Assembly: GCA_964556925.1 (NCBI GenBank) | Contig: CAZKXY010000001.1 | Coordinates: 2,790-66,789, forward strand | Direction of reading: 5' to 3' | Length of the DNA: 64,000 bases | Source of the DNA: an uncultured Planctomycetales bacterium | GTDB lineage: Bacteria; Omnitrophota; Gorgyraeia; Aquiviventales; Aquiviventaceae | In this document: piece after piece, positions 1 through 64,000 of the stretch | Layout of the letters: each line of letters opens with the position of its first letter | How positions within the stretch are numbered: position 1 is the stretch's first letter | Translations under genes and position numbers: made by a program | The notes under the pieces: model-generated | What the model saw: the letters and a program-made list of their open reading frames with translations, nothing else | The model's database searches: none | What the model was told of the DNA's origin: nothing

Positions 1-479
1 CCGAGCTGGCCACGGACGAGGCGACGACGGAATCGGTCCTCAAGCATGCGGTGGAGTGGCTCGACGCGCGCGGCTGCCCCATTGACATCGTCGTCTTTTT
101 GCAGCCGACGGATCTCTTTCGCAAGCGCTGGATGATCGAGGACGCCGTGCGGGCCTTGCTGGAGGACCCCGCGCTCGAGTCGGCCTTCGTCGCCACCCTG
201 GATCACAAGAATTACTGGGGCCAGGTCGACGGCCGCTACGTGCCGGTCTCTCATCGCGGCTACCAGCCGCGGCAGCAGAAGCCACCCGTCTATCGCGAGG
301 ACACCGGGTTGGCCTGCGCGACCCGCGCGGCGATCGTGAAACAGGGCCGGCGGATCGGCGACCGCGTGCACCTGCTGGTGAACCGCGACCAGACGTCGTT
401 CATCGACATCCACGGGGAGTTTGACCTCTGGCTGGCCGAGCGGGTGCTGGCCGAGGGCAAGCGGACCATCAATGACTAG
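1..479 (+). CDS. Acylneuraminate/CMP-sugar cytidylyltransferase family protein (NeuA/KdsB-like), C-terminal part; the 5' end lies outside the window (reading frame begins at nt 3)
   Basis: The open frame runs off the 5' edge. The translation (LQPTDLF ... YREDTGL ... VNRD..SFIDIHGEFDLW) resembles the C-terminal half of CMP-NeuAc/CMP-Kdo synthetases. The stop overlaps the next start (ATGACTAG). Confidence 0.6.
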   Translation, partial: ELATDEATTESVLKHAVEWLDARGCPIDIVVFLQPTDLFRKRWMIEDAVRALLEDPALESAFVATLDHKNYWGQVDGRYVPVSHRGYQPRQQKPPVYREDTGLACATRAAIVKQGRRIGDRVHLLVNRDQTSFIDIHGEFDLWLAERVLAEGKRTIND

Positions 480-1476
480 AGCCCATCCCACGCCCCTCGT
501 GTCGATCGTCATCCCCGCCTACAACGAGGCCGAGGTCCTGCCCCGGTTCTACCAGCAGCTCGCTGAGGCGCTCCGGCCCCTCGAGCCGCGCGCGGACTTC
601 GAGCTGTTGGTCGTGAACAACGGCAGCACCGACGGCACGCTGGCGCTGCTCGAGCAGCTGCGCGTCGCGGATGCGCGCCTGAAGATCGCCACCCTCTCCC
701 GCAATTTCGGCTACCAGGCGGCCATCACCGCCGGGCTCACCCTGGCGCGCGGCGACGCCGTGGCCTGCCTCGACGCGGACGGCGAGGATCCGCCGGCGAT
801 CCTCGCCCGGTTCATCGAGACATGGCTGGAGGGCCACGCCGACATCGTCTATGGCATCCGGGGCCGGCGGCCCGAGAGCGCGCTCATGCAGCTGGGACGG
901 CGCGCGTTCTACCGGCTGACCCGCGCGATCGCGGACAGCGAAATCGTCCTCGACATGTCGGAGTTCGGGCTGCTCGACCGCCGCGTGCGCGACGCCGTGC
1001 TGTCCACGCGCTCCACCTTCCCGTTCGTGCGCGCCCAGGTGGGCTACGTCGGCTTCAGGCGGGTGGGCATCCGCTATGACCGCGCGCCTCGCCTCGGCGG
1101 GCGCAGCCACTACACCCTGCGGCGGGCGCTGCGGTTCGGCCTGGCGGGCATCCTGTCTTCGTCCACCTTCCCGCTGCGCCTCCTGGCCTATGGGGGGGCG
1201 TACCTGGTGCCGGCCGGCCTCGCGGGGACGGTCGCCGTCGCCATCCTGGGGCTGCGCCAGGGCGGCCTCGGCGGCCTGGGGTGGCTCGAGCTGGCGCTGG
1301 CGATGCTGCTGCTGTGGCTCGTCTTCAGCGTCGGCGTCCTCGCCGTCTACATCGCCCGGATCTACAAGGACCAGGTGGGGCTCCCGCTCTATATCGTGGA
1401 CCACCAGCGCTCCTCGCTGCTCGATCCTGGAGCGCCCGACCGTGCGGCGTCAGAGCTTCCGGAGGTCTTGGGATGA
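472..1476 (+). CDS. GT2 polyprenol-phosphate glycosyltransferase (ArnC/DPM1-like) with C-terminal transmembrane helices
   Basis: SIVIPAYNEAEVL, DADGEDPP and a C-terminal hydrophobic tail typical of undecaprenyl-phosphate sugar synthases. An internal ATG at 472 overlaps the upstream stop. Confidence 0.75.
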   Translation: MTRAHPTPLVSIVIPAYNEAEVLPRFYQQLAEALRPLEPRADFELLVVNNGSTDGTLALLEQLRVADARLKIATLSRNFGYQAAITAGLTLARGDAVACLDADGEDPPAILARFIETWLEGHADIVYGIRGRRPESALMQLGRRAFYRLTRAIADSEIVLDMSEFGLLDRRVRDAVLSTRSTFPFVRAQVGYVGFRRVGIRYDRAPRLGGRSHYTLRRALRFGLAGILSSSTFPLRLLAYGGAYLVPAGLAGTVAVAILGLRQGGLGGLGWLELALAMLLLWLVFSVGVLAVYIARIYKDQVGLPLYIVDHQRSSLLDPGAPDRAASELPEVLG

Positions 1477-2192
1477 GCCCTGGGACGAGGCCGCGGGGGG
1501 CCATTCGGTGGGTCATCGTTGGGGCGCTGAGCCTCGGCGCGCTGTGGCAGATCGCCACCCTGCCGTCCACGACCCGGCAAGGGGTGAACTCCCGACTCTC
1601 GATTTCCACCCTCCCCCTGTATGTCAAGGTCATCGACTTCCTGCACCGCCACGCGCACTATCAGCTGCTGGCCGAGGCGATCACGCGCGGGTGCCGCTCG
1701 GATGAGGAGCGGGCCCTGGCGATCTTCGCATGGACCCGGCGGAACATCCGTGAGACGCCCAAGGGCTGGCCCGTCATTGATGACCATGTCCTGGACATCA
1801 TCATCCGGGGCTACGGGGCCAACGATCAGATGGCGGACGTCTTCACCACGCTGGCGAGCTACGCCGGCCTGCCCGCGTTTTGGCGGCAGAGGGACGTGGC
1901 CCTCGCATTTGTCCAGACCGAGGGCCGGTGGCGGATGTTCGATGTGCAGTATGGATTGATCTTCACGGACGCCGACGGCCAGCTGGCCGAGGTCAACGCG
2001 CTGCTCGAGGATCCCGCCCTCATCAAGCAGGCGGCCGGATCGCTGACCGTCAATGGCCGCTCCTACGAGCAGTGCGTGGCCCGGATGGGGCCCTTCCGGG
2101 TTCCGGCCGTGCTGCGCGGCCGGCTCCACATGCCGCTGCCCCGATTGCTCTTCGAAGCCAAACGCCTGCTCCATCGCGCACCGGGAGGGTGA
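1473..2192 (+). CDS. Hypothetical membrane-anchored protein, possibly a degenerate transglutaminase-like fold
   Basis: Its ATG overlaps the upstream TGA (ATGA). It has an N-terminal hydrophobic segment (IRWVIVGALSLGALW) and weak similarity to the transglutaminase-like core, but the catalytic Cys is not evident. Confidence 0.4.
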   Translation: MSPGTRPRGAIRWVIVGALSLGALWQIATLPSTTRQGVNSRLSISTLPLYVKVIDFLHRHAHYQLLAEAITRGCRSDEERALAIFAWTRRNIRETPKGWPVIDDHVLDIIIRGYGANDQMADVFTTLASYAGLPAFWRQRDVALAFVQTEGRWRMFDVQYGLIFTDADGQLAEVNALLEDPALIKQAAGSLTVNGRSYEQCVARMGPFRVPAVLRGRLHMPLPRLLFEAKRLLHRAPGG

Positions 2193-3458
2193 ATGGCTGA
2201 GCGGGGGTGGGCGTCGGTGACGGCGATCGGGCTGGCGGTGCTCTCCGCGGAAGGGGCGGCGTACGCCACCTGGCGGCTGGTCGACGGGCCCGACAAGCTC
2301 GCGGTCTACCAGCAGGAGCAAGCGAGCGTGCCGGGATACCGGTACGTCGACTCGCTGGGCCTCGTCATGCCGGAGCCCGGGCGGGAGTTCGTGTGGCAGC
2401 AGTTTGAGTTCGTTGAGCGGTGCCGGACGTCGGCGGTCCCAGGCCTGGAGGCCGGACTGTTCGACGACGGGCTCGACGCCGGGCGGCCGGTCATCGCCCT
2501 GGCGCTCGGCGACTCCATGACCCGCGGGTTCGGCTCGACCGACTGCCTGCGGCTAGGCTGGGTGGAGCGGCTCGAAGCGGCCTTCCCGTGGCTTGACGTC
2601 GTGAACCTCTCGGTCCTGGCGGCCGGGCAGCACCAGGCGTTCCTGGTGTACGACCGGCTGGCGCCGCGCCTTCCGCACGACTGGGTCCTGATCAGCGTCT
2701 TCAGCGGCAATGACTTTCTGGATGACACGGAGCCGTTTGACTGGAACGTGGCGCTCGGGGCGCTGCCCGCCGGGGAGGATCCCACAGCCGCCCTCCGGCA
2801 CGCGAAAGCCGCCGTGCTGTACCGGCCCTCGGACGAGTGGCTGATGGCAAGGCCGGTGCGGTCGTACGCGGCGTGGCTGCTCCTCCGGATCGTGGAGAAG
2901 GTGGCGATGAGGCCCCTGCTCCCCCGGTGGGTTCGGGAGGGACGGGCCATCGAGGACCGCCTGGCCGCCGGCGCGGCCGATCCGCGGATCCCGGAGGCGC
3001 TGCGGCGCCTGGGGGCGGCGCAGCGGGCCAGCGCCAGGACGGTGCAGGCAGGGAACATGTGGTTCACGCTCTACGACTATCAGGGACGCCCGGACGACGC
3101 GGGGCGGCTGGCCCGGCATGCCGCCGGGCTCATCAACGCGTTCGGGGAGCGGCTCCGGGCGGCCGGGGTTCGGGCCGCCGTCGTGCTCCAGCCGAGCAAG
3201 GAGGAAATCTACCTGCCGGCCGGGCTCTCGGCCTCGCTGGGCCTTGCGCTCGACGCGCCGCTCGACGCGCTGCGCGCGGCGCTGGCGACTGGCTTGCCGG
3301 TGTGCGATCTCCGGGGGCCGCTGCGGGCGCAGGCGGGCGCCGGCGGCCCGCCGCTCTACTACGCGCGCGACGGCCACTACACGCCGGCGGGCTACGAGGC
3401 GGCGGCTGAGGCGATCGGGGCCTGCGTGGAGCGGCTGATGGGCCGGGGGTCCCGATGA
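2193..3458 (+). CDS. SGNH/GDSL-family hydrolase (likely polysaccharide O-acetyl esterase/acetyltransferase, AlgX/AlgJ-like)
   Basis: A GDSx block (ALGDSMTRGFG), an SGNDF block and a C-terminal DGHYT (DxxH) block. The start lies immediately after the upstream TGA. Confidence 0.65.
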   Translation: MAERGWASVTAIGLAVLSAEGAAYATWRLVDGPDKLAVYQQEQASVPGYRYVDSLGLVMPEPGREFVWQQFEFVERCRTSAVPGLEAGLFDDGLDAGRPVIALALGDSMTRGFGSTDCLRLGWVERLEAAFPWLDVVNLSVLAAGQHQAFLVYDRLAPRLPHDWVLISVFSGNDFLDDTEPFDWNVALGALPAGEDPTAALRHAKAAVLYRPSDEWLMARPVRSYAAWLLLRIVEKVAMRPLLPRWVREGRAIEDRLAAGAADPRIPEALRRLGAAQRASARTVQAGNMWFTLYDYQGRPDDAGRLARHAAGLINAFGERLRAAGVRAAVVLQPSKEEIYLPAGLSASLGLALDAPLDALRAALATGLPVCDLRGPLRAQAGAGGPPLYYARDGHYTPAGYEAAAEAIGACVERLMGRGSR

Positions 3459-4699
3459 GGCGGGTGACCGCCTGCCCCGCCTGTTCGTCGACGGAGCGCC
3501 GGGCGCTGATGCACGTGGTGAGCCGGGTGGTGCGGGCGGAGGACCAGCTCGTCTATTGCTACTGTGACCGTTGCGGGTTGGTGTATGCGCAAGACGTGAT
3601 CGACACGCGGGCAGAATGCGACGGGACGTACACCGACCCCTATCGCCGGCTGAGCGACGAGCAGATCCTGCGTGACAGCACCGTGTTTCGCCTCAGGAAA
3701 AACCGCTACCGAAAGGCCTGGTTGGACAAGCAGCTTGCCGCGCTCGGCAAGACGTACCCCGCAGGCAAGCAGGCGCTGGAGATCGGGGCGAAGGACGGGT
3801 CATTCCTCTGGCTGCTCAAGCAGGACGGCTGGCAGGTCGCGGGGATCGACCCCAATCGGCGATATGGGGCCTGGGCGCGTCAGCACTATGGCGTGGACAT
3901 CCAGGACGGCTACTTCCAGCCCGGGAGCGTGAGCGGGACCCCGTATGATCTGGTCGCGCTGTTTTGCGTGTTTGAGCACATCGACAACCCCGGCGCCTTC
4001 CTCGGGGCGGTTCGGAGCGCGTTGCGCGAGGGCGGGCTGCTGTATCTCGAAACGGACAACCTGGCGTACCTGCAACAGCGACAATTGATCCCGATGCATC
4101 CCATCCTGTATTCCCGCCAGACGCTGACGCAGGTGCTGGCGCGCCACGGCTTCAGGATTCTGGCGATGACGGAGAACGCCCCTGGCGGGGCCATGGTATT
4201 TGACCAGTTGGCGGTCTTGGCGGAGGTCGCCGAGGGGCCAGCTCCGCTCACGTGCCAGCCGGCCGAGGACTTCGCGACGGCCAAGCGGATGCTGGAGCGC
4301 GCCCTGAGCGACGATTTTCCGTCTCCCACGCCGACAGGCACGAATCGGCTGTTTCGCGCGGTGAGCCGCGTGCTGGGTGAACGGCTGGCGTCTCTCCTGA
4401 AGGCGGGGTACGTGAGCGTCCGGGGGATGGGCAACCGCCGGCGCCTCGCCACGCGGGAATCCGCCGACGGACAGCCCACGTCCCGCCGATTCCCCGAGCC
4501 GATCCGTGACGCGTTCCTTCAGGGATCCCTGACGGCATCTCACCTGGAGGAACTGGCCAAGCTCGACGACGAGTGTGTGCAGTTGAAGATCTTGGCTCGG
4601 ATCAGGGCGTACCGGCTGTCTGCGGAGGCGACCCGTCAGCTGGTTGAACGCGAACGCGCCCACGACTGCCACGGCATCGAACAGGCGATCGTCTCATGA
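3455..4699 (+). CDS. Class I SAM-dependent methyltransferase with an N-terminal Cys4 zinc ribbon (sugar C-/O-methyltransferase-like, TylCIII-type architecture)
   Basis: CPAC...CDRC zinc ribbon, then LEIGAKDGSFLWLL (SAM-binding motif I) and DLVALFCVFEHIDNP. ATGA overlap with the upstream gene. Confidence 0.7.
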   Translation: MRRVTACPACSSTERRALMHVVSRVVRAEDQLVYCYCDRCGLVYAQDVIDTRAECDGTYTDPYRRLSDEQILRDSTVFRLRKNRYRKAWLDKQLAALGKTYPAGKQALEIGAKDGSFLWLLKQDGWQVAGIDPNRRYGAWARQHYGVDIQDGYFQPGSVSGTPYDLVALFCVFEHIDNPGAFLGAVRSALREGGLLYLETDNLAYLQQRQLIPMHPILYSRQTLTQVLARHGFRILAMTENAPGGAMVFDQLAVLAEVAEGPAPLTCQPAEDFATAKRMLERALSDDFPSPTPTGTNRLFRAVSRVLGERLASLLKAGYVSVRGMGNRRRLATRESADGQPTSRRFPEPIRDAFLQGSLTASHLEELAKLDDECVQLKILARIRAYRLSAEATRQLVERERAHDCHGIEQAIVS

Positions 4700-6588
4700 C
4701 CGTCGTCGAAACCCTGGGACCGGTGAGCTGGTGGGTGCTGCGGCGCCGGCGCGCCACCTGCCCCTGCGGCCGCCTCGTCGTCCTGCGACGCTCCTGGACC
4801 AGCCGGTGGCTTTGCCTGGTCCAGCGGGAGCGGATCCACCACGTGTCCACCGACCAGCTCGGCAGAGCCCGCGTCATCACCTCCTCCCTGACGGCGCGGC
4901 TGATGGACGCCATGCTGGGGCGGGGCGGGGTCGACCCCCAGCTGGAGCAGCTCCTCTTGCGATTCTTCTTTCACGATGAGCACATCCGCTTCGTCTGTCG
5001 GAAGAACCTGTTCCAGTGGGTCCAGGACCAGGCGACGCTCTACCAGGCGGCGTGGGAGATGGCCCGCGCGCGTCGGTGCCCCAGCGCCGCCTTCGTCCCC
5101 ACAGACCCCTATGCCGCAAGGCTGCTGGGGTGTTGGAAAGCGGCTCACGATCCCCAGGCCGCTGCGGGCCTGGAGATCATTGAGCACAACCTGCTCGTCG
5201 GGCTTGGGGTCTGGCGGAACGCGGCCTGGAGTTGGCTCGCCGGAAGCGGATTGCTGGCGGGCGTGCTGGTGCGGGTGGCTCGCCAGGGAATGGTGCGGCG
5301 TCTCCCCGCCCGCCGAGCCTTTCGTGTGGCGTTGCACAACCATCACGGCATCTCGAGACGGCCGCAGGATGTGCGGTTCGCCGAGTGTCTGGTTGACGGG
5401 CAGCGCCTCCGGAAGCAGGACGTGCTGCTGTTGCTCTCAGGGGCCAGGCGCGATCTGAAGCGGCAGCGCCAGTCCCTTGGCGACGGCATCGCGTCGACCC
5501 GCCTCTTCGGGCCGCCGGTTCCGCTGCCGTATCTCGTGCGGCTGGTGCCCCGGTTGCTCCGGGCGGTGGGGGCCTTCTGGGGTGTCCGGGGGACCGCTCA
5601 TGCGGTGCTCCGCTGGCGGGCGGCGGGCGCGATCCGGTATGGGCTCTTGCTCGAGGCGGTGTTGTCCCACTATGCGATCGGCGTGCTCCTGAGCACGGAG
5701 GAGTCGTTCTCCCATCACATTGTGGAGACCGTCGTGTTGAACCACTGGGGGGCTCGGACCGCGTGGATCCCCGAAAGCGTCGCCAGCCGCGACTACAATA
5801 TGACCTACCTGCACTACGATCTGCTCCCCATCCAAGGGCACTTCCCGGCGACCCTCCACGACGGGACGTGGAGCCGACGGATGGCCGTCAAGCCGGTGGG
5901 GATGCTCTGGAATGACGGGACGTCCCATGCCGAGATGGCCTCGGCGAGCGAGCCGGTGCGCGCGATCATCGCCGACGCGAAGCGGCTCAGCCGGAAGATC
6001 CTGGCGGCATTTGCCGGCTCCTACAGCGCCCCGGATGAATTCCTCGTGGAGCGGTATCGGCGGTTCCTCGCGGTGTTGGCGGCGCTGGCGGCGCAGGATC
6101 CGCGGCTGCTCATCCTGCTCAAGCCGAAGGCCAACGCCGATACGCCGCGCCACTTGACGTTTCTGTTCCAGCCGCCGTTTTGGGACGTCCTGGAGCCGGG
6201 GATCCGCCAGGGGACCATCCGCCTCCTCGACCCCCGCGAGGGGCTCACGTGCGCCGCGCAAGACCTGATCGCGGCGGCCGACGCCGTCGTCTCCACCAGC
6301 CAGTACGCGGCGTTTAATTCGGTGTGGGCGGAGGCGCTGTTGCTCGGCAAACCCTCCTATTCCTTCACCCCGTCGGAATTCCGTCGGGCCCTCTCCGCGC
6401 CGGGGTTATTCGACGAATGGCTCTTTGACGATGAGGACGCCCTGCTGGCCAAGCTCCAGGCGGCCCTGCGCGAGCCGCCGGCGCGCCCCCAGGTCGAGGC
6501 GCGGATCCGGTGGCTCTTCGACCCCTACAATGACGGCCGCGCCCTCGAGCGATTCAGGGACGCCGTCTTGTCCCTTGCCGGCGCGTGA
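4696..6588 (+). CDS. Hypothetical 630-aa protein; the C-terminal half resembles a GT-B type nucleotide-sugar-binding domain (KpsS/TagF/capsule-synthesis-like)
   Basis: A long ORF with genome-typical codon usage and ATGA coupling at both ends. The C-terminal segment ILAAFAGSY...LILLKPKAN...DLIAAADAVVSTSQYAAFNSVWAEALLLGKP has the shape of a GT-B C-terminal domain. No confident family assignment. Confidence 0.4.
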   Translation: MTVVETLGPVSWWVLRRRRATCPCGRLVVLRRSWTSRWLCLVQRERIHHVSTDQLGRARVITSSLTARLMDAMLGRGGVDPQLEQLLLRFFFHDEHIRFVCRKNLFQWVQDQATLYQAAWEMARARRCPSAAFVPTDPYAARLLGCWKAAHDPQAAAGLEIIEHNLLVGLGVWRNAAWSWLAGSGLLAGVLVRVARQGMVRRLPARRAFRVALHNHHGISRRPQDVRFAECLVDGQRLRKQDVLLLLSGARRDLKRQRQSLGDGIASTRLFGPPVPLPYLVRLVPRLLRAVGAFWGVRGTAHAVLRWRAAGAIRYGLLLEAVLSHYAIGVLLSTEESFSHHIVETVVLNHWGARTAWIPESVASRDYNMTYLHYDLLPIQGHFPATLHDGTWSRRMAVKPVGMLWNDGTSHAEMASASEPVRAIIADAKRLSRKILAAFAGSYSAPDEFLVERYRRFLAVLAALAAQDPRLLILLKPKANADTPRHLTFLFQPPFWDVLEPGIRQGTIRLLDPREGLTCAAQDLIAAADAVVSTSQYAAFNSVWAEALLLGKPSYSFTPSEFRRALSAPGLFDEWLFDDEDALLAKLQAALREPPARPQVEARIRWLFDPYNDGRALERFRDAVLSLAGA

Positions 6589-6599
6589 GGATCCCCGCG

Positions 6600-8426
6600 A
6601 TGCGACGACTGCTCACGTTCCTTGAGCCCTCCCGGGGCTGGGTGGCGGCGACCGTGCTGTGCTTGACGGTGGCGGCGGTCCTTGAGTCGGTGGGCTTGAG
6701 CCTCTTCGTGCCCCTGATCACCGCGCTCGCCGATGGCCCGGCATCCCCGGCCACCGGGGGCTCGGCGCTCTTCGCGTCCTACCTTCGCTTCCTCGAGGGG
6801 GTGTCCAGGCATCGCGGGGTGGAGATCGTCGTGATCGCGTTGGGGATCGCCCTGGTGCTCAAGAATCTGTTCGGATATCTGGGTCGCCTGCTGGGGGCGT
6901 ATGTCGAGCTGCGGACCGTGAGACTCCTGCGCAGCCGGTTGTTTCAGACCTACCTGGGGTCGAGCTATCAGTTCTTCCTGGATCGGAAGCACGGGCGGCT
7001 GGTCCACGACCTCTTCACGGAGACCACGGTCGTCGGCGAGATGGTCGCGCTCTGCACGGTGTCGCTCTCGCACCTGATCACGATGGCGGCGCTCTACCTG
7101 CTGTTAGTGCTCATCTGCTGGCAAGCGACCCTCGTCGCCTCCGCCATCTTCGCGCTCTTGACCGTTGGCCTGCAGGGCCTGTCAGGGCTGTCCCAGCATG
7201 TGGGGGCGTTGCGCCAGCGGGTGGCCAGCGAATTCGTCGCGCTCGGCACAGAGCTCATCCTCGGCATTCGCCAGGTCAAGGTGTTTGCGGCGGAGCGGCT
7301 GTTTGCCGAGCGGTTCAGGGCGCTCGCGCACCGGTTGAGCCGGGTGAATCTCCGCGTTCGGGCCGTGTCGCTGTCAGCGGAACCGCTCAGCGAGCTGGTG
7401 GTGCTGCTCGTCATGGTCAGCCTGGTCATCCTGGCGAGCCGGGGGATCGTCGGCGCGGCCACCACCCGGCTGTCGATCCTGATCACCTTTGCGGTGGTGC
7501 TCGTCCGGCTGCTGCCGGCGCTTGGCTCGCTCAACAAGGACCTCATCCGGCTGAGCGCCAACCTGAAGTCCGTCGAGGTCATCGCGGACCTGCTGGCGCG
7601 CCCGCCCCAACAGCCGGAGCCCCGGCGGGGCCGGGTCTTCGGCGAATTGCGTGACGCGATCCGGTTCGACGGGGTCGAGTTCTCGTATCCCGGCAGGCCC
7701 GAGGCTCCCGTCTTGCGGGGGGTCACGCTGCCGTTTCCCAAGGGCCGGACGACGGCGATCGTGGGCCCGTCGGGATCCGGCAAATCGACCCTGATCGACC
7801 TCGTCATCCGGCTCTACGAGCCGCGCCAGGGGCGCCTGCTGGTCGATGGGGTGGATCTTCAGGAGTACGAGCTCGCCTCGTGGCGGCGGGCGATCGGCTT
7901 CGTGAGCCAGGAGACCTTCATCTTCAACGCGTCGATTCGGGAGAACATCGCCTTTGCCTGTCCCGAGGCCAGCGAGGCCGACATCCGCTGGGCGGCCCAA
8001 CAGGCCGATGCCCACGAGTTCATCCAGCGGCTCCCCCACGGCTACGACACCGTGGTGGGGGAGCGGGGCCTGAAGCTGTCCGGCGGGGAGCGGCAGCGGA
8101 TCGCGATCGCGCGGGCGGTGCTCCGCCGCCCGCAGATCCTCATCTTCGATGAGGCGACGAGCGCGCTGGACAACGCGTCTGAACAGCGCGTCCAAGAGGC
8201 CATCGCGCGCATCAGCCAGGACCGGACCGTGATCGTGGTCGCGCACCGGCTCTCCACGATCAGCCGGGCCGACCAGATCGTTGTGCTCGATCTGGGCCGG
8301 ATCGCGGAGCAGGGGACGCATGAGGGGCTCCTGGCGCGGCGCGGGGTGTACTGGCGGCTGTATCACGCGGACGGGGTGCCGAGCCCCGACCCTCGCCCGG
8401 CCGAATGGCTGGCGGCGGTCGAATGA
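6600..8426 (+). CDS. ABC exporter with fused permease and ATPase (MsbA/lipid-A or glycolipid flippase-like)
   Basis: Six-TM N-terminal domain, then Walker A GPSGSGKST, the signature LSGGERQRIAIARA and Walker B ILIFDEATSALD. An alternative GTG start at 6585 overlaps the upstream stop. Confidence 0.85.
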   Translation: MRRLLTFLEPSRGWVAATVLCLTVAAVLESVGLSLFVPLITALADGPASPATGGSALFASYLRFLEGVSRHRGVEIVVIALGIALVLKNLFGYLGRLLGAYVELRTVRLLRSRLFQTYLGSSYQFFLDRKHGRLVHDLFTETTVVGEMVALCTVSLSHLITMAALYLLLVLICWQATLVASAIFALLTVGLQGLSGLSQHVGALRQRVASEFVALGTELILGIRQVKVFAAERLFAERFRALAHRLSRVNLRVRAVSLSAEPLSELVVLLVMVSLVILASRGIVGAATTRLSILITFAVVLVRLLPALGSLNKDLIRLSANLKSVEVIADLLARPPQQPEPRRGRVFGELRDAIRFDGVEFSYPGRPEAPVLRGVTLPFPKGRTTAIVGPSGSGKSTLIDLVIRLYEPRQGRLLVDGVDLQEYELASWRRAIGFVSQETFIFNASIRENIAFACPEASEADIRWAAQQADAHEFIQRLPHGYDTVVGERGLKLSGGERQRIAIARAVLRRPQILIFDEATSALDNASEQRVQEAIARISQDRTVIVVAHRLSTISRADQIVVLDLGRIAEQGTHEGLLARRGVYWRLYHADGVPSPDPRPAEWLAAVE

Positions 8427-9151
8427 GCGCGACACGCGTCCTCGCGGTGATCCCGGCGAGAGGCGGCTCGAAGGGGGTGCCGCGGAAGAACCTCAAGCTG
8501 CTCCAGGGCCGGCCGTTGCTGGCCCACATGATCGACGCCGCGCAGCACGCGACCCGCGTCCACCGGCTGGTGGTCTCGACGGAGGATGAGGAGATCGCCG
8601 AGGCGGCGCGGCGCTGCGGGGCCGAGGTGTTTCCGCAGCCGCCGGCATTGGCCGGCGATGGCGTCCCCATGATCGCCGTGACGAAGCACGTGGCGGAATG
8701 CCTGACCCGCGCGGGGTGGAGCGCCGAGATCGTCGTGCAGCTGTCGGCGAGCTGCCCGTTCGTGCCGTCCGCGAAGATCGACGAGGCGGTCGGGTATCTC
8801 CTCGCTGGCGAGACCGATTGCGCGGTGAGCCTCAAGCGGATTGAGCACGAGCATCCCTACCGCGCGAAAGCCCTGGGCGATGGCCACGTCTTTGAGAGCT
8901 TCCTCAAGGACCGGAACGTCGAACAGTATCTCCTGCGCCAGTCGCTTCCGCCGCTCTATTGCACGTCGGGCGCCATTTACGCCTGGACGCGCGCGCTGCT
9001 GTCCGCCTGGAACGGGAAGGATTTTTGCTTCGGCCAGCGCCCGAAGGCGGTGCTGGTCAACGATCGCGAAGCGATCAATATCGACCGGCCGATTGATTTC
9101 GCGTTCGCAGAGTTCCTCGCGGGCCTCGAGCCCCCGCGCCAGGCGGGGTAG
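8423..9151 (+). CDS. Acylneuraminate cytidylyltransferase (CMP-nonulosonic/ketoaldonic acid synthetase, NeuA/KdsB family)
   Basis: VIPARGGSKGVPRKNL is the hallmark N-terminal motif. Its ATG overlaps the ABC exporter stop (ATGA). Confidence 0.8.
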   Translation: MSATRVLAVIPARGGSKGVPRKNLKLLQGRPLLAHMIDAAQHATRVHRLVVSTEDEEIAEAARRCGAEVFPQPPALAGDGVPMIAVTKHVAECLTRAGWSAEIVVQLSASCPFVPSAKIDEAVGYLLAGETDCAVSLKRIEHEHPYRAKALGDGHVFESFLKDRNVEQYLLRQSLPPLYCTSGAIYAWTRALLSAWNGKDFCFGQRPKAVLVNDREAINIDRPIDFAFAEFLAGLEPPRQAG

Positions 9152-9154
9152 GCG

Positions 9155-10438
9155 ATGGACGTCCGGTTGGTGTGGAAGTCCTATTACGGGAATGAGCCGT
9201 TGACGCTGCAGCTGCCTGACGAGTGGGACGCGCAGGTGAGCGGGATGCCGCCGCGCCAGCCGTTGAGCGACGCGGCGATCGCGGACCGGATCGCGCAGGC
9301 GCCGGTTCGCTCGGGCAGGCTGCGCGATCTCGCGCGGGGCAAGCGGCGGGTCGTGATCGCGGTGGATGACCTCACCCGGCCGACCGAAGCCCACCGGCTG
9401 GCCCCTCCCGTGCTGTCCGAGCTGGCCGCCGCCGGCGTCGAGGCGCGGCACATCGTGTTCCTCGTCGCGATGGGCACGCACCGTCCCTATACCCTGCCGG
9501 ACCTCAGGAAGAAGCTCGGGGAGGAGATCGTCCAGACGTACGCCGTCTCGAATCACAGCTGCTACCAGCACCATCGTCTCATCGGCCGCACCTGCCGGGG
9601 CACGCCGGTGCAGATCAATCAGACGTACCTGGACGCCGACCTGAAGATCGGCATCGGCACCGTGATGCCGCACCCGATTGCGGGGTTCAGCGGGGGCGGC
9701 AAGCTCGTGACGATCGGCTTAGGCGGCATTGACACGGTGGAGGGGTTGCATCGGCCTGCGCTGACCAGCCTGCAGGGGACCATCGGGCGCGTCGAGGGCA
9801 ACCCGGTCCGGGAGGAGATCGAGGAGGGCCTCCGCTTGGCGGGGTTGGATTTTTTGGTCAACACCGTCCAAACGAGCACCGGGGCCACCGCGGAGGTCTT
9901 TGCCGGGGAGCCTGCGGCCGCCTACGCGGACGCGGTCCGGGCGGCGCAGCAGGCCTATGCCTGCGACGTCAGGTATCAGAACGACGTCGGGATCTTCAAC
10001 ACCTTCCCGCGGGACACCTGGATGCTCATGTCCTTCACCTCGCTGAACGTGTGGTCGACCCGGTCCCCGGAGAAGGCCGTGGTCCGGCCCGGCGGCTCGA
10101 TCGTCATCGTCAACGCCGCCTCCGAAGGCGTGGGCGAGCACGGCTTGATGACCAAAGGGATGCGGCAGTATCGCTTGAGGGATCAGCACGGCACGTTCAA
10201 GGACATGCTCCGAGACCGCGAGCTGGTGTTTCTCTCGCCGAACATCACGCGAGCCATGATCCGGGACTACTATCAGTGCGAGGTGCAACTCGTTCGGGAC
10301 GGCGACGCCCTGGTCCGGTCTCTCCGGCGGCGTCATCCTGGCCGGGCGCGCGTGTCGGTGTTCCCGCACGGGCCGCTGCAGATGGACGGCAGCTGCCTCA
10401 CCCCGGCCCCGGCGGTCTCGTCAGTCGCCCGTGGATGA
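9155..10438 (+). CDS. LarA-family protein (nickel-pincer-nucleotide dependent 2-hydroxyacid racemase/epimerase homolog, DUF2088)
   Basis: VIAVDDLTRPTE, AMGTHRP, NHSCYQHH...GTPVQINQTYLDADLKIGIGTVMPHPIAGFSGGGK, including the Lys that tethers the NPN cofactor in LarA. Full-length at 427 aa. Confidence 0.65.
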   Translation: MDVRLVWKSYYGNEPLTLQLPDEWDAQVSGMPPRQPLSDAAIADRIAQAPVRSGRLRDLARGKRRVVIAVDDLTRPTEAHRLAPPVLSELAAAGVEARHIVFLVAMGTHRPYTLPDLRKKLGEEIVQTYAVSNHSCYQHHRLIGRTCRGTPVQINQTYLDADLKIGIGTVMPHPIAGFSGGGKLVTIGLGGIDTVEGLHRPALTSLQGTIGRVEGNPVREEIEEGLRLAGLDFLVNTVQTSTGATAEVFAGEPAAAYADAVRAAQQAYACDVRYQNDVGIFNTFPRDTWMLMSFTSLNVWSTRSPEKAVVRPGGSIVIVNAASEGVGEHGLMTKGMRQYRLRDQHGTFKDMLRDRELVFLSPNITRAMIRDYYQCEVQLVRDGDALVRSLRRRHPGRARVSVFPHGPLQMDGSCLTPAPAVSSVARG

Positions 10439-11352
10439 GCCGAGCGCCCCGCGCCCTCATCACCGGCGGCACCGGGCTGCTCGGGCATGCGCTGCTGGAG
10501 GCGGCGCCGTCGGGGTGGGAGGTGGCGGCGACCTACCACTGCCTCCCGCCGGCCGAAGCCTGGCGGGGCCGGTTCCACCGGCTCGATCTGCGCGATGAGG
10601 CCGCGGTCGCCGACGTCCTCGAGGCGGTCCGGCCCGATGTCGTCATCCACTCGGCCTCGGTGGGCTCTGTGGAGCAGGCCGAGCGGGATCCGGACGCCGT
10701 CAGGGCGGTCAATGTGGGCGGCACCCAGGCGATCGGCCGGGCGTGCGGCAGGATCGGCGCGCGGTGCGTGTTCATCTCCTCCAATGCGGTCTTTGACGGG
10801 GCGCACCCCCCCTATAGAGAGGAAGACCCCGTGCGCGCGGTCAACCGGTACGGGGCGATCAAGATTGAGGCGGAGCGCTGGGTGCGGGAGGCGTGCCCGG
10901 TCCCCTGGGTCGTGATCCGGCCCATCCTGATGTACGGCTGGCCGCATCCGGGAGGGCGGGGCAACGTGGTGACGCGGTGGCTGGAGCGCCTTGAGCGGGG
11001 CGAGGCGGTGGAGGTGGACGAGCGGCTCATCACCATGCCGCTCTGGGTGGGCGACTGCTCGGGCGCGATCTGGGCGGCGGTCACGCGCCAACGCACCGGT
11101 CTCTATCATGTGGCCGGCGCGGATCGGCTGAGCTTGCTGACGTTCGCGCGGCGCGTGGCCAGGGTCTTCCAGGGGAACGAGGCGCTCATCCGGCCCGCCT
11201 CGGCATCATGGCTCAGCCGGTTCGCGCCGCGCCCCACGGACACCTCCTTCGTCACGAGGAAGATGGAGCAGGAGCTTGGCATCCGGCCCCTCGGCGTCTT
11301 GGAGGGTCTGGCGATGATGCACCGGGCGCAGGTCGCGCACCGGGGCGGGTGA
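10435..11352 (+). CDS. SDR-family NAD(P)-dependent sugar reductase (dTDP-4-dehydrorhamnose reductase RmlD-like)
   Basis: LITGGTGLLG Rossmann motif, RYGAIK (YxxxK) and the RmlD substrate-binding-domain arrangement. ATGA overlap with the upstream gene. Confidence 0.7.
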   Translation: MSRAPRALITGGTGLLGHALLEAAPSGWEVAATYHCLPPAEAWRGRFHRLDLRDEAAVADVLEAVRPDVVIHSASVGSVEQAERDPDAVRAVNVGGTQAIGRACGRIGARCVFISSNAVFDGAHPPYREEDPVRAVNRYGAIKIEAERWVREACPVPWVVIRPILMYGWPHPGGRGNVVTRWLERLERGEAVEVDERLITMPLWVGDCSGAIWAAVTRQRTGLYHVAGADRLSLLTFARRVARVFQGNEALIRPASASWLSRFAPRPTDTSFVTRKMEQELGIRPLGVLEGLAMMHRAQVAHRGG

Positions 11353-11357
11353 GGGCG

Positions 11358-12392
11358 ATGCGGATCCTGCTCGTGGGGCCGTCGCTGCCGTTTCCCTGGA
11401 TGGCGTACACGGCGCGGGCCCTGCGCCGCCTCGGGCATTCGCCAACGCTGTTCCGGTACACGAACCGGTGGGTCAACCGGATCGCCGGCCTGGGGGCCGG
11501 TCGGATCGCCGGGGTCTCGGCCGCGGCGCGCGCGGCCGCGGCCGCCTGGCGCGCGGCGCGCGACGAGGCGCTGGTGGCCGTGGCCCGCCGGATGCGGCCG
11601 GAGCTGGCGATCGTGCTGCGCGGCGAGCTGATTGCGCCGGCGGCGCTGGCGCAGGTGAAGCGGTCCCTCGCCGGGCCGTTCGTCACCTGGTGGGTCGACG
11701 ATCCCGGCCGCTACCCGGGCTCGGCGGAGCGGCTGCGGCTGTACGACCACGTGTTCCTGTTCGATCGGGCGTGCGTGCGGCGGCTGGCGGCGGGGGGCGC
11801 GCGCGTGACGTTCCTGCCGTGCGCCTGCGACGAGACCGTGTTCCAGCCGAGGGCGTTGAGCGCCAGGGAGCGGCGCCGGTACGGCTGTGACATCGCGCTG
11901 GTGGGGTGGTACTACCCCAACCGCGCCGAGGTGGTGCAGGCCCTCAGCGGGTTCCGGGTCGGCATCTGGGGCCGGGGCTGGGCGCGCGCGGACGCGCGGC
12001 GGGCGCTGAACGGCATCGGGTCCCGGGCGCTGCGCAGCCGTCGCTACGTGAGCGACGGCTGCGCGGCGGCCATCTACAACGCGGCCGCCCTCGGGCTCAA
12101 CGTCCATCACGCGCAGGCCCGCGAGGCCGGCTTGAACACGCGCACCTTCGAGGTGCTGGCGGCCGGCGGGTGCGAGCTGGTCGATGCGGTGCCGGGCCTG
12201 GAGGAGCTGCTGCGACCCGGCGAGGAGCTGCTCATGTACCGCTCGCCCTCGGAAGCGCGCGAGCTGGCGGCCCACTACCTCCGGCGGCCGCGCGAGCGGG
12301 CCCGGATCGCGGCGCGGGGACGCGCCCGGGTGCTGGCCGAGCACACCTATGTGCACCGGATGCGGAGGCTGCTCCGCGCGGTGGCCCGATGA
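11358..12392 (+). CDS. CgeB-family / Glyco_trans_1_2 domain glycosyltransferase
   Basis: The C-terminal FEVLAAGGCELVD...LLMYRSPSEARELAAHYL block is typical of CgeB-like GT-B proteins. The internal ATG lies 5 nt after the upstream stop. Confidence 0.55.
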   Translation: MRILLVGPSLPFPWMAYTARALRRLGHSPTLFRYTNRWVNRIAGLGAGRIAGVSAAARAAAAAWRAARDEALVAVARRMRPELAIVLRGELIAPAALAQVKRSLAGPFVTWWVDDPGRYPGSAERLRLYDHVFLFDRACVRRLAAGGARVTFLPCACDETVFQPRALSARERRRYGCDIALVGWYYPNRAEVVQALSGFRVGIWGRGWARADARRALNGIGSRALRSRRYVSDGCAAAIYNAAALGLNVHHAQAREAGLNTRTFEVLAAGGCELVDAVPGLEELLRPGEELLMYRSPSEARELAAHYLRRPRERARIAARGRARVLAEHTYVHRMRRLLRAVAR

Positions 12393-15154
12393 CGCGCAAG
12401 CTGCATGAGCCGGATGTGACGGCGCGGACGGCGGTCCGCTACGGCTACCTCTGGGATCGCTCCTGCCGCGCGTCGAGCCTGGACGGCGCCCGCCCGCACC
12501 ATTTTGACCGGATGCGGCAGGCCCTGTCGCTGCCGCCGCTCCGGGGGCTGGTGCTGGATGCGGGCTGCGGGGAGGGCCTCGACCTCGCCAACCAGGCCAG
12601 GCGGCCTGGCCTTGAGATCATCGGCGTGGAGCTGAGCAAGGGGGGCTGCCAGGCCAGCGCCGCGCGCACGCGGGGGCTTTCGGCCGCCTCGGTGGTGCAG
12701 GGCGATCTCCGGCGGCTGCCCTTCGCCGACGGCCTGTTCGACTTCATCTATAGTTATGGCGTCCTCCACCACCTGCCCGCGCCGGAGGCAGGGCTGGCGG
12801 AGCTCGTCCGGGTCCTCAAGCCGGGCTCGCGGATCGCCCTGTACCTGTATGAGGATTTTCGAGAGCGGCCGCTCCTCTGGCGCGGGCTCCTGGCGGCGGC
12901 CACGCCGTGCCGCCGGCTGACGACCCGGATGCCGCCCGCGCTGCTGTACCGGTGCTGCCAGGTTGGCTCGCCGATGGTCTACGCCCTCTTCACGGTGCCC
13001 CACCGCCTCTTCCGCGCGATCCCGGGGTGCCGCTCGCTGGCGGCCGGCATGCCGTTCCGGCACGGCACCGGGCCGTTCAGTTTGGTCGGCGACCTCTATG
13101 ACCGGTTCTCCGCGCCGATCGAGCGGCGGTATACCCGGCAGGCTGCGCGGGCGCTCCTTGAGCAGGCTGGCCTGGGGGATCTGCAGATCGTGAACGACCG
13201 AGGATGGATCGTCGCTGGCACCAAGCCGGCCTCGCGCGAGGAGGCGGCGCGGTCGGCGCAGGCCGAGCGGCGGGCGCCAGCCGACCGGCAGGCGGAAGCC
13301 CCCGCCGCCGGCGCGCTCGCCGGCAAAGAGATCCTGTGCCTCTCGTCGATCGATTGGGACTTCATCTGGCAGGGCCACCAGGAGATCATGACAACCCTCG
13401 CCAAGCAGGGCCACCGCGTGCTGTTCATCGAGAACACCGGGGTGCGCGCCCCGCGGCTTCGGGATCTGCCCCGCCTGACGCACCGCCTGCTGAACTGGCT
13501 GCGCAGCACGAAGGGGTTCCGCGAGGAGCGGGAGCGTCTCTTCGTCTACTCGCCCCTGATCCTGCCGTTTCCCTATTCCCCCGCGGCCCGCGGGGTGAAC
13601 CGCTGGTTGCTGCTGCGCGCGCTCCAGCGCTGGATGCGCGCCGCCGGCTTTCAGCGGCCCATCCTGTGGACCTTCCTGCCCACGCCGCTCGCCCTGGATC
13701 TCATCCGGGAGCTGGATCCGGAGCTGACGGTCTACTACTGCATTGACGACCTGGCGTCCAGCTCCACGGCCGCCAAGCGCATCAGCCGCAGCGAAGCCCA
13801 GCTCTTCCGGGCGGCCGACCTCGTGTTCGTGACCTCCGAGAAGCTCCGTGAGCGCGCCGCGCGCCTCAACGACCAGGTCCATGTCTTCCCCTTCGGGGTG
13901 GACTTCGAGGCGTTCACCGAGGTGCGCCTGCGCGTCGAGGAGCCGCCGGCGGACCTGCGGGGCATCCCACGGCCCGTGGTCGGCTATGTGGGCGGGCTGC
14001 ATCGCTGGGTGGACCAGGAGCTGTTGGCGGAGGTGGCCGGCCGCCTGCCGCAGGCCACCTTCCTCCTGATCGGGCCGGCCCAGACGGACCTCTCACGGCT
14101 CCTCCGCTGCCCGAACGTACGGTGGCTGGGCGCCCGGCCCCACGATGAGCTGCCGCGCTATGCCAAATCGTTTGACGTGGGGATCGTGCCCTATTCCCTG
14201 AGCGAGTACACGGCCCACGTCTATCCGACGAAGCTCAACGAGTATCTCGCGATGGGGATCCCCGTGATCGCCACGGCGCTGCCTGAAGTGCAGCGGTTCA
14301 ACGCGCGGCACGGGGAGGTGGTGGCGGTGGCGCGGGATGCCGGCGAGTTCGCCCGGGCGATCCGCGACGCCCTGACGGGCAACTCGCCTGAGCTCATCGG
14401 GCGGCGGATCGAGGCGTCGCGCCAGAACAGCTGGAGCGCCCGGATCGCCCAGATGTCTGCGCTGATTGCGCAGCGGCTGGCGAGCCGCCAGGCGGACGGG
14501 GAGCGGTGGCAGGAGTCGCTGCGGAGCCTCTACCGGACCGCCCGCCGACGGCTGGTGCGGGTGGTGGCGGTCGGCGGGATGGCGTACGCGCTGCTGTTTC
14601 AGAGCCCGCTCCTCTGGCTGGTCGCCGAGCCGCTTCGGGTGACCGCGCCGCCTGCGCACGCTGAGGTGATCGTGGTGTTTGCCGGAGGCGTCGGGGAGTC
14701 AGGCAAGGCGGGTGGCGGGTATCAAGAGCGCGTGAAGCAAGCCGTCGATCTCTACCGGCAGGGGAGCGCCCCGCGGATCATCTTCTCCTCCGGGTACACG
14801 TTTGTCTTCCCGGAAGCCGAAGTGATGCGCGAGCTGGCGGTGGCGCACGGCGTGCCGGCCTCCGCGATCATCTTGGAGCAGCGCGCCGCCACCACCTACG
14901 AGAACGTCGCGCGCGCGGCGGAGATCCTCACCGCGCACGGCTGGCGCTCCGCCCTCCTGGTGAGCTCCCCCTATCACATGCGGCGCGCGCTGCTGGCATG
15001 GCGCAAGGCCGCGCCCCAGATCCGCGTGTCGCCGGCGCCCGTTGCCGACAGCCGCTTCTACGCCCACACGCGCGGGGCGACGCTGGAGCAGATTCGCGGG
15101 ATCCTCCACGAGTACGTCGGGATCGTGTATTACTGGGCCAAGGGATGGATCTAG
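12389..15154 (+). CDS. Tri-domain fusion: class I SAM methyltransferase, then GT4-type glycosyltransferase, then DUF218 (YdcF/ElyC/SanA-like)
   Basis: N-terminus: VLDAGCGEGLDL and FDFIYSYGVLHHL (MTase motifs). Middle: VGYVGGLHRWVDQELL...GIVPY (GT-B C-domain). C-terminus: VIVVFAGG...IIFSSGY...SSPYHMRRA (DUF218). ATGA overlap at the start. Confidence 0.7.
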   Translation: MTRKLHEPDVTARTAVRYGYLWDRSCRASSLDGARPHHFDRMRQALSLPPLRGLVLDAGCGEGLDLANQARRPGLEIIGVELSKGGCQASAARTRGLSAASVVQGDLRRLPFADGLFDFIYSYGVLHHLPAPEAGLAELVRVLKPGSRIALYLYEDFRERPLLWRGLLAAATPCRRLTTRMPPALLYRCCQVGSPMVYALFTVPHRLFRAIPGCRSLAAGMPFRHGTGPFSLVGDLYDRFSAPIERRYTRQAARALLEQAGLGDLQIVNDRGWIVAGTKPASREEAARSAQAERRAPADRQAEAPAAGALAGKEILCLSSIDWDFIWQGHQEIMTTLAKQGHRVLFIENTGVRAPRLRDLPRLTHRLLNWLRSTKGFREERERLFVYSPLILPFPYSPAARGVNRWLLLRALQRWMRAAGFQRPILWTFLPTPLALDLIRELDPELTVYYCIDDLASSSTAAKRISRSEAQLFRAADLVFVTSEKLRERAARLNDQVHVFPFGVDFEAFTEVRLRVEEPPADLRGIPRPVVGYVGGLHRWVDQELLAEVAGRLPQATFLLIGPAQTDLSRLLRCPNVRWLGARPHDELPRYAKSFDVGIVPYSLSEYTAHVYPTKLNEYLAMGIPVIATALPEVQRFNARHGEVVAVARDAGEFARAIRDALTGNSPELIGRRIEASRQNSWSARIAQMSALIAQRLASRQADGERWQESLRSLYRTARRRLVRVVAVGGMAYALLFQSPLLWLVAEPLRVTAPPAHAEVIVVFAGGVGESGKAGGGYQERVKQAVDLYRQGSAPRIIFSSGYTFVFPEAEVMRELAVAHGVPASAIILEQRAATTYENVARAAEILTAHGWRSALLVSSPYHMRRALLAWRKAAPQIRVSPAPVADSRFYAHTRGATLEQIRGILHEYVGIVYYWAKGWI

Positions 15155-15180
15155 CATTTGTTCCGCACCCACCTGTCGCT

Positions 15181-15240
15181 CAGGGCTCAGGGCTCGGGGC
15201 TCAGGGTCCTTGCCCCCAGCCCCCAGCCCAGAGCCTCGAG
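15181..15240. repeat. Family-C GGGCTCA-heptad hairpin repeat, copy C1 (downstream of the tri-domain gene)
   Basis: CAGGGCTCAGGGCTCGGGGCTCAGGGTCCTTGCCCCCAGCCCCCAGCCCAGAGCCTCGAGC. The left arm is GGGCTCN heptads and the right arm is their approximate reverse complement. Confidence 0.65.
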
Positions 15241-15249
15241 CGCCGTTCT

Positions 15250-15930
15250 GTGAGGCGGTTGCCGGCGTCCATCGTCGTGCCGGTTCACAATGAAAACCCG
15301 GAGGTGGTCCGGCGCCTGGCGGAGGCGTGCCGTGCCGCGTACGGCGAGACTGAGCTCATCATTGTCGATGACGGCTCGCGGCCCCCGCAGCCTGTGGCGA
15401 CGCTCCGGCATCCGCGCCAACGCGGGTATGGGGCGGCCATCAAGACCGGCATCGCGGCGGCGCGCCAGCCGTGGATCGTGACGATGGATGGCGACGGCCA
15501 GCATCGGGTCGACGACATCGCCCGGCTCTACGAGGTCGCGACCGCGGCGGGGCTGGACATGGCGATCGGCGACCGGCGCCTGGCGGAGCCGGACGCGCTG
15601 CGGTGGGGGGGCTCGCAGGCCATGAACGCGCTGGCCCGCGTCGTCACCGGATTGCCCATCCGCGATTTGAACTGCGGCCTGCGGCTGTTTCGGAAAGCGC
15701 TCGCGCAGCGGCTGGCCGATCAGCTCTCCGACGGGTTTTCCTTCACCACCACGATCGTCATGGCGTTCTTCGCCGAGGGCGCCCGGGTCGGGTGGGTGCC
15801 GGTGGTGGTGCGGCCGCGGACGCACGGGGGCAGCAAGGTGCGGTTGGTGGAAGACGGGTGCCTGACGGCCGCTGCGATCCTCTGCGCCGGCAGCCGGTGC
15901 CGGCTGAAGCGCTGGCGGCGCCGCGGATGA
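15250..15930 (+). CDS. GT2 glycosyltransferase (small DPM/DPG-synthase-like)
   Basis: IVVPVHNENPEVV, IIVDDGS and TMDGDGQH motifs. A GTG start is proposed at 15250. An in-frame ATG at 15145 would read through the GGGCTCA repeat. Confidence 0.65.
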   Translation: MRRLPASIVVPVHNENPEVVRRLAEACRAAYGETELIIVDDGSRPPQPVATLRHPRQRGYGAAIKTGIAAARQPWIVTMDGDGQHRVDDIARLYEVATAAGLDMAIGDRRLAEPDALRWGGSQAMNALARVVTGLPIRDLNCGLRLFRKALAQRLADQLSDGFSFTTTIVMAFFAEGARVGWVPVVVRPRTHGGSKVRLVEDGCLTAAAILCAGSRCRLKRWRRRG

Positions 15931-16685
15931 CGCGTTCCCTGGCGGAGCTCTGGCGCGTGTCGCGGCTGTCGTTGAGCATCCTGAAGCAGATGACCGTGGA
16001 ACGGGGACCCCGCGAGACGGCGGCGTTCGCCTGGCTCGGGCTCTGCCGAGCGCTCCAGGGCAAGCCGCTGCCGCAGACGCCGGACATCAACCGGCTGTTG
16101 TGGACGCACTATGATTGGTCCCGGGGAGGTCATGAGTGGTCCGACAGCCCGGCCTGGACCGCCAGCGTCGTTGACCATCTGCTCATCCCGCATGTGCCGA
16201 TGGGCAGCCGCGTCCTGGAGATCGGCCCTGGGGCGGGGCGCTGGAGCGAGCCTCTCGCGCGCCGGGCCAGCCGGCTCGTCCTGGTCGATGTCACGCCCAG
16301 GTGCATCGACCTCTGCCGCCGGCGGTTTCAGGCGCTGCCCCAGGTCGAGTGCGTGCTGACGGACGGCACCGACCTCAGCGCCGTGGCGCCGGGCTCCATC
16401 GATCGCGTCTGGTCGTGGGATGTGTTCATCCATTTGCAGCGGTCTGACCAGGAGTCCTACCTGCGGCAGTGTGGCGCCCTCCTGGCGCCGGCAGGGCGCG
16501 GGCTGATCCATCACACGGTCGCGCCCTCTGGGCGAGGGTGGCGCAGCGTCGTCCCCGCCGAGCAGATGGTCCAGATGTGCCGGACGAGCGGGCTGGAGGT
16601 TGTCCGGCAGTTCACCACGTGGGGCGATGGGCGGTGGGCCACGCCGACCCCGGCGGACCTGATCACCGTGTTCGCAAAGGCATGA
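15927..16685 (+). CDS. Class I SAM-dependent methyltransferase
   Basis: VLEIGPGAGRWS (motif I) and RVWSWDVFIHL. ATGA overlap with the upstream gene. Confidence 0.7.
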   Translation: MTRSLAELWRVSRLSLSILKQMTVERGPRETAAFAWLGLCRALQGKPLPQTPDINRLLWTHYDWSRGGHEWSDSPAWTASVVDHLLIPHVPMGSRVLEIGPGAGRWSEPLARRASRLVLVDVTPRCIDLCRRRFQALPQVECVLTDGTDLSAVAPGSIDRVWSWDVFIHLQRSDQESYLRQCGALLAPAGRGLIHHTVAPSGRGWRSVVPAEQMVQMCRTSGLEVVRQFTTWGDGRWATPTPADLITVFAKA

Positions 16686-17989
16686 CGCCGTGCCGACCCT
16701 CCTCCGTCCTGCAATGGCTCACCCTGGGCTACCTCCTGCTGCTGCCCCTCGGCGGCGCCCCGCTTCCGGCGAACATGCAGTGGGCCGATCTGGCGTTTGT
16801 CGCGCTGGGTGCAGCGGTCGTCGCCACGCAGCGTCGGGGCCTCCTGATCAGGCATCCCATGGATTGGCTCGTCGCGGCGTACCTCGCAGGGTCGGTGGTG
16901 TCGTGTTGGCGCAGCACGGATCTCGTGCAGAGCGGCCTGGGGCTCGCCCAGCAGGGCTCGCTCGTGCTCGTCTATCTCGTGTTCAGCGCGATCGCCAGGC
17001 CGCGCGGGATGGTGCCGAAGATCGCCTGCTGGGGCGCGTGGACGGCGATGCTCTTCGCCGGGGCCAGCCTGCTGGCGCTGGGGCTCTACGTGATGACCGG
17101 CGTCGAGCGTGGGCCGTGGCTCTCCGTGGGGCCGATTCCTGGCGCCGGCACCATCGCCCGCATCAAAGGCGCCCTGCTGTCGCCGGGCTTCTTCTGCAAC
17201 TACCTGACCATGGCGCTGCCCTGGCTGATCCTCCTGCCGCAGGGTCCCGCGCATGCGCACGCGACGCGCTGGTGGCGCGCGGCGCGCGCCGTGGTCATGG
17301 GCGCGGCGATGGGCACGGCCACCGCCAGCGTGGCGGGCTTCCTGGCGGGTGGCCTGGCGAGCGTGTGGGCGCTCTGGCGGTCCACCCGGTGGCTGCGCCT
17401 CGCCCGCGCCGGCCTGGCCGCGGCAGCGGCCGTCACGCTGGTGGTGATGAACCTCATGGTGACCGTCGCCGTGCGCGACCTCTCATGGGCCAGCGATCGC
17501 AACTCCCGCGTCGGCGCTGCCGGGCACGAGTACGCGTTCCTGCCGGAGGGCGGCGCCGAGCGGCTCACCGTGAGCGTCTCGTACGTCCCCATCAGTTACG
17601 GCCTGCTCAAGCGCGTCGCGGTCGAGGCGTTCAGGCGCGAGCCGCTGACCGGCATCGGCTTGGGCGCCTTCCACGCCGAGACCGAGCGGGCGTACCAGCA
17701 GGGGACGCTCCATCAGCCCTACCGGGCGGCTGATCCGCACGCCGAATGGCTGGGCCGGCTGGCCGAAACCGGCCTCGTGGGGTTCGTGACGCTGGCGGCG
17801 TTCTGGGTCGGGGTCTTCCGCTTGGCCGCGCGCCTGAGCCGGGGCTCGCGCGCCGACGCGTGGGTGCTGCGGGCGCTGATCGCTGGCTGGATCGGCGTGC
17901 TCGTCAACAGCCTCAACGCCGATGTCATGAACTTTCGCTTCCTCTGGGTGGGGCTGGGCGTGCTGCGGGCGCTGGCGCTGCGATGCTGA
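16682..17989 (+). CDS. O-antigen ligase / Wzy_C-family polytopic membrane protein
   Basis: About 10 predicted TM helices and a periplasmic loop motif, PLTGIGLGAFHAE...H...AHAEWLGRLAETGLVG, typical of WaaL/Wzy_C. ATGA overlap. Confidence 0.65.
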   Translation: MTPCRPSSVLQWLTLGYLLLLPLGGAPLPANMQWADLAFVALGAAVVATQRRGLLIRHPMDWLVAAYLAGSVVSCWRSTDLVQSGLGLAQQGSLVLVYLVFSAIARPRGMVPKIACWGAWTAMLFAGASLLALGLYVMTGVERGPWLSVGPIPGAGTIARIKGALLSPGFFCNYLTMALPWLILLPQGPAHAHATRWWRAARAVVMGAAMGTATASVAGFLAGGLASVWALWRSTRWLRLARAGLAAAAAVTLVVMNLMVTVAVRDLSWASDRNSRVGAAGHEYAFLPEGGAERLTVSVSYVPISYGLLKRVAVEAFRREPLTGIGLGAFHAETERAYQQGTLHQPYRAADPHAEWLGRLAETGLVGFVTLAAFWVGVFRLAARLSRGSRADAWVLRALIAGWIGVLVNSLNADVMNFRFLWVGLGVLRALALRC

Positions 17990-18798
17990 AACTCTTGGTG
18001 CGGGACGCGCTCAGCGTCATGCGGTGGGGGCTCCATCGCCTGCTGCGTCGGCCGGTTCGGTCAGGGGTGCGGATCCTCCTCTACCATGCGATTGCCACGC
18101 TGCCGCGCCGGCGCGATCGATGGCGCCTGAGCGTGCCGCCCGCGCTGCTGGCGGCGCACGTGGCGTGGCTGAGGCGACACGGGTATGCCATCGTGTCCTT
18201 GGAGGACGCGCTGGACATGATTCGGGGCACGCGGCCGATGATCGAGAAAGCCGTGGCGGTGACGTTTGACGACGGCTTCCGGGATGTCCTGACGCAGGCC
18301 TACCCCATCCTCCGGCAGGCGCAGGTGCCGGCCACGGTGTTTGTGGTGCCGGGCTGCCTCGGGTCGCCGGAGCCGTTCCCGTGGGTGGAGCCGTCGGTCG
18401 GGTTTGCCCGACCGCTGCAGTGGGAGGAGCTGCAGACGCTGCTTGGCGATCAGCTGGTGTCCATTGGCTCCCATACGTGGAGCCATCGGACGCTCAGCCG
18501 GCTGCCGGTCGAGGAGCAGGGGCTGGAGCTTGCGCGATCCAAGTCGGCGCTGGAAGCCCGGCTGGGCACGAGCGTCAAATGGCTCGCGTATCCGTACGGT
18601 CATGCCGGCTCGTTCTCCCAGGAGACGATCGCGTGCGTCCAGCGCGTCGGGTTCGAGGCGGCGTTCGCCAACATCATGGGGGTCAATCGCGCGGGCGACT
18701 CGCTCTGGATGGTGAGGCGCACGCGCGTGGGCTGGGACGATCGGCTCTGGCGATTTCATCTGAAAATGGCCGGGGCCTACGACTGGCTGGACCGATGA
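17983..18798 (+). CDS. Polysaccharide deacetylase (NodB / CE4 family)
   Basis: VTFDDGF, HTWSH and LAYPYG motifs. Confidence 0.75.
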   Translation: MLKLLVRDALSVMRWGLHRLLRRPVRSGVRILLYHAIATLPRRRDRWRLSVPPALLAAHVAWLRRHGYAIVSLEDALDMIRGTRPMIEKAVAVTFDDGFRDVLTQAYPILRQAQVPATVFVVPGCLGSPEPFPWVEPSVGFARPLQWEELQTLLGDQLVSIGSHTWSHRTLSRLPVEEQGLELARSKSALEARLGTSVKWLAYPYGHAGSFSQETIACVQRVGFEAAFANIMGVNRAGDSLWMVRRTRVGWDDRLWRFHLKMAGAYDWLDR

Positions 18799-20006
18799 AG
18801 GTGCTGCGGATCATCACGCGGTTGAACATCGGGGGGCCGGCGATCCATGCGGCCCTGTTGTCGACGCAGCTCGATGCCGGGCGCTTCCCCACCTGCCTCG
18901 TCGCGGGAACGCCGCAGGCGGGCGAGGGTGATCTGAGCGGCCTGGTGCGCGGCGGAGCCGTGCGCCTGGTGCGGCTGTCCACGCTCGTCCGGCCGATCCG
19001 CCCGTGGGCGGATGCGAGGACGCTGATCGCGCTGTTGCGGATCCTCTGGGCCGAGCGCCCGCAGGTCATCCACACGCATCTGGCCAAGGCCGGGGCGCTA
19101 GGCCGGCTGGCCGCTTTCCTCTATAATGGCCTCGGGCCCGGCCGGGCCCAGGGGGCGCGGGCCGCGGTGCTGCACACCTTTCACGGGCATGTGCTGGAGG
19201 GGTATTTCTCGCCGGCGCTGTCGCGGGCCTTCCTGGCGGTCGAACGATGGCTGGCGCGCCGGACGGACTGCCTGATCGCGGTCAGCCCGGCGATTCGGGA
19301 GGAGCTGTTGGGGCGCAAGCGGATCGGCCGGCCCGCGCAATGGCGGGTGATCCCGTTGGGGGTGGACCTCTCCGCCCTGGCGGCGCTTCCGTCGTCGGAC
19401 GGCGACTCCCCGGTTCGGATCGGCTTGGTCGGGCGGCTGGTGCCGATCAAAAACCCCGGGTTGTTCCTCGAGGCGGTGGCGCGGCTGGCGCCGCAGACGG
19501 CGCATCCGGTGCGGGGCGTGATGGTCGGTGACGGCCCGCTGCGGCCGGCGTTGGAGCGGCACGCCCGTCGGTTGGGGCTGGAGCAGGCGGTTCGCTTCGC
19601 CGGCTGGCAACAGGCGCTGCCGTCGGTCTACGGCGCGCTGGACATTGTGTGCCTGACCTCGTGGAATGAAGGGACGCCTGTCTCGGTCATCGAGGCGATG
19701 GCGTCCAGCCGCGCGGTCGTGGCGACCGATGTGGGCGGCGTGCGGGACCTGCTGGACGACGGCCAGGGGCCGCGCCAGCCGGTCGCGCCCGGCACGTTCC
19801 ACCTCGCGGCGCGCGGGATGCTCGTCCGCCCTGGGGATGCGCAGGGGCTGGCCGCCGCCCTGCGGGTCATGGTGGAGGATGCGGCGCTGCGCCGCCGGCT
19901 CGGCCAGGCGGCCCGCGCCTACGCGGTGGCGAGCTTCGCCCCCGAGCGGTTGGTGCGGGACATGGCCGCGTGCTACGAGGAGCTGATGGCAGGGAGGCAG
20001 CGATGA
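18795..20006 (+). CDS. GT4-family glycosyltransferase (Glycos_transf_1)
   Basis: N-terminal IGGPAIHAALL and the C-terminal donor-binding block LTSWNEGTPVSVIEAMASSRAVVATDVGG. ATGA overlap. Confidence 0.75.
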   Translation: MKVLRIITRLNIGGPAIHAALLSTQLDAGRFPTCLVAGTPQAGEGDLSGLVRGGAVRLVRLSTLVRPIRPWADARTLIALLRILWAERPQVIHTHLAKAGALGRLAAFLYNGLGPGRAQGARAAVLHTFHGHVLEGYFSPALSRAFLAVERWLARRTDCLIAVSPAIREELLGRKRIGRPAQWRVIPLGVDLSALAALPSSDGDSPVRIGLVGRLVPIKNPGLFLEAVARLAPQTAHPVRGVMVGDGPLRPALERHARRLGLEQAVRFAGWQQALPSVYGALDIVCLTSWNEGTPVSVIEAMASSRAVVATDVGGVRDLLDDGQGPRQPVAPGTFHLAARGMLVRPGDAQGLAAALRVMVEDAALRRRLGQAARAYAVASFAPERLVRDMAACYEELMAGRQR

Positions 20007-20038
20007 AGGCCTTGATGACGGGCGGGGCGGCGAGATGA
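20003..20038 (+). other. Leader mini-ORF MKALMTGGAAR (11 codons) coupled by ATGA overlaps to both the upstream GT4 stop and the downstream epimerase start
   Basis: Read directly from the sequence: atgaaggccttgatgacgggcggggcggcgagatga. The peptide mimics the N-terminus of the downstream protein (MKALITGGAGF). Confidence 0.4.
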
Positions 20039-21108
20039 AGGCGCTCATTACGGGCGGGGCGGGGTTCATCGGATCGCATCTGACCGAGGCGCTCCTCAGG
20101 CGGGGCGATCACGTGACGGTGCTGGACGATCTCTCGACCGGCCGGTACGAGAACCTCGCGCACCTGGACGGCCGCCCGGAGCTCCAGGTCGTCATCGGGA
20201 CGGTCCTGAACGAGACCCTGGTGGACAAGTTCACCGAGCGGTGCGACGTGGTATTCCACCTGGCGGCCGCGGTCGGGGTGGAGCTGATCATCAAGAAGCC
20301 GCTGGAGTCGCTCATGACCAACATCCGCGGCAGCGAGATCATCCTCGAGATGGCCCACCGGTACCGCAAGAAGGTCCTGGTCGCCTCCACCTCCGAGATC
20401 TACGGCAAGAACACCACCGGCCCGCTGCGGGAGGACACCGACCGGGTGCTGGGCTCGGCCCTGAAGACGCGGTGGAGCTACTCGACGTCGAAAGCCGTGG
20501 ATGAAATCCTCGCGTACGTCTACTGGAAAGAGAAGAAGGTCCCGACGGTCATCGTGCGCCTCTTCAACACGGTCGGGCCCAGGCAGAGCGGCGCGTACGG
20601 GATGGTGATCCCGCGGTTTGTCAGCCAGGCGCTGGCGGGCAGGCCCCTCCAGGTGCACGGGGACGGCACGCAGACCCGGTGCTTCCTGCACGTGAACGAT
20701 GTCGTGCAGGCCCTGACGAAGCTCATCGAGCATCCCGGCGCCGTGGGGCAGGTGTTCAACCTCGGCAGCCAGGAGGAGGTGACGATCGAGGAGCTGGCGA
20801 AGCGCATCATCCGCCTCACCGGCAGCGCCTCTCGCATCGAGTACCTCCCGTATGACCAGGCGTATGAGGAAGGCTACGAGGACATGCCGCGGCGGGTGCC
20901 GGATACGAGCAAGGTCCGCGCGCTGATCGGCTTTGCGCCGAGCATGAATCTCGATGAGACCATCCGCAGCGTGGTCAGGAGCATGCGGCCTGAGAGGCCG
21001 GCCGCGCCCGCCACGGATCGCCCCACCCCGCCGGCGCGCCGGCGCCTCCGGAGAGGTGTCAGACACCTTTCAAAGCGGGAAAAGTGTCTGACACCTCTGG
21101 TGCGATGA
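20035..21108 (+). CDS. NAD-dependent epimerase/dehydratase (GalE/WcaG-like nucleotide-sugar 4-epimerase)
   Basis: ITGGAGFIGSHL and YSTSK (YxxxK). The last ~15 codons read through repeat copy A1 (GVRHLSKREKCLTP), so the true C-terminus is uncertain. Confidence 0.8.
   Translation: MKALITGGAGFIGSHLTEALLRRGDHVTVLDDLSTGRYENLAHLDGRPELQVVIGTVLNETLVDKFTERCDVVFHLAAAVGVELIIKKPLESLMTNIRGSEIILEMAHRYRKKVLVASTSEIYGKNTTGPLREDTDRVLGSALKTRWSYSTSKAVDEILAYVYWKEKKVPTVIVRLFNTVGPRQSGAYGMVIPRFVSQALAGRPLQVHGDGTQTRCFLHVNDVVQALTKLIEHPGAVGQVFNLGSQEEVTIEELAKRIIRLTGSASRIEYLPYDQAYEEGYEDMPRRVPDTSKVRALIGFAPSMNLDETIRSVVRSMRPERPAAPATDRPTPPARRRLRRGVRHLSKREKCLTPLVR
21054..21096. repeat. Family-A double-palindrome element, copy A1 (short spacer CAAAGCGGG)
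   Basis: AGGTGTCAGACACCTTT-CAAAGCGGG-AAAAGTGTCTGACACCT. Each arm, GGTGTC-N-GACACC, is itself palindromic. Confidence 0.85.
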
Positions 21109-22952
21109 GTGTCATGGCTCGGCACGTGGAGGCGTGGCTGAGCGCTCCGGTGTGGCAACAGCTCGGGATCGGCTGGCTGGCGGGGCTCACCGCCTTGCTC
21201 GTGACCCTGATGCTGACGCCGCTCGTCCGCGAGATGGCGGTGCGGTTCGGGTGGGTGGCCAGGCCGGTCGGGGACCGGTGGGGCCGGCGCGCCGTCGCGC
21301 GGCTCGGCGGGGTGGCCATGTTCGCCGGCTTTGTGACGGCGGTCCTCATCTGGGCGCCGCTTGAGCCGCGCGTGATCGGGCTCTTGGGGGGCACGGTCCT
21401 GGTGTTCCTCTTGGGTCTGCTCGATGACATCCGGCGGATGCCGGCCCATACGAAGCTCGTGGGGCAGCTGCTCATCGGCTGCGTCGTCGTGCTCAGCGGC
21501 ATCCGCGTGGAGGTGAGCGCCTGGCCCTGGCTGTCGATCCCGCTGTCGGTCTTCTGGTTCGTGCTGGTCATGAACGCCTTCAACCTGCTGGACAACATGG
21601 ACGGCCTGGCGGCCGGCGTCGGGGCCATCGCCGCCGCGTTCTGCGTCGTCCATGCGGCGCTCGCCGGCGAGCGGATCGTGGCGATGCTGGCGGTGATCCT
21701 GTGCGGCACGTGCCTGGGGTTTCTCTTGCTCAACTTCCCTCCGGCGAAGATCTACATGGGCGATTCCGGCAGCCACTTCCTGGGCCTCAGCTTGGCCGCG
21801 TTGGCGCTGCTCGGCGGTTGGCGCCATTCCACGCACCTGTTGAGCGTGCTGGCGGTGCCGTCGCTGATCCTGGCGGTGCCGATCTTCGACACGTGCTTCG
21901 TCACGGTGCAGCGGCTCGCGCACCGGCTGCACCCGTTCGTCGGCGGGCGCGACCACGTGTCGCACCGGCTGGCCATCCTCGGCCTGAGCACCCGCCAGAC
22001 GGTGATCGCCCTCTACGGCCTGAGCGCGTCCCTCGGCGTGCTCAGCGTCGTGTCCCTCTCCCTGCGGCCGCTGGCGACGGTCGTGATGTGGCTGTTTGCC
22101 CTGACGGGGTTCGTCCTGGTCGGTTCGTACCTCTCGAACGTCAAGGTGTATCGGCTGAGCCGAACGCCGGCCGAGGCGGAGGAGGAACCGGATCGGCCCG
22201 TCACCCTGATCGACACCATGCTGATGCACAAACGCCGGCTCGTGGAGATCCTGGTGGACTTCGTCCTGGTGGGCGGCGTCTACGTCGTCGCCTACCTCCT
22301 GCGGTTCGAAGGGGCGCTGACGAGGGACCTCCAGCAGCTGATCGTGCAGTCGCTGCCGGTGATCCTGGTGGTGAAGTTGACATCCTTCGCCGCCTGCGGG
22401 GTGTACCGGGGCATCTGGCGCTACCTGAGCCTGCCGGATGTGGTGACGGTCTTCAAAGCGGTGACGCTCGGCTCGGTGGGTTCGGCGCTGGCGGTCTTGT
22501 ATCTCTGGCGGTTCGGCGGCTATTCCCGCGCGGTGTTCATCATCGACTGGATGCTGACCTTTTTCGCCGTCGGCGGCTCGCGGGTTCTGGAGCGGCTGCT
22601 CGATGAATGGATCAGCGCGGCCTCGGCGCAGGGGACCCCGCTGGTGATCATCGGGGCGGGGGATACCGGCGCGCGCGTGTTGCGGGCGCTGAAAGACGAG
22701 GGCCACGCGCGCCGCGTGATCGGGTTGCTCGATGATAACGTCCGCACGCACGGCGACCGCATCCACGGCGTGCCGGTCTTGGGCGGGCGGGGCAGGCTGC
22801 CGGAGCTGATTCAGGGCGCCGGGGTGCGGGAAATCCTCATCGCGATGAGCGACCCGCCGGGGGAGCTGCTCCACTACATCCAGCGCTGCTGCGAGCCGCA
22901 TGGCGCCTCCTGGAAAATCGTGACCGCGGGGATCATGCATGCCCCCGAATAG
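21105..22952 (+). CDS. Polyprenol-phosphate hexose-/HexNAc-1-phosphate transferase (WecA/MraY GT4 family) fused to a C-terminal CoA/NAD-binding CapD/PglF-like domain
   Basis: NAFNLLDNMDGLAAG and IYMGDSGSHFLG (MraY/WecA motifs), then LVIIGAGDTGARVLRAL...VIGLLDDN. Confidence 0.75.
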   Translation: MSVMARHVEAWLSAPVWQQLGIGWLAGLTALLVTLMLTPLVREMAVRFGWVARPVGDRWGRRAVARLGGVAMFAGFVTAVLIWAPLEPRVIGLLGGTVLVFLLGLLDDIRRMPAHTKLVGQLLIGCVVVLSGIRVEVSAWPWLSIPLSVFWFVLVMNAFNLLDNMDGLAAGVGAIAAAFCVVHAALAGERIVAMLAVILCGTCLGFLLLNFPPAKIYMGDSGSHFLGLSLAALALLGGWRHSTHLLSVLAVPSLILAVPIFDTCFVTVQRLAHRLHPFVGGRDHVSHRLAILGLSTRQTVIALYGLSASLGVLSVVSLSLRPLATVVMWLFALTGFVLVGSYLSNVKVYRLSRTPAEAEEEPDRPVTLIDTMLMHKRRLVEILVDFVLVGGVYVVAYLLRFEGALTRDLQQLIVQSLPVILVVKLTSFAACGVYRGIWRYLSLPDVVTVFKAVTLGSVGSALAVLYLWRFGGYSRAVFIIDWMLTFFAVGGSRVLERLLDEWISAASAQGTPLVIIGAGDTGARVLRALKDEGHARRVIGLLDDNVRTHGDRIHGVPVLGGRGRLPELIQGAGVREILIAMSDPPGELLHYIQRCCEPHGASWKIVTAGIMHAPE

Positions 22953-24171
22953 CCTCGGCGTGTGGGCCCGCCGCCTCCAGCTCGCCGGCCTCTACGTGCT
23001 GCTGGGCGCGTTGCCGTTTTCAAAGGCCGCGGTCGAGATCTGTTTTGGCCTTCTGCTCATCGGGTGGGTGATCGAACGCCTGCAGCCCGCCACGCGGTTC
23101 TTGACGGTGTGGCGCTCGCGGCGCCTGCGCCCGATCCTGACCGGCCTGCTGGCGTACCTCGCGATCTGCGCGGCATCGATCGCCGTCAGCGACTTTCCCG
23201 GCAAGAGCCTGGACGGCTTCGTGTCCAAGTGGCTCGAGTACCTGCTGTTCCTGGTCATTGTCGCGGACCTGGGATCCCGGCCGGGGGTGGCGGCTCGGGG
23301 GCTCGCCATCCTCGCCGGGTCCGGGGGGGCGGTGTTCCTGCTGGGCCTCTGGCAGGAGCAGCAGATTCTGGCGTTCCAGCCGGCGCTGGCAGTCGCTCCC
23401 GCGCATCCGATCGGGGCGTACTGGCGGATGACCGGTCCGTATGAGAACCCCATCGACCTGGCGACCTACCTGATGACGACGACCCCGATCCTGGTGACGT
23501 GGGGCCTGTCCCAGCGCGGGTGGCGGCGCTGGAGCCTGGTGGGCCTGGGGATGCTCCTCCTCGCCTGCCTGGGTCGGACCGAAGCGCTGGGGGCCTGGCT
23601 GGGGCTGGCGGCGGGCCTGGCCGCCGCGGCCTGGATGGACCGGACGTTTCGGTGGCGCGCCCTCGCCATCATGGCGGCGCTGGGACTCGGTGCCGTCGCG
23701 GTGCTGGTCGCCACCGGGCACGCGACCAGGTTTTCGCCGGTGGACGCGGGCACCCGTGACCGCTGGATGATGTGGCAGGCGGCGCTGCGCATGATCGAGG
23801 ACCGCCCGCTGCTCGGCCACGGCGTCAACACCTTCATGGCCAACTACCTGACGTATTGGGTCGGGGGCGAGCGGGTTCCCCGGTACGCCCACAATTGCTA
23901 CCTGCAGGTGGCGGCGGAAACCGGCCTGATCGGCCTGGCCGCGTTCGCCTGGCTCCTGGGCGCGCTCGTGCTCCGCTGGGCCGCCGGGATCAAGGACGCC
24001 TCAGCACCGCAGCGGGCGATGCTCACCGGAGTGACCGCTGGCCTGGTGGCGTTTCTCGTGCAGGCCGGGCTCGACACGAACTTCTACGCGTTGCGCCAGG
24101 CGGCGCTGTTCTGGGTGCTGTCCGGATTCGCCGTTGGGTTGAGCGAGCCGCCCGGCGTCCCGCCGGGTTGA
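22939..24171 (+). CDS. O-antigen ligase / Wzy_C-family membrane protein (second copy)
   Basis: Polytopic membrane protein with a RPLLGHGVNTF...AHNCYLQVAAETGLIG loop motif. Confidence 0.6.
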   Translation: MPPNSLGVWARRLQLAGLYVLLGALPFSKAAVEICFGLLLIGWVIERLQPATRFLTVWRSRRLRPILTGLLAYLAICAASIAVSDFPGKSLDGFVSKWLEYLLFLVIVADLGSRPGVAARGLAILAGSGGAVFLLGLWQEQQILAFQPALAVAPAHPIGAYWRMTGPYENPIDLATYLMTTTPILVTWGLSQRGWRRWSLVGLGMLLLACLGRTEALGAWLGLAAGLAAAAWMDRTFRWRALAIMAALGLGAVAVLVATGHATRFSPVDAGTRDRWMMWQAALRMIEDRPLLGHGVNTFMANYLTYWVGGERVPRYAHNCYLQVAAETGLIGLAAFAWLLGALVLRWAAGIKDASAPQRAMLTGVTAGLVAFLVQAGLDTNFYALRQAALFWVLSGFAVGLSEPPGVPPG

Positions 24172-24199
24172 CCGGCACCTGCCCCGCTGTGAGTCCCCC

Positions 24200-25207
24200 G
24201 TGAGCCCTGCGAGCGACATCCATCGGATCCTCGTCCTGCGAACGGACCGGCTCGGGGAGACCCTCCTCACCCTGCCGGCGGTGGCGGCGCTGCGGACCGT
24301 GATGCCCGGCTCGTCGGTCACCTTGCTCGTGCATCCTGAGCTGGCGTCGCTCTTGGCCGGCTCGCCCGGCGTTGAGGACGTCCTGCCCTACGACCGCGCC
24401 GCGCATCCCGCCTGGGGGGTCCGGGCGTGGCGCCTGGGACGCTCCCTGCGGGAGCGCCGGTTCGATCTGGCGATTGTCTCCAACCCGATGAAAGAATTGC
24501 ATCTGGCCGTGTGGGTGGCCGGCATCACGCGCCGAGTCGGCTACGACCGGAAATGGAGCTGGTGCCTGACCCGCCGCATCCCTGACCGCAAGGCGCTTGG
24601 CGAGCGCCATGAGCTGGAGTATACTATGGATCTCGTGAAGGCCGCTGTTGACGAACCGCTTCCGCCCCTCGTCCCTCGATGGCCCCTCCCAACGTTTGAC
24701 CGTGAGCACGGTGAGGTGCTGCAGCGGCTTGAGGAGCAAGGGATCCAGCGATCAGAGCCGTTCGTGGCGGTCCATCCGTGGACGTCCAATCCCCAGAAGC
24801 AATGGCCGTCCTTGCGCTACCAGACGGTGATCCGGGTCCTCGCGCAACAGCTGCCTGTCGCGGTCGTGGGGGGCGCTGAGGCGCGCCAGGCGGTCCGCCA
24901 CCTGCTCCCCGCTCCCCTGCCGCGCGTGGCCGATCTCGTCGGGCACCTGACCCTTCGGCAGTTGGCGGCGATCCTGCAGCGCGCGAGGCTGCTCCTCTCC
25001 AATGACAGCGGACCGGTGCACCTGGCGGCCGCGATGGGCACGCCGACCGTGGTGCTCTTCGGCACGCCGGATGCGGCGACCGGCCCCAAGCGGTGGGGAC
25101 CGTGGGGGTCCATTCACACGGTGATCTGGAAACCCTCGATGGACGCCATCAGCGTGGATGAGGTGATCGCCGCCGTGGAAGCGGCGGTCGCGCACCGGGC
25201 GCCATGA
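24200..25207 (+). CDS. GT9 glycosyltransferase (ADP-heptose:LPS heptosyltransferase family)
   Basis: ILVLRTDRLGE, and the C-terminal LLLSNDSGPVHLAAAMGTPTVVLFG. Confidence 0.75.
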   Translation: MSPASDIHRILVLRTDRLGETLLTLPAVAALRTVMPGSSVTLLVHPELASLLAGSPGVEDVLPYDRAAHPAWGVRAWRLGRSLRERRFDLAIVSNPMKELHLAVWVAGITRRVGYDRKWSWCLTRRIPDRKALGERHELEYTMDLVKAAVDEPLPPLVPRWPLPTFDREHGEVLQRLEEQGIQRSEPFVAVHPWTSNPQKQWPSLRYQTVIRVLAQQLPVAVVGGAEARQAVRHLLPAPLPRVADLVGHLTLRQLAAILQRARLLLSNDSGPVHLAAAMGTPTVVLFGTPDAATGPKRWGPWGSIHTVIWKPSMDAISVDEVIAAVEAAVAHRAP

Positions 25208-26313
25208 GCGCGATCCAGCGCATCCTCATCATCAATCCCTTCGGCATCGGCGACGTGCTGTTCACGACGCCGCTGATCCGGGCCCTCCGGCAGGCCTTTC
25301 CCGACAGCCGCATCGGGTACCTCTGCAACCGGCGCACCGAGCGGACGCTGCAGGATAACCCCCACCTGGATGAGCTGTTCATCTACGAGAAGGATGAGCT
25401 GGTGCGGCTGTGGCGGGCTTCGTGGTGGCAGGGGGTGGCCTATGCCGCCCGCCTGGTCCGCCGCCTCAGACAGGCGCGGTTCGATCTCGTGATCGACCTG
25501 TCCTTGGGGGAGCGATACAGCTTCCTCGTGAAGCTCCTCGGGGTGCGCCGGCGCATCGGGTTCGATTACCGCCGCCGGGGCCGGTTTCTCACCCAGCGGC
25601 TGGAGATTGACGGCTACCACGACGCCCACGTCGTGGACTACTACGATCGCCTCCTGCGGTTCATGGGGATCCGGACGGCCGACGCCTCGTTGGAGCTGCA
25701 TGTGAACGTCGCCGACGAGCGGTGGGCCTTGGGCTGGATCCGCGCGCGCCGGTTGCAGGACGTGCGCCTGCTCGTGGGCATCGTCCCGGCCGGCGGGGTC
25801 AGTTGGGGCATTGACGCGCCGTTTCGACGCTGGGGGTTGGAGCGCTTCGCGGCGGTGGGCGATGCGCTGATCGAGCGGCACGACGCGACCGTCGTGCTCT
25901 TCGGCGAAGCCACCGATGTCGCGTTGTGCCAGACCGTGGGCCGTCTCATGCGGCATCCGGTCATCGACTTAAGCGGCCAGACCACGTTCGGCCAGTTCGT
26001 GAGCCTGCTCAGCCGGCTGGGGCTGGTCATCTGCAACGACGGCGGGCCGTTGCATCTGGCCGTCAGCCAGGGGGTCAGGACCGTGTCGATTTTCGGGCCG
26101 GTGGACCCGCAGGTCTACGGCCCGTACGGGTCCCCTGGCCGCCACCGGGTCGTGACGAAGCCGCTGCCGTGCCGGCCCTGCTACCATCGGTTCCGGCTGC
26201 CGCCGTGCCCCTATAACCGCGCCTGCCTCAATGAGCTGTCCGTGGAGGACGTGCTGGCGAGCATCGAGGACACCATGCAGGATCTGCGCGCCGGCGCAGC
26301 GGTGCCCTCCTGA
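25204..26313 (+). CDS. GT9 glycosyltransferase (heptosyltransferase family), second copy
   Basis: ILIINPFGIGDVLFTTPLIRAL, and LVICNDGGPLHLAVSQGVRTVSIFGP. ATGA overlap. Confidence 0.75.
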   Translation: MSAIQRILIINPFGIGDVLFTTPLIRALRQAFPDSRIGYLCNRRTERTLQDNPHLDELFIYEKDELVRLWRASWWQGVAYAARLVRRLRQARFDLVIDLSLGERYSFLVKLLGVRRRIGFDYRRRGRFLTQRLEIDGYHDAHVVDYYDRLLRFMGIRTADASLELHVNVADERWALGWIRARRLQDVRLLVGIVPAGGVSWGIDAPFRRWGLERFAAVGDALIERHDATVVLFGEATDVALCQTVGRLMRHPVIDLSGQTTFGQFVSLLSRLGLVICNDGGPLHLAVSQGVRTVSIFGPVDPQVYGPYGSPGRHRVVTKPLPCRPCYHRFRLPPCPYNRACLNELSVEDVLASIEDTMQDLRAGAAVPS

Positions 26314-27425
26314 TGCGGGTGCCCTACGTCGACCTGCCGGCCCAGTCCGTTGAGGTGCATGGCGCCCTCCACCGCGCCTTCGACCGCGTGCTGCGGCGCG
26401 GGGATTTTGTGCTGGGGGAAGCGGTCGAGGCCTTCGAGGCGGCCTTCGCGCGAAGCTGCCAGGCGCCCTACGCGGTGGGCGTCAACTCCGGCACCGACGC
26501 GCTGTGGCTGTCGCTGGCGGCGCTGGGGATCGGGCCGGGCGATGAGGTGATCACGACCGCCTACACCTTCTTCGCCACCGCCTCCGCGATCGCGCTCACG
26601 GGCGCCTCGCCCGTGGCGGCGGACATCGATCCGGTGACGTACACCCTCGATCCGGCCTCCGTGGAGGCGGCCGTGACGAAGCGGACGAAGGCGATCCTGG
26701 CCGTCCATCTGTTCGGCCAGCCGGCGGACATGGACCGCTTGACCAGGATCGCGAGGCGGCACCGGCTCGCGCTGGTGGAGGATTGCGCGCAGGCCCACGG
26801 GGCCGCGTTCCGGGGACAGAGCGTGGGCACGTTCGGGGAGGCGGGCGCCTTCAGTTTTTACCCGACCAAGAACCTCAGCGCGCTGGGAGACGCCGGCCTC
26901 ATCGTCACGACCCGCCGCGCCCTCCGCGACCGGCTGCGGCTGTTGCGGGATCATGGCCAGACCCGACCCTACCGCCACGCGGCGCTGGGTCACAACAGCC
27001 GCCTGGACACGCTCCAGGCGGCGGTGCTGCTGGCGAAGCTGCCGCGCCTGGCCGCGTGGAACCGGCGCCGGGCCCAGCACGCGCGGCGCTACACGGCGCG
27101 CCTTGGCGCGTGCGCCGCGCGGATCGTGCTGCCGCACGCCGCGCCGCATCGGACGCACGTGTACCACGTCTATGCCGTGCAGGTGCCCGGGCGCGACCGG
27201 GTTGTCCGTGGGCTGCGTGCGCGCGGCATCCAGGCCCTGGTCCACTACCCGTCGCTGTTCTACGAGCAGCCGGTCTTCCGGCGGCTCGGGTGCCGTCGGG
27301 GCCGCTGCCCCGTGGCCGAGCGGCTCGCGCGGCGTGCCGTCTCGCTGCCGATCGCGCCACAGCTTCAGCCCGCGCAGATCGACTACGTGGCGGAGCAACT
27401 CATCAACATCGTGGGGGGACGATGA
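26313..27425 (+). CDS. DegT/DnrJ/EryC1/StrS-family PLP-dependent sugar aminotransferase
   Basis: GVNSGTDAL, SFYPTKNLSALGDAG (containing the PLP lysine) and the NSRLD motif. Confidence 0.8.
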   Translation: MRVPYVDLPAQSVEVHGALHRAFDRVLRRGDFVLGEAVEAFEAAFARSCQAPYAVGVNSGTDALWLSLAALGIGPGDEVITTAYTFFATASAIALTGASPVAADIDPVTYTLDPASVEAAVTKRTKAILAVHLFGQPADMDRLTRIARRHRLALVEDCAQAHGAAFRGQSVGTFGEAGAFSFYPTKNLSALGDAGLIVTTRRALRDRLRLLRDHGQTRPYRHAALGHNSRLDTLQAAVLLAKLPRLAAWNRRRAQHARRYTARLGACAARIVLPHAAPHRTHVYHVYAVQVPGRDRVVRGLRARGIQALVHYPSLFYEQPVFRRLGCRRGRCPVAERLARRAVSLPIAPQLQPAQIDYVAEQLINIVGGR

Positions 27426-27518
27426 TCGTTGCTCGATCGTCCCTGCTTCTGGCTGCGGGGCCGGCTCGCCTGCGGTGCGCGGCATCGCTCCGGCCGCCCA
27501 GCGTGCGGCCGGTCGCTC

Positions 27519-27578
27519 AAAAGGTGTCAGACACCTTTCCCGATGCGAGACGAGCGGTCGAAAGGTGTCTGACACCTG
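27519..27578. repeat. Family-A element, copy A2 (long spacer containing GCGAGACGA)
   Basis: AAAGGTGTCAGACACCTTTCC-CGATGCGAGACGAGCGGTCG-AAAGGTGTCTGACACCTG. Lies in a 210-nt gap. Confidence 0.85.
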
Positions 27579-27636
27579 TTGCGATGCGCAGCGGCAGGAC
27601 CCGTCGGGCCAACACAGACCTGCAACAGGTGGCGGG

Positions 27637-28491
27637 ATGGCGCGACGCGTGACGATCGGGGCGGTGTACTGCGTCTACAACGAGGATGAGTACATCGCCT
27701 ATTCGATCCGGTCCATCCTCGGCTTCGCCGACCGGATCTTCGTGCTGCTCGGCCGGGCGCCGTATTCCGCCTATAACGCCAGGGCGCGGGAACAGTTCAC
27801 CGCGGCCGACCGGACCGAGGCGATCGTCGACGCGCTCGCCCGGGAGCATGCCGCCATCACGCTGGTGAAGGGGCTGTGGGACTCCGAGCTCGCGCACCGC
27901 AATGCCGGCTTGCAATGGTGCTGGCGCGAAGGCTGCCGCTACTACTTCCTGATCGACGGCGACGAGGTGTACCGGCGGGACCACCTTGTGCGGCTGCGGG
28001 AGGAGATCCTCGCGCATCCCGAGGCCGGGCAGTTCATCATCAAGTGCGACCTCTTCTGGCGCAGCTTCCGCTACCGGATCCCGGCGAGCGAGCTCGCGTG
28101 GATGCCGCGGCGGGTCTTCAAGCTGACGCGCGTCTCGGAGCTTGGCAAGACGCACCTGCCCGTGCCGCTGCGGTGCCGGTTCACCGGCAACAACAAAACC
28201 AATAGCTGGGGCGCGGTGCACCACCTGGAGCCATCCCAGGTGAAGTTCTACCACTTTTCCTTCGCGCGCTCCCCGGAGAAGATGCGCGAGAAACTGCTCA
28301 CCTACAGCCATGCCCACGAAATCCTGGACGGCTGGTTTGAGCGCGTCTGGTTGCGCTGGCCGCAGCAGCGCGACATGACGAACCTCAACCCGGTGGATCC
28401 GCCCAAGCTGCCCCGGGCCGTCCTCCACGACGTGGCCGATCTACCCGAGGTCATGCGGGACCATCCCTATTACCACCAGGACATCATATGA
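27637..28491 (+). CDS. GT-A fold glycosyltransferase (GT2-like, DxD = IDGDE)
   Basis: VYCVYNEDEYI and FLIDGDEVY. Confidence 0.5.
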   Translation: MARRVTIGAVYCVYNEDEYIAYSIRSILGFADRIFVLLGRAPYSAYNARAREQFTAADRTEAIVDALAREHAAITLVKGLWDSELAHRNAGLQWCWREGCRYYFLIDGDEVYRRDHLVRLREEILAHPEAGQFIIKCDLFWRSFRYRIPASELAWMPRRVFKLTRVSELGKTHLPVPLRCRFTGNNKTNSWGAVHHLEPSQVKFYHFSFARSPEKMREKLLTYSHAHEILDGWFERVWLRWPQQRDMTNLNPVDPPKLPRAVLHDVADLPEVMRDHPYYHQDII

Positions 28492-28492
28492 A

Positions 28493-28537
28493 CAGGTGTC
28501 AGACACCTTTCAAGGCGGGAAAAGTGTCTGACACCTG
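28493..28537. repeat. Family-A element, copy A3 (short spacer)
   Basis: CAGGTGTCAGACACCTTTCAAGGCGGGAAAAGTGTCTGACACCTG. Confidence 0.85.
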
Positions 28538-28616
28538 TGCGGCGGACTGGCCGCGCGTCGTCCGCAAATTCGGTCAGGCCGATGGGTGCACGATCGAGCG
28601 TCTGGGCCAGGACCAG

Positions 28617-29669
28617 GTGGAGGCGCTCTGCGACTTTTTCGCTCGCGCGTACGCCGACCGACCCCTCGCCCAGGCCTTCAGCGATCGGACCCTGATCCGT
28701 CGTCGATGGACGTGGTGGCACGAGGGCAATCCCGCTCGCCTCGACGCCGCGCCCCAGGCGTGGGTGTGCCGCCGCCAGGGTCAGATCATTGGACACATGG
28801 CGGCCCTGCCGGCGGTGGCGCTGGTCAACGGGCGGCCCCTGCCGGTCTGCTGGGGCGCAGACCTCATCGTGGCTCCGGAGCGGCGCCGCCACGGCCTCGG
28901 CCCCGTGCTCGTCATGACGCTCGTGCAGGCGATGCGGCAGCCGGTCATGATCGCCGGGACCAACGAGGACGCCTGCCCGATGTTCCGCCGCCTGGGGTTC
29001 GCGGATTGGGGGCGGCTGCCGCTCTACGTGCGGGTGCTCAGGCCGCGCCCGTTCTTCGACACGATGCCGTGGCCGCCGCTTGTCCGGCGGGTGACCGCCG
29101 CGGGATGGCAGGCCGCCGGCCGGGTCGCGTCTCGAGCCCCTCTCTCGCGACCAGGCGCCGTGGTGCCGTTGGAGCGGTTCGACGAGCGGTTCGATCGATG
29201 GTGGCAGCCCATCGAACGGACCTTTCCCGGCGTCATCCGGCGCACCAGCGACACCATGACCTGGCGGTATCACCAGCATCCTCACCACCACTATCAGGCC
29301 TTTGGCGCGATGTCGGCAGGGGCGCTGCGCGGGGTCGTCGTCCTGCGCCACGGCCGCTCCCGCGGCCTGCCGACAGGATTCATTACCGAGCTCCTCGCCG
29401 ATCCGAACGACCAGCAGACCATGGGGGACTTGCTGGCACACGCGCAGGAGGTCTTCACCGCCCACGCGCAGGAGGCCCCGGTGTTCATTCGATGCGCCGT
29501 CCTCCCTGGGGCGTTTGGGCGGGCCCTGCGGCGCGCCGGGTTCCTCCGGGTTCCCAGCCCGATCCATTGGATGGTGGCGCACGCTGACGGGCCCTCAGGC
29601 CTTAGCGACCTCGCGGGTCGGGACGGATGGTTCCTGAACGCGGGGGATAGCGATCTGGATGTGGTGTAG
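28617..29669 (+). CDS. GNAT-family N-acetyltransferase (two-domain)
   Basis: LIVAPERRRHGLGPVLV is an acetyl-CoA binding motif. The start is uncertain: the ORF-track start at 28488 lies inside repeat A3, and a GTG at 28617 is proposed instead. Confidence 0.55.
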   Translation: MEALCDFFARAYADRPLAQAFSDRTLIRRRWTWWHEGNPARLDAAPQAWVCRRQGQIIGHMAALPAVALVNGRPLPVCWGADLIVAPERRRHGLGPVLVMTLVQAMRQPVMIAGTNEDACPMFRRLGFADWGRLPLYVRVLRPRPFFDTMPWPPLVRRVTAAGWQAAGRVASRAPLSRPGAVVPLERFDERFDRWWQPIERTFPGVIRRTSDTMTWRYHQHPHHHYQAFGAMSAGALRGVVVLRHGRSRGLPTGFITELLADPNDQQTMGDLLAHAQEVFTAHAQEAPVFIRCAVLPGAFGRALRRAGFLRVPSPIHWMVAHADGPSGLSDLAGRDGWFLNAGDSDLDVV

Positions 29670-29678
29670 GCGGTGCGC

Positions 29679-29738
29679 ATGAGCCGCGTGCTGGTGACGG
29701 GCGGGGCGGGGTTCACCCCGCCCCGCCTCCCAAGATGA
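29679..29738 (+). other. Leader mini-ORF MSRVLVTGGAGFTPPRLPR (19 codons) ending in an ATGA overlap with the downstream epimerase start
   Basis: Read directly from the sequence. The peptide duplicates the N-terminus of the downstream protein (MRVLVTGGAGFIGSHL). It also contains the hairpin GGGCGGGGCGGGGTTCACCCCGCCCCGCC. Confidence 0.4.
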
Positions 29739-30853
29739 GAGTCCTGGTTACCGGAGGGGCGGGGTTCATTGGGTCGCATCTGGTGGATGCCCTGGTGCGC
29801 GAGGGGCATCAGGTCCGCGTCCTCGACAACCTGGAGCCGCAGGTGCACGAGGGGCGCCAGCCGGCGTATCTGCATCCTGACGCGGAGTACCGCTGGGGCG
29901 ACCTCCGCGACCGCCAGGCGGTCCGCAAGGCGCTGGAGGGCGTCAAGGTCGTCTTCCACGAGGCCGCCGCGGTCGGCGTCGGGCAGTCCATGTACCAGAT
30001 TGAGAAGTACGTCTCCGCGAACGTCCTGGGGACGGCCGTGTTGCTGGATGTCATCGTGACGGAGCGGGTGTCGATCCACAAGCTGGTGGTCGCCAGCTCC
30101 ATGAGCCTCTACGGCGAGGGCCACTACCGGTGCGAGGCCTGCGGCCCGATGGTCATTGCGCTGCGTCCGGCCGAGCAGCTCGCCGCGCGCCAGTGGGAGC
30201 CGCGCTGCCCGCGCTGTCGCGCGGCGGTGGTTCCGCAGCCGACCCCGGAAGACAAGCCGCTTGTGCCGACGTCGGTGTACGCGGTGTCCAAACGCGACCA
30301 GGAAGAGCTCTGCCTGACGGTCGGCGCCGCGCATCAGATTCCGATGGTCGCCCTGCGCTACTTCAACGTCTATGGGAGCCGCCAGGCGCTCTCCAACCCC
30401 TACACGGGCGTCTGCGCGATCTTCTCCGCCCGCATCAAGCACGCCAAGGCGCCGCTGCTCTTCGAGGATGGCCGGCAGGCGCGCGATTTCACCCACGTGC
30501 GCGACATCGTCCACGCGAACCTGCTGGTCATGCGCGAGGCGCGCGCCGATGGCCGCGTCTTCAACGTGGCCACGGGCCTGCCGACCAGCATCCTGGACAT
30601 CGCCCGGGCGCTGATCCGCTGCTATGGCGCGGCGGTGGAGCCCCAGGTGACGCAGCAGTTCCGCGCCGGCGACATCCGGCACTGTTACGCGGACATCCGG
30701 CGGCTGCGCGAGCTGGGCTTCTCGCCGAGCGTCCGGCTTGACGACGGCCTGCGGGAGCTGGTGGCCTGGGGCAGGCAGGAGCGGGCCGACGATCGCGTGG
30801 AGCTCGCGACGCGGGAGCTGACGAAGTTCGGGCTGGTGCGCGGCCATGGCTGA
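29735..30853 (+). CDS. NAD-dependent epimerase/dehydratase with an inserted Cys4 zinc-ribbon (CxxC...CxxC) before the catalytic YxxxK
   Basis: VTGGAGFIGSHL; the insert YRCEACGP...PRCPRCRA; and YAVSK. Confidence 0.75.
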   Translation: MRVLVTGGAGFIGSHLVDALVREGHQVRVLDNLEPQVHEGRQPAYLHPDAEYRWGDLRDRQAVRKALEGVKVVFHEAAAVGVGQSMYQIEKYVSANVLGTAVLLDVIVTERVSIHKLVVASSMSLYGEGHYRCEACGPMVIALRPAEQLAARQWEPRCPRCRAAVVPQPTPEDKPLVPTSVYAVSKRDQEELCLTVGAAHQIPMVALRYFNVYGSRQALSNPYTGVCAIFSARIKHAKAPLLFEDGRQARDFTHVRDIVHANLLVMREARADGRVFNVATGLPTSILDIARALIRCYGAAVEPQVTQQFRAGDIRHCYADIRRLRELGFSPSVRLDDGLRELVAWGRQERADDRVELATRELTKFGLVRGHG

Positions 30854-32009
30854 GCCGGTCTGCGATCTCGTGCTGTTAAGCTGGAACCACCTGGAGCAGA
30901 CCCGGCCGTGCCTTGAGACGCTGGCCGGCTCCACCACCGTGCCGTGCCGTTTGTTCCTCGTGGATAACGGCAGCGAGCCCCCGGTGCGGGAGTTCCTCCG
31001 CGGCGTGCGCCCAGCCGGCGCGATCCAAGAGGTGGTGCTCCTGCAGAACGAGACAAACGAGGGCTTCCCCCGCGGGATGAACCGCGGCATCCGCGCCTCG
31101 CGCGCGCCGTACGTGTGCCTGCTCAACAACGACCTGCGGTTGACCACCGGCTGGCTCGAGGAGCTCGTGGCGGTGGCCGAGGCCCATCCGACCCTGGGGG
31201 TGCTCAACCCCAACACCAGCAACCTCGACAACACCCCGAAAGGGATCACGCTGGAAGCCTATGCCCAGCGCCTGCGCGCCGCGCGCGGGCAGCATCTGGA
31301 GCTGGGGATGTGCATCGGCTTCTGCATGCTCATCAAGCGGGCGGTGCTGGATGCGATCGGGGGCCTGAGCGAGGAGGTGGAGCGGATCTTTTTTGAAGAC
31401 GAGGACTTCTGCATGCGCGCGCAGCAGGCCGGCTTCCAGTGCGGAGTGGCGCTGGGCGCCTACGTGTTCCACGCCGAGCACCAGACCGTCAAGGAGCTGC
31501 CGGAGCGCGAGGCGCTCTTCGCCCGGAACCGGCGCTGGTGCCACGGCAAGTGGGGGCGCTGGGTGCGGATGGCCTGGCCGCGGTTTACGCCGGTGGTGCC
31601 GGGCTCCAGTGAGCTGCGGCACTGGCTGGAGCAGCTGCTCGGCTTCGTCAGGCGCCGCACGCTGGTCTACGTCTATGGCCCGATGCCGGACGGCTTCAGC
31701 CGCGACGGGTTGTGTCGCTCCGTGGGGCTCGTCCCGCACGCGGACCTGCGCTGGTATGCGGTGCCGCGAGCGCTGGCGCCACTCGCCGCCGCCGCGATGA
31801 TCCTCAAGCGGCGCAAGAAGCGGTTCAACGTGATCACGGCCCCGACGCCAGGCTGGGGACGGTGGATGCGACGGTTCACGCCGCTGCACGGGGCAGCGGT
31901 GGTGCCGGAAGACGATGACGCGCGGCTGCGCGCCGAGTGGGCGCGCGCCGCCTGGCGCGGGCTGGCCGAGCCGGCCGCGCCGCCGAGGGACGGGAAGACG
32001 CGGCCATGA
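30846..32009 (+). CDS. GT2 glycosyltransferase (rhamnosyl/galactosyl-transferase-like) with a C-terminal extension
   Basis: LVDNGS and LLNNDLRLTTGWLEEL motifs. It is paralogous to the second domain of the next gene. Confidence 0.7.
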   Translation: MAEPVCDLVLLSWNHLEQTRPCLETLAGSTTVPCRLFLVDNGSEPPVREFLRGVRPAGAIQEVVLLQNETNEGFPRGMNRGIRASRAPYVCLLNNDLRLTTGWLEELVAVAEAHPTLGVLNPNTSNLDNTPKGITLEAYAQRLRAARGQHLELGMCIGFCMLIKRAVLDAIGGLSEEVERIFFEDEDFCMRAQQAGFQCGVALGAYVFHAEHQTVKELPEREALFARNRRWCHGKWGRWVRMAWPRFTPVVPGSSELRHWLEQLLGFVRRRTLVYVYGPMPDGFSRDGLCRSVGLVPHADLRWYAVPRALAPLAAAAMILKRRKKRFNVITAPTPGWGRWMRRFTPLHGAAVVPEDDDARLRAEWARAAWRGLAEPAAPPRDGKTRP

Positions 32010-32142
32010 CCCCACTACCTGGGCGTGGGCCGGGTCGACGATACGGGGCGTCCGCGACCGACCCGGCCCGGGGTCGCGGCGTCTGGCTGACAACTGTGTG
32101 GGCGACCCGCCCCGCCGCAGGCGGGGCCGCCCAGGTAGTGGG
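32010..32142. promoter_or_regulatory. Structured 133-nt spacer bounded by a perfect 12-bp long-range inverted repeat, upstream of the dual-domain GT2 gene
   Basis: CCACTACCTGGG (32012-32023) / CCCAGGTAGTGG (32128-32139). Inner hairpins: CGCGACCGACCCGG/CCGGGGTCGCG, and GCCCCGCC-gca-GGCGGGGC immediately before the start codon. Confidence 0.45.
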
Positions 32143-34005
32143 ATGAGGGTTCCGGTGTCGGTGGTGATCCTCACCAAAAACGAGGCCGGCCGCATCCGCG
32201 AGTGCCTCGAGAGCGTGCGGTGGGCGGATGAGGTCCTCGTCGTCGATGACAACAGCACCGATGAGACCGTCCCGCTCGCGCAATCGCTCGGCGCCCGGGT
32301 GCTCCGGCGCACCATGGACCTCGAGGGCCGGCACCGCAACTGGGCCGCCGCCCAAGCCGCGCACGAGTGGGTCTTCAGCCTGGACGCGGACGAGCGCGTC
32401 ACCCCGGAGCTGGCGCAGGAGATCACCGCGCTGCTGCAGGGTCCTCCCGTCTACGAGACCTATGCGATCCCTCGGCGCAACTACATCGGGGACCGGTGGA
32501 TTCGGCACGGCGGCTGGTACCCCAGCGCCCAGGTGAAACTGTTCAAGAAATCGGCGTTTCGGTGGGAAGAGACCACCGTCCACCCCCGGGCCATCGGGCC
32601 GGCCGCCGGCGAGCTGACGCACGAGCTGCTTCACTACTCCTATCGTGACCTCGCGGATTTTGTCAGCAAGCTGGATCGCCAGACGACGTTGGAGTCGGAG
32701 AAGTGGGTCGCCGATGGCCGCCGCATGACGCTGGGCAAAGCCCTCTGGCGAAGCGCTGATCGGTTCTGGCGGGCCTTCGTGGGCAAGCAGGGCTGGCGGG
32801 ATGGGGTCTGGGGATTCCTCGTCGCGGTCATGGCCGGCTGCTACCAGATCCTGAGCTACGCGAAATATTGGGAGGCGCTCCTGCGCCTGCGCCACGAGCC
32901 CGCCACCTCTCCCGGCGCGCAGGAGGCGGCCGAGACGACGCCGGTCCTCTGCGACCTGATCGTGCTCACCTGGAACCGCGCGGATTTACTCCGGAGCTGC
33001 GTCGAGCGGCTCCTGGCCCATACGCCGCTTCCCAGCCGGCTCCTCATCGTGGATAACGGCAGCACCGATCCGGAGGCGTTGGGGTACCTGGACGCGCTGC
33101 GCCGGCGCCACCCGCGCGGCGTCGAGGTCATCCGGCATCCGGCCAACATCGGGATCGCCGCCGCGCTCAATGCCGGGCTGGCCCGGACCCGGGCGCCCTG
33201 GATCGGCCTGCTCAACAATGACGCCTTCGTGACCGCCGGCTGGCTGGAGGAGCTGATCGCCGTGGCGGAGTCCGACCCGTCGATCGGCCTGGTCAACCCC
33301 ATGAGCAACCAGTTCGGCCTCGCCCCCCGCGCGCGCGAAACCATCGATGCGGTCGCGCGCCGATGCCGCGCGGCCCGCGGGCGGTGGATCGAGCAGTCCC
33401 GCGCTGAGGGATTTTGCGTCGTGCTGCCCCGCCGGGTCTTCGAGCGCGTGGGCTATTGGGATGACACGCTGGGCGGGATGTTTTACGAGGACGCCGATTA
33501 CGCCCTGCGCGCGCGCCAGGCCGGGTTCCGCTCGGTGGTGGCCGAAGGGGCCTATGTCTATCATGTCGGCGGCGCAACGATCGGGCGGGACCCGGCGCGG
33601 CACGAGCGCTTCGCAGCAAGCGCCGCGCGCTTTGCTCGGAAGTGGCCCCTGGCCCAGCCGCAGCGGATGGGCTGGATCCTGGGGCGCGAACGCGGCCCTG
33701 CGCTGACGCCCGCGGCCTGCGCCATCCGCGAGCTGGCGAACGCGGGCCACAAGCTCTGGGTGTTCGGCGCCGCCGGCCAGGTGCGCGAGCTGCCCCGGCA
33801 TCTGCAGGTCGTCCCGGTGACGCTGCCGCGGGTCGGCGGATCCCTCGTCGCGCTGTGGCGGATCCTGACCAAGAAAAAACGCTTCCAGCGGATCGTCGTC
33901 GAGCCGGGCGCACTCGCGCGCGCGGTGAGGAGCCTCACCCCGCTGCACCGGGCGATGGTGGAGCCGCCTCCGGTCCGGCAGGACTCGCCTGATGGCGTCC
34001 CGTGA
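32143..34005 (+). CDS. Dual-domain glycosyltransferase: GT2 (WaaE/KdtX-like LTKNE type) followed by GT2 (rhamnosyltransferase-like)
   Basis: Domain 1: VSVVILTKNEAGRIRECLESVRWADEVLVVDD. Domain 2: LIVDNGS ... LLNNDAFVTAGWLEEL. Confidence 0.7.
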   Translation: MRVPVSVVILTKNEAGRIRECLESVRWADEVLVVDDNSTDETVPLAQSLGARVLRRTMDLEGRHRNWAAAQAAHEWVFSLDADERVTPELAQEITALLQGPPVYETYAIPRRNYIGDRWIRHGGWYPSAQVKLFKKSAFRWEETTVHPRAIGPAAGELTHELLHYSYRDLADFVSKLDRQTTLESEKWVADGRRMTLGKALWRSADRFWRAFVGKQGWRDGVWGFLVAVMAGCYQILSYAKYWEALLRLRHEPATSPGAQEAAETTPVLCDLIVLTWNRADLLRSCVERLLAHTPLPSRLLIVDNGSTDPEALGYLDALRRRHPRGVEVIRHPANIGIAAALNAGLARTRAPWIGLLNNDAFVTAGWLEELIAVAESDPSIGLVNPMSNQFGLAPRARETIDAVARRCRAARGRWIEQSRAEGFCVVLPRRVFERVGYWDDTLGGMFYEDADYALRARQAGFRSVVAEGAYVYHVGGATIGRDPARHERFAASAARFARKWPLAQPQRMGWILGRERGPALTPAACAIRELANAGHKLWVFGAAGQVRELPRHLQVVPVTLPRVGGSLVALWRILTKKKRFQRIVVEPGALARAVRSLTPLHRAMVEPPPVRQDSPDGVP

Positions 34006-34894
34006 ACCCCGCCCCACGGCCTGCCCGCCCCGCTCCGCTGGAGCGGGCCAGCGATCTCACCCGCTCGATGAACGGGCTGGGCTCACAGGCGGGGCTTCCG
34101 TGGGGCGGGGTGAACGGCTGACCGCGCTGCTCTTGACGAAGAACGAGGAAGCGCAATTGCGGCGCTGCCTGGACAGCGTCCGGTGGGCCGATGAGGTCGT
34201 GGTCGTCGATGGCCAGAGCACCGACCGCACCCCCCAGATCGCTCGAGACTACGGCGCAACCGTGGTGTCGCGGCCGTTCAGCGGCTCCTTCGCCGAGGAG
34301 CGCAACGCCGGCCTGGCGGTCGCCACCGGCGACTGGGTGCTCCAGATGGACGCGGACGAGCAGGTCAGCCCGGGCCTGCGCGCGGCGATCGAGCGGCTCT
34401 TGGCCGACGGCTCGCCCCACGCGGCGTTCAAGCTGAGGCGGCTCAACACGTTCCTCGGCCGGACGATGCGCCACGGTGGCTGGTACCACTACCACACGGC
34501 GCTGTTCCGCCGGCAGGGCGCGCGGTACGAGGGGCTGGTGCATGAGCGGCTGCGCCACCAGGGGAGCGTGGGCGTCCTGGAGGCGGACCTGTGCCACGAG
34601 CCGTTTCAGTCGATCAGCCAGTTCCTCGCGCGCCAGAACCGCTACACCAGTCTGCAGGCGCGCGAGCTGTTCGAGCGCCAGGGGCGACTGCCGCTGGCGC
34701 GCGTGAGGCGCCAATTGTGGGCCCGCCCGCTCAAGCTGTTCTGGAAAGCGTACGTCAAGAAGCAGGGCTTCCGCGAGGGCCGGCACGGCTTGATGTTCTC
34801 GATCCTGTTTGCGTGGGTGGATTTCCTCTTGTGGGCCAAGTATTGGGAACTGGTCTGGGCGGGATCCAGCGGAGACGCGCGCCGCCATGCGTGA
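33992..34894 (+). CDS. GT2 glycosyltransferase (WaaE/KdtX-like), paralog of domain 1 of the preceding gene
   Basis: LTALLLTKNEEAQLRRCLDSVRWADEVVVVDGQSTD. The start is ambiguous. The ATG at 33992 would place a strong hairpin inside the N-terminal coding region. An alternative GTG near 34100 lies just after that hairpin. Confidence 0.6.
   Translation: MASREPRPTACPPRSAGAGQRSHPLDERAGLTGGASVGRGERLTALLLTKNEEAQLRRCLDSVRWADEVVVVDGQSTDRTPQIARDYGATVVSRPFSGSFAEERNAGLAVATGDWVLQMDADEQVSPGLRAAIERLLADGSPHAAFKLRRLNTFLGRTMRHGGWYHYHTALFRRQGARYEGLVHERLRHQGSVGVLEADLCHEPFQSISQFLARQNRYTSLQARELFERQGRLPLARVRRQLWARPLKLFWKAYVKKQGFREGRHGLMFSILFAWVDFLLWAKYWELVWAGSSGDARRHA
34001..34116. promoter_or_regulatory. Structured element bounded by a perfect 14-bp long-range inverted repeat, upstream of (or within the 5' end of) the paralogous GT2 gene
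   Basis: ACCCCGCCCCACGG (34006-34019) / CCGTGGGGCGGGGT (34098-34111). Flanking direct GTGAAC repeats. Inner hairpin CCGCTCC-gct-GGAGCGG. Confidence 0.45.
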
Positions 34895-36419
34895 GCGGTC
34901 GCGGCCGGACTGGGTCATCGCCGGGCTCTTCGCCCTGGCCGGCCTCCTGCTCCTCGCCAACCTGGAGAACGGCTTGCTGTGGCAGGACGAGGCGGAAACG
35001 GCGCTGCTGGCCCGTCACGTCTTGCGCTTCGGCTACCCTCGGGCGTTCGACGGCCGCCATTGGCTTGAGCTGGCCGGCTACGGCTTTGGGCCCGGGGAGG
35101 CCTGGATCTACAGCCCCTGGCTGCCGTTCTATCTGCTCGCCGGCGTGTTTGCGCTGGCGGGCGAGGCGACCTGGATCGCCCGGCTGCCCTTCGCCCTGTG
35201 CGGGCTGGCCACGGTCTGGCTCACCTGGCGGCTGGCCTGTCGCCTGACGCCCGATGCGCGGATCCAGCGCCTCAGCGTGGCGCTGCTCGCCTGCTCGGTG
35301 CCGTTCCTGCTGCACATGCGGCAGTGCCGCTACTACGCCATGGCGACGGCGCTGTTGACCGCCGTCTGCCTCGCCTACCTGAACTTCCTCGCGCGCCCGT
35401 CCCTCCGCCGGGCCGCGGCCCTGACGCTGAGCCTGGTGCTGTTGTTTCACACGAACTTCGGGACGTTCCTGCCCGCGCTCGCCGCGCTGTTCCTCCATCA
35501 GGCCGTCTGGGGCACCCGGCAGACCAGCCGCCCCTTCCTCTGGAGCCTGGGGCTGGTCGTGCTGGTGACGTTTCCCTGGGCCCTGTACTTCTATCAGCCC
35601 GCCTTCCTTGGGGAGCTGTCGCCTGCGCGGGTATACCGGCATCTCGAATACTACGTGCGGATCACCAACAAGTACCTGATGCCGCTGGCGGCGATGGCGG
35701 CGACGTCGCTCGGCTTCCTCCTCTGGCGCGGGCGGGCCGCGTCCCTGCGGGCCGTCCCCTCCACCCCGCCCTTAAGGGCGGGGTCCACCCTGCCGCCTTC
35801 GATCCGCTGGTGGCTCATCCTGCTGGTGGGGCTGCAGGTGGCGTTCCTGACGCTGCCGGACCAGCGGCATATGCGCTACCTCATCCCGGCGCTGCCCGTG
35901 TTGGTGATCGCCGAGGCCTGGTGGCTGGCGTCCCTGGGGTTGCGCAACGGTCGGCGATCCCTCGGATGGGTGCTGGTGGCGCTGGCCGTGCTCACGAACG
36001 CCTTGCAAGCGGTGCCGCCGTCCATCCCCCTGCTGGATCTTGCGGAGGAGCTCACCCATCCGTACATCGGGCCGATGGAGGGCGTGGTGGGGTATCTGCG
36101 CGCCCACGGACGGCCCGGCCAGGTGGTGAAGATCCCCTACGATGACCGGACCCTGATCTTTTACACGGACCTGACGATCCAGCGTCCCTCAGAATTCCTG
36201 CGGGAGACCTACCCCGATTGGGTGGTCATCCGGCGCGGCTGGACCCCGGCCCACTTTTTCAAGTCCGCGCAGTACCGCCGGCTTGAAGCCACGTACGAGC
36301 GGATTGACTTGGATGCGCCGGACGCCTTTTGGCAGAACCGGGAGGACCCGGGCTTGCATCACTTCCGGCGGGCGTGGTGGCCCCCGCCCGTCCTCATGTT
36401 CCGGAAGCGGGTGGGATGA
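34887..36419 (+). CDS. GT-C fold glycosyltransferase of the ArnT/PMT (GT39/GT83) family
   Basis: LLWQDEAETALLARHVLRFGYP (first-loop DE motif) and about 11 predicted TM helices. Confidence 0.65.
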   Translation: MRERSRPDWVIAGLFALAGLLLLANLENGLLWQDEAETALLARHVLRFGYPRAFDGRHWLELAGYGFGPGEAWIYSPWLPFYLLAGVFALAGEATWIARLPFALCGLATVWLTWRLACRLTPDARIQRLSVALLACSVPFLLHMRQCRYYAMATALLTAVCLAYLNFLARPSLRRAAALTLSLVLLFHTNFGTFLPALAALFLHQAVWGTRQTSRPFLWSLGLVVLVTFPWALYFYQPAFLGELSPARVYRHLEYYVRITNKYLMPLAAMAATSLGFLLWRGRAASLRAVPSTPPLRAGSTLPPSIRWWLILLVGLQVAFLTLPDQRHMRYLIPALPVLVIAEAWWLASLGLRNGRRSLGWVLVALAVLTNALQAVPPSIPLLDLAEELTHPYIGPMEGVVGYLRAHGRPGQVVKIPYDDRTLIFYTDLTIQRPSEFLRETYPDWVVIRRGWTPAHFFKSAQYRRLEATYERIDLDAPDAFWQNREDPGLHHFRRAWWPPPVLMFRKRVG

Positions 36420-37150
36420 CCGCCAGGCCGCAGCTGTCCGTCGTCATCCCGGTCTACAACGAGGCCGACGTGCTCCGCCAGACGGTGCGGGAGGTGGCGG
36501 CGTACCTGACCGCGTCGCAGCTTGCCCACGAGATCCTCTTGGTGGATGACGGCTCAACCGACGGGACGCCGGCGATCGCCCGGCAGCTGGCGCGCGATCT
36601 GCCCGGGGTCCGCCTCATCCAGGCGTCGCACCAGGGCAAAGGGGCGGCGGTCAAGCGGGGCGCGCTGGACGCCGTCGGCGCCTGGGTGCTGTTCATGGAT
36701 GCGGACCACTCCACCCGGATCGAGGAGCTCCGGAAGTGCCTGCCGGGCCTGACGGACGGCTTCGAGGTTGTGATCGGCTCGCGCAAGATTCCAGGTGCCG
36801 ACGTGCGCGTCCATCAGCCGGCGCTGCGCGAAGCGATGGGCAAGGTCTTCACCTGGCTGACCAACACGCTCCTAGGCACGCGGGTCTCCGACATCACCTG
36901 CGGCTTTAAGTGCTTCCAGGCCGACGCGGCCCGGCGGATTTTCTCCCTCCAGCGGTTGACCGGCTGGGGGTTCGACGCGGAGATTTTGTTTATCGCGCGG
37001 CGCTTGGGTCTTCGGATCACCGAGGTGCCGGTGGTCTGGCAGGATCACGCCTCCACCAAGGTGCGGCTGGTCAAGGACGCGGTAGGCTCGTGCCTCGAGC
37101 TCGTCCGGATCCGCCTCGGCGCCTGGCGCGGCCACTACGCGGAGCCGTGA
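36416..37150 (+). CDS. GT2 polyprenol-phosphate sugar synthase (DPM1/dolichyl-phosphate glucosyltransferase-like)
   Basis: LSVVIPVYNEADVL, LLVDDGSTDGT, FMDADHS. ATGA overlap with the upstream GT-C gene. Confidence 0.75.
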   Translation: MTARPQLSVVIPVYNEADVLRQTVREVAAYLTASQLAHEILLVDDGSTDGTPAIARQLARDLPGVRLIQASHQGKGAAVKRGALDAVGAWVLFMDADHSTRIEELRKCLPGLTDGFEVVIGSRKIPGADVRVHQPALREAMGKVFTWLTNTLLGTRVSDITCGFKCFQADAARRIFSLQRLTGWGFDAEILFIARRLGLRITEVPVVWQDHASTKVRLVKDAVGSCLELVRIRLGAWRGHYAEP

Positions 37151-37154
37151 GGCC

Positions 37155-37958
37155 ATGCAGAAGCTGGCGCGAAAGATCCTGCGGGCGGTTGCGGATTACG
37201 ACCCGGACTATTACGATATGTATGCGGACCCGAACGAGGCCGCGTTTGCCACGCTCTATCTCACGCGGATTACGCGTCATGCCGAGGCGGCCGGCATCCG
37301 CCCGCCCGCCCGCGTGCTGGAAGCCGGCTGCCAGGCCGGGCGGCTCGTGGTGCCGCTGGCCAAGCTGGGCTTTGACGTCACCGGGATCGACACGTCAGGG
37401 TTTGCGCTGCGGCGCGCCGCGGCCCATGCCACAGCGGCCGGGGTGGACGCGGCCTGGCTCAAGGGAGACCTGGTGGACGTGTTAGCCGGCGCGGCGCCGG
37501 AGCAGTACGACCTCGTCATCTGCGCGGAGGTGGTCTACCTCAGCCCGCAGTACCGCGAGATGCTGCGGGTCCTGGCGCGCGCGGCGCGGCCGGGCGGGCT
37601 GCTCTGCGTGTCGCACCGGCCCCTGTGGTACTACCTCATCGAAGCGCTCCGGGCGCAGGATCGCGAGGCCGCGGCGGACGTGCTGCGGCGGCGCGAGGGG
37701 CCCTTTCGAGAGACCCGGTACGTGAACTGGCAGACGGAGGAGGAGCTGCGCAGCCTGTACGCGTCGTTGGGCGTGGCGTGGCTGGGGTGCTACCCGATCG
37801 ACCGGCTGGCGTGGTTGACGCAGACCGACCTGTCGCAGCTCTCGGCGGCCGAGCGGGCGGCGTGGCTCGAGCAGGAACTGACGCTGGCCGCTGAGGCCGC
37901 GACCTGCGCTCGGTACGCGCTGGTCGTGGCGCAGAAACCGCATGGGGCTGGGGGATGA
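37155..37958 (+). CDS. Class I SAM-dependent methyltransferase
   Basis: VLEAGCQAGRLVVPLA (motif I) and DLVICAEVVYL. Confidence 0.65.
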   Translation: MQKLARKILRAVADYDPDYYDMYADPNEAAFATLYLTRITRHAEAAGIRPPARVLEAGCQAGRLVVPLAKLGFDVTGIDTSGFALRRAAAHATAAGVDAAWLKGDLVDVLAGAAPEQYDLVICAEVVYLSPQYREMLRVLARAARPGGLLCVSHRPLWYYLIEALRAQDREAAADVLRRREGPFRETRYVNWQTEEELRSLYASLGVAWLGCYPIDRLAWLTQTDLSQLSAAERAAWLEQELTLAAEAATCARYALVVAQKPHGAGG

Positions 37959-38277
37959 TCCACCACCTGCCGCTGGCGGCGCACAGGCCGAGCGCGCCGC
38001 CGACGTGTACCTGATGCAGAGCCGTCTGGATGGTAGCTTCGACGTCGGGTGGACGACGGATCCTGTGCGCCGCCTGGTTGAGCACAACGCCGGCGGCTCC
38101 CGCTGGACCAGCCACAAGCGCCCCTGGCGGCTCCTGGGCGTCGAGCGGCAGCCGACCAGGGACGCCGCCAAGCGGTACGAGCGCACGCTGAAGCGGAGCC
38201 CCCACAAACTGGCGATCTTCAAGAAGCGGGTGCTCAACCGGGCGGCCAATGGCCGCCCGCGGCAGGTTGTGGGATGA
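37942..38277 (+). CDS. GIY-YIG nuclease-family protein (UPF0213/YhbQ-like)
   Basis: VYLMQSRLDGSFDVGWTTD...RRLVEHN...W...L.R is a GIY-YIG core. Overlaps both neighbouring genes. Confidence 0.55.
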   Translation: MGLGDDPPPAAGGAQAERAADVYLMQSRLDGSFDVGWTTDPVRRLVEHNAGGSRWTSHKRPWRLLGVERQPTRDAAKRYERTLKRSPHKLAIFKKRVLNRAANGRPRQVVG

Positions 38278-38984
38278 GCCGCTGGCGCTACCACCTGCCG
38301 ATTCTGGGCTACCATCGCGTGGGGCCGTTTCGCCCCGATCACGTGCCGACCGTCTCCGCGGAGGCCTTTGCACGGCAGCTGCGCTGGCTGACGCGCTGGG
38401 GCTACCAGGTGGTGAGCCTGGATGAGGTGGTGGCGCGCCTCGAGCGCCGGCAGCCGCTGCCGAGGCGCCGCACGGTCATTACGTTCGACGACGGCTATGA
38501 AGAAACCTGCTCAATCGCCTGGCCCCTCCTCAAGCGCTTCGGCATGACGGCGACGGTCTTCGTGACGCCCAACGAAGTCGGCTTGCCGGGATTCGCGACC
38601 TGGGACCAGCTGCAGGCCCTGGCCCGCGGCGGCATCACCATCGGCAGCCACACGTTGCACCACTGCTATCTGCCGCTCGTGGAGGCCCATCGCCTGCCGG
38701 ACGAGATCGCCGGCTCGAAACGCGTCTTGGAGGACCGGCTGCAGCAGCCCGTCCAGTACCTCAGCTATCCGGTGGGCGGATTTAACCCCAGGGTCCAGGC
38801 GTTGGTCCAGGAGGCCGGCTACCGGGCCGCCTGCACGACAAACCGCGCCGAGCCGCGCAACGGCCTGGATCGGTTCGCGCTGCGCCGGATCAAGGTGAAC
38901 GAGCAGGATGCGAATCCGGTTCGGCTCCTGGCCAAACTGTCCGGCTACTACGATCTCTTCCGACGGGTGAACGCGCCCGCATAG
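38274..38984 (+). CDS. Polysaccharide deacetylase (NodB/CE4)
   Basis: ITFDDGY, SHTLHH and LSYPVG motifs. Confidence 0.75.
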   Translation: MSRWRYHLPILGYHRVGPFRPDHVPTVSAEAFARQLRWLTRWGYQVVSLDEVVARLERRQPLPRRRTVITFDDGYEETCSIAWPLLKRFGMTATVFVTPNEVGLPGFATWDQLQALARGGITIGSHTLHHCYLPLVEAHRLPDEIAGSKRVLEDRLQQPVQYLSYPVGGFNPRVQALVQEAGYRAACTTNRAEPRNGLDRFALRRIKVNEQDANPVRLLAKLSGYYDLFRRVNAPA

Positions 38985-39008
38985 GCGGCGGCTGCCATCG
39001 CGATTCGT

Positions 39009-40139
39009 GTGCTGATCGGCTACGTGACGGCGGGCACGGGGCACCGCCGGGCCGCCGAGGCGCTGGCCCAGGCGGTGCGCGCCCGCGACCCGCAGGCCGA
39101 GGTGGCGTGCCTCGATGTGCTCGCCGACGCGCCGGGCCGGTTCGCGGCGTTCTACGACCGCACCTACCTCCTCATGGTGCGGCATCTCTCCGGGGTCTGG
39201 AAGCTCAGCTACGGCCTGTTGGATCAGCCGTGGGTCTACCGCCTGGTCCAACCGCTGCGGCGGCGATGGAACCGCTGGATTGCCCGCCGGTTCATTGACC
39301 GGGTGAAGGCCTGGCGGCCGGACGTCGTCCTGGCCACCCATTTTTTGCCCGCGGATCTCTGCAACACGGGCCGGGCGGGGGGCTGGCTGAGCGCCCCGCT
39401 GGTCGTCGTCGTGACCGATTGGCATCCCCACCGGTTTTGGCTCGCGCCGGCGGCGGACGCGATGGTCGTCAGCACGGCCCACGCGGCGGCCGTGCTGGAG
39501 CGCCGCGGCATCGCCCGCGATCGGATCCGGGTCGTCGGCATTCCGATCGGCCGGGCGTTCCTCCAGCCTCCAGCCCCCGCGGCGCTGCGCCGGCGGTTTG
39601 CTCTTCAACCGGGCCGGCAGACGGTGCTGGTGACCAGCGGGGGCACCACCGTCGGGCAATTTGCGCGCGTCGTGCGCGCGCTGGCCGAGCTCGAGCGGGT
39701 GATCCCCGGCCGGCTGCAGCTCGTGGTGGTCTGCGGGGAAGACCATGCCATGCAGCGACGGTTGGGGCGGTTCGCGCAGACGTGCGCCATGCCCATGCGC
39801 GTGTTCGACTTCGTCGACTTCATGGCGGAGCTGATGGCCGTGAGCGATCTCGCGGTGGCGAAAGCCGGCGGGCTGACGGTGAGCGAGGCGTTGAGCTGCG
39901 GGTTGCCGCTGGTGCTGTATCACGTCATCCCGGGGCAGGAACGGTTGAACGCGGCGTACGTCGAGCGGCACGGGGCGGCGCGCATCGCGCGGGGACCGGG
40001 CGAGGTGGCGGCGAGGGTTCGCGAGCTGATCGGACAGCCCACACGGCTGGCGGCCATGCGAGCCGCGGCCCGTACCCTGAGCCATCCGGATGCGGCCGCG
40101 CGGATCATCAGCGAGATCGTGGAGCCGCTCGCGCGATGA
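39009..40139 (+). CDS. GT28-family glycosyltransferase (MGDG-synthase / MurG-like diacylglycerol or lipid glycosyltransferase)
   Basis: The N-terminal GTGHRRAAEAL and overall colinearity with monogalactosyldiacylglycerol synthase/UgtP-type proteins. Confidence 0.6.
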   Translation: MLIGYVTAGTGHRRAAEALAQAVRARDPQAEVACLDVLADAPGRFAAFYDRTYLLMVRHLSGVWKLSYGLLDQPWVYRLVQPLRRRWNRWIARRFIDRVKAWRPDVVLATHFLPADLCNTGRAGGWLSAPLVVVVTDWHPHRFWLAPAADAMVVSTAHAAAVLERRGIARDRIRVVGIPIGRAFLQPPAPAALRRRFALQPGRQTVLVTSGGTTVGQFARVVRALAELERVIPGRLQLVVVCGEDHAMQRRLGRFAQTCAMPMRVFDFVDFMAELMAVSDLAVAKAGGLTVSEALSCGLPLVLYHVIPGQERLNAAYVERHGAARIARGPGEVAARVRELIGQPTRLAAMRAAARTLSHPDAAARIISEIVEPLAR

Positions 40140-40526
40140 CAGTTTTCTCATGGCGCGCGTCTTGCCAGCTGCGGGATTGGCTCGCGGTCGGGTCGCGGCA
40201 TCGCGTCCCCGCCGCTCACGGGCGGGGCGCCGGCGGCGGGGCCTGGCGCCGCGCCGGCCCCCGCGGCGCCACCCGCCGCTAGCGGTCCCCCCGCTGGGGG
40301 GCGGGCGGCGAGGCGGCCTGAGGCGCATGCCGCCCGGACCGAGGCGTGGAGCGGGGAGCCAGGCAGGGGACGCCGAAACTGACCGAGGGCGCAGCCCGAG
40401 GGAATTTCGGAGGGGCCTCCCCGCCTGGCCGGCGGGGCGAGGGAGGACGGCGCGCCGAAGGCTGCTCGCCGCCCGCACCTGGCGAGGGACCCGGCGGGCC
40501 ATTGCCGACTCACAGCAGGTGCTTGG

Positions 40527-41267
40527 ATGACCGTGGTTGACCGGCGGGCGATGGCCCGCGCATTGCAGCGGCATGTGGAAGGGCTGCGGCTCATGGGCGT
40601 GACGCATCTGCCTGCCTGCCGCGCCGATGATCAGTCGGACTGGGCGTCATGGCGCGGCGCGGGATCAGGAACACCCTCCAGGTCTGAGCGGCTGGCCCGG
40701 CTGGCCGCGGAGGTGGCGCGCTGCCGGCGCTGTCCGCTCTACCGCACGAGGACGCACGCGGTTGTCAGCGACGGCAGCCCCGAGGCCCGCCTCGTGTTTG
40801 TCGGGGAAGCCCCGGGTCGAGAGGAAGACCTCCAGGGCAAGCCGTTCGTCGGGGCCGCGGGGCAGCTCCTGACCAAGATGATCGCGGCGATGGGGATGCG
40901 GCGGCAGGACGTGTACATCTGCAACGTGTTGAAGGACCGGCCGCCGGCCAACCGCACCCCGCTGCCGGAGGAGATGGACGCGTGCCTGCCGTTTTTGGAG
41001 CAGCAGCTCGCCATCGTCCACCCGCGCGTCATCTGCACGCTCGGCGCGGTCGCCACGAAGGCGCTCCTGGGCCCCTCGGTCCCCCTCTCCGCCATCCGGG
41101 GCACGGTGCGCGACTTCCGCGGCACCCCGCTCGTGCCGACGTTCCACCCCGCGTACCTGCTGCGCAATCCCGCCGCCAAGAAGTTCGCCTGGGCCGACCT
41201 CAAGACCGTGAAGTCGCTCTTAGAAGAAAAGGTGTCAGACACTTTTCAAAGCGGGAAAAGTGTCTGA
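40527..41267 (+). CDS. Uracil-DNA glycosylase, family 4 (4Fe-4S type)
   Basis: CRRCPLY, GEAPGREED and HPAYLLR motifs. The last ~12 codons read through repeat A4. Confidence 0.8.
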   Translation: MTVVDRRAMARALQRHVEGLRLMGVTHLPACRADDQSDWASWRGAGSGTPSRSERLARLAAEVARCRRCPLYRTRTHAVVSDGSPEARLVFVGEAPGREEDLQGKPFVGAAGQLLTKMIAAMGMRRQDVYICNVLKDRPPANRTPLPEEMDACLPFLEQQLAIVHPRVICTLGAVATKALLGPSVPLSAIRGTVRDFRGTPLVPTFHPAYLLRNPAAKKFAWADLKTVKSLLEEKVSDTFQSGKSV

Positions 41268-41274
41268 CACCCTT
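41227..41274. repeat. Family-A element, copy A4 (short spacer), between udg and priA
   Basis: AAAAGGTGTCAGACACTTTTCAAAGCGGGAAAAGTGTCTGACACCCTTT. Confidence 0.85.
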
Positions 41275-41275
41275 T

Positions 41276-43381
41276 ATGACGATGATTGCTGAAGTGGTGT
41301 TCAACCTTCCGCTGGAGAAATCCTTCCACTACCTGATCCCGGAGGCAGCGCGCGACACGCTGGAGCCGGGGATGCGCGTGTTGGCGCCGTTCGGCCCGCG
41401 CGAGCGGATGGGCTTCGTCGTGGAGCGCCTCGAGCGCAGCCCCATCCGTCACCTGAAAGCGATCCGGCGCGTGGTGGATCCCGTGCCCGTCATTGCGGAG
41501 GAGCGCTGGGCGCTGGCGTCGTGGCTCTCCGGCTACTACTGCTGCAGCCTCGGCGAGGTGCTGGCCGCGATGGTCCCGAGTGCGTTGCGGCTTGCTGTCC
41601 CGGTGCCAGGCACTTCAACGCCGGTGCCTGGCTCTTCGGCGCCAGTCACCGAAGCCCTAGGCGCCGAAGTGCCTGGCACCGGAAGAGAGCCAGATGCCGG
41701 CGGGGAGCCAGGCACCGACATTGAACTGACCGCCGACCAGCGGCGCGCCCTCGCGGCGATTCGGGACGCGATGGCCGCGCCGAGGTCCCGCACCGTGCTG
41801 CTCAACGGGGTGACCGGGTCAGGGAAGACCGAACTCTACCTGCGGGCGATCGCCGAAGGGCTCTCGCAGGGCCGGTCGGCGATCTGCCTCATCCCGGAGA
41901 TTGCGCTGACCCCCCAGACGATCGACCGGTTCCGCGCCCGGTTCGGCGGGATGGTCGCCGTCTGGCACAGCCGGATGGGCGACGCGCAGCGCGCCACAGC
42001 CTGGCAGCGGCTGCGACGGGGCGAGGCGCGCATCGTCGTCGGCGCCCGCTCGGCGGTGTTCGCGCCCGTGACGCGCCTGGGCCTTGTGATCCTCGATGAG
42101 GAGCACGAGCCGACGTACAAGCAGGAAGACACCCCGCGCTACCACGCGCGTGAGGTCGCGGTCGCTCGGGCCAAGCTGGTGGGTGCGACGGTGGTGCTGG
42201 GCAGCGCCACCCCGTCGGTGGAAAGCCGCTACGCGGCCGGCCGGCCGGGCGGCATCCTCGTCACGCTGCCGCAACGGGTGAAGGGCCGCCCGATGCCGAC
42301 GGTGGAGCTCGTGGACATGCGGGACGAGCTGATGGCGCGGCATCGGCTCGGCCCGCTCTCCGCCCGGCTGACGCGGGCCCTGGCGCACACCGTGGACCGT
42401 GGCGAGCAGGCGATGCTCCTCCTCAACCGGCGCGGGTTCGCCCGTGTCGCCTCCTGCCCGTCCTGCGGCTACGTGGCCCGGTGCGTGCGCTGCGCCGTGC
42501 CGCTCGTCTATCACGCCGGCCGCCAGGCGCTCCTCTGCCACTATTGCAACTTTCACGAGCCGCCGCCGGAGCTGTGCCCGGCGTGCCGCAAAGGCTACCT
42601 GCGGTTCCGCGGCTCCGGGACGGAGCGGGTGGAGTCGGAGCTGCACCGGCTGTTTCCTCTCGCCGCCATCGCCCGCATGGACCGGGATACGACGAGACGG
42701 GCGCAACGGTACCGGGAGGTCTATGACGCGGTGCGGACGCAGCAGGTGGGTGTCTTGGTTGGGACGCAGATGATTGCGAAGGGGCTGGATTTCCCGCAGG
42801 TGACGCTGGTCGGGGTGGTCTCGGCGGATACCGCCCTCAACCTGCCGGATTTCCGGGCGGGGGAGCGGACGTTTGATCTGTTGACGCAGATGGCCGGCCG
42901 GGCCGGCCGCGGACAGCAGCCGGGGCGCGTGCTGATCCAGACATTTTGCCCGCGCCACTACGCAATCCAGGCGGCCCAGCACCACGACTACCGGCGGTTC
43001 TATGAGGAGGAGCTGGCGATGCGCCGCCGCCTGCGCCTGCCGCCGTTCGTCCACCTTGTGGAGCTGACCGTGATCGGCTCATCCCTCGCTGGCGTCCAGG
43101 AGGCTTCGCAGCGATTGGCCGACGCGCTGCGCCGCGCGGCAACTCCGCGCCTGCCTGCCGCGCCGAGCGAACGGCGCCAACGGCGCACGACGCAGGCAGG
43201 GCGCATCACCGTGCTCGGCCCGGCGCCCCACCGGCTGGTTCGGCTGCGGCGGGCCTATCGCATGTGCGTGCTCCTGAAGGCGAAGTCGGTGGAGCCGATC
43301 GGGCGCCTGCTGCGGCAGGTCCTGGACCCGGGACGGAAGTTCCGCGGTCTGCCCGTGCTGGTGAACGTGGACCCCCTGTGA
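41276..43381 (+). CDS. priA: Primosomal protein N' (PriA replication-restart helicase)
   Basis: GVTGSGKTE (Walker A), DEEHE, the Cys-rich zinc-binding region CPSCG...CVRCAVPL...CHYCNF...CPAC and the C-terminal domain. Contains an in-frame palindromic insert at 41602-41680. Confidence 0.9.
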   Translation: MTMIAEVVFNLPLEKSFHYLIPEAARDTLEPGMRVLAPFGPRERMGFVVERLERSPIRHLKAIRRVVDPVPVIAEERWALASWLSGYYCCSLGEVLAAMVPSALRLAVPVPGTSTPVPGSSAPVTEALGAEVPGTGREPDAGGEPGTDIELTADQRRALAAIRDAMAAPRSRTVLLNGVTGSGKTELYLRAIAEGLSQGRSAICLIPEIALTPQTIDRFRARFGGMVAVWHSRMGDAQRATAWQRLRRGEARIVVGARSAVFAPVTRLGLVILDEEHEPTYKQEDTPRYHAREVAVARAKLVGATVVLGSATPSVESRYAAGRPGGILVTLPQRVKGRPMPTVELVDMRDELMARHRLGPLSARLTRALAHTVDRGEQAMLLLNRRGFARVASCPSCGYVARCVRCAVPLVYHAGRQALLCHYCNFHEPPPELCPACRKGYLRFRGSGTERVESELHRLFPLAAIARMDRDTTRRAQRYREVYDAVRTQQVGVLVGTQMIAKGLDFPQVTLVGVVSADTALNLPDFRAGERTFDLLTQMAGRAGRGQQPGRVLIQTFCPRHYAIQAAQHHDYRRFYEEELAMRRRLRLPPFVHLVELTVIGSSLAGVQEASQRLADALRRAATPRLPAAPSERRQRRTTQAGRITVLGPAPHRLVRLRRAYRMCVLLKAKSVEPIGRLLRQVLDPGRKFRGLPVLVNVDPL
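41602..41680. repeat. Family-B palindromic element inside the priA coding sequence (in-frame, encodes a Pro/Gly/Thr-rich linker)
   Basis: GGTGCCAGGCACTTC ... (49 nt) ... GAAGTGCCTGGCACC is a perfect 15-bp inverted repeat. It translates as VPVPGTSTPVPGSSAPVTEALGAEVPGTG. Confidence 0.7.
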
Positions 43382-43386
43382 GCACA

Positions 43387-43493
43387 AAAGTGCCAGGCAC
43401 TTTCCCGGTTGGATTTTTGGTTTAGCTGTGTCACACCGAAGTTTTCCACAGGTTGGCGGAAATTGGAAGCGGGAAAGTGCCTGGCACTTTTTT
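43387..43493. terminator. Family-B palindromic element forming a long hairpin with T-runs on both strands: a candidate bidirectional intrinsic terminator between convergent priA and the TPR gene
   Basis: AAAAGTGCCAGGCACTTTCCCG ... CGGGAAAGTGCCTGGCACTTTTTT. The 21-22-bp arms are separated by about 60 nt. TTTTTT follows the hairpin on the + strand, and TTTTGTG follows it on the - strand. Confidence 0.55.
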
Positions 43494-44088
43494 ACGCGGC
43501 GAAACCTTTCTTGAGGGTGCCGAGGGCGTCGAGGTTGCGGAGGCTCTGTTGCGCTTCGAGGTCGCCGGGATGGAGCTTGAGGAGGCGCTCGAAGCACTGC
43601 CGCGCTTGCGCGTCGTTGCCGTGCTTCATACCCAGCCGCGCCAGCTTCCGCAGCGCCCCGAGATGGTTGGGGTCGATCGACAACAGCTCGTCGTAGATCT
43701 GCACCGCCGCCTCGTCCAAGCCGCTCTTCGCCAGGCTGAAGGCCAGGCGCATCAGCAGCGACCGGGAGCGGGGCAGCCGGCCCAGCAGCCATTCGTACAG
43801 CTGGATCGCCTGGCGGGTCTTGCCCTGCCACTGCGCGAGCACGGCAACTGCGCGCAGCGGAAGCGTCACGAGGGCCATCCCGAGCTGCGCCAGCGTCGAG
43901 GGCGGATGCTCGGCGAAGCGTTTTTGGACGGCCAGGCGCAGATACCGGCGCGCGTCGGTCGCGTCGGGGGCGAACCGGACGATGTACGCGAAGAGATCGA
44001 CGGCGTACTCGTAGCTGCCCTGCGTATAGGCCGCGACGCCTTTCTCGTAGTAGGGGACAAGGTCCGCGGGCACCGCCGAGACGGCCAT
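43492..44088 (-). CDS. TPR-repeat protein (only minus-strand gene in the window)
   Basis: Tandem TPR-like helices (AYTQGSYEYAVDLFAYIV...; AIQLYEWLL; AAVQIYDELLSIDPNH; AQARQCFERLLKLHPGD). An upstream in-frame ATG at 44148 would read into repeat A5. Confidence 0.6.
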   Translation of the reverse strand: MAVSAVPADLVPYYEKGVAAYTQGSYEYAVDLFAYIVRFAPDATDARRYLRLAVQKRFAEHPPSTLAQLGMALVTLPLRAVAVLAQWQGKTRQAIQLYEWLLGRLPRSRSLLMRLAFSLAKSGLDEAAVQIYDELLSIDPNHLGALRKLARLGMKHGNDAQARQCFERLLKLHPGDLEAQQSLRNLDALGTLKKGFAA

Positions 44089-44134
44089 GGCCGCATTATC
44101 GCCGAATCGACCGGTGGCGTCAACGGCCGCCCCA

Positions 44135-44181
44135 AAGGTGTCAGACACCTTTTCCGCTTTGAAAAGTGTCTGACACCTTTT
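44135..44181. repeat. Family-A element, copy A5 (short spacer, opposite orientation), between the TPR gene and def
   Basis: AAAGGTGTCAGACACCTTTTCCGCTTTGAAAAGTGTCTGACACCTTTT, the reverse complement of the A1/A4 spacer. Confidence 0.85.
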
Positions 44182-44201
44182 AGAATAGCAGCAGGTCCGT
44201 C

Positions 44202-44720
44202 ATGAGCGTCCAGCCGCTGTGCCAGGAGCCCCACCCCGTGTTGCGCAGTCTGGCGAAACCGGTGCAGGCATTCACGGATGAGATCAGGCGGCTGGGCGAG
44301 GATCTCATTGACACGATGTACGCCCACGACGGCATCGGGCTGGCCGCCCCGCAGATCGGGCGGGCGCTGCAGGCGATCGTCGTCAATCCCTCGCAGGTGT
44401 CCGGGAGGGAAGTCGTGCTGATCAACCCGGTGCTGGAGGCGGCCGAGGGACGCGCCGGGATTGTGGAAGGGTGTCTGAGCGTGCCCAAGGTCTGGCACCG
44501 GGTGAGCCGCGCGGCCCGCGTGCGCGTGCGCGGACACGATCCCGCAGGCCATTCGCTGACGGTCGACGCCAAGGGGTTGTTGGCCATTGTGCTCCAACAC
44601 GAGTTGGACCATCTGCAAGGGCGGCTGTTCGTCGACCGCCTCTCCTGGGTCCGTCGCTGCTGGGCGTATGCCCGGATCCGCGCGCTGGGGCGTCAGTCCG
44701 CGCTCGCCGGATGCGGGTGA
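44202..44720 (+). CDS. def: Peptide deformylase
   Basis: GIGLAAPQIG, EGCLS and HELDHL motifs. Confidence 0.9.
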   Translation: MSVQPLCQEPHPVLRSLAKPVQAFTDEIRRLGEDLIDTMYAHDGIGLAAPQIGRALQAIVVNPSQVSGREVVLINPVLEAAEGRAGIVEGCLSVPKVWHRVSRAARVRVRGHDPAGHSLTVDAKGLLAIVLQHELDHLQGRLFVDRLSWVRRCWAYARIRALGRQSALAGCG

Positions 44721-45652
44721 TGTTCTTCGGCACGTCCGCGTTCGCCGTGCCGAGCCTGGAGCGCCTGGCGGCATCCCACGCTGTCGTCCACTGCATCACC
44801 CAGCCTGATCGCCCGCAGGGGCGAGGGCTCGCCCGCGCGCCCTCGCCGGTGAAGGTGGCGGCGCAGCGGCTGCGCCTGCCGCTTGTGCAGCCGGCGCGGC
44901 TGCGGGCCGAAGACGCTGCCGGGGTGGCCGCTGACATCGGCGTAGCCGCGGCGTACGGCCAGTTCATCCCCAAGGCGCTGCTTGCCCTGCCGGCCCACGG
45001 GATGCTGGGCGTGCATCCGTCGCTGTTGCCGAAGTACCGCGGGGCCGCCCCGGTGGCCTGGGCGATCGTGAACGGCGAGGCGACCACCGGCGTGACGATC
45101 TTCCGCATGAACGAGCGGCTCGACGCCGGCGAGGTGGTGGCGCAGGAGGAGGTGGCCATCGAGCCGCACGAGGATGCGCAGCAGCTCACCGCGCGTCTGG
45201 CGCGCCTCGGCGCCGAGGCGCTGCTTGGCGCCCTGGAGCGGATCGCGCAGGGCCAGGCGACCTTCATTCCGCAGGATGAGTCGCGGGCGATCCCGGCGCC
45301 GAAGCTGACCAAGGCCCACGGCCGGATCGACTGGGCCCGTCCGGCCGAGCAGATCGTGCGGCTGGTGCGCGCAACCGTCCCCTGGCCAGGCGCCTGGACC
45401 GAGTGGCGCGGCGGCCTGCTGAAGATCTGGGCGGCCGTGGCGCGCGCGGAGCCGACGGCCGTTGCGCCGGGGACCGTGGCGCGCGCGGCCGGCGATGCGC
45501 TGGCGATCGCCGCCGGCGGGGACCTAGTGGAGCTGGTGGAGGTGCAGCCGGCCGGCCGGCGGCGCATGCGCATCCAGGAGTTCCTCGCCGGCCACAGAAT
45601 TGATGTTGGTGAGCGTTTTGGGACAGGGGACAGGAGACAGGGGGCAGGTTGA
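44711..45652 (+). CDS. fmt: Methionyl-tRNA formyltransferase
   Basis: MRVMFFGT..FA, HPSLLPKYRG, and a C-terminal domain. The canonical def-fmt pair. An alternative ATG at 44720 overlaps the def stop. Confidence 0.85.
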   Translation: MRVMFFGTSAFAVPSLERLAASHAVVHCITQPDRPQGRGLARAPSPVKVAAQRLRLPLVQPARLRAEDAAGVAADIGVAAAYGQFIPKALLALPAHGMLGVHPSLLPKYRGAAPVAWAIVNGEATTGVTIFRMNERLDAGEVVAQEEVAIEPHEDAQQLTARLARLGAEALLGALERIAQGQATFIPQDESRAIPAPKLTKAHGRIDWARPAEQIVRLVRATVPWPGAWTEWRGGLLKIWAAVARAEPTAVAPGTVARAAGDALAIAAGGDLVELVEVQPAGRRRMRIQEFLAGHRIDVGERFGTGDRRQGAG

Positions 45653-45705
45653 GATGCTCGCTGCGACCTGTCTCCTGTCTCCGGTCTCCTGTCTTAGCCG
45701 TTCCG

Positions 45706-46758
45706 ATGCCTGAGCTCCGCAAGGACCCCCTGATCGGCCGGTGGGTGATCATCGCGACGGATCGCGCCAAGCGGCCGGTGGACTTTGTCGCCTCCCATGA
45801 TGAGGCGCTCTCGCCGGACACCTGTCCCTTTTGCGCTGGCCACGAGGGCGAGACCCCCACGGAGATCTTCGCGATCCGCCCGAACGGGGGCAAGGGCAAC
45901 GGGCCGGGCTGGACGGTCCGGGTGATTCCCAGCATCAAGCCGGTCTTGCGCATTGAAGGCCAGCTCAACCGGCATGGGAAGGGGATGTACGACCTCATGG
46001 ATGGCATCGGCGCCCACGAAGTGATCATCGAGACGCCGGACCACATCCCGAACGCGGCGGATCTTCCGGTGGAGCACCTCCACGCGGCGCTCGATGCCTC
46101 GCGGATCCGGATGGTGGACCTGGAGCGGGACCCGCGGTTCCGCTACGTCCTCTGGTTCAAAAACTACGGGTCGGTGGCGGGCGCCGGACGGATCCAGCAC
46201 AGCCGCTCGCAGCTCATCGCCACCCCGGTCACCCCGCTGCGGGTCAAGGAGGAGTTGGTGGGCACGCGCCGGTACTTCGAGGACAAGGAGCGCTGCCTCG
46301 TCTGCGACCTCGCCGCCCAGGAGCGGCAGGCGCGGGTCCGCGTCGTGATCGACACGCCCCATATCCTGGCGCTGTGTCCGTTCGCCTCGCGGTTCCCCTT
46401 CGAGCTGTGGATTGTGCCGAAGCGGCACGGCTGCGATTTCGACAAGCTCTCGCCGGAGGAGCTCAGCGACCTCGCGGCGGTGTTCAAGCAGCTCCTCAGC
46501 CGGCTGAAGGCGGTCCTGAACGACCCGCCGTACAACGCGCTGCTGCACACCGCGCCGTTCCGGGGCCGCCACACCCGGGTCGGCTACTGGAAAACGATCG
46601 AGGATGACTACCACTGGCATTTCGAGCTCATCCCCCGTCTGACCCGCGTGGCCGGCTTCGAGTGGGGCAGCGGCTTCTACATCAACCCCACCCCGCCGGA
46701 AGAGGCGGCGAAGTACCTGCGCGAGGCTGTCATCGAGGAGCCCCTCGCCCATGTCTGA
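45706..46758 (+). CDS. Galactose-1-phosphate uridylyltransferase-family protein (GalT-like HIT nucleotidyltransferase), copy 1
   Basis: CPFCAGHE zinc motif and the active-site HSRSQL (HxHxQ-type). Confidence 0.75.
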   Translation: MPELRKDPLIGRWVIIATDRAKRPVDFVASHDEALSPDTCPFCAGHEGETPTEIFAIRPNGGKGNGPGWTVRVIPSIKPVLRIEGQLNRHGKGMYDLMDGIGAHEVIIETPDHIPNAADLPVEHLHAALDASRIRMVDLERDPRFRYVLWFKNYGSVAGAGRIQHSRSQLIATPVTPLRVKEELVGTRRYFEDKERCLVCDLAAQERQARVRVVIDTPHILALCPFASRFPFELWIVPKRHGCDFDKLSPEELSDLAAVFKQLLSRLKAVLNDPPYNALLHTAPFRGRHTRVGYWKTIEDDYHWHFELIPRLTRVAGFEWGSGFYINPTPPEEAAKYLREAVIEEPLAHV

Positions 46759-47752
46759 GCTGCGGCGCGATCCCATCATCGGCCGGTGGAACATCATCGA
46801 GGCCGACGACCCGGCGGGGCCGGAGGCCTTCGAGGTCGAGACGCACGCGAACAGCGGCGGCAAATGCCCGTTCTGCTTCGGCAACGAGGGCATGACCCCG
46901 CCGGAGATCTACGTCGTCCGGCCGCCGGGCGGCGCTGCGAACGGCCCGGGCTGGAGCCTGCGCGTGGTGGCGAACAAGTTCCCCGCGCTGAAGATCGAGG
47001 GCGACCTCGACCGGCAGGGGATGGGGGTGTACGACTGGTGCAACGGCGTCGGCGCCCACGAAGTGATCGTCGAGACGCCCGACCACAACCGCCAGATGGC
47101 GGACCTCAGCATCGCCGAGCTGACCGAGGTCGTGAAGGCCTTCAAGGCCCGCTCGCTAGACCTGCGCGGGGACAAGCGCCTGAAGTACACGCTCATCTTC
47201 AAGAACTTCGGGCTGTCGGCCGGGGCCTCGCTGGAGCACACGCATTCGCAGCTCATCGCGCTGCCGATCGTGCCGAAGCGGGTCCAGGAGGAGCTGCGGG
47301 GTGCGGAGCGGTATTTCGAGTTCCGCGAGCGCTGCCCGTACTGCGACATGCTCCGCCACGAGCTGCAAGAGCACGAGCGCGTCATCTGCGAAAACCGCAG
47401 CTTCGTGGCGATCTGCCCGTTCATGTCGAGCTTCCCCTTCGAGCTCTGGGTGCTGCCGAAGGAGCACGGGGCCGACTTCGCGCAGCTCGCGCCGGAGCCG
47501 GCGGGGGATTTCGCGCGCATCCTCAAGGAGACGCTGCTGCGGCTGCGGACCGCCCTCCGGGATCCGTCCTACAACTTCATCATCCACTCCGCGCCCATTG
47601 AGCGGCAGGCGCGGGAGGAGTACCACTGGCATCTGGAGCTGATCCCCAAGCTCACCAAGATCGCGGGCTTTGAGTGGGGCACCGGCTTCTACATCAACCC
47701 GACGTCCCCCGAGCAGGCCGCCACGCTGCTCCGGGACATCCAGATCGGCTAA
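46751..47752 (+). CDS. Galactose-1-phosphate uridylyltransferase-family protein (GalT-like), copy 2 (tandem paralog)
   Basis: CPFCFGNE and HTHSQL. Overlaps the copy 1 stop. Confidence 0.75.
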   Translation: MSELRRDPIIGRWNIIEADDPAGPEAFEVETHANSGGKCPFCFGNEGMTPPEIYVVRPPGGAANGPGWSLRVVANKFPALKIEGDLDRQGMGVYDWCNGVGAHEVIVETPDHNRQMADLSIAELTEVVKAFKARSLDLRGDKRLKYTLIFKNFGLSAGASLEHTHSQLIALPIVPKRVQEELRGAERYFEFRERCPYCDMLRHELQEHERVICENRSFVAICPFMSSFPFELWVLPKEHGADFAQLAPEPAGDFARILKETLLRLRTALRDPSYNFIIHSAPIERQAREEYHWHLELIPKLTKIAGFEWGTGFYINPTSPEQAATLLRDIQIG

Positions 47753-47767
47753 CCGATGACACCGTTC

Positions 47768-47842
47768 CGGTGTCAGGCACTTCGCTCCGCCTACAATGGT
47801 GTCAGACACTTTTCAAAGCGGGAAAAGTGTCTGACACCTTTT
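47768..47842. repeat. Family-A element, copy A6 (short spacer), preceded by an A/B hybrid half-site, between galT-like copy 2 and gap
   Basis: GGTGTCAGGCACTTCGC ... GGTGTCAGACACTTTTCAAAGCGGGAAAAGTGTCTGACACCTTTT. Confidence 0.8.
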
Positions 47843-47856
47843 AACGGGAGGATGTG

Positions 47857-48909
47857 ATGGCGATTCGGGTCGGCATTAACGGGTTCGGACGGATCGGGCG
47901 CAACGTCTTCCGCGCCGGCGTCAACCGGGCGGGGATCGAGTTCGTGGCGGTGAACGACCTGCCGACCCCGACGGAGACGCTGGCCCACCTGCTCAAGTAC
48001 GACTCGATCCTGGGCACGTTTCAGGCCGACGTCCGCGCCAGCCAGGACGCCGTGGTCGTCAACGGCAAGCCCCTGAAGGTCTTCACGAGCAAGACCCCGG
48101 CCGAGATCCCCTGGAACGACCTGGGGGTCGAGCTCGTGGTGGAGTCCAGCGGCGTCTTCACCGACAAGGAGCGGGCATCCGGCCACCTCGCCAGGGGGGT
48201 CAAGAAGGTCGTCATCACCGCCCCGGCGAAGAACGAGGACCTCACCATCGTGCTGGGGGTCAACGAGCAGGCCTACGACCCGGCCAAGCACCACGTGCTC
48301 TCCAACGCCTCCTGCACGACCAACTGCGTCGTGCCGATGGCCAAGCTGATCCATGAGCGGTTCACGATCGTGCGCGGGTTCATGACCACGATCCACTCGT
48401 ACACCAACGACCAGCGCCTGCTGGACCTGACGCACAAGGACCTGCGCCGGGCGCGGGCCGCGGCGCTGTCGATGATCCCGAGCACGACCGGGGCGGCCAA
48501 GACGGTCGGGGTGGTGTTCCCGGAGCTCAAGGGGCGCATCGACGGGCTCTCGATCCGGGTGCCGACGCCGAACGTCTCGATCGTCGATCTCTCCTGCCAG
48601 GTGGAGCAGCCGACGACGGCCGAGGCGGTGAACCAGCTCTTCAAGGCCGCCGCCGAGGGGCCCATGAAGGGGATCCTGCAGTACTGCGCCGACCCGCTCG
48701 TCTCGCGGGACTTCAACGGCAACGCGCACTCGTGCATCTTCGACGCCACGATGACGGCGGTGATCGACAGGCAGCTCGTCAAGGCCTTCGGCTGGTACGA
48801 CAACGAGTGGGGCTACTCGAACCGCGTCGTGGACCTCATCGAGTACGTCGCGAAGCGCGGGCTCGGCGCCACCGCAGGCAGCGCGGCCAAGGCTGCAGTT
48901 GGGGCCTAG
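47857..48909 (+). CDS. gap: Glyceraldehyde-3-phosphate dehydrogenase
   Basis: INGFGRIGR and SCTTNC motifs. A GGGAGG Shine-Dalgarno lies 8 nt upstream. Confidence 0.92.
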   Translation: MAIRVGINGFGRIGRNVFRAGVNRAGIEFVAVNDLPTPTETLAHLLKYDSILGTFQADVRASQDAVVVNGKPLKVFTSKTPAEIPWNDLGVELVVESSGVFTDKERASGHLARGVKKVVITAPAKNEDLTIVLGVNEQAYDPAKHHVLSNASCTTNCVVPMAKLIHERFTIVRGFMTTIHSYTNDQRLLDLTHKDLRRARAAALSMIPSTTGAAKTVGVVFPELKGRIDGLSIRVPTPNVSIVDLSCQVEQPTTAEAVNQLFKAAAEGPMKGILQYCADPLVSRDFNGNAHSCIFDATMTAVIDRQLVKAFGWYDNEWGYSNRVVDLIEYVAKRGLGATAGSAAKAAVGA

Positions 48910-48943
48910 CGAGACAGAGAAAGAACGCAGGGTTCTCACCTGG

Positions 48944-50200
<1,257 letters not shown>

Positions 50201-50215
50201 GCGATTGGGTTGCTG

Positions 50216-50989
50216 ATGCGCAAACCGCTCATTGCCGGCAACTGGAAATGCCACACGACGCTCCGGGAGGCCGCGGCGCTGGTCGAGCAGGTGAAGCGCT
50301 CCTGCCAGCTGCCGACGGTGGAGGCGGCGGTCTTCCCCCCGTTTCCCGCGCTGTCGTCGGCGGGCCAGTGGCTGGACGGGTCGACGATCCGCTTGGGCGC
50401 GCAGGACGTGTTCTGGGAGCCGCAGGGCGCGTTTACCGGCGAGGTCTCCCCGCGGATGCTCGTGGATGTCGGCTGCCGGTTCGTGATCATCGGCCACTCG
50501 GAGCGCCGGACGCTCTTCGGGGAGACCGATGAGACGGTGCGCCGCAAGCTCCTCGCCGTCCTGAGGGAGCCGCTGACGCCCATCGTCTGCATCGGCGAAA
50601 CGCTGGCCGAGCGCGATGCCAATCGGACGTTCGACGTCATCACGCGTCAACTGACCGACGGCCTCCAGGGGCTGGCCGGGGAGCAGGCTGGGCAGGTCAT
50701 CGTGGCGTACGAGCCACTCTGGGCCATCGGCACCGGCCGCAACGCGACCCCGGAGCAGGCGCAGGAGGCGCATGCGTTCGTCCGTCAGCGGCTGGCGAAC
50801 GCGTGGGGCAAGGAGACCGCCCAAGCCATTCGGATTCTCTACGGCGGCAGCGTCAACGGGACGAACGCCGAGTCGTTGCTCGCCCAGCCGGATGTGGATG
50901 GGGCGTTGGTGGGCGGCGCCAGCCTGAAGGCCGAGTCGTTCAGCGCGATCGTGAAAGCGGCTGCAGAAGCCAAAACCGTGAGGCGATAA
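50216..50989 (+). CDS. tpiA: Triosephosphate isomerase
   Basis: AGNWK, IGHSERR and AYEPLWAIGTG motifs. Confidence 0.92.
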   Translation: MRKPLIAGNWKCHTTLREAAALVEQVKRSCQLPTVEAAVFPPFPALSSAGQWLDGSTIRLGAQDVFWEPQGAFTGEVSPRMLVDVGCRFVIIGHSERRTLFGETDETVRRKLLAVLREPLTPIVCIGETLAERDANRTFDVITRQLTDGLQGLAGEQAGQVIVAYEPLWAIGTGRNATPEQAQEAHAFVRQRLANAWGKETAQAIRILYGGSVNGTNAESLLAQPDVDGALVGGASLKAESFSAIVKAAAEAKTVRR

Positions 50990-50992
50990 CCG

Positions 50993-51376
50993 ATGTTTGT
51001 CTTCCTCCTCGTCATTCATGTGCTGGTGGCCCTGTTCCTGATCGGCGTCATCCTCATCCAAGGGGGTCGGGGCGGGCTCGGCGAGGCCTTGGGCGGGGCG
51101 GCGGCGCAGTCGCTCTTCGGCGGCGGCGCCAACCTCGTCATGGCGCGAGTCACCACGGCGGCCGCGGCGCTGTTCATGGTCACCTGCCTCTCGCTGGCGG
51201 CGATTTCCACGGCCCGCGGCCGGTCGGTGATCGAGCAGCTGCCGGCGTCGGTCGACCAATTGCCGTTGACGTTGCCGGGGGAGCCCGTGCAGCCGACCGC
51301 TCCTCCGGCGGTGCCGACGAGCGTCGGGGAAGCCGAAACCGCACCTTCCCAACCCGCTCAGCCCACTCCCCCCTAG
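50993..51376 (+). CDS. secG: Preprotein translocase subunit SecG
   Basis: Small two-TM protein, LLVIHVLVALFLIGVILIQGGRGG, in the typical tpiA-secG arrangement. Confidence 0.85.
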   Translation: MFVFLLVIHVLVALFLIGVILIQGGRGGLGEALGGAAAQSLFGGGANLVMARVTTAAAALFMVTCLSLAAISTARGRSVIEQLPASVDQLPLTLPGEPVQPTAPPAVPTSVGEAETAPSQPAQPTPP

Positions 51377-51390
51377 GCCTCCCAAAGGGC

Positions 51391-51452
51391 AAAAGGTGTC
51401 AGACACCTTCTTCGCTGCGAGACGACCGCTCAACAGGTGTCTGACACCTTTT
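51391..51452. repeat. Family-A element, copy A7 (long spacer), between secG and the peptide-binding protein
   Basis: AAAAGGTGTCAGACACCTTCTTCGCTGCGAGACGACCGCTCAACAGGTGTCTGACACCTTTT. Confidence 0.85.
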
Positions 51453-53042
51453 GTTGTTGTGGCGGCGCTGGCGCTCCTTGCCCCCGCGCTTCGCGCCACG
51501 CCCCCTGCCGAGCCGGTGACCGGCGATGCGCTGGTCGACGGCGCTATCGGCGACGCGAGCCGGCTGCTGCCCCTCCTGGCGACCGACAGCGCCTCCGGCA
51601 CCATCGTCTCGCTGCTCTTCAACGGCCTCGTGAAATACAACGAGCGGCTCGAGATCGTCGGCGATCTGGCCGAGTCGTGGGCCGTCAGCGACGGGGGCCT
51701 GACGATCACCTTCGTCCTGCGCCCGAACGCCCGCTGGCATGACGGGGCTCCGGTGACGGCGGAGGATGTCCGCTTCACCTACGAGAAGCTCATCGATCCT
51801 GCCGTGCGCACGCCGTATGCCAGCAGCTATGAGCGCATCCAGTCGGTCGAGGTGCTGGATGCGCACACCGTCCGCGTCCGGTATCGGGAGCCGTTCGCGC
51901 CAGCGCTCGAAAGCTGGATGATGGGGATCATGCCCAAGCACCTCCTGCAGGGCGAGGACCTCAACACGACCCCGTGGCTCCGCCGCCCGGTCGGCCACGG
52001 CCCCTATCGGTTCGTCCGGTGGAAGACCGGCGAGCTGATCGAGCTTTCCGCCAACCCGGACTACTTCGAGCACCGCCCCTTCCTCGACCGCTACCTCTAC
52101 CGGGTCATCCCGGACGCCGCGACGATGTTCTTGGAGCTGTTGACCGGCGGCATCGATCAGACCGGCTTGACCCCTCTGCAGTACGCCCGGCAGACGGGCG
52201 GCGAGCGGTTTGCGCGCGCCTACCGGAAATTTCGCTACCCCTCCTTCGGCTTCACGTACCTCGGCTACAACCTCCAGGATCCGCGGTTCGCGGACCTCCG
52301 CGTGCGCCGCGCGATCGACCGCGCGATCGACAAGCAGGCGATCCTCGACAACGTGCTGTACGGGCTAGGGGCTGTGGCCACCGGCCCGTACCCCGAAGAG
52401 TCCTGGGCGCACAACCCCGAGGTGCGGCCCGCGCCCTGCGACCTGCAGGCCGCCGCGGCGCTCTTGGCGCAGGCCGGCTGGAGCGACCATGACGGCGACG
52501 GCTGGCTCGACCGGGAGGGGGCGCCGTTCCGCTTCACCGTGATCACGAACCAGGGCAACGACGTGCGCCGCCAGGTGGCGGAGATCGTCCAACAGCAGCT
52601 GGCGAAGCTGGGCATCGACGTGACGATCCGGATCATCGAGTGGGCCACGTTCGTGCACGAGTTCATCGACAAGCGCCGGTTCGAGGCGGTGCTGCTCGGC
52701 TGGGGCCTGTCGCGCGATCCGGACCTGTACGATCTGTTCCACTCCTCCAAGACGAAGGAAGGGGAGTACAACTTCGTCGGCTATGCCAACCCTGAGGTGG
52801 ACCGGCTGCTGGAGGAGGGCCGTCGCACGTTCGATCAGGCCGCGCGGCAGCGGATCTACCGGGAGGTCCACCGCCGGCTGGCCGAGGACCAGCCCTACAC
52901 GTTTCTCTTCGTCGCGGATGCGCTGCCGGTGGTGGCCTCGCGGGTGCGCAACGTCAGGGCCAGCCCCGCCGGCATCGGCTACAACGTCATCGAGTGGTAC
53001 GTCCCGCTGCCCGAGCAGCGCTACAAGCGGCTGGCCCAATAA
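51396..53042 (+). CDS. ABC transporter substrate-binding protein, family 5 (Opp/Dpp/Nik-type peptide/nickel binding)
   Basis: SBP_bac_5 architecture. The start is uncertain. A GTG at 51396 lies inside repeat A7 and would give a canonical signal peptide whose Arg-rich n-region is repeat-encoded. An alternative GTG is at 51459. Confidence 0.75.
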   Translation: MSDTFFAARRPLNRCLTPFVVVAALALLAPALRATPPAEPVTGDALVDGAIGDASRLLPLLATDSASGTIVSLLFNGLVKYNERLEIVGDLAESWAVSDGGLTITFVLRPNARWHDGAPVTAEDVRFTYEKLIDPAVRTPYASSYERIQSVEVLDAHTVRVRYREPFAPALESWMMGIMPKHLLQGEDLNTTPWLRRPVGHGPYRFVRWKTGELIELSANPDYFEHRPFLDRYLYRVIPDAATMFLELLTGGIDQTGLTPLQYARQTGGERFARAYRKFRYPSFGFTYLGYNLQDPRFADLRVRRAIDRAIDKQAILDNVLYGLGAVATGPYPEESWAHNPEVRPAPCDLQAAAALLAQAGWSDHDGDGWLDREGAPFRFTVITNQGNDVRRQVAEIVQQQLAKLGIDVTIRIIEWATFVHEFIDKRRFEAVLLGWGLSRDPDLYDLFHSSKTKEGEYNFVGYANPEVDRLLEEGRRTFDQAARQRIYREVHRRLAEDQPYTFLFVADALPVVASRVRNVRASPAGIGYNVIEWYVPLPEQRYKRLAQ

Positions 53043-53230
53043 TGGTACCGGGTCTTGCTCTGTCGAACAGCCACGGTTCCAGAGCAAAACGTGTCAGACA
53101 CGTTTCCCGCTGCGAGACGACCGGTCGAAAGGTGTCTGACACCTGTTGCGGTCGTCCCAGCGGCTGTTCGACAGAGCAACCGGGTCTCATTTTTTCCTCC
53201 GAGGACGATAGAAAAATGAGACCCGGTACC
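53043..53230. repeat. Family-A element, copy A8 (long spacer, core about 53087-53150), nested in a larger palindromic intergenic structure that includes an AT-rich 13-bp stem hairpin
   Basis: Core: GTGTCAGACACGTTTCCCGCTGCGAGACGACCGGTCGAAAGGTGTCTGACACCTGTTGCGGTCGTCCCAGCGGCTGTTCGACAGAGC. Outer pair: GGTACCGGGTCTTGCTCTGTCGAACAG / CTGTTCGACAGAGCAACCGGGTCTC ... GAGACCCGGTACC. Inner hairpin: GGGTCTCATTTTT...AAAAATGAGACCC. Confidence 0.8.
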
Positions 53231-53241
53231 AATTTTCCCTT

Positions 53242-54234
53242 TTGCGTGCGATGAGTGGCTATCTTGTGCGTCGCCTCATCGGGCTGGTGCCGGTGCTGCT
53301 GTGGATCACGGTGATTTCGTTCGGGATCATCCACCTCGCGCCGGGCAAGCCCACCGACGCCGCGATGTCGTTCAACCCCAAGGTCTCGCTCGAGGCCCGG
53401 CAGCGCATGGAGCTGCTCTACGGCCTGGACCAGCCGGTGCACGTCCAGTACGTCGCCTGGCTGCGGCGGCTGGCGCGCCTCGACTTTGGGCGGTCGTTCC
53501 TCGATGATCGGCCGGTGACGGCCAAGATCGTCGAGCGGCTGCCGATCACCCTGATGATCAACCTCCTGTCGCTGGCGCTGATCTTGGCGGTTACGATCCC
53601 CCTGGGCGTCGTGGCGGCCGCGCGCCCCCACGGACTGTTCGATCGGCTGACAACGGTCTTCGTCTTCATCGGCTACTCCACGCCCTCGTTCTGGCTGGCG
53701 CTGTTGTGCATGGCCTTCTTCGGGGTGCATCTGCGGTGGCTGCCGGTCTCCGGGATCCACTCGTTGGACCATGAGTCGTTCCCCCTCCTGCGGCAATGGC
53801 TGGATCTCGCGTGGCACCTGGCGCTGCCGGTCGGGATCGCGGCGTTCGTCAGCCTCGCGGGCATGTCCCGCTACGCGCGCGCGAGCATGGTCGACATCCT
53901 GCGCCAGGACTACATCCGCTGCGCCCGCGCCAAGGGGCTTCCGGCCTCGCGGGTGCTGTTCCACCACGGCCTGCGCAACGCGCTGTTGCCCGTCATCACG
54001 ATCCTGGGGCTGTCGCTGCCGGATCTCATCGGCGGCAGCGTGATCGCCGAGACGATCTTCTCGATCCCCGGGATGGGGCGGCTGTTCTACGAGGCGGTGA
54101 TGGCGCGGGACTACCCGGTGGTCATGGCGCTGGTGACGATCGGCGCGGTGCTCACGATGCTCGGCAACCTCCTAGCCGATCTCGCCTACGCGTATGCCGA
54201 CCCGCGCATCCGCGTCGGCCCATCCACCAGCTGA
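53242..54234 (+). CDS. ABC transporter permease (OppB/DppB-like)
   Basis: Six TM helices and the EAA-like loop RCARAKGL. Confidence 0.85.
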   Translation: MRAMSGYLVRRLIGLVPVLLWITVISFGIIHLAPGKPTDAAMSFNPKVSLEARQRMELLYGLDQPVHVQYVAWLRRLARLDFGRSFLDDRPVTAKIVERLPITLMINLLSLALILAVTIPLGVVAAARPHGLFDRLTTVFVFIGYSTPSFWLALLCMAFFGVHLRWLPVSGIHSLDHESFPLLRQWLDLAWHLALPVGIAAFVSLAGMSRYARASMVDILRQDYIRCARAKGLPASRVLFHHGLRNALLPVITILGLSLPDLIGGSVIAETIFSIPGMGRLFYEAVMARDYPVVMALVTIGAVLTMLGNLLADLAYAYADPRIRVGPSTS

Positions 54235-55028
54235 TGGCGAAGAATCGGTTGACGGTGTGTGGCGGGGTGGTGCTGCTGCTATTGGCGCTGGTCGCCGGGG
54301 CGGCGCCGTGGCTGTCGCCCCACGATCCCCTGCAGGTGAACCTGCCGGATGCGCTCCTGCCGCCCTCGGCCGCCTATCCGCTGGGGACCGACCAGCTCGG
54401 CCGGGACGTGCTCAGCCGGCTCCTCTACGGCACCCGCATCTCGCTGCTGATCGGGTTCATCGCGGTCGGAATCGCCGTCGTCATCGGCACCGGCATCGGC
54501 GCGATCGCCGGCTTCTACGGCGGCTGGGTGGATGCGATCCTCATGCGGTTCGTCGATACGATGCTGTCCATCCCGACGATCTTCCTGCTGCTGTCCATCA
54601 TCGCGGTGCTGGGTCCCAGCATCCAGGTCGTCATGGCCGTCATCGGCCTGACGAGCTGGATGGGGGTGGCCCGGCTGGTGCGGGCGGAGCTCCTCAGCCT
54701 CAAGGAGCGGGAGTTCGTCTTGGCGGCGCGCGTGCTGGGCGCGTCGCCGGTGAGGCTCATCACGAGGCACCTGCTGCCCAACGCGATGGCGCCGGTGGTG
54801 GTCAGCGCAACGCTGGGCGTCGGGGGCGCGATCCTGACCGAATCGGTCCTGAGCTACCTGGGGCTCGGGGTGCAGCCGCCGACGCCGAGCTGGGGCAACA
54901 TCCTGAACGAGGGCCGGATCGCGCTGGGGGTGGCGTGGTGGCTGACGGTGAGCCCCGGCGTGTGCATCCTCATGACGGTGCTGGCGTTCAACCTCCTCGG
55001 CGAAGGGCTCCGCGAACGCTACAAATGA
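54234..55028 (+). CDS. ABC transporter permease (OppC/DppC-like)
   Basis: TM topology and the YGTRISLLIG block. TGATG overlap with the upstream gene. Confidence 0.85.
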   Translation: MAKNRLTVCGGVVLLLLALVAGAAPWLSPHDPLQVNLPDALLPPSAAYPLGTDQLGRDVLSRLLYGTRISLLIGFIAVGIAVVIGTGIGAIAGFYGGWVDAILMRFVDTMLSIPTIFLLLSIIAVLGPSIQVVMAVIGLTSWMGVARLVRAELLSLKEREFVLAARVLGASPVRLITRHLLPNAMAPVVVSATLGVGGAILTESVLSYLGLGVQPPTPSWGNILNEGRIALGVAWWLTVSPGVCILMTVLAFNLLGEGLRERYK

Positions 55029-55032
55029 GCGA

Positions 55033-55050
55033 AAAAGTGCCAGGCACTTC
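55033..55050. repeat. Family-B half-site between the OppC-like and OppD-like genes
   Basis: AAAAGTGCCAGGCACTTCGCC, a single arm with no partner within 100 nt. Confidence 0.5.
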
Positions 55051-55060
55051 GCCGCTTGGA

Positions 55061-55852
55061 ATGCCACTGCTAACTGTGGAAAACCTCTCCGTCACCTACC
55101 GGCAGGACGGCGCGCCGGTTCGCGCGGTGGACGGGGTGAGCTTTGCCATCGAGCCGGGCGAGGTGCTTGCGCTGGTGGGCGAATCCGGCTCGGGGAAGAG
55201 CAGCGTCGCGCTGGCGCTGGCTCGGCTGCTGCCCCCGATGGCGTCGGTGTCCGGGCGGGTGATGCTGAGCGAGGCCGATCTTCTCGACGCGCCCGAAGCG
55301 ACCCTGCGGGCCATCCGCGGCGGCACGATCGCGTATGTCTTCCAGGATCCGGCTGCGTCGTTGAACCCGGTGCTCACCATCGGGGAGCAGCTGGTCGAAA
55401 TGCTGACCCGGCACACGCCGTTGCGCGGGCGGGACGCGGAGCGGGCGGCCGTGGAGTGGCTGGGCCGCATGGGGATCGCCTCGGCCGCGGAGCGGCTGCA
55501 CGCGTATCCGCACGAGTTTTCCGGCGGCATGCAGCAGCGCGTGTGCCTGGCGATGGCGCTGTGCGCGAGCCCCTCGCTGCTGGTCGCCGATGAGCCGACG
55601 ACGGCGCTCGACGTGACCGTGCAGGTTGCGATCCTGCGGCTGCTCCGGGAGCTGCAGCGGCGCCTAGGGCTGGCGGTGCTGCTGATCTCGCATGACCTGC
55701 TCGTCGTGGAGCGGCTGGCGCACCGGATCGGCATCATGGCCGGCGGCCGGCTGGTCGAGCTGGGGCCGGCCGAGCAGGTGCTGCGCCGGCCCGCGCACGA
55801 CCAGACGAAGCTGCTGCTGCGCGCCCGCGCGGCGATGACGCTGCGCCGATGA
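55061..55852 (+). CDS. ABC transporter ATP-binding protein (OppD/DppD-like)
   Basis: GESGSGKS, FSGGMQQR and LLVADEPTTALD motifs. An upstream in-frame ATG at 55025 would read through half-repeat B3. Confidence 0.85.
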   Translation: MPLLTVENLSVTYRQDGAPVRAVDGVSFAIEPGEVLALVGESGSGKSSVALALARLLPPMASVSGRVMLSEADLLDAPEATLRAIRGGTIAYVFQDPAASLNPVLTIGEQLVEMLTRHTPLRGRDAERAAVEWLGRMGIASAAERLHAYPHEFSGGMQQRVCLAMALCASPSLLVADEPTTALDVTVQVAILRLLRELQRRLGLAVLLISHDLLVVERLAHRIGIMAGGRLVELGPAEQVLRRPAHDQTKLLLRARAAMTLRR

Positions 55853-55858
55853 CCTGGC

Positions 55859-55950
55859 AAACGGTGTCAGACACCTTTCCCGAGGCGAGACGACAGGTCG
55901 AAAGGTGTCTGACACCGTTTGCGGTCGTCCCGACGGGTTTTCGACACAGC
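55859..55950. repeat. Family-A element, copy A9 (long spacer plus a 3' extension shared with A8), between the two ABC ATPase genes
   Basis: AAACGGTGTCAGACACCTTTCCCGAGGCGAGACGACAGGTCGAAAGGTGTCTGACACCGTTTGCGGTCGTCCCGACGGGTTTTCGACACAGC. Confidence 0.85.
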
Positions 55951-55973
55951 AAGGTGAGATGAAATCGTGAGCG

Positions 55974-56771
55974 ATGGCATCTCCCATTCTTGAGGCGATC
56001 GAGGTCAGCAAGGTGTACCCGCGGCGCGCCGGCGTGCTGCGGCGCGCGGTCGGGGACGTTCGCGCCGTGGACCGGGTCAGCTGCGTGCTGGCAGCCGGCG
56101 AGACGCTGGGCCTGGTGGGGGAGTCGGGGTGCGGCAAGACCACGCTGGCAAAGCTGCTGCTCGGGTTGCTCGCGCCCAGTCAGGGTGAGGTCCGGCTGCA
56201 TGGCGAGCCGCTGGCGGGGTTGACCGGCGCGCGCCTGCGCGCGGCGAGGCGCGCCGTGCAGTTCGTGTTTCAGGATCCGCTGAACAGCCTCAACCCCCGC
56301 CTGACGGTGGCCCAGACGCTGAGCGAACCGTTCATCATCCATCGGCTGGCGAGCGGCGCCGCCAGGCGCGCGCGCCTCGAGGCGCTGCTGGACGCCGTGC
56401 AGCTTCCCGCCGGCTCCCTGGCGCGGCTGCCTCGCGAGTTGAGCGGGGGGGAGCGCCAGCGGGTCGGGATCGCCCGGGCGCTGGCGCTGGATCCTGAGCT
56501 GGTGATTTGCGACGAGCCGATTGCCTCGCTGGACGTCTCGGTCGGCGCGCAGATCCTGGAGCTGTTGCGCGGCCTCTGCCGGGCGCGCCGGATGGCGCTT
56601 TTGTTCATCTCGCATGACCTGGGCGCGGTCGGCTCCGTCTGCGAGCGGCTGGCCGTGATGCAGCACGGTCGGATCCTTGAGACCGGCCCGACCCAGACCC
56701 TCCTGCAGCAGCCCGCCCACCCGTATACCGTGCTGCTCATCCGCAGCGCCTCCCTCGATCTCGACGCCTAG
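55974..56771 (+). CDS. ABC transporter ATP-binding protein (OppF/DppF-like)
   Basis: GESGCGKTT, LSGGERQRV and ICDEPIASLD motifs. Confidence 0.85.
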   Translation: MASPILEAIEVSKVYPRRAGVLRRAVGDVRAVDRVSCVLAAGETLGLVGESGCGKTTLAKLLLGLLAPSQGEVRLHGEPLAGLTGARLRAARRAVQFVFQDPLNSLNPRLTVAQTLSEPFIIHRLASGAARRARLEALLDAVQLPAGSLARLPRELSGGERQRVGIARALALDPELVICDEPIASLDVSVGAQILELLRGLCRARRMALLFISHDLGAVGSVCERLAVMQHGRILETGPTQTLLQQPAHPYTVLLIRSASLDLDA

Positions 56772-56795
56772 GCGTCCAGACGCTATAATCGTAGG

Positions 56796-57374
56796 ATGGA
56801 GCGGTTCTGGCACGCCTTCATCCCGCTGTTCGTCGCGTTTGACAGCGTCGGCATGCTGCCCCTCTATTGGGGCCTGGCGCACCGGCTCTCCCGCCGCGAG
56901 CGGCGGCGGGCGGTCGTCGAGGCGGTCGGCACGGCGCTGTGGGTCGCGGTCGGCTTCCTGCTCGTCAGCCGGTTCGTGTTCGCCCTCATGGGGCTTCAGC
57001 TGGCCGACGTCATGATCGCCGGCGGCGGCATCCTGCTCGTCATCTGCCTGCGGGACCTGCTGCTGCCGGAGTCGCTGCCGGAGGGGCATTATCCCAGCCC
57101 CGGCGTCGTGCCGCTGGGGGTGCCGCTCCTCTCCGGCCCGGCGGTTTTGACGACGCTGCTGTTGGTGCGGGACCAGCACGGCTGGGGGATGACGCTGCTC
57201 GCGCTGGCCGCGAACCTCGCGGTCATCTGGGCGGTGCTGCAGGCGGCCGACCGGCTCATGCGCCTGCTCGGCCAGCACGGCGCGGCGGTCATCTCGAAGA
57301 TCGCCAACCTGGTGCTGACCGCGTTCGGCGTCATGCTGATCCGCAAGGGGCTCACGCACGTCGTGGCACCGTGA
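56796..57374 (+). CDS. MarC-family integral membrane protein (UPF0056)
   Basis: Six-TM small membrane protein with MarC-like conserved blocks (FIPLFVAFDSVGMLPLY ... LLSGPAVLTT). Confidence 0.65.
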   Translation: MERFWHAFIPLFVAFDSVGMLPLYWGLAHRLSRRERRRAVVEAVGTALWVAVGFLLVSRFVFALMGLQLADVMIAGGGILLVICLRDLLLPESLPEGHYPSPGVVPLGVPLLSGPAVLTTLLLVRDQHGWGMTLLALAANLAVIWAVLQAADRLMRLLGQHGAAVISKIANLVLTAFGVMLIRKGLTHVVAP

Positions 57375-58627
57375 TGCGCGGGATCCTCACCTTCATCATG
57401 GCGGGGGGCAAGGGGGAGCGGCTGCTGCCCCTGACGAAGGACCGCGCGAAGCCGGCGGTGCCGTTCGGCGGCGTCTACCGGATCATCGACTTTACGCTGT
57501 CGAACTGCATCAACTCCGGCATCCGGAAGATCCATGTGCTGATCCAGTACAAGTCGCACTCGCTGCAGCGCCATGTCATCATGGGCTGGAACATCTTCAA
57601 CAGCGAGCTGGGCGAGTACATCGACGTCATCCCCGCGCAGCAGCGCACCGGGGACTACTGGTACCGGGGCACCGCCGACGCGATCTACCAGAACATCAAC
57701 GCCATCGAGCACGAGCGGCCCGACCACGTGCTCGTGCTGGCCGGCGACCACGTCTACAAGATGAACTACGCGGACATGGCCGCGTTCCACAAGGCGCATG
57801 GCGCCGCGGTGACGGTCGGGGTCATCGAGATGGAGCGGGACCGGGCCGCGCAGGGCTTCGGCATCATCGAGGTGGACGCCGAGGGGCGGATCATCGGCTT
57901 CGAGGAGAAACCCCGGCAGCCGAAGACGATTCCGGACGACCCGACGCGCTGCTACGTCTCGATGGGGATCTACCTCTTCAACCGGCTCTTCCTGGAGGCC
58001 GCCTTGATCGAGGACGCCACGCGGGAGGACTCCACCCATGATTTCGGGCGCGATGTGATCCCGCGCGCGCAACAGGCGGTCAAGGTCATGGCGTACAACT
58101 TCAAGGACGAGAACAAGAAAGAGTCCAAGTACTGGCGGGACATCGGCACCCTCGACGCCTACTACGAGGCGAACATGGATCTGGTCCAGGTGACGCCGCA
58201 GTTCAACCTCTACGACCGCAGCTGGCCCATCCGGACCTACCACGAGCAGTGGCCGCCCACGAAGACGGTCTTTGCGGATGAAGGCACCGGGCGCATCGGG
58301 ACCATCCTGGATTCCCTGGTCTCGAACGGCTGCATCATCAGCGGCGGCCGGGTCGTGCGCAGCGTCCTGTCGCCCGACGTGCGGGTCAACAGCTTCGCCC
58401 ACGTGGAGGACGCGATCCTGATGGAGCATGTGGAGGTCGGCCGCTACGCGAAGATCCGGCGGGCGATCGTCGACAAGGATGTCGTGATCCCGCGCTACGC
58501 GGAGATCGGCTATCACCCGGAGGAGGACCGCCGCCGGTTCGTCGTCACGGAGTCCGGCATCGTCGTCGTGGCGAAGGGCACCGTGATCGAGGAGCCCCGG
58601 CCGGCCATCTCGCTCGTCGGGACATAG
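57374..58627 (+). CDS. glgC: Glucose-1-phosphate adenylyltransferase
   Basis: [14 protein letters not shown]...KPAVPFGG, with the left-handed beta-helix C-terminus. Confidence 0.88.
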
Positions 58628-58635
58628 CGCGTTCC

Positions 58636-58659
58636 ATGTCACAGGTGACATGTCACATG
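58636..58659. promoter_or_regulatory. Palindrome ATGTCAC-AG-GTGACAT(GTCACATG) immediately upstream of the thiG start, a candidate operator-like site
   Basis: A 7-2-7 perfect inverted repeat plus a third partial half-site in the 30-nt glgC-thiG spacer. Confidence 0.25.
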
Positions 58660-59463
58660 TTACGAATTGGAGACAAGACGTTCGGCTCGCGGTTGATCGT
58701 CGGCACCGGCAAGTACGCGTCGTTCGCGCTGATGCGGGAGGCGATCGAGGCGTCCGGCGCCGAGATCGTCACCGTCGCGGTCCGCCGGCTGACCCTCGAG
58801 CGGCCCAACGAAGCGAGCCTCCTGGACTACCTGGACCGCTCCCGCATCACGCTGCTGCCGAACACCGCCGCCTGCTACACCGCGGAGGAGGCGATCCGCA
58901 CCGCCCGCTTGGGCCGCGAGGCCGGGCTGTCCCACCTCGTCAAGCTGGAGGTCATCGGCGACCCCAAGACGCTGCTGCCGGATACACCGGCGTTGTTGGA
59001 GGCGACCCGCGCGCTCGTCAAGGACGGCTTCCTCGTCATGCCGTATACCAACGATGACCCGATCATGGCCAAGAAGCTTGAGGAGGCGGGAGCCGCCTGC
59101 GTCATGCCGCTGGCTGCGCCGATCGGGTCAGGGCAAGGGGTGCTCAACCCGCTCAACATCCGGTTGATCCTCGAGGCGGTGTCGGTGCCGGTCATTGTGG
59201 ACGCCGGGGTCGGCACGGCGTCTGACGCGAGCGTCGCGATGGAGCTGGGCGCGGACGGGGTGCTCATGAACACCGCCATCGCCGCCGCGGCTGATCCGGT
59301 GAAGATGGCGCAGGCGATGCGCCTGGCCGTGGAGGCCGGCCGGCTCGCGTACGAGGCCGGCCGCATCCCGAAAAAACCCTACGCGAGCGCGTCCAGCCCA
59401 GCCGAAGGGGTCGTCGCGCCGCCTCCTGCCCGCGCCCCTGCGGGCGAGCCGCTGCGCCGCTGA
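58657..59463 (+). CDS. thiG: Thiazole synthase
   Basis: [13 protein letters not shown], and the [10 protein letters not shown] motif. Confidence 0.88.
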
Positions 59464-59616
59464 TCCCCCCACCTGCCGTAGGCGGTGCCTGATGGTGAAG
59501 AGCGATGGATCACAACGACGAAGAGACGGTGGTGGCACCGCCGTGGCCGGCTTGGCGGATCGATGGGCCGGGGCCGGCCGGGGCCCGCGTTCGGCGGGCC
59601 CGCGGCAGCTGGTGGG

Positions 59617-62600
59617 ATGAGGGAGCCGGCGGTCCAGGAGCCGGAGCGCCGCGCGACGCCGCCAGCCGCGAGGCCGGCGACGGATGAGACGCGGACCATC
59701 CTCCGCAACGTCGCCGGCTGCTACTTCCTCTCGGGCGCCCTCGGCCTGATCTACCAGGTCCTGTGGTTGCGGAAGCTGCTCCTCGTGTTCGGCAGCACGG
59801 TGCACGCGGTCAGCACCGTGCTCACCGTCTTCTTCAGCGGGCTGGCGCTGGGCAGCTGGCTCTTCGGGCGGCTCATCGACCGCCGCCCGAGCGGATCCGG
59901 GCTGCGCTGGTACGCCATCCTGGAAGTCGGCGTGGGGCTGTATGCGTTTCTCACCCTGCCGCTCTTTGACTGGATCCGGCAGCTCTACATTCCGGCCTAT
60001 CAGGCCTCAGGGTTCTCGCAGGCGGCGCTCGTGAGCGCGTCGTTCGCCTGCGCGGCGCTGATCTTGCTCGTGCCGACCACGCTGATGGGCGGGACGTTCC
60101 CGGTGTTGAGCCGGTTCCTGATCCGCTCGGACCGGGAGCGGGGGGTGACGATCGCGAACCTGTATGCGATCAACACGGTCGGCGCTATGGCCGGCACGCT
60201 GGCGGTGTATTACGCGGGGCTGCCGGTGCTGGGCGTCTCGCGGACGCTCATCTGCGCCGGCGTGACGAATCTCGGCATCGGGCTGTTGTGCCTGGTGTTC
60301 GCCCGGCACCTGGAGAGCCTCGGGTTTCACGCGGCGGCGCCGGCCGCGGCCCGTGTCGGGGCGCCGGAGGCGTCCCCCCAGCCGGCGGGATCCGCCCAGG
60401 CGTCGGGATCCAGCCAGCCGGACCCCATCGTGCGCTGGCTGTTCGCCGCGTTTGCGCTGTCAGGATTCTCGGCGATGGCGTATGAAGTGGCATGGACCCG
60501 GGCGCTCAGCCTCGTACTGGGCAGCTCCATCTACGCGTTCTGCATCATGCTGGCGACGTTCCTGGGCGGCATCGCGCTCGGCAGCCTCTGGATGCGGCGG
60601 GATGTGCGCGCCGGGCGGGCGGGATTGGTCCAGTTCATCCAGCTGGAGGGCCTGCTGGGGCTCTACGGGCTGTTTTCGGTGTGGTTCCTGCCGCAGCTTC
60701 CGGATTGGTTCCTCTGGGCCTGGCCGATGACCGGCGGGTCGTTTGCCGGCCTGTCGGCGCTGCAGTGGGCGCTCAGCGTCGCGGCGATGCTCCTGCCGAC
60801 GCTCACGATGGGAATGCTCTTCGTGCTGGTCAGCGACTTCGTCACCGGAACGCCCGGCCGGTTGGGCCGCCGCCTGGGGACCGCCTACGCCGTCAACACC
60901 GTCGGTGGCATCATCGGCTCGTTCCTGAGCGGGTTCGTCCTGATCCCCTGGCTGGGGCTGCCGTGGGCGATCGTGGCGGCGGCGGTCGTCAACCTGCTCG
61001 CGGCGGGGCTGATCTACGTGCGCGCCGCGCACGCGCGCTCGCGGCCGCTGCGGCTGGGCCTGGCCGCGGCGTGCGTGGCGGCGGCGATCGGCGCCAGCGC
61101 CGTGGGGATCGTCCCGTCCTGGCGGCGCCAGGCGCTGACCGCCGGGGTGTACCTGTTTCCGGAGCTGTACCAGAACCGCTCGGTCGCCCAGATCACCGCG
61201 GGCACCAAGCTGCTCTACTATCGGGACAGCCTGAACGCGACGGTCAGCGTCCATCAAGACGAGAATGGCCTCTTTCTCAAAGTTGGCGGCAAGACCGATG
61301 CCTCGGATGGCATCGATATGGGGACCCAGGCGCTCTCGGCGCACCTGCCCCTGCTGCTCCATCGCGATCCGAAGCGCGTGCTCGTCATCGGGCTGGGCAG
61401 CGGCATCACGCTGGGCCACGCGGGGCGGTATCCGGTCGAGCGGCTCGATTGCGCGGAGATCGACCCCGCGGTGATCGAGGCGGCCCGGCTGTTTGCGGCG
61501 CACAACTTCCGCATCCATGACGATCCGCGGGTGCGGATTGCGCCGGCGGACGGGCGCAACTTTCTCCTCGCCAGTCGGGAGACGTACGACGTCATCATCT
61601 CCGAGCCCTCGAATCCCTGGATGGCGGGGTTGGGCTACCTCTTTACCAAGGAGTACTACGACTTGGCCAAGCAGCGGCTGGCGCCCGGCGGCGTGATGTG
61701 CCAGTGGGTGCAGCTCTACAAGATCTTCCCGGAAGACCTGAAGCTGCTGCTGCGGACGTTCCATGCGGCCTTTCCGTCCATGTCGGTCTGGTCCTCGCTG
61801 CCCGGCGATCTCCTGCTTGTCGGCTCGCAGGACCCGCTGCCGCTCACATACGAGTGGTTGGCGCAGCGGATGGCGCAGCCGGGCATTCGCGAGACGCTGG
61901 CACTCATCCAGGCGGAGCGGCCGGAGCTGCTCCTGCAGCTGTTGGTGCTCGGCGACCGGGAGGTCGAGGAGGTGACGGCGGACATGCCGTGGCTGCATGA
62001 AGATGACCTGCCCTGGCTTGAGTTCAATGCGCCGAAGGCCCTGTACGTGGCTCACACCATGACGGTCAATTATGAGGGCCTGATGCGGTTCCAGCGGCCG
62101 CCGAGCGAGACGGTCCCGGGCTATCCGAAAGATGTGGAGGATGCCGCGTTTTTCCACGCGATGGCCGACCTCTGGGAGTCCCGGCAGGACTGGGACAAGG
62201 CGTTGCAGTCGGCCCGTCGCGCGGTGGAGCGGGCTCCGGATGCCGCCGGGAGCTGGGTCCGGGTGGGCGAGCTGGCGGCGACGCTCAGGCGGGCGTGGGA
62301 GGCCGAAGAAGCGTTGAGCCGGGCGGTGGAGCTGGATCCGTCGAATGTCGCGCCGCACCGGTTGCTGGCCAAGCTGCTGGACTCGCAGAGGCGACACGAG
62401 GAGGCCCGACGGCACTACCGGGACGCGGCCATGTTGCGGCCGCCTGACGAGCGCTTCGCCGAGGAGTTGGCCACGTACCTGTTGCCGCGCCAGGAAGCCG
62501 CCTTGGCCGCCGAGTACGCGCGCTCGGCGGTGTCCCAGGGCGGCGGCGATCGCCTTTCAGCCGTGATGAGCTACGCGACCGCCTTGAAGCAAGTGCAGGA

Positions 62601-62904
62601 TTGGCCGGCGGCTGAACAGGTCATGCGGTTTGGCCTGGAGGCGTTTCCTGAAGAAGCCGCATGGCCGTTGTGGCTGGGCGAGGTCAGCGCGGCGCAGGGA
62701 CGGGACGAGGAGGCGGTAGCCTGGTTCCGGCAGGCGCTGGCGCGCGTCCCGACGGCCGCGGAGGCCTACTTCGGCTTGGGGCGGATTGCGGCCAGCCGGG
62801 GTCAGCCGCGCGAGGCCGCCAGGTATTTGCGGCGCGGCCTGCAGTACCGGCCGTACGAGCGCGAGATGCTCCAATTGTTGCTGCAGCTGCAGCGCACGCT
62901 CTGA
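59617..62904 (+). CDS. Fusion protein: N-terminal polytopic membrane domain, then spermidine-synthase-like aminopropyltransferase domain, then C-terminal TPR repeats
   Basis: About 8 TM helices, then VLVIGLGSGIT...DCAEIDPAV...DVIISEPSNPW (spermidine synthase fold), then TPR-like helices. The start is ambiguous, with in-frame candidates at 59485 (GTG), 59563 and 59617. Confidence 0.65.
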   Translation: MREPAVQEPERRATPPAARPATDETRTILRNVAGCYFLSGALGLIYQVLWLRKLLLVFGSTVHAVSTVLTVFFSGLALGSWLFGRLIDRRPSGSGLRWYAILEVGVGLYAFLTLPLFDWIRQLYIPAYQASGFSQAALVSASFACAALILLVPTTLMGGTFPVLSRFLIRSDRERGVTIANLYAINTVGAMAGTLAVYYAGLPVLGVSRTLICAGVTNLGIGLLCLVFARHLESLGFHAAAPAAARVGAPEASPQPAGSAQASGSSQPDPIVRWLFAAFALSGFSAMAYEVAWTRALSLVLGSSIYAFCIMLATFLGGIALGSLWMRRDVRAGRAGLVQFIQLEGLLGLYGLFSVWFLPQLPDWFLWAWPMTGGSFAGLSALQWALSVAAMLLPTLTMGMLFVLVSDFVTGTPGRLGRRLGTAYAVNTVGGIIGSFLSGFVLIPWLGLPWAIVAAAVVNLLAAGLIYVRAAHARSRPLRLGLAAACVAAAIGASAVGIVPSWRRQALTAGVYLFPELYQNRSVAQITAGTKLLYYRDSLNATVSVHQDENGLFLKVGGKTDASDGIDMGTQALSAHLPLLLHRDPKRVLVIGLGSGITLGHAGRYPVERLDCAEIDPAVIEAARLFAAHNFRIHDDPRVRIAPADGRNFLLASRETYDVIISEPSNPWMAGLGYLFTKEYYDLAKQRLAPGGVMCQWVQLYKIFPEDLKLLLRTFHAAFPSMSVWSSLPGDLLLVGSQDPLPLTYEWLAQRMAQPGIRETLALIQAERPELLLQLLVLGDREVEEVTADMPWLHEDDLPWLEFNAPKALYVAHTMTVNYEGLMRFQRPPSETVPGYPKDVEDAAFFHAMADLWESRQDWDKALQSARRAVERAPDAAGSWVRVGELAATLRRAWEAEEALSRAVELDPSNVAPHRLLAKLLDSQRRHEEARRHYRDAAMLRPPDERFAEELATYLLPRQEAALAAEYARSAVSQGGGDRLSAVMSYATALKQVQDWPAAEQVMRFGLEAFPEEAAWPLWLGEVSAAQGRDEEAVAWFRQALARVPTAAEAYFGLGRIAASRGQPREAARYLRRGLQYRPYEREMLQLLLQLQRTL

Positions 62905-62911
62905 GGGACGC

Positions 62912-64000
62912 ATGGCACACCCGATGACGCAACGGACCGCACGACGAACCGCCACGCGGACATACCAGATCGCCGTGATTCCGGGCGATGGCACCGGGCC
63001 TGAGGTGATCGCCGAGGGACGCAAGGTGCTGGACGCGACCGCCCGCCAGCAGGGCTTCCGTCTCGAGTGGCGCCCCTATGACCTGGGCGGCGAGCGATAT
63101 CGGCGCACCGGCGAGACGCTGCCCGCCACGGTGCTGAAGGAGCTGCGGGAAGCGGACGCCATCTACCTGGGCGCGATCGGCCATCCCGACGTCAAGCCCG
63201 GGATCCTGGAGCAGGGGATTTTGCTCACGATTCGCTTCGAGCTGGACCAGTACATCAACCTGCGTCCGGTGAAGCTCTACCCCGGCGTGTGGACCCCGTT
63301 GAAGGACAAAGGGCCGGAGCACATCGACTTCGTCGTCGTGCGCGAGAACACCGAGGGGCTCTATGCCGGGGTCGGGGGCTTCCTGCGGAAAGGCACGCCC
63401 GAGGAGGTCGCGCTGCAGACGTCGGTCAACACCCGGCACGGGGTGGAGCGCTGCATCCGCTTCGCGTTCGAGCTGACCCGCCGGCGGGCCAAGGGCAAGA
63501 AGCTGACGCTGTGCGGCAAGACCAACGTGCTGACCTTCGCGCACGACCTCTGGCAGCGGGTGTTCAACGAGGTGGCCGCGGAGTACGCAGCTATCCAGAC
63601 CGACTACGCGCACGTTGACGCCTGCTGCATGTGGATGGTGAAGAACCCGGAGTGGTTTGACGTGATCGTCACCGACAACATGTTCGGGGACATCATCACG
63701 GATCTGGGCGCGATGATCCAGGGCGGCATGGGCATCGCCGCCGGCGGCAACCTCAACCCCGAGGGCGTGTCGATGTTCGAGCCGATCGGCGGTTCCGCCC
63801 CGAAGTACACCGGGAAGGGCGTGATCAATCCGCTGGCCGCGATCTGCGCCGGCGGGATGCTGCTGGATGCGCTCGGCGAGGCGCGGGCGGCGCAGGCGAT
63901 CGAGCAGGCCGTCATGCAGGTGACCGGCACCAAGCTCAAGAGCCTCGCCGCCGGCCAGATGGGCTTTTCGACGAGCGAGGTGGGTGATCTCGTCGTGCAA
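62912..64000 (+). CDS. Isopropylmalate/isocitrate/tartrate dehydrogenase-family protein (TtuC/LeuB-like), 3' end lies outside the window
   Basis: IAVIPGDGTGPEV, NLRPV and NMFGDIITD motifs. The frame is open to the window edge, so this ORF is absent from the closed-ORF track. Confidence 0.8.
   Translation, partial: MAHPMTQRTARRTATRTYQIAVIPGDGTGPEVIAEGRKVLDATARQQGFRLEWRPYDLGGERYRRTGETLPATVLKELREADAIYLGAIGHPDVKPGILEQGILLTIRFELDQYINLRPVKLYPGVWTPLKDKGPEHIDFVVVRENTEGLYAGVGGFLRKGTPEEVALQTSVNTRHGVERCIRFAFELTRRRAKGKKLTLCGKTNVLTFAHDLWQRVFNEVAAEYAAIQTDYAHVDACCMWMVKNPEWFDVIVTDNMFGDIITDLGAMIQGGMGIAAGGNLNPEGVSMFEPIGGSAPKYTGKGVINPLAAICAGGMLLDALGEARAAQAIEQAVMQVTGTKLKSLAAGQMGFSTSEVGDLVVQ

What the first reader, a model, noticed from the sequence alone, without database searches (positions are those of the whole stretch)
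1..40139. 40-kb single-strand glycan/lipoglycan assembly supercluster with pervasive ATGA translational coupling
About 38 consecutive + strand genes encode a near-complete toolkit. It covers nucleotide-sugar tailoring: SDR epimerase/reductases, a DegT aminotransferase, GNAT, two NeuA-like cytidylyltransferases, and four SAM methyltransferases including a Zn-ribbon C-methyltransferase-like one. It covers lipid-carrier initiation: a WecA/MraY family enzyme fused to a CapD-like domain, plus two ArnC/DPM1-like polyprenol-P sugar synthases. It covers 10 or more GT-A/GT-B transferases (GT2, GT4, GT9 x2, GT28, CgeB-like), a GT-C ArnT/PMT-like transferase, two Wzy_C/O-antigen-ligase-like proteins and an MsbA-like exporter. 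Remodelling enzymes (two CE4 deacetylases, an SGNH esterase) are also present. At least 20 gene junctions are overlapping stop-start pairs (ATGA, TGATG, ATGACTAG). The mix of heptosyltransferases, GT-C/PMT-type, MGDG-synthase-like and methyltransferases does not match a textbook O-antigen, capsule or LPS-core locus. It suggests a heavily methylated/acetylated glycoconjugate, possibly a glycolipid or protein O-glycan.
Basis: partly seen in the sequence, partly recalled or inferred. Interest (0 to 1): 0.55.

Follow-up and report, generated by a model that had tools for sequence, protein, structure and literature searches.

The report
Giant surface-glycan operon of an Omnitrophota bacterium
This is a real gene cluster of about 46 kb and 40 genes, all on one strand, that builds a cell-envelope glycan in an uncultivated groundwater Omnitrophota bacterium; most of it is an ordinary kind of locus, but one end holds an undescribed sugar-acid pathway that includes a nickel-dependent LarA-type enzyme.

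Summary
Window 1-40139 carries 35 consecutive + strand genes. Thirty-two of them have glycan-related Pfam domains. Twenty-five of the 34 junctions overlap, 16 of them as ATGA/GTGA, and ATGA at stop codons is far above chance (P~1e-21).

The source is a 70% GC Candidatus Omnitrophota metagenome contig. The locus runs at least 6 kb further upstream, off the window, and ends at udg-priA.

The locus is modular. A backbone is syntenic in four related MAGs: GT4::DUF218, methyltransferases, GT4-SDR-PNPT::CoA_binding_3-Wzy_C-GT9-GT9, GT2s, and MT-CE4-GT28. Accessory modules are inserted into it.

No protein inside the window's cluster reaches an NCBIfam equivalog cut-off, so the product cannot be named. 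There is no Wzx, Wzz, Wzm/Wzt or WaaA. The best reading is assembly on a polyprenyl carrier, flipping by an MsbA/PglK-type ABC exporter, ligase-type transfer, and Arn-like periplasmic decoration.

The 5' module pairs a LarA homologue, with all five key LarA residues intact, with two cytidylyltransferases, a DAHP-synthase paralogue (KPLTF instead of KPRTS) and a shikimate-dehydrogenase-like gene. This gene set recurs in unrelated contigs. Elsewhere the LarA domain is fused to a cytidylyltransferase next to NeuB.

The parts
3..479 (+). g1: the 3' part of cytidylyltransferase CT1. The full 233-aa gene lies at contig/L001 7730-8431.
   Evidence: CTP_transf_3 on the full gene. PseF-like at 137 bits against a cut-off of 205.7.
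472..1476 (+). g2: GT2 with two C-terminal TM segments, resembling a polyprenyl-phosphate sugar synthase (GtrB/ArnC/PgfS-like).
   Evidence: Pfam. NCBIfam PgfS 171 bits (cut-off 500) and ArnC 104 bits (cut-off 529). TM segments.
1473..2192 (+). g3: transglutaminase-core-like protein with an N-terminal hydrophobic segment.
   Evidence: Transglut_core 25.2 bits.
2193..3458 (+). g4: SGNH/GDSL plus AlgX-like domain with an N-terminal anchor. Probably an O-acetyl transferase or esterase outside the cytoplasm.
3455..4699 (+). g5: SAM methyltransferase with an N-terminal CxxC...CxxC motif.
   Evidence: Methyltransf_23 70.8 bits. N-terminal sequence.
4696..6588 (+). g6: 630-aa protein from a rare family with no Pfam, NCBIfam or PDB match. 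Inferred to be the transferase for the CMP-activated acid sugar.
   Evidence: Only 4 close homologues and 197 representatives among 1.84 billion. Distant members P0287, P0297 and P0306 carry a fused CTP_transf_3 domain. The AF2 model is poor (pLDDT 58). Most of the top-ranked Foldseek hits are GT-B folds, but E is at least 0.007.
6585..8426 (+). g7: fused TMD-NBD ABC exporter of the MsbA/PglK/HepA type. Candidate flippase for a lipid-linked glycan.
   Evidence: ABC_membrane plus ABC_tran. HepA family 511 bits (cut-off 725), MsbA 407 (602), PglK 256 (1000).
8423..9151 (+). g8: cytidylyltransferase CT2.
   Evidence: CTP_transf_3 75 bits. 55% identical to the cytidylyltransferases next to LarA homologues in L087, L090 and L099.
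9155..10438 (+). g9: LarA-family protein, a predicted nickel-pincer-nucleotide (NPN) enzyme.
   Evidence: Lar_N 166.9 bits. R75, H108, H174, K184 and H200 of LarA1 are all conserved (residue roles from PMC11770544). Homologues are fused to CTP_transf_3.
10435..11352 (+). g10: RmlD-like SDR reductase.
   Evidence: RmlD_sub_bind 164 bits. rmlD 166 bits against a cut-off of 224.
11349..12392 (+). g11: CgeB-like GT-B glycosyltransferase.
   Evidence: Glyco_trans_1_2 121 bits and DUF3880.
12389..15154 (+). g12: 921-aa fusion of methyltransferase, GT4 and DUF218 (backbone gene).
   Evidence: 76% identical over 66% of its length to L085. GT4::DUF218 fusions occur in L085, L171 and L172.
15145..15930 (+). 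g13: GT2, like DPM1/PpgS.
15927..16685 (+). g14: SAM methyltransferase (backbone gene).
   Evidence: 62% identical to L085.
16682..17989 (+). g15: Wzy_C membrane protein, a ligase or polymerase type.
   Evidence: Wzy_C 34.8 bits. 54% identical to L085.
17983..18798 (+). g16: CE4 deacetylase without a signal peptide.
   Evidence: Polysacc_deac_1 87 bits. N-terminus.
18795..20006 (+). g17: GT4 (backbone gene).
   Evidence: 59-62% identical in relatives.
20035..21108 (+). g18: SDR 4,6-dehydratase or decarboxylase type (backbone gene).
   Evidence: Epimerase 187 bits. 81-84% identical in relatives. LegB-like 178 bits (cut-off 475), ArnA C-terminal-like 129 bits.
21105..22952 (+). g19: WecA/MraY-family polyprenyl-phosphate N-acetylhexosamine-1-phosphate transferase (PNPT), fused to a C-terminal region like the WbaP N-terminus (4 TM plus CoA_binding_3). 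This is the initiating enzyme (backbone gene).
   Evidence: Glycos_transf_4 118 bits and CoA_binding_3 37 bits. NCBIfam. The 119 listed homologue clusters other than the query's own are 61-74% identical with the same architecture; the source-named ones are called Candidatus Omnitrophica.
22939..24171 (+). g20: Wzy_C O-antigen-ligase-like protein (backbone gene).
   Evidence: Wzy_C 68.5 bits. Directly follows the PNPT in L084, L085, L171 and L172.
24200..25207 (+). g21: GT9 (backbone gene).
   Evidence: Glyco_transf_9 122.6 bits. Below the HepI-III cut-offs.
25204..26313 (+). g22: GT9 (backbone gene).
   Evidence: Glyco_transf_9 105.8 bits. 69% identical in relatives.
26313..27425 (+). g23: DegT/PseC/ArnB-type sugar aminotransferase.
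   Evidence: DegT 388 bits. PseC 241 bits (cut-off 423).
27637..28491 (+). g24: GT-A-like protein with no Pfam hit and a DGDE motif. The start could instead be 27475 or 27334.
   Evidence: No family hit. Sequence. 47% identical orthologue in JACPSR010000142.
28488..29669 (+). g25: GNAT acetyltransferase. Its N-terminus overlaps a hairpin element, so the true start may lie further downstream.
   Evidence: Acetyltransf_1 45.5 bits. Hairpin element at 28495-28535.
29735..30853 (+). g26: SDR epimerase or dehydratase.
   Evidence: Epimerase 181 bits.
30846..32009 (+). g27: GT2 (backbone gene).
   Evidence: 67% identical in relatives.
32098..34005 (+). g28: protein with two GT2 domains. The start could instead be 31915.
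   Evidence: Two Glycos_transf_2 stretches.
33992..34894 (+). g29: GT2 (backbone gene, often duplicated in relatives).
34887..36419 (+). g30: GT-C (PMT_2, ArnT-like) with at least 7 TM segments. Accessory gene.
   Evidence: PMT_2 31.4 bits against a cut-off of 26.1. No homologue detected in any fetched locus (tblastn). A PMT_2 plus GT2 pair sits at another position in L172.
36416..37150 (+). g31: soluble GT2 like DPM1/AglJ, paired with g30.
37155..37958 (+). g32: SAM methyltransferase (conserved 3' trio).
   Evidence: 60-69% identical in L004, L006, L007 and L008.
37942..38277 (+). g33: small GIY-YIG protein inserted into the trio.
   Evidence: GIY-YIG 35.3 bits. Absent between the MT and CE4 genes in the four relatives.
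38274..38984 (+). g34: CE4 deacetylase without a signal peptide (conserved 3' trio).
   Evidence: 58-64% identical in relatives.
39009..40139 (+). g35: MGDG-synthase/UgtP-like GT28 (conserved 3' trio). Last gene of the locus.
   Evidence: MGDG_synth 85 bits and Glyco_tran_28_C 57.6 bits. Diglucosyl-DAG synthase 185 bits against a cut-off of 500. udg-priA follow.

Best explanation
What it is. Window 1-40139 is the larger part of a locus of about 46 kb and 39-40 genes that assembles an envelope glycoconjugate. It belongs to a 70% GC groundwater Candidatus Omnitrophota bacterium. The locus starts at or before position 1845 of the 77-kb source contig, which is 6.1 kb upstream of the window, and ends just before udg-priA-def-fmt. 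It consists of a lineage-conserved backbone with accessory modules inserted into it.

Backbone (shown by synteny; function inferred).
- g18, g23 and g25 (SDR, DegT aminotransferase, GNAT) tailor a UDP-HexNAc-type sugar.
- g19, a WecA/MraY-type transferase fused to a region like the WbaP N-terminus, starts the chain on a polyprenyl phosphate.
- GT4, GT2 and GT9 enzymes extend the chain at the cytoplasmic face, and methyltransferases modify it.
- Wzy_C proteins (g20, g15) transfer the finished unit to its acceptor outside the cytoplasmic membrane.
- There is no Wzx, Wzz, Wzm/Wzt or clear polymerase system. The only exporter is g7, an MsbA/PglK-type ABC half-transporter. The most likely route is therefore en-bloc assembly, ABC flipping, then ligation. 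This resembles the Helicobacter WecA-Wzk-WaaL route, with lipid A-core as the most probable acceptor.
- The conserved terminal trio MT-CE4-GT28 probably makes or modifies a diacylglycerol-type glycolipid.

Accessory modules (inferred).
(a) An Arn-like decoration route. A polyprenyl-phosphate amino-sugar is made by a GT2 (g31, g2 or g13), de-N-acylated by a cytoplasmic CE4, and transferred in the periplasm by the GT-C g30.
(b) A 5' module for an activated acidic sugar. It comprises a DAHP-synthase paralogue with an altered aldose site, a shikimate-dehydrogenase-like oxidoreductase, two cytidylyltransferases, an intact LarA-type NPN epimerase (g9) and an RmlD-like reductase. g6 is the probable transferase.

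Expression. The pervasive ATGA overlaps, together with short relay ORFs, tie translation of successive genes together along most of the locus.
For: Gene content. Coupling statistics. Relay mini-ORFs at 20003-20038 and 29687-29738.

Taxon. PriA is 60-68% identical to four Omnitrophota MAGs (a fifth close hit is labelled Planctomycetales). The g19 homologues that carry a source name are called Candidatus Omnitrophica.

Backbone synteny.
- MT-CE4-GT28-(udg)-priA is present in L004, L006, L007 and L008 at 56-69% identity.
- GT4-SDR-PNPT::CoA_binding_3-Wzy_C-GT9-GT9 occurs in the same order in L084, L085, L171 and L172.
- L084 and L006 overlap on one contig, which places the PNPT 19 kb upstream of priA. 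In the window the distance is 20 kb.

Absences. No MOP flippase, ABC-2 pair, Wzz or WaaA domain appears in any gene of the locus.

Exporter class.

Arn-like logic. The window has PMT_2 next to a GT2, plus CE4, DegT and GNAT. L172 carries a Formyl_trans_N::CE4 fusion together with PMT_2 and GT2.

The 5' module.
- All five key LarA residues are conserved in g9.
- CTP_transf_3::Lar_N fusions exist at about 50% identity.
- The same gene set (DAHPS-like 63-75%, SDH-like 40-49%, GT2-like 63%, CT 55%, LarA 53-55% identical) occurs in L087 (52.6% GC) and L090 (64.3% GC).
- In a metagenome scan, all 16 LarA-like loci at 46% identity or more with usable upstream flank have a cytidylyltransferase directly upstream or fused, and 12 also have NeuB. 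Only 1 of 63 loci at 45% identity or less does.
- The DAHPS paralogue has KPLTF where the canonical enzymes aligned have KPRTS. The L087 homologue shares this change.
- Distant members of the g6 family are fused to CTP_transf_3.
Against: - No protein inside the window's cluster reaches an NCBIfam equivalog cut-off. Only the off-window DAHP-synthase paralogue passes an NCBIfam cut-off. Every enzymatic step is therefore a family-level inference.
- The acceptor is unknown. No lpx, kds or waaA genes lie in the 64-kb window.
- The ABC exporter g7 and the whole 5' module were not found in the sampled regions of relatives. The flipping step of the conserved backbone is therefore not accounted for in those genomes.
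- GT9 enzymes normally act on Kdo-lipid A and not on polyprenyl-linked glycans. Their position next to the PNPT fits the en-bloc model poorly.
- No larB, larC or larE genes for NPN cofactor synthesis lie on the contig or next to the homologues examined.
- The DAHPS paralogue still scores above NCBI's DAHP-synthase cut-offs.
- Operon structure is inferred from sequence only. Three very stable hairpin elements lie inside the locus.
- The source is a single metagenome contig.
Confidence: 0.6

Rival explanations
1. It is a general protein O-glycosylation system. The polyprenyl-linked oligosaccharide is flipped and then transferred to Ser/Thr of envelope or S-layer proteins. The transfer is done by the Wzy_C proteins acting as PglL/PilO-type O-oligosaccharyltransferases, or by the PMT_2 GT-C.
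For: There are two Wzy_C proteins and a PMT_2 protein. g20's second NCBIfam hit is 'putative O-glycosylation ligase' (36 bits). An acidic terminal sugar module and methylation are typical of Tannerella-type O-glycans (own knowledge; NulO literature listed). No lipid A genes lie nearby.
Against: WaaL, PglL and Wzy cannot be told apart by sequence, and all hits are far below the family cut-offs. The two GT9 genes that always follow the ligase gene point to an LPS-core-like acceptor. No target protein or glycosylation motif can be tested.
Confidence: 0.2
2. It is not one system. Several independent glycan loci (LPS-core-like, glycolipid, amino-sugar decoration, acidic-sugar module) have collected at one chromosomal hotspot upstream of priA. 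They make separate products.
For: The backbone is conserved while the 5' 20 kb, g30-g31 and g33 are absent from the sampled parts of relatives. The MT-CE4-GT28 trio is conserved on its own next to priA. Hairpin elements sit at module borders at 21055, 27523 and 28495. Truncated duplicates of SDR N-termini in front of g18 and g26 look like recombination scars. Variable polysaccharide cassettes are reported in Omnitrophota.
Against: The stop-start coupling runs unbroken across module borders. There is only one initiating transferase and one exporter for the whole locus. This explanation is largely compatible with the best one; the difference is whether the modules feed one product.
Confidence: 0.35
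3. The DAHP-synthase and shikimate-dehydrogenase genes upstream are ordinary aromatic amino-acid genes, and g9 is an ordinary hydroxy-acid (malate or lactate) racemase. All three lie beside the glycan genes by chance.
For: The DAHPS scores above the NCBIfam cut-offs (349 bits against 335; 304.6 against 267.75). g9's best family hits are malate racemases. All characterised LarA homologues act on free 2-hydroxy acids (PMC7583248, PMC11770544).
Against: The same genes lie side by side in two other organisms with different GC content. The CT::LarA fusions and the 16-of-16 against 1-of-63 adjacency split argue against chance. The KPRTS motif is changed to KPLTF in both paralogues that could be read. 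In L087 the cassette is flanked by IS1595 transposases and no other aro genes are seen there.
Confidence: 0.2

Closest known systems
Helicobacter pylori LPS O-antigen route (WecA initiation, Wzk ABC flippase of the PglK type, WaaL ligase); own knowledge, Hug et al. 2010
   Same: WecA-family initiation. No Wzx, Wzy or Wzz. A single fused TMD-NBD ABC exporter of the MsbA/PglK class. A Wzy_C ligase-type protein.
   Different: The PNPT carries an extra region like the WbaP N-terminus. There are two Wzy_C proteins. The exporter is closer to HepA/MsbA models than to PglK and is not conserved in relatives. All genes lie in one locus here, whereas they are scattered in Helicobacter.
Enterobacterial waa (LPS core) loci with WaaC, WaaF, WaaQ and WaaL
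   Same: Two GT9 genes lie directly beside a Wzy_C ligase-type gene, and this is conserved across the lineage.
   Different: The GT9 proteins score below the HepI-III cut-offs. There are no WaaA, ADP-heptose or kinase genes. The GT9 genes sit beside a polyprenyl-phosphate initiating transferase.
Arn (PmrHFIJKLM) aminoarabinose modification of lipid A
   Same: The window has an aminotransferase (DegT), an ArnA-C-like SDR, an ArnC-like GT2, a CE4 (the ArnD family) and a PMT_2/ArnT-like GT-C. A relative carries a formyltransferase::CE4 fusion.
   Different: There is no formyltransferase in this locus; a GNAT may replace it. There is no ArnE/F. All scores are far below the equivalog cut-offs.
Nonulosonic-acid and Kdo modules (NeuB/KdsA synthase plus NeuA/KdsB/PseF cytidylyltransferase)
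   Same: A PEP-condensing enzyme of the DAHPS/KDO8PS family plus CTP_transf_3 enzymes. In other organisms the same LarA subfamily sits next to NeuB.
   Different: The synthase here is a type I-beta DAHPS paralogue with KPLTF in place of KPRTS. There are two cytidylyltransferases, a shikimate-dehydrogenase-like enzyme and a LarA-type enzyme. None of these belongs to any described Neu, Leg, Pse or Kdo pathway.
[quoted passage not shown]
   Same: Full-length Lar_N protein with R75, H108, H174, K184 and H200 conserved.
   Different: It scores below every characterised subgroup cut-off (best 236 bits against 500). It is embedded in, and in other organisms fused to, nucleotide-sugar machinery. The two LarA papers searched make no mention of cytidylyltransferases, and one of them none of polysaccharide or glycosyl genes.
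Hypervariable O-antigen/capsule cassette of Omnitrophota (bioRxiv 10.64898/2026.05.20.726742)
   Same: Same phylum. A large locus with an O-antigen ligase, heptosyltransferase, exporter, acetyltransferase and many GTs, variable between strains.
   Different: That cassette is about 26 kb and includes Wzc/Etk and AlgI/AlgJ. Those are absent here, and this locus is about 46 kb. No LarA or DAHPS module is mentioned in the passages read.
UgtP/YpfP and MGDG-synthase glycolipid synthases (GT28)
   Same: g35 has MGDG_synth plus Glyco_tran_28_C, and its best NCBIfam hit is diglucosyl-DAG synthase.
   Different: 185 bits against a cut-off of 500. It is always paired with a CE4 and a methyltransferase next to priA.

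Membership tests
Wzx/Wzy-dependent O-antigen or capsule locus | MOP-family Wzx flippase | tested here: not met
   No Polysacc_synt or MOP domain in any of the 35 window genes or the 6 upstream genes.
Wzx/Wzy-dependent O-antigen or capsule locus | Wzy polymerase together with a Wzz/PCP chain-length regulator | tested here: inconclusive
   Two Wzy_C proteins are present but cannot be assigned as polymerase or ligase. No Wzz, Wzc or Wza domain was found.
Wzx/Wzy-dependent O-antigen or capsule locus | Initiating polyprenyl-phosphate sugar-phosphate transferase | tested here: met
   g19 Glycos_transf_4, 118 bits.
ABC-transporter-dependent (Wzm/Wzt) polysaccharide locus | Separate ABC-2 permease and ATPase pair | tested here: not met
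   The only exporter is the fused ABC_membrane+ABC_tran protein g7.
En-bloc route with a PglK/Wzk-type flippase and a WaaL ligase | WecA-family initiation, an MsbA/PglK-class half-transporter and a Wzy_C ligase in one system | tested here: met
   Met at domain level only: g19, g7 and g20. PglK equivalog 256 bits against a cut-off of 1000, so it is not an orthologue.
En-bloc route with a PglK/Wzk-type flippase and a WaaL ligase | Transfer to lipid A-core | not testable with these tools
   This needs biochemistry or a full genome. No lpx, kds or waaA genes lie in the window.
LPS inner-core heptosyltransferases (WaaC/WaaF/WaaQ, GT9) | GT9 fold | tested here: met
   Glyco_transf_9 122.6 and 105.8 bits.
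LPS inner-core heptosyltransferases (WaaC/WaaF/WaaQ, GT9) | Equivalog-level match, and ADP-heptose and Kdo genes in the same context | tested here: not met
   Best scores are 100 and 119 bits against 170 (HepIII), and 93 and 97 against 134.6 (HepII). No GmhA, HldE or WaaA in the locus.
Arn (Ara4N) pathway | ArnT-type GT-C with an ArnC-type GT2 and an ArnD-type CE4 | tested here: met
   Met at domain level: PMT_2 31.4 bits (cut-off 26.1), GT2 and CE4.
Arn (Ara4N) pathway | ArnA formyltransferase, the ArnE/F flippase, and equivalog scores for ArnB and ArnC | tested here: not met
   No Formyl_trans domain in the locus. ArnB 196 bits against 631; ArnC 104 bits against 529.
LarA / NPN-dependent racemase-epimerase superfamily (g9) | Lar_N domain with both catalytic histidines, the cofactor-tethering Lys, the Ni-ligand His and the phosphate-binding Arg | tested here: met
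   Lar_N 166.9 bits. Alignment to 6c1w/5huq shows R, H109, H173, K183 and H199 aligned to R75, H108, H174, K184 and H200. The four His/Lys positions are invariant in the 13-sequence subfamily alignment.
LarA / NPN-dependent racemase-epimerase superfamily (g9) | Membership of a characterised substrate subgroup | tested here: not met
   Best is LarAH6 malate racemase, 236 bits against a cut-off of 500.
LarA / NPN-dependent racemase-epimerase superfamily (g9) | larB/larC/larE cofactor synthesis genes in the same genome | not testable with these tools
   They are absent from the 77-kb contig and from the neighbourhoods examined. The rest of the genome is not available.
Nonulosonic-acid biosynthesis cluster | NeuB-family synthase | tested here: not met
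   No NeuB domain on this contig. Only a degenerate NeuB/SAF-like N-terminus on the upstream GT2. NeuB is present in the sister loci L086, L090 and L091.
Nonulosonic-acid biosynthesis cluster | CMP-sugar synthetase (CTP_transf_3) | tested here: met
   Two copies. Both are below the PseF cut-off, at 137 and 113 bits against 205.7.
Type I-beta DAHP synthase (upstream gene, L001 1845-2738) | Overall family score and the metal/PEP-binding motifs | tested here: met
   NF006421 349 bits against 335. TIGR01361 304.6 against 267.75. GPCAVE, QIGARN, LLKR and DPSH are conserved.
Type I-beta DAHP synthase (upstream gene, L001 1845-2738) | KPR(T/S) motif, which binds the phosphate of erythrose-4-phosphate (role from own knowledge) | tested here: not met
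   KPLTF plus a 3-residue insertion, where the A. pernix and P. furiosus enzymes have KPRTSPY. The same change occurs in the L087 paralogue.

The most novel reading that the evidence does not exclude
The 5' module encodes an undescribed route to a cytidylyl-activated 3-deoxy-ulosonic acid or a derived acid. In this organism the acid is probably seven-carbon and is made by a neofunctionalised DAHP-synthase paralogue; in other organisms NeuB takes that role. A LarA-family nickel-pincer enzyme carries out an epimerisation or redox-isomerisation step. The uncharacterised g6 family is the matching transferase. If so, this would be the first NPN-dependent enzyme in glycan biosynthesis. It might also explain rare ulosonic-acid epimers or heptulosaric-type sugars whose biosynthesis is, to my knowledge, unknown.
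Probability: 0.35. Interest if true: 0.75.

Novelty: new variant of a known kind. Interest (0 to 1): 0.42.

Why it matters
Taken as a whole, the locus is one more large surface-glycan cluster. Its main value is as a description of the conserved envelope-glycan backbone of a high-GC Omnitrophota lineage. These are ultra-small, uncultivated, possibly host-dependent bacteria whose surface chemistry is unknown.

The part with wider reach is the recurrent link between a LarA-type nickel enzyme and cytidylyltransferases and PEP-condensing synthases. The link is both by fusion and by adjacency. It yields a testable hypothesis that widens the known chemistry of the nickel-pincer cofactor from free hydroxy acids to activated sugar acids. 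It also provides candidate genes for orphan ulosonic-acid sugars.

The DAHP-synthase paralogue with an altered substrate motif is a warning for automatic annotation of aromatic amino-acid pathways in MAGs.

Tried and rejected
- GTDB genome scan with g6: 39 pattern matches but no true relative. The family is rare.
- Rfam at gathering threshold, tRNA scan and promoter scan: no RNA family, no tRNA, and no sigma-70-like site inside the locus. The terminator-like hits lie inside coding regions and were not pursued.
- PDB sequence searches for g24, the upstream 771-aa membrane protein and g30: nothing.
- Literature on the DAHPS KPR(S/T) motif: not found in the library. The motif's role rests on my own knowledge.
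- Searches for LarA together with cytidylyltransferase or nonulosonic-acid terms: one paper contains both 'lactate racemase' and 'cytidylyltransferase', in unrelated passages, and none links LarA to cytidylyltransferases or nonulosonic acids.
- Initial reading that the upstream DAHPS and SDH genes are housekeeping and mark the 5' border: rejected after the same set was found in L087 and L090.
- 'CapD-like' fusion on g19: rejected, because there is no Polysacc_synt_2 domain.
- Idea that the close LarA homologues would all be Omnitrophota: rejected. Their loci have 30-64% GC, and homologues at 45% identity or less (Thaumarchaeota and others) have unrelated contexts.
- Cluster-member look-up for taxon names gave no taxon names.

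Full report
**1. Observation**

The window is about 70% GC throughout, so raw ORF lists are full of spurious frames. I called genes from codon-position GC and a sliding frame plot and placed starts relative to the preceding stop codons.

From base 1 to 40139 there is an unbroken chain of 35 + strand genes. That is 34 complete genes plus the 3' part of one gene cut by the window edge. The only credible - strand gene in the whole window is a TPR protein at 43492-44148.

The per-gene assignments are in the parts table.

Downstream of 40139 the genes are housekeeping: udg, priA, def, fmt, two GalT-like genes, gap, pgk, tpi, secG, an Opp-type transporter, glgC-like, thiG and leuB-like. The 3' border is therefore sharp.

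**2. Coupling**

Twenty-five of the 34 junctions overlap. Sixteen of these are 4-nt ATGA or GTGA overlaps, and 28 junctions have a gap of 10 nt or less.

A statistic that does not depend on my choice of start codons supports this. Nineteen of 29 TGA stops are preceded by A, although A makes up only 3.3% of third codon positions. The binomial P is about 1e-21.

In the remaining 24 kb of the window only 6 of 19 junctions overlap. The feature is therefore enriched in the locus, though not unique to it.

Several apparent gaps are bridged by short ORFs:
- The ATGA at the g17 stop opens an 11-codon ORF (MKALMTGGAAR). Its own stop forms ATGA with the g18 start (MKALITGGAGF...).
- A 19-codon ORF (MSRVLVTGGAGFTPPRLPR) does the same in front of g26.
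- Both short ORFs are truncated copies of SDR N-termini. They look like recombination scars that also keep ribosomes coupled.

**3. Source and extent**

An exact-protein look-up places the window on JGI contig Ga0212128_10000030 (77,124 bp). Window base 1 is contig base 7953.

Upstream of the window lie:
- a GFO_IDH_MocA oxidoreductase
- a DAHP_synth_1 protein
- a Shikimate_dh_N protein
- a 469-aa GT2
- a 771-aa polytopic membrane protein with no domain hit
- the full cytidylyltransferase whose tail is g1

PriA is 60-68% identical to five groundwater MAGs of 65-70% GC, four of them labelled Candidatus Omnitrophota and one labelled Planctomycetales. The next-best phyla are at 51% identity or less. 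The g19 homologues that carry a source name are called Candidatus Omnitrophica.

**4. Conserved backbone and accessory modules**

In four relatives (L004, L006, L007, L008) the order MT-CE4-GT28-(udg)-priA is conserved at 56-69% protein identity. Upstream of it lies a variable set of GT2 genes.

g19 has 119 listed homologue clusters other than the query's own, at 61-74% identity, all with the same Glycos_transf_4 + CoA_binding_3 architecture.

Four of their genomic contexts (L084, L085, L171, L172) show the same order: GT4 - SDR - PNPT::CoA_binding_3 - Wzy_C - GT9 - GT9. This block is usually followed by DegT, GNAT and SDR genes and then GT2 genes. It is preceded by GT4::DUF218 fusions, methyltransferases and a second Wzy_C-like protein.

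L084 and L006 overlap on one contig. That puts the PNPT 19 kb upstream of priA, compared with 20 kb in the window.

The following were not found in the sampled regions of relatives:
- the whole 5' part of the locus, from the upstream genes through g11 and including the ABC exporter
- g13, g25, g30-g31 (GT-C plus GT2) and g33 (GIY-YIG)

A PMT_2 + GT2 pair occurs at a different position in L172, next to a Formyl_trans_N::CE4 fusion.

The 'supercluster' is therefore a lineage-conserved backbone at a fixed chromosomal site, with accessory modules around and inside it. This agrees with a 2026 preprint that describes hypervariable O-antigen/capsule cassettes in Omnitrophota.

**5. What the locus is not, and what it works like**

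NCBIfam gives family-level hits only. No protein inside the window's cluster reaches an equivalog cut-off.

There is no MOP flippase, no Wzz/Wzc/Wza, no ABC-2 pair, no WaaA, no ADP-heptose genes and no NeuB.

What the locus does have is:
- one initiating WecA/MraY-type transferase
- many cytoplasmic GT-A and GT-B enzymes and methyltransferases
- one MsbA/PglK/HepA-class half-transporter (HepA family 511 bits against a cut-off of 725; MsbA 407 against 602; PglK 256 against 1000)
- two Wzy_C proteins
- polyprenyl-phosphate sugar synthase-like GT2 enzymes with a GT-C
- two CE4 enzymes without signal peptides
- one membrane-anchored SGNH/AlgX protein

The most economical mechanism is en-bloc assembly on a polyprenyl carrier, ABC-type flipping, ligase-type transfer, and periplasmic decoration. 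This is the logic of the Helicobacter WecA-Wzk-WaaL route combined with an Arn-like side route, a comparison that rests on my own knowledge.

The acceptor is not determined. The constant pairing of the ligase gene with two GT9 genes favours a lipid A-core-like acceptor. Protein O-glycosylation remains a serious rival.

The conserved MT-CE4-GT28 trio, whose GT28 is most like diglucosyl-diacylglycerol synthases (185 bits against a cut-off of 500), may make a separate glycolipid.

**6.

*The LarA homologue.* g9 is a full-length LarA homologue (Lar_N, 166.9 bits). Alignment to L. plantarum LarA (6c1w/5huq) shows that all five key residues are conserved: Arg75, His108, His174, Lys184 and His200 (residue roles from PMC11770544). 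It scores below every characterised subgroup (best 236 bits against 500).

*Fusions.* Its nearest homologues outside this lineage (48-50% identity) are 658-674-aa fusions of CTP_transf_3 with Lar_N. In L086 such a fusion directly follows NeuB inside a glycan cluster.

*Recurrence of the gene set.* Two other contigs carry the same genes as this one:

| Gene | Identity to this contig | Found in |
|---|---|---|
| DAHP_synth_1 | 63-75% | L087, L090 |
| Shikimate_dh_N | 40-49% | L087, L090 |
| small GT2-like domain | 63% | L090 |
| cytidylyltransferase (g8 type) | 55% | L087, L090 |
| LarA homologue | 53-55% | L087, L090 |
| second cytidylyltransferase | 34-40% | L087, L090 |

L087 has 52.6% GC and L090 has 64.3% GC. 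In L087 the set is flanked by IS1595 transposases.

*Metagenome scan.* A scan with a subfamily alignment returned 80 loci.
- All 16 loci at 46% identity or more with usable upstream sequence have a cytidylyltransferase directly upstream or fused.
- Twelve of those also have a NeuB homologue.
- Only 1 of 63 loci at 45% identity or less has either.

One of these loci (L091) continues into GDP-heptose-type genes and a GT2.

*The DAHP-synthase paralogue.* It keeps the metal- and PEP-binding motifs but has KPLTF plus a three-residue insertion where the canonical enzymes have KPRTSPY. From my own knowledge, that motif binds the phosphate of erythrose-4-phosphate. The L087 paralogue shares the change.

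*g6.* This 630-aa protein has no domain hit and belongs to a rare family (197 representatives among 1.84 billion). Longer members of that family carry a C-terminal CTP_transf_3 domain. Its weak structural model ranks GT-B enzymes first, without significance.

*Inference.* Taken together, the fusions, the adjacency and the altered substrate motif argue that the upstream 'aro-like' genes are not housekeeping. They suggest that the 5' module makes and transfers a cytidylyl-activated acidic sugar by a route that includes a nickel-pincer enzyme. The chemistry is inferred and not shown. No larBCE genes are on the contig. The two LarA papers I searched, and the nonulosonic-acid papers returned by the literature searches, contain no such association. 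Heptulosaric acid is known in Rhizobiaceae LPS cores (reference cited in PMC5713287). This shows that seven-carbon ulosonic-type sugars exist in bacterial glycans.

**7. Verdict**

As a whole the locus is a new, very large and very tightly coupled example of a known kind of system, with a lineage-specific backbone. Its 5' module is a plausible new variant of ulosonic-acid biosynthesis.

I give overall interest of 0.42. The novel reading has a probability of about 0.35 and would deserve about 0.75 if true.

Noticed in passing
window 21055-21095, 27523-27576, 28495-28535, 41231-41271, 44137-44177, 47798-47838, 51395-51448, 53090-53143, 55863-55916: A REP-like hairpin element occurs in nine copies, all in the same orientation, each just upstream of or at a + strand gene start. 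There is a short form (AGGTGTCAGACACCTTTCAAAGCGGGAAAAGTGTCTGACACCT) and a long form of about 60 nt. The 13-mer core gives 17 matches against 0.04 expected. Predicted RNA hairpins have -28 to -38 kcal/mol (z -6 to -9). None occurs in the 172 other loci fetched, including the Omnitrophota relatives. Three copies lie inside the glycan locus, and some are translated into gene ends (g18 C-terminus, g25 N-terminus, udg C-terminus).
   Followed up: partly
window 20003-20038 and 29687-29738: Two mini-ORFs (MKALMTGGAAR and MSRVLVTGGAGFTPPRLPR) are truncated copies of the N-termini of the SDR genes that follow them (g18, g26). The first is joined to its neighbours by ATGA overlaps at both ends, the second only to the g26 start. 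They are probably recombination scars at the conserved Rossmann motif that also relay translational coupling. ATGA at the stops of g23 and g27 likewise opens 76- and 46-codon ORFs that bridge the gaps to g24 and g28.
   Followed up: partly
window 37942-38277: A 111-aa GIY-YIG protein is inserted, with overlapping stop-start pairs on both sides, between the methyltransferase and CE4 genes of the conserved 3' trio. It is absent at this position in four relatives. It may be a selfish nuclease gene riding in the operon.
   Followed up: partly
L001 1845-3905 (contig upstream of the window); also L087 4990-7254 and L090 2-2670: A DAHP-synthase paralogue (KPLTF instead of KPRTS) and a 370-aa shikimate-dehydrogenase-like protein (VTVPYK and NTD catalytic motifs kept; the first Ser of the HSxSP carboxylate-binding motif replaced) travel with the LarA/cytidylyltransferase genes. 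Automatic annotation would call them aroF and aroE.
   Followed up: partly
L095, L097, L100, L101, L103, L104, L107 (30-32% GC) and L086 (41% GC): A conserved block occurs in low-GC marine metagenome contigs: AP_endonuc_2 - NeuB - CTP_transf_3::LarA fusion - GT4 - GT4 - SDR - PIG-L - methyltransferase - class I LysRS. The organism was not identified.
   Followed up: partly
window 21105-22952 and its listed homologue clusters (119 besides the query's own): A WecA/MraY-type transferase with 13 TM segments in total, fused to the region found at the N-terminus of WbaP/WcaJ (4 TM plus CoA_binding_3), appears to be a hallmark of this Omnitrophota lineage. The function of the extra domain is unknown.
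   Followed up: partly
L172 1-823: A relative encodes a 622-aa Formyl_trans_N::Polysacc_deac_1 fusion (ArnA-N-like plus ArnD-like) beside a GT4::DUF218 fusion, a PMT_2 GT-C and a GT2. This is an Arn-like module with an unusual fusion.
   Followed up: no
window 59485-62904: A 1139-aa protein combines a spermine/spermidine-synthase domain with many TPR repeats.
   Followed up: no
window 45649-47752: Two tandem paralogous GalT/HIT-like (galactose-1-phosphate uridylyltransferase family) genes lie between fmt and gap.
   Followed up: no
L001 5308-7623: A 771-aa polytopic membrane protein with a C-terminal soluble domain has no Pfam, NCBIfam or PDB sequence match. It sits between the GT2 and the first cytidylyltransferase and may be an unrecognised GT-C-like transferase.
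   Followed up: partly

Follow-up and report, generated by a model that had tools for sequence, protein, structure and literature searches.

The LarA-family enzymes characterised so far all act on free 2-hydroxy acids, as racemases or epimerases, in central or fermentative metabolism. The window, by which we mean the whole 64,000-nucleotide stretch of DNA analysed here, encodes a homologue (LarAH) in a different setting: LarA itself lies in a lar operon with larB, larC and larE, whereas LarAH lies in a glycan operon, and across its clade it is adjacent or fused to a cytidylyltransferase. This raises the question of what a putative nickel-pincer nucleotide (NPN) enzyme would do in the synthesis of a nucleotide sugar. 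An earlier, sequence-only reading of the locus suggested C2-epimerisation of a sugar acid. We examined the fold and active-site residues of LarAH, its genomic context in the window and in other lineages, and the reactions that this context would allow.

Fold, cofactor residues and substrate site of LarAH

The LarAH reading frame runs from an ATG at 9155 to a TGA at 10436-10438 and has a third-position GC content of 0.90, in a window of 70% GC. A profile search matched residues 11-203 to Pfam Lar_N (PF09861; E = 4.3e-49, 166.9 bits vs a gathering cut-off of 23.3), and the LarA/DUF2088 blocks that the sequence-only reading had recognised are present, GTHRP at residues 107-111 and AGFSGGGK at residues 176-183. 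The best PDB sequence matches were Isosphaera pallida LarA (9eia, E = 2e-48), the malate racemase Mar2 and Lactiplantibacillus plantarum LarA. The AF2 model (pLDDT 93.2, pTM 0.91) retrieved LarA structures as its top Foldseek matches (9eid, 5huq and 6c1w; TM 0.83-0.85 over ~430 columns); LarA-family matches had E values of 1e-35 to 1e-17, and no non-LarA fold appeared below E = 1e-3. LarAH is a LarA-superfamily protein with the LarA fold over its full length, sharing the two-domain architecture of the L. plantarum (5HUQ/6C1W) and I. pallida (9EIA/9EID) enzymes at 25-31% identity. Pfam Lar_C (PF21113) gave no match to LarAH in the profile search, although a two-domain fold is predicted.

Against the NCBIfam equivalog models, every LarAH score was less than half its cut-off. 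The top-scoring curated families were those of Mar1/Mar2 (LarAH5/LarAH6; 6D6Z), with 236 vs 500 and 220 vs 462 bits; the N-domain matches well (E = 2e-39), but the alignment stops at residue 329-339, and LarAH lacks a dicarboxylate metabolic context. The lactate racemase model NF033504 scored 193 vs 460, and the remaining characterised-group models (LarAH10, NPN_18_hexonate and LarAH14-16) scored 165 vs 540, 45 vs 500 and 44 vs 740, respectively. The closest functional precedent is provided by the D-gluconate 2-epimerases GntE1/GntE2 (LarAH19/20) and a putative hexonate epimerase family, which are NPN enzymes acting on sugar acids. These are distant from LarAH, as the 45 bits of the NPN_18_hexonate model indicate, and act catabolically at C2 of open-chain aldonic acids, whereas LarAH occurs in a context of nucleotide-sugar biosynthesis. 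By these scores, LarAH falls outside every characterised LarA group, in what appears to be an undescribed branch.

The residues expected of an NPN enzyme are nevertheless kept. In LarA, Lys184 tethers NPN via a thioamide (bioRxiv 10.1101/2024.11.28.625916). An alignment of the catalytic His/His/Lys triad, the check proposed for the sequence-only reading, matched H109, H173 and K183, together with H199, to their L. plantarum counterparts (Table 1). These four residues, as well as D71 and D72, are invariant in a 26-sequence clade alignment and in 70 loci. LarAH thereby shares with LarA the NPN-tethering Lys, the Ni-ligand His, the two catalytic His and Arg75, and its NPN-binding and catalytic residue set appears intact. 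Arg75 of L. plantarum LarA, an N-domain residue that binds the substrate carboxylate or NPN, is kept as R75 in the LarAH of the window; the same position is Lys in nearly all other cytidylyltransferase-linked clade members (alignment and 70 loci).

The substrate site is different. In LarA, Y294/Q295/K298 clamp the substrate carboxylate and 2-OH; these residues align to L291/M292/T295 in LarAH, in an alignment that rests on sequence, anchored at the P-x-D motif, and on a helix predicted at 290-299 by the AF2 model. Clade-wide, the three positions are L, L/M and T/S/N (70 loci), and the clade signature of this segment reads FPRD(T/N)W(L/F)L(L/M)S. Some cytidylyltransferase-linked relatives (L088, the Chloroflexi loci and P0011) still have Gln at the Q295 position, so the remodelled clamp is not universal among them. 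In LarAH, candidate residues to take over from the Y/Q/K clamp are R286, W289, H329, R342 and H345. The two residues that follow the second catalytic His touch the C-alpha substituent in LarA; they are P-I in the LarAH of the window, P-Y in NeuB-linked archaeal members, and N-L/M/I in other bacterial members, with or without a DAH7P synthase (DAH7PS) in the recovered flank. Since the Y294/Q295/K298 clamp is not conserved, the substrate site is judged divergent, and LarAH would not be a standard 2-hydroxy-acid racemase.

Genomic context in the window and across lineages

Table 1. Coordinates of LarAH, its residue codons and its neighbours (positions in the window).
Feature	Position	Strand	Evidence
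Second CTP_transf_3 cytidylyltransferase, 3' part (233 aa in full, start upstream of the window)	1..479	+	
Fused ABC exporter (transmembrane domain + ATPase), 608 aa, directly upstream of the cytidylyltransferase	6600..8426	+	Pfam
NeuA/PseF-like CMP-ulosonate cytidylyltransferase, 242 aa, conserved LarAH partner	8423..9151	+	Pfam, PDB matches, orthologue context
LarA-superfamily homologue (LarAH), 427 aa, predicted NPN-dependent epimerase	9155..10438	+	Pfam, PDB matches, AF2, Foldseek
Codon of His109 (catalytic His108 of L. plantarum LarA; GTHRP)	9479..9481	+	Alignment to 6c1w; clade-invariant
Codon of His173 (second catalytic His174 of LarA)	9671..9673	+	Alignment
Codon of Lys183 (Lys184 of LarA, NPN tether; AGFSGGGK)	9701..9703	+	Alignment
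Codon of His199 (Ni-coordinating His200 of LarA)	9749..9751	+	Alignment
C-domain segment FPRDTWMLMSFT, start of first central helix, aligned with LarA Y294/Q295/K298	10007..10042	+	Alignment, model
RmlD-like SDR reductase	10435..11352	+	Pfam RmlD_sub_bind, E = 4e-48
CgeB-like glycosyltransferase (Glyco_trans_1_2), next operon gene after the RmlD-like reductase	11358..12392	+	Pfam

The gene directly upstream of LarAH matched CTP_transf_3 (PF02348; E = 1e-20, 74.8 bits vs 22.6) and, over residues 7-232, the NeuA structure 9ftb (E = 5e-20), and its product is NeuA/PseF-like along its whole length. It passed none of the equivalog models (PseF, 113 vs 205.7; KdsB models, 34-59 vs 155-281), and therefore its sugar is not assignable to the PseF or KdsB type. 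Together with the RmlD_sub_bind match of the downstream reductase, which scored 166 vs a cut-off of 224 with the rmlD model, these results agree with the neighbour identities given by the sequence-only reading. That reading also had LarAH translationally coupled on both sides. The downstream half of this claim stands, as the LarAH stop overlaps the RmlD-like start as ATGA; on the upstream side, however, 3 nt separate the cytidylyltransferase stop (9149-9151) from the LarAH ATG, with no overlap. The same division applies to the claimed wiring into a nucleotide-sugar operon: the cytidylyltransferase pairing is conserved across phyla and also occurs as a fusion, but the RmlD-like reductase is specific to this contig. 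No homologue of the reductase occurs in the flanks of any other LarAH locus examined, and we rejected it as a conserved partner.

The gene order ABC exporter, cytidylyltransferase, LarAH is seen again in SAR324 (L011) and in a bacterial metagenome-assembled genome (MAG; L088), and in the Acidobacteria locus L012 the exporter belongs to the same cluster, with two genes between it and the cytidylyltransferase-LarAH pair. Moreover, at 5-6 kb upstream of the window its contig carries a DAH7P-synthase-type gene (L008 1845-2738), and a shikimate-dehydrogenase-like (SDH-like) gene comes next. The synthase is of type I-beta, passing NF006421 (349 vs 335) and TIGR01361 (305 vs 268), and reached just 99 vs 314 with the Kdo8P synthase model. 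The source organism was not among the GTDB species genomes, where the best match was 55% identical, and the PGK protein points to an Omnitrophota relative.

Beyond the window, the closest LarAH relatives form one clade tied to a NeuA/PseF-like cytidylyltransferase: in a neighbour-joining tree, all cytidylyltransferase-adjacent and fused members fell in one clade. None of ~100 more distant LarA-homologue loci had cytidylyltransferase or synthase neighbours, and the near relatives P0012 and P0014 (45-48% identity) are without glycan context. The cytidylyltransferase lies directly upstream of LarAH in six bacterial lineages, namely the window, two Acidobacteriota lineages (L005/L040 and L012), Omnitrophota, SAR324 and the metagenome contig L097; the orthologues in L005, L009, L011, L012 and L040 are 49-57% identical. 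The two are joined in a single CTP_transf_3::Lar_N protein of 654-689 aa in one bacterial MAG and in numerous marine Thaumarchaeota, for example in the MAGs that encode NSL73511.1 and MCZ6648061.1. Three fusion proteins were found in the first search and at least 26 clusters at 90% identity in the second, one of which comprises 215 members from marine Thaumarchaeota; pelagic and deep-sea Thaumarchaeota carry fusions, and one thaumarchaeal fusion sequence alone is present on 87 contigs. Members of the clade at present carry the annotation "lactate racemase" or "NeuA".

A PEP-condensing synthase, either NeuB-type or DAH7P-synthase-type, is present in most cytidylyltransferase-linked clusters. 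NeuB-type synthases occur in archaea, Chloroflexi and one other bacterial MAG; in all thaumarchaeal loci whose flank is long enough, NeuB immediately precedes the fusion, as it does LarAH in Chloroflexi. The DAH7PS and SDH-like pair is found in the same cluster on the contig of the window and in L005, L040 and L012, and an SDH-like fragment lies at the edge of the short contig L097. The archaeal clusters also conserve a glycosyltransferase matching the BFO_1060 / TIGR04396 families, which we take to be members of nonulosonic-acid clusters. The closest relatives of the cytidylyltransferase are fused to NeuB+SAF or KdsC-like phosphatases. Such multidomain NeuA-type synthetases (with fused NeuB+SAF, KdsC-like phosphatase, esterase or methyltransferase) are 38-50% identical to the cytidylyltransferase domain of the fusions and likewise join it to an enzyme of the same pathway; the fusions described here differ in having a LarA-superfamily domain as the partner, an architecture that we did not find in the literature. 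Nor did we find a paper linking LarA/DUF2088 to cytidylyltransferases or nonulosonic acids.

As to cofactor supply, the absence of larB, larC and larE from the window, noted before, holds in a Pfam search of its codon-bias-supported ORFs, none of which contains an AIRC, DUF111 or PP-loop family. Neither annotation nor a motif scan showed larB, larC or larE in the 10-kb flanks of related loci, and the flanks of the cytidylyltransferase-linked loci contain no PP-loop ORF.

Proposed reaction and its alternatives

We propose that LarAH is an NPN-dependent LarA-superfamily epimerase recruited to the synthesis of a CMP-activated 3-deoxy-2-ulosonic acid for a surface glycan; for this statement as a whole, with its steps and site, our confidence is slightly better than even. 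That LarAH performs some step in CMP-ulosonate synthesis is considerably more secure, and we regard it as likely; the product sugar is probably Kdo- or sialic-acid-like. A PEP-condensing synthase (DAH7PS-type on the contig of the window, NeuB-type in the lineages named above) would supply the ulosonic acid. LarAH would then move a hydride from a carbinol carbon to the nickel-pincer cofactor tethered at Lys183 and then give it back on the other face; His109 and His173 would serve as the acid/base pair, and two epimers would be equilibrated. The adjacent or fused cytidylyltransferase would irreversibly activate one of them with CTP and so pull the equilibrium, and the CMP-sugar would be used by the glycosyltransferases and the ABC exporter. 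By analogy, transient oxidation of a carbinol and hydride return to the other face may follow the logic of the GalE-type SDR epimerases, whose fold is unrelated and whose cofactor is NAD instead of NPN.

The inverted centre cannot be C2 of a nonulosonic or ketoaldonic acid, as the sequence-only reading had suggested, because C2 of a 3-deoxy-2-ulosonic acid is a keto or ketal carbon and carries no hydrogen for hydride transfer; we rejected that reaction on chemical grounds. Either a different carbinol must react, or the substrate must be a derivative reduced to the 2-hydroxy form. Parsimony favours C4, the sole stereocentre common to the DAH7PS-type and NeuB-type products, and we put it forward tentatively, as the leading single candidate rather than as a probable one. 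Characterised LarA homologues all act on a C-alpha bearing both OH and COOH, so C4 epimerisation of a 2-keto-3-deoxy acid would lie outside the known scope of LarA. A change from D-arabino to D-lyxo was not adopted, as it needs inversion at C5, which is neither alpha to the carboxylate nor the shared C4. We also rejected a role of the cytidylyltransferase on the cofactor, comparable to that of the CTP-dependent LarC, because the enzyme is NeuA/PseF-like over its full length and because the archaeal clusters offer no other cytidylyltransferase for the NeuB product.

The OH + COOH requirement on the reacting carbon would be retained if LarAH were a classical alpha-hydroxy-acid epimerase at a carbinol beside a second, terminal carboxylate, either C8 of a non-2-ulosaric acid or C5 of a free hexuronic acid that NeuB condenses with PEP. 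Thaumarchaeal clusters invariably have one or two UDP-sugar 6-dehydrogenases beside NeuB and the fusion, as well as an AP_endonuc_2 protein that could, as a weak relative of a phosphodiesterase, free a uronic acid; D-gluconate and D-arabinarate are examples of aldonic and aldaric acids that LarA homologues do epimerise. However, no nucleotide-sugar 6-dehydrogenase is present in the window, the contig upstream region or the bacterial locus L088, the far end of the DAH7PS product is a phosphate and not a carboxylate, and a heptulosaric acid in its pyranose form has the alpha-oxygen in the ring. Because uronic acids are ordinary in archaeal glycans, the dehydrogenases may have no connection with the LarAH step. 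The canonical Y/Q/K carboxylate clamp is also lost. We consider a distal site of this kind unlikely, though the most credible of the alternatives.

Two further readings, both improbable in our view, keep LarAH closer to known chemistry. In the one nearest to the sequence-only reading, the SDH-like enzyme would convert the DAH7PS product to a 3-deoxy-aldonic acid by reduction at the 2-keto group, LarAH would set C2 of this acid, and the cytidylyltransferase would activate the acid or its phosphate as a precursor of a teichoic-acid-like polymer. An acid of this kind would be a canonical substrate for LarA. In the loci examined, the SDH-like gene comes after the DAH7PS gene in every case, its enzyme keeps the catalytic Lys/Asp of shikimate dehydrogenases, and its PDB relatives include a sugar keto-reductase (5-ketofructose reductase, 7cok); NeuB-linked clusters, however, have no SDH-like gene. 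A Glyphos_transf-like transferase, conserved in the archaeal clusters and with weak relatives in the L005/L040 Acidobacteriota, would suit such a polymer, but it scores better as a BFO_1060-family glycosyltransferase. The NeuA/PseF-like character of the cytidylyltransferase along its whole length also counts against activation of an acid or phosphate, since the characterised enzymes of that family, to our knowledge without exception, form the ester at the C2 hemiketal OH. Alternatively, LarAH could be an ordinary lactate, glycerate or malate racemase supplying one enantiomer of a hydroxy-acid substituent of the glycan. Malate and lactate racemases are its nearest characterised relatives by score, glycerate and lactate racemases are known in the superfamily, and the cluster carries several methyl-, acyl- and carbamoyl-transferase genes (Pfam). 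Against this stand the failure to reach half of any equivalog cut-off, the replacement of the lactate-clamping residues, the lack of a hydroxy-acid-activating ligase or kinase conserved alongside LarAH, and the fusion to a CMP-sugar synthetase in dozens of lineages, which would be unexpected for a supplier of side-chain acids.

Implications for the LarA family and for surface glycans

If the proposed epimerisation of an ulosonic acid is correct, it would extend nickel-pincer chemistry into glycan biosynthesis. With more doubt than conviction, we raise the possibility that the NPN cofactor serves here in a GalE-like epimerisation at a carbinol that does not lie alpha to a carboxylate, with C4 of free 3-deoxy-2-ulosonic acids as the likeliest site; LarAH would then be without precedent among NPN enzymes, both in serving nucleotide-sugar biosynthesis and in departing from the 2-hydroxy-acid rule. 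For this orphan LarA group, the candidate substrates would be what the NeuB or DAH7PS encoded nearby produces, and the current annotation of the clade proteins needs correction. One thaumarchaeal LarA, which may or may not be of the LarAH clade, has been taken as a sign of lactate use (PMC8397731).

For the organisms, the proposal would mean that envelope synthesis in these lineages needs nickel and LarBCE. Abundant uncultured organisms, including pelagic and deep-sea Thaumarchaeota, would carry sialic-acid-like or Kdo-like sugars of undescribed stereochemistry, and, should C4 be the site, new 4-epi heptulosonic and nonulosonic sugars would occur at the cell surface in marine ammonia-oxidising archaea, Acidobacteriota, Omnitrophota, SAR324 and Chloroflexi.

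An intact LarA-type enzyme

The sequence-only reading placed a LarA/DUF2088 protein between a NeuA-like cytidylyltransferase and an RmlD-like reductase, and our searches bear this out. The gene for this LarA-superfamily homologue (LarAH) has 427 codons and a third-position GC of 0.90, typical for genuine genes of this window (G+C ~70%). The protein carries GTHRP (residues 107-111) and AGFSGGGK (residues 176-183) and matches Lar_N (PF09861) with E = 4.3e-49. Its closest PDB relative by sequence is the broad-spectrum LarA of Isosphaera pallida (9eia, E = 2e-48), and other top matches are malate racemase Mar2 (6d6z) and L. plantarum LarA (5huq/6c1w, E = 8e-28). Pfam and curated-model matches identify both flanking genes, and PDB matches also the upstream one. 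The proposed translational coupling is consistent with the downstream junction, where the LarAH stop and the RmlD-like start overlap (ATGA); upstream, a 3-nt gap follows the cytidylyltransferase stop, with no overlap.

Residue equivalences were derived from a pairwise alignment with L. plantarum LarA (Lp) and a 26-sequence clade alignment. The catalytic histidines H109 and H173 correspond to Lp H108 and H174, K183 to Lp K184, which tethers the nickel-pincer nucleotide, and H199 to the Ni ligand Lp H200; D72 and R75 likewise align with LarA. H109, H173, K183, H199 and D72 are invariant in the clade, and the R75 position is Lys in most close relatives. With the AlphaFold2 model computed from the clade alignment (pLDDT 93.2, pTM 0.91), Foldseek retrieved LarA-family structures only, over ~430 columns and with TM 0.83-0.85 to 9eid, 5huq and 6c1w, the first non-LarA fold in the list having E > 1e-3. 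Because these matches span ~430 columns of LarA structures, both domains of the model are LarA-like, despite the missing match to Pfam Lar_C. The Lys and His residues expected by the sequence-only reading are thus kept, in a LarA fold.

LarAH scores below half of every cut-off among the NCBIfam equivalogs of LarA homologues (score/cut-off: Mar LarAH6 236/500, LarAH5 220/462, LarA 193/460, LarAH10 165/540), and its best match among species-representative genomes, which do not include the contig, is 55% identical. LarA binds the carboxylate and 2-OH of its substrate through Arg75, the two His and Tyr294/Gln295/Lys298 of the first central C-domain helix (bioRxiv 10.1101/2024.11.28.625916), and the residue pair that follows the second His contacts the C-alpha substituent (LarA literature). 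The matching LarAH helix comprises residues 290-299 in the model and follows a conserved P-x-D; in an alignment anchored on this motif, Y294, Q295 and K298 of Lp LarA are replaced by L291, M292 and T295. Motif comparison across loci revealed a signature common to close relatives, DD(L/I)TKPT, FPRD(T/N)W(L/F)L(L/M)S, GEHGL and RD(K/E)HGTF, and remoter members carry FPKDTELLQALN, with the Gln retained. LarAH is therefore a real, intact LarA-superfamily gene belonging to an uncharacterised clade.

Features of the window, of its contig including the upstream part (L008), and of related loci
Feature	Coordinates	Strand	Assignment
Upstream gene 1	 	as LarAH	GFO/IDH/MocA oxidoreductase
Upstream gene 2	L008 1845-3905 (with gene 3); 5.2-6.1 kb before window position 1	as LarAH	type I-beta DAH7P synthase (DAH7PS); 349 bits vs cut-off 335, Kdo8P synthase model just 99
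Upstream gene 3	4.0-5.2 kb before window position 1	as LarAH	377-aa shikimate-dehydrogenase-like (SDH-like) protein; catalytic Lys and Asp kept, ~60-aa insertion
Upstream gene 4	 	as LarAH	SAF+GT2 protein
Upstream gene 5	L008 5308-7623	as LarAH	771 aa
Upstream gene 6	 	as LarAH	first cytidylyltransferase
Large ORF	4696-6588	 	630 aa
Cytidylyltransferase	8423-9151	+	CTP_transf_3; best curated model PseF; best structures NeuA, full-length alignment
LarAH	9155-10438	+	LarA superfamily
RmlD-like gene	10435-11352	+	Pfam and curated models
Two Wzy_C and two GT9 genes	16682-17989, 22924-24171; 24143-26313	 	O-antigen-ligase-like; heptosyltransferase-like
Large ORF	26953-28491	 	512 aa
Tandem paralogues	45649-46758, 46643-47752	 	galactose-1-phosphate uridylyltransferase / HIT family; just upstream of gap-pgk-tpi
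1139-aa protein	59485-62904	 	spermidine-synthase-like domain, C-terminal TPR repeats
Split genes, L040	6990-7861, 9220-9998	 	DAH7PS; cytidylyltransferase; two overlapping ORFs each
Carbamoyltransferases	L012 2302-4146; L022 11513-13312	 	NodU/CmcH-type

The window is part of a 77-kb JGI metagenome contig (Ga0212128_10000030), and among proteins named from Candidatus Omnitrophota MAGs its phosphoglycerate kinase has matches of 72-77% identity, which suggests an uncultured member of a lineage related to this phylum, with an unusually high GC content. If the host is an Omnitrophota relative, the doubled Wzy_C and GT9 genes of the cluster are an unusual redundancy. The three large glycan-cluster ORFs (630, 512 and 771 aa) show strong coding bias; none has a Pfam or NCBIfam match.

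Conserved linkage and fusion to a cytidylyltransferase

A homologue search with LarAH retrieved three proteins of 658-674 aa with CTP_transf_3 fused to the N-terminus of LarAH, and a search with one fusion as query showed this architecture in at least 26 clusters (90% identity). The 215 members of one cluster come from marine Thaumarchaeota, Tara and fosmid sequences included, and are annotated 'NeuA' or 'DUF2088'. In the stand-alone homologue P0011 (448 aa, JGI), the first ~25 residues align with the C-terminal end of the fusions' cytidylyltransferase domain, suggesting that the gene call is truncated or that a fusion has decayed.

Gene contexts were surveyed at 79 loci from species-representative genomes and 80 from metagenomes, whose six-frame ORFs were scanned with HMMs made from the window's neighbour genes. 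NeuB lies directly upstream of the fusion in all thaumarchaeal loci with enough flank. A syntenic cluster of ~13 kb across marine Thaumarchaeota (L003, L013-L020, L044, L089) comprises a sugar-1-P nucleotidyltransferase, one or two nucleotide-sugar 6-dehydrogenases (where two, one with an N-terminal CBS pair), a BFO_1060/TIGR04396-type glycosyltransferase, an AP_endonuc_2 protein, NeuB, the fusion, two GT4 genes, an SDR, a PIG-L deacetylase and a methyltransferase. In L089 the cluster adjoins AglB, suggesting a link to N-glycosylation.

Among bacteria, a cytidylyltransferase orthologue (49-57% identity) lies directly upstream of LarAH in two Acidobacteriota lineages, Omnitrophota, SAR324 and a short metagenome contig. 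The Acidobacteriota loci additionally carry a DAH7PS/SDH-like pair, and an SDH-like fragment lies at the edge of the short contig. A bacterial MAG (L088) has the order ABC exporter, fusion, GT2::cytidylyltransferase, formyltransferase, deacetylase, NeuB+SAF. In Chloroflexi loci, NeuB overlaps the LarAH start, with cytidylyltransferase, KpsC/S-like transferase and Wzt exporter in the same cluster. No neighbours of NeuB, DAH7PS, SDH-like or cytidylyltransferase type occurred in ~100 remoter loci (≤42% identity). In an NJ tree, every adjacent and fused member falls within one clade; nearest to it are the Chloroflexi group and two sequences without glycan context. The RmlD-like gene, described by the sequence-only reading as coupled to LarAH, was present in the window's contig only among all loci scanned.

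The window itself holds no PEP-condensing enzyme. The glycan cluster around the upstream DAH7PS/SDH-like pair lacks dehydroquinate synthase and dehydratase, and the same pair recurs in the Acidobacteriota clusters L005, L012 and L040, which makes synthesis of a heptulosonic-acid sugar likelier than that of aromatics. The split genes of L040 (chromosome OZ252113.1) are either long-read-assembly frameshift errors or pseudogenes; both are intact in the near-identical ENA contig L005. The carbamoyltransferases, in two LarAH clusters of unrelated phyla, hint that the sugar may be O-carbamoylated.

As first read, the window shows no larB, larC or larE by Pfam: none of its codon-bias-supported ORFs matches AIRC, DUF111 or a PP-loop family, nor do these families occur among the annotated genes flanking six related loci, and a PP-loop motif scan of the flanks of all cytidylyltransferase-linked loci found nothing.

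Proposed role and site of epimerisation

The cytidylyltransferase partner is NeuA/PseF-like, its domain's nearest relatives are fused to other nonulosonic-acid-pathway enzymes, and archaeal clusters offer no other enzyme for activating the NeuB product. LarAH therefore very probably performs one step of CMP-ulosonate synthesis; its substrate would be a free ulosonic acid or the CMP derivative thereof. An equilibrating epimerase coupled to an irreversible, epimer-selective cytidylyltransferase step would explain the fusion.

LarA acts by proton-coupled hydride transfer from the carbinol carbon to the cofactor and back (bioRxiv 10.1101/2024.11.28.625916). The C2 epimerisation of a nonulosonic or ulosonic acid suggested earlier is incompatible with this mechanism, as C2 of a 2-ulosonic acid bears no hydrogen. 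LarAH orthologues ~50% identical pair with two unrelated synthase types, DAH7PS and NeuB. Since their products have only the C1-C4 head group in common, we tentatively favor C4 as the most parsimonious target. A distal carbinol alpha to a second carboxylate is somewhat less probable, with the sugar 6-dehydrogenases conserved in archaeal clusters and the aldarate epimerisation known in the LarA family speaking for it. We consider it improbable that LarAH acts on C2 of a keto-reduced derivative produced by the SDH-like enzyme, and equally doubtful that it is a small-acid racemase providing a glycan substituent.

Substrates in the LarA superfamily papers are free 2-hydroxy acids only (PMC11770544, PMC11796402, bioRxiv 10.1101/2024.11.28.625916), and cytidylyltransferases, sialic acids and polysaccharides are unmentioned in the text of the first two. 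Our literature search found no paper joining LarA or DUF2088 with a cytidylyltransferase, and 'lactate racemase' with 'nonulosonic' returned one paper only. This paper interprets a LarA-family protein, specific to ammonia-oxidising archaea of deep-sea sediments, as serving lactate utilisation or D-lactate supply (PMC8397731, ISME J 2021). By their genomic contexts, the fused homologues of Thaumarchaeota, at least, seem to work in glycan synthesis rather than in lactate use. The conserved adjacency and fusion to CMP-ulosonate synthetases indicate that nickel-pincer enzymes may also act in the synthesis of glycan precursors, which would be a new role for them.
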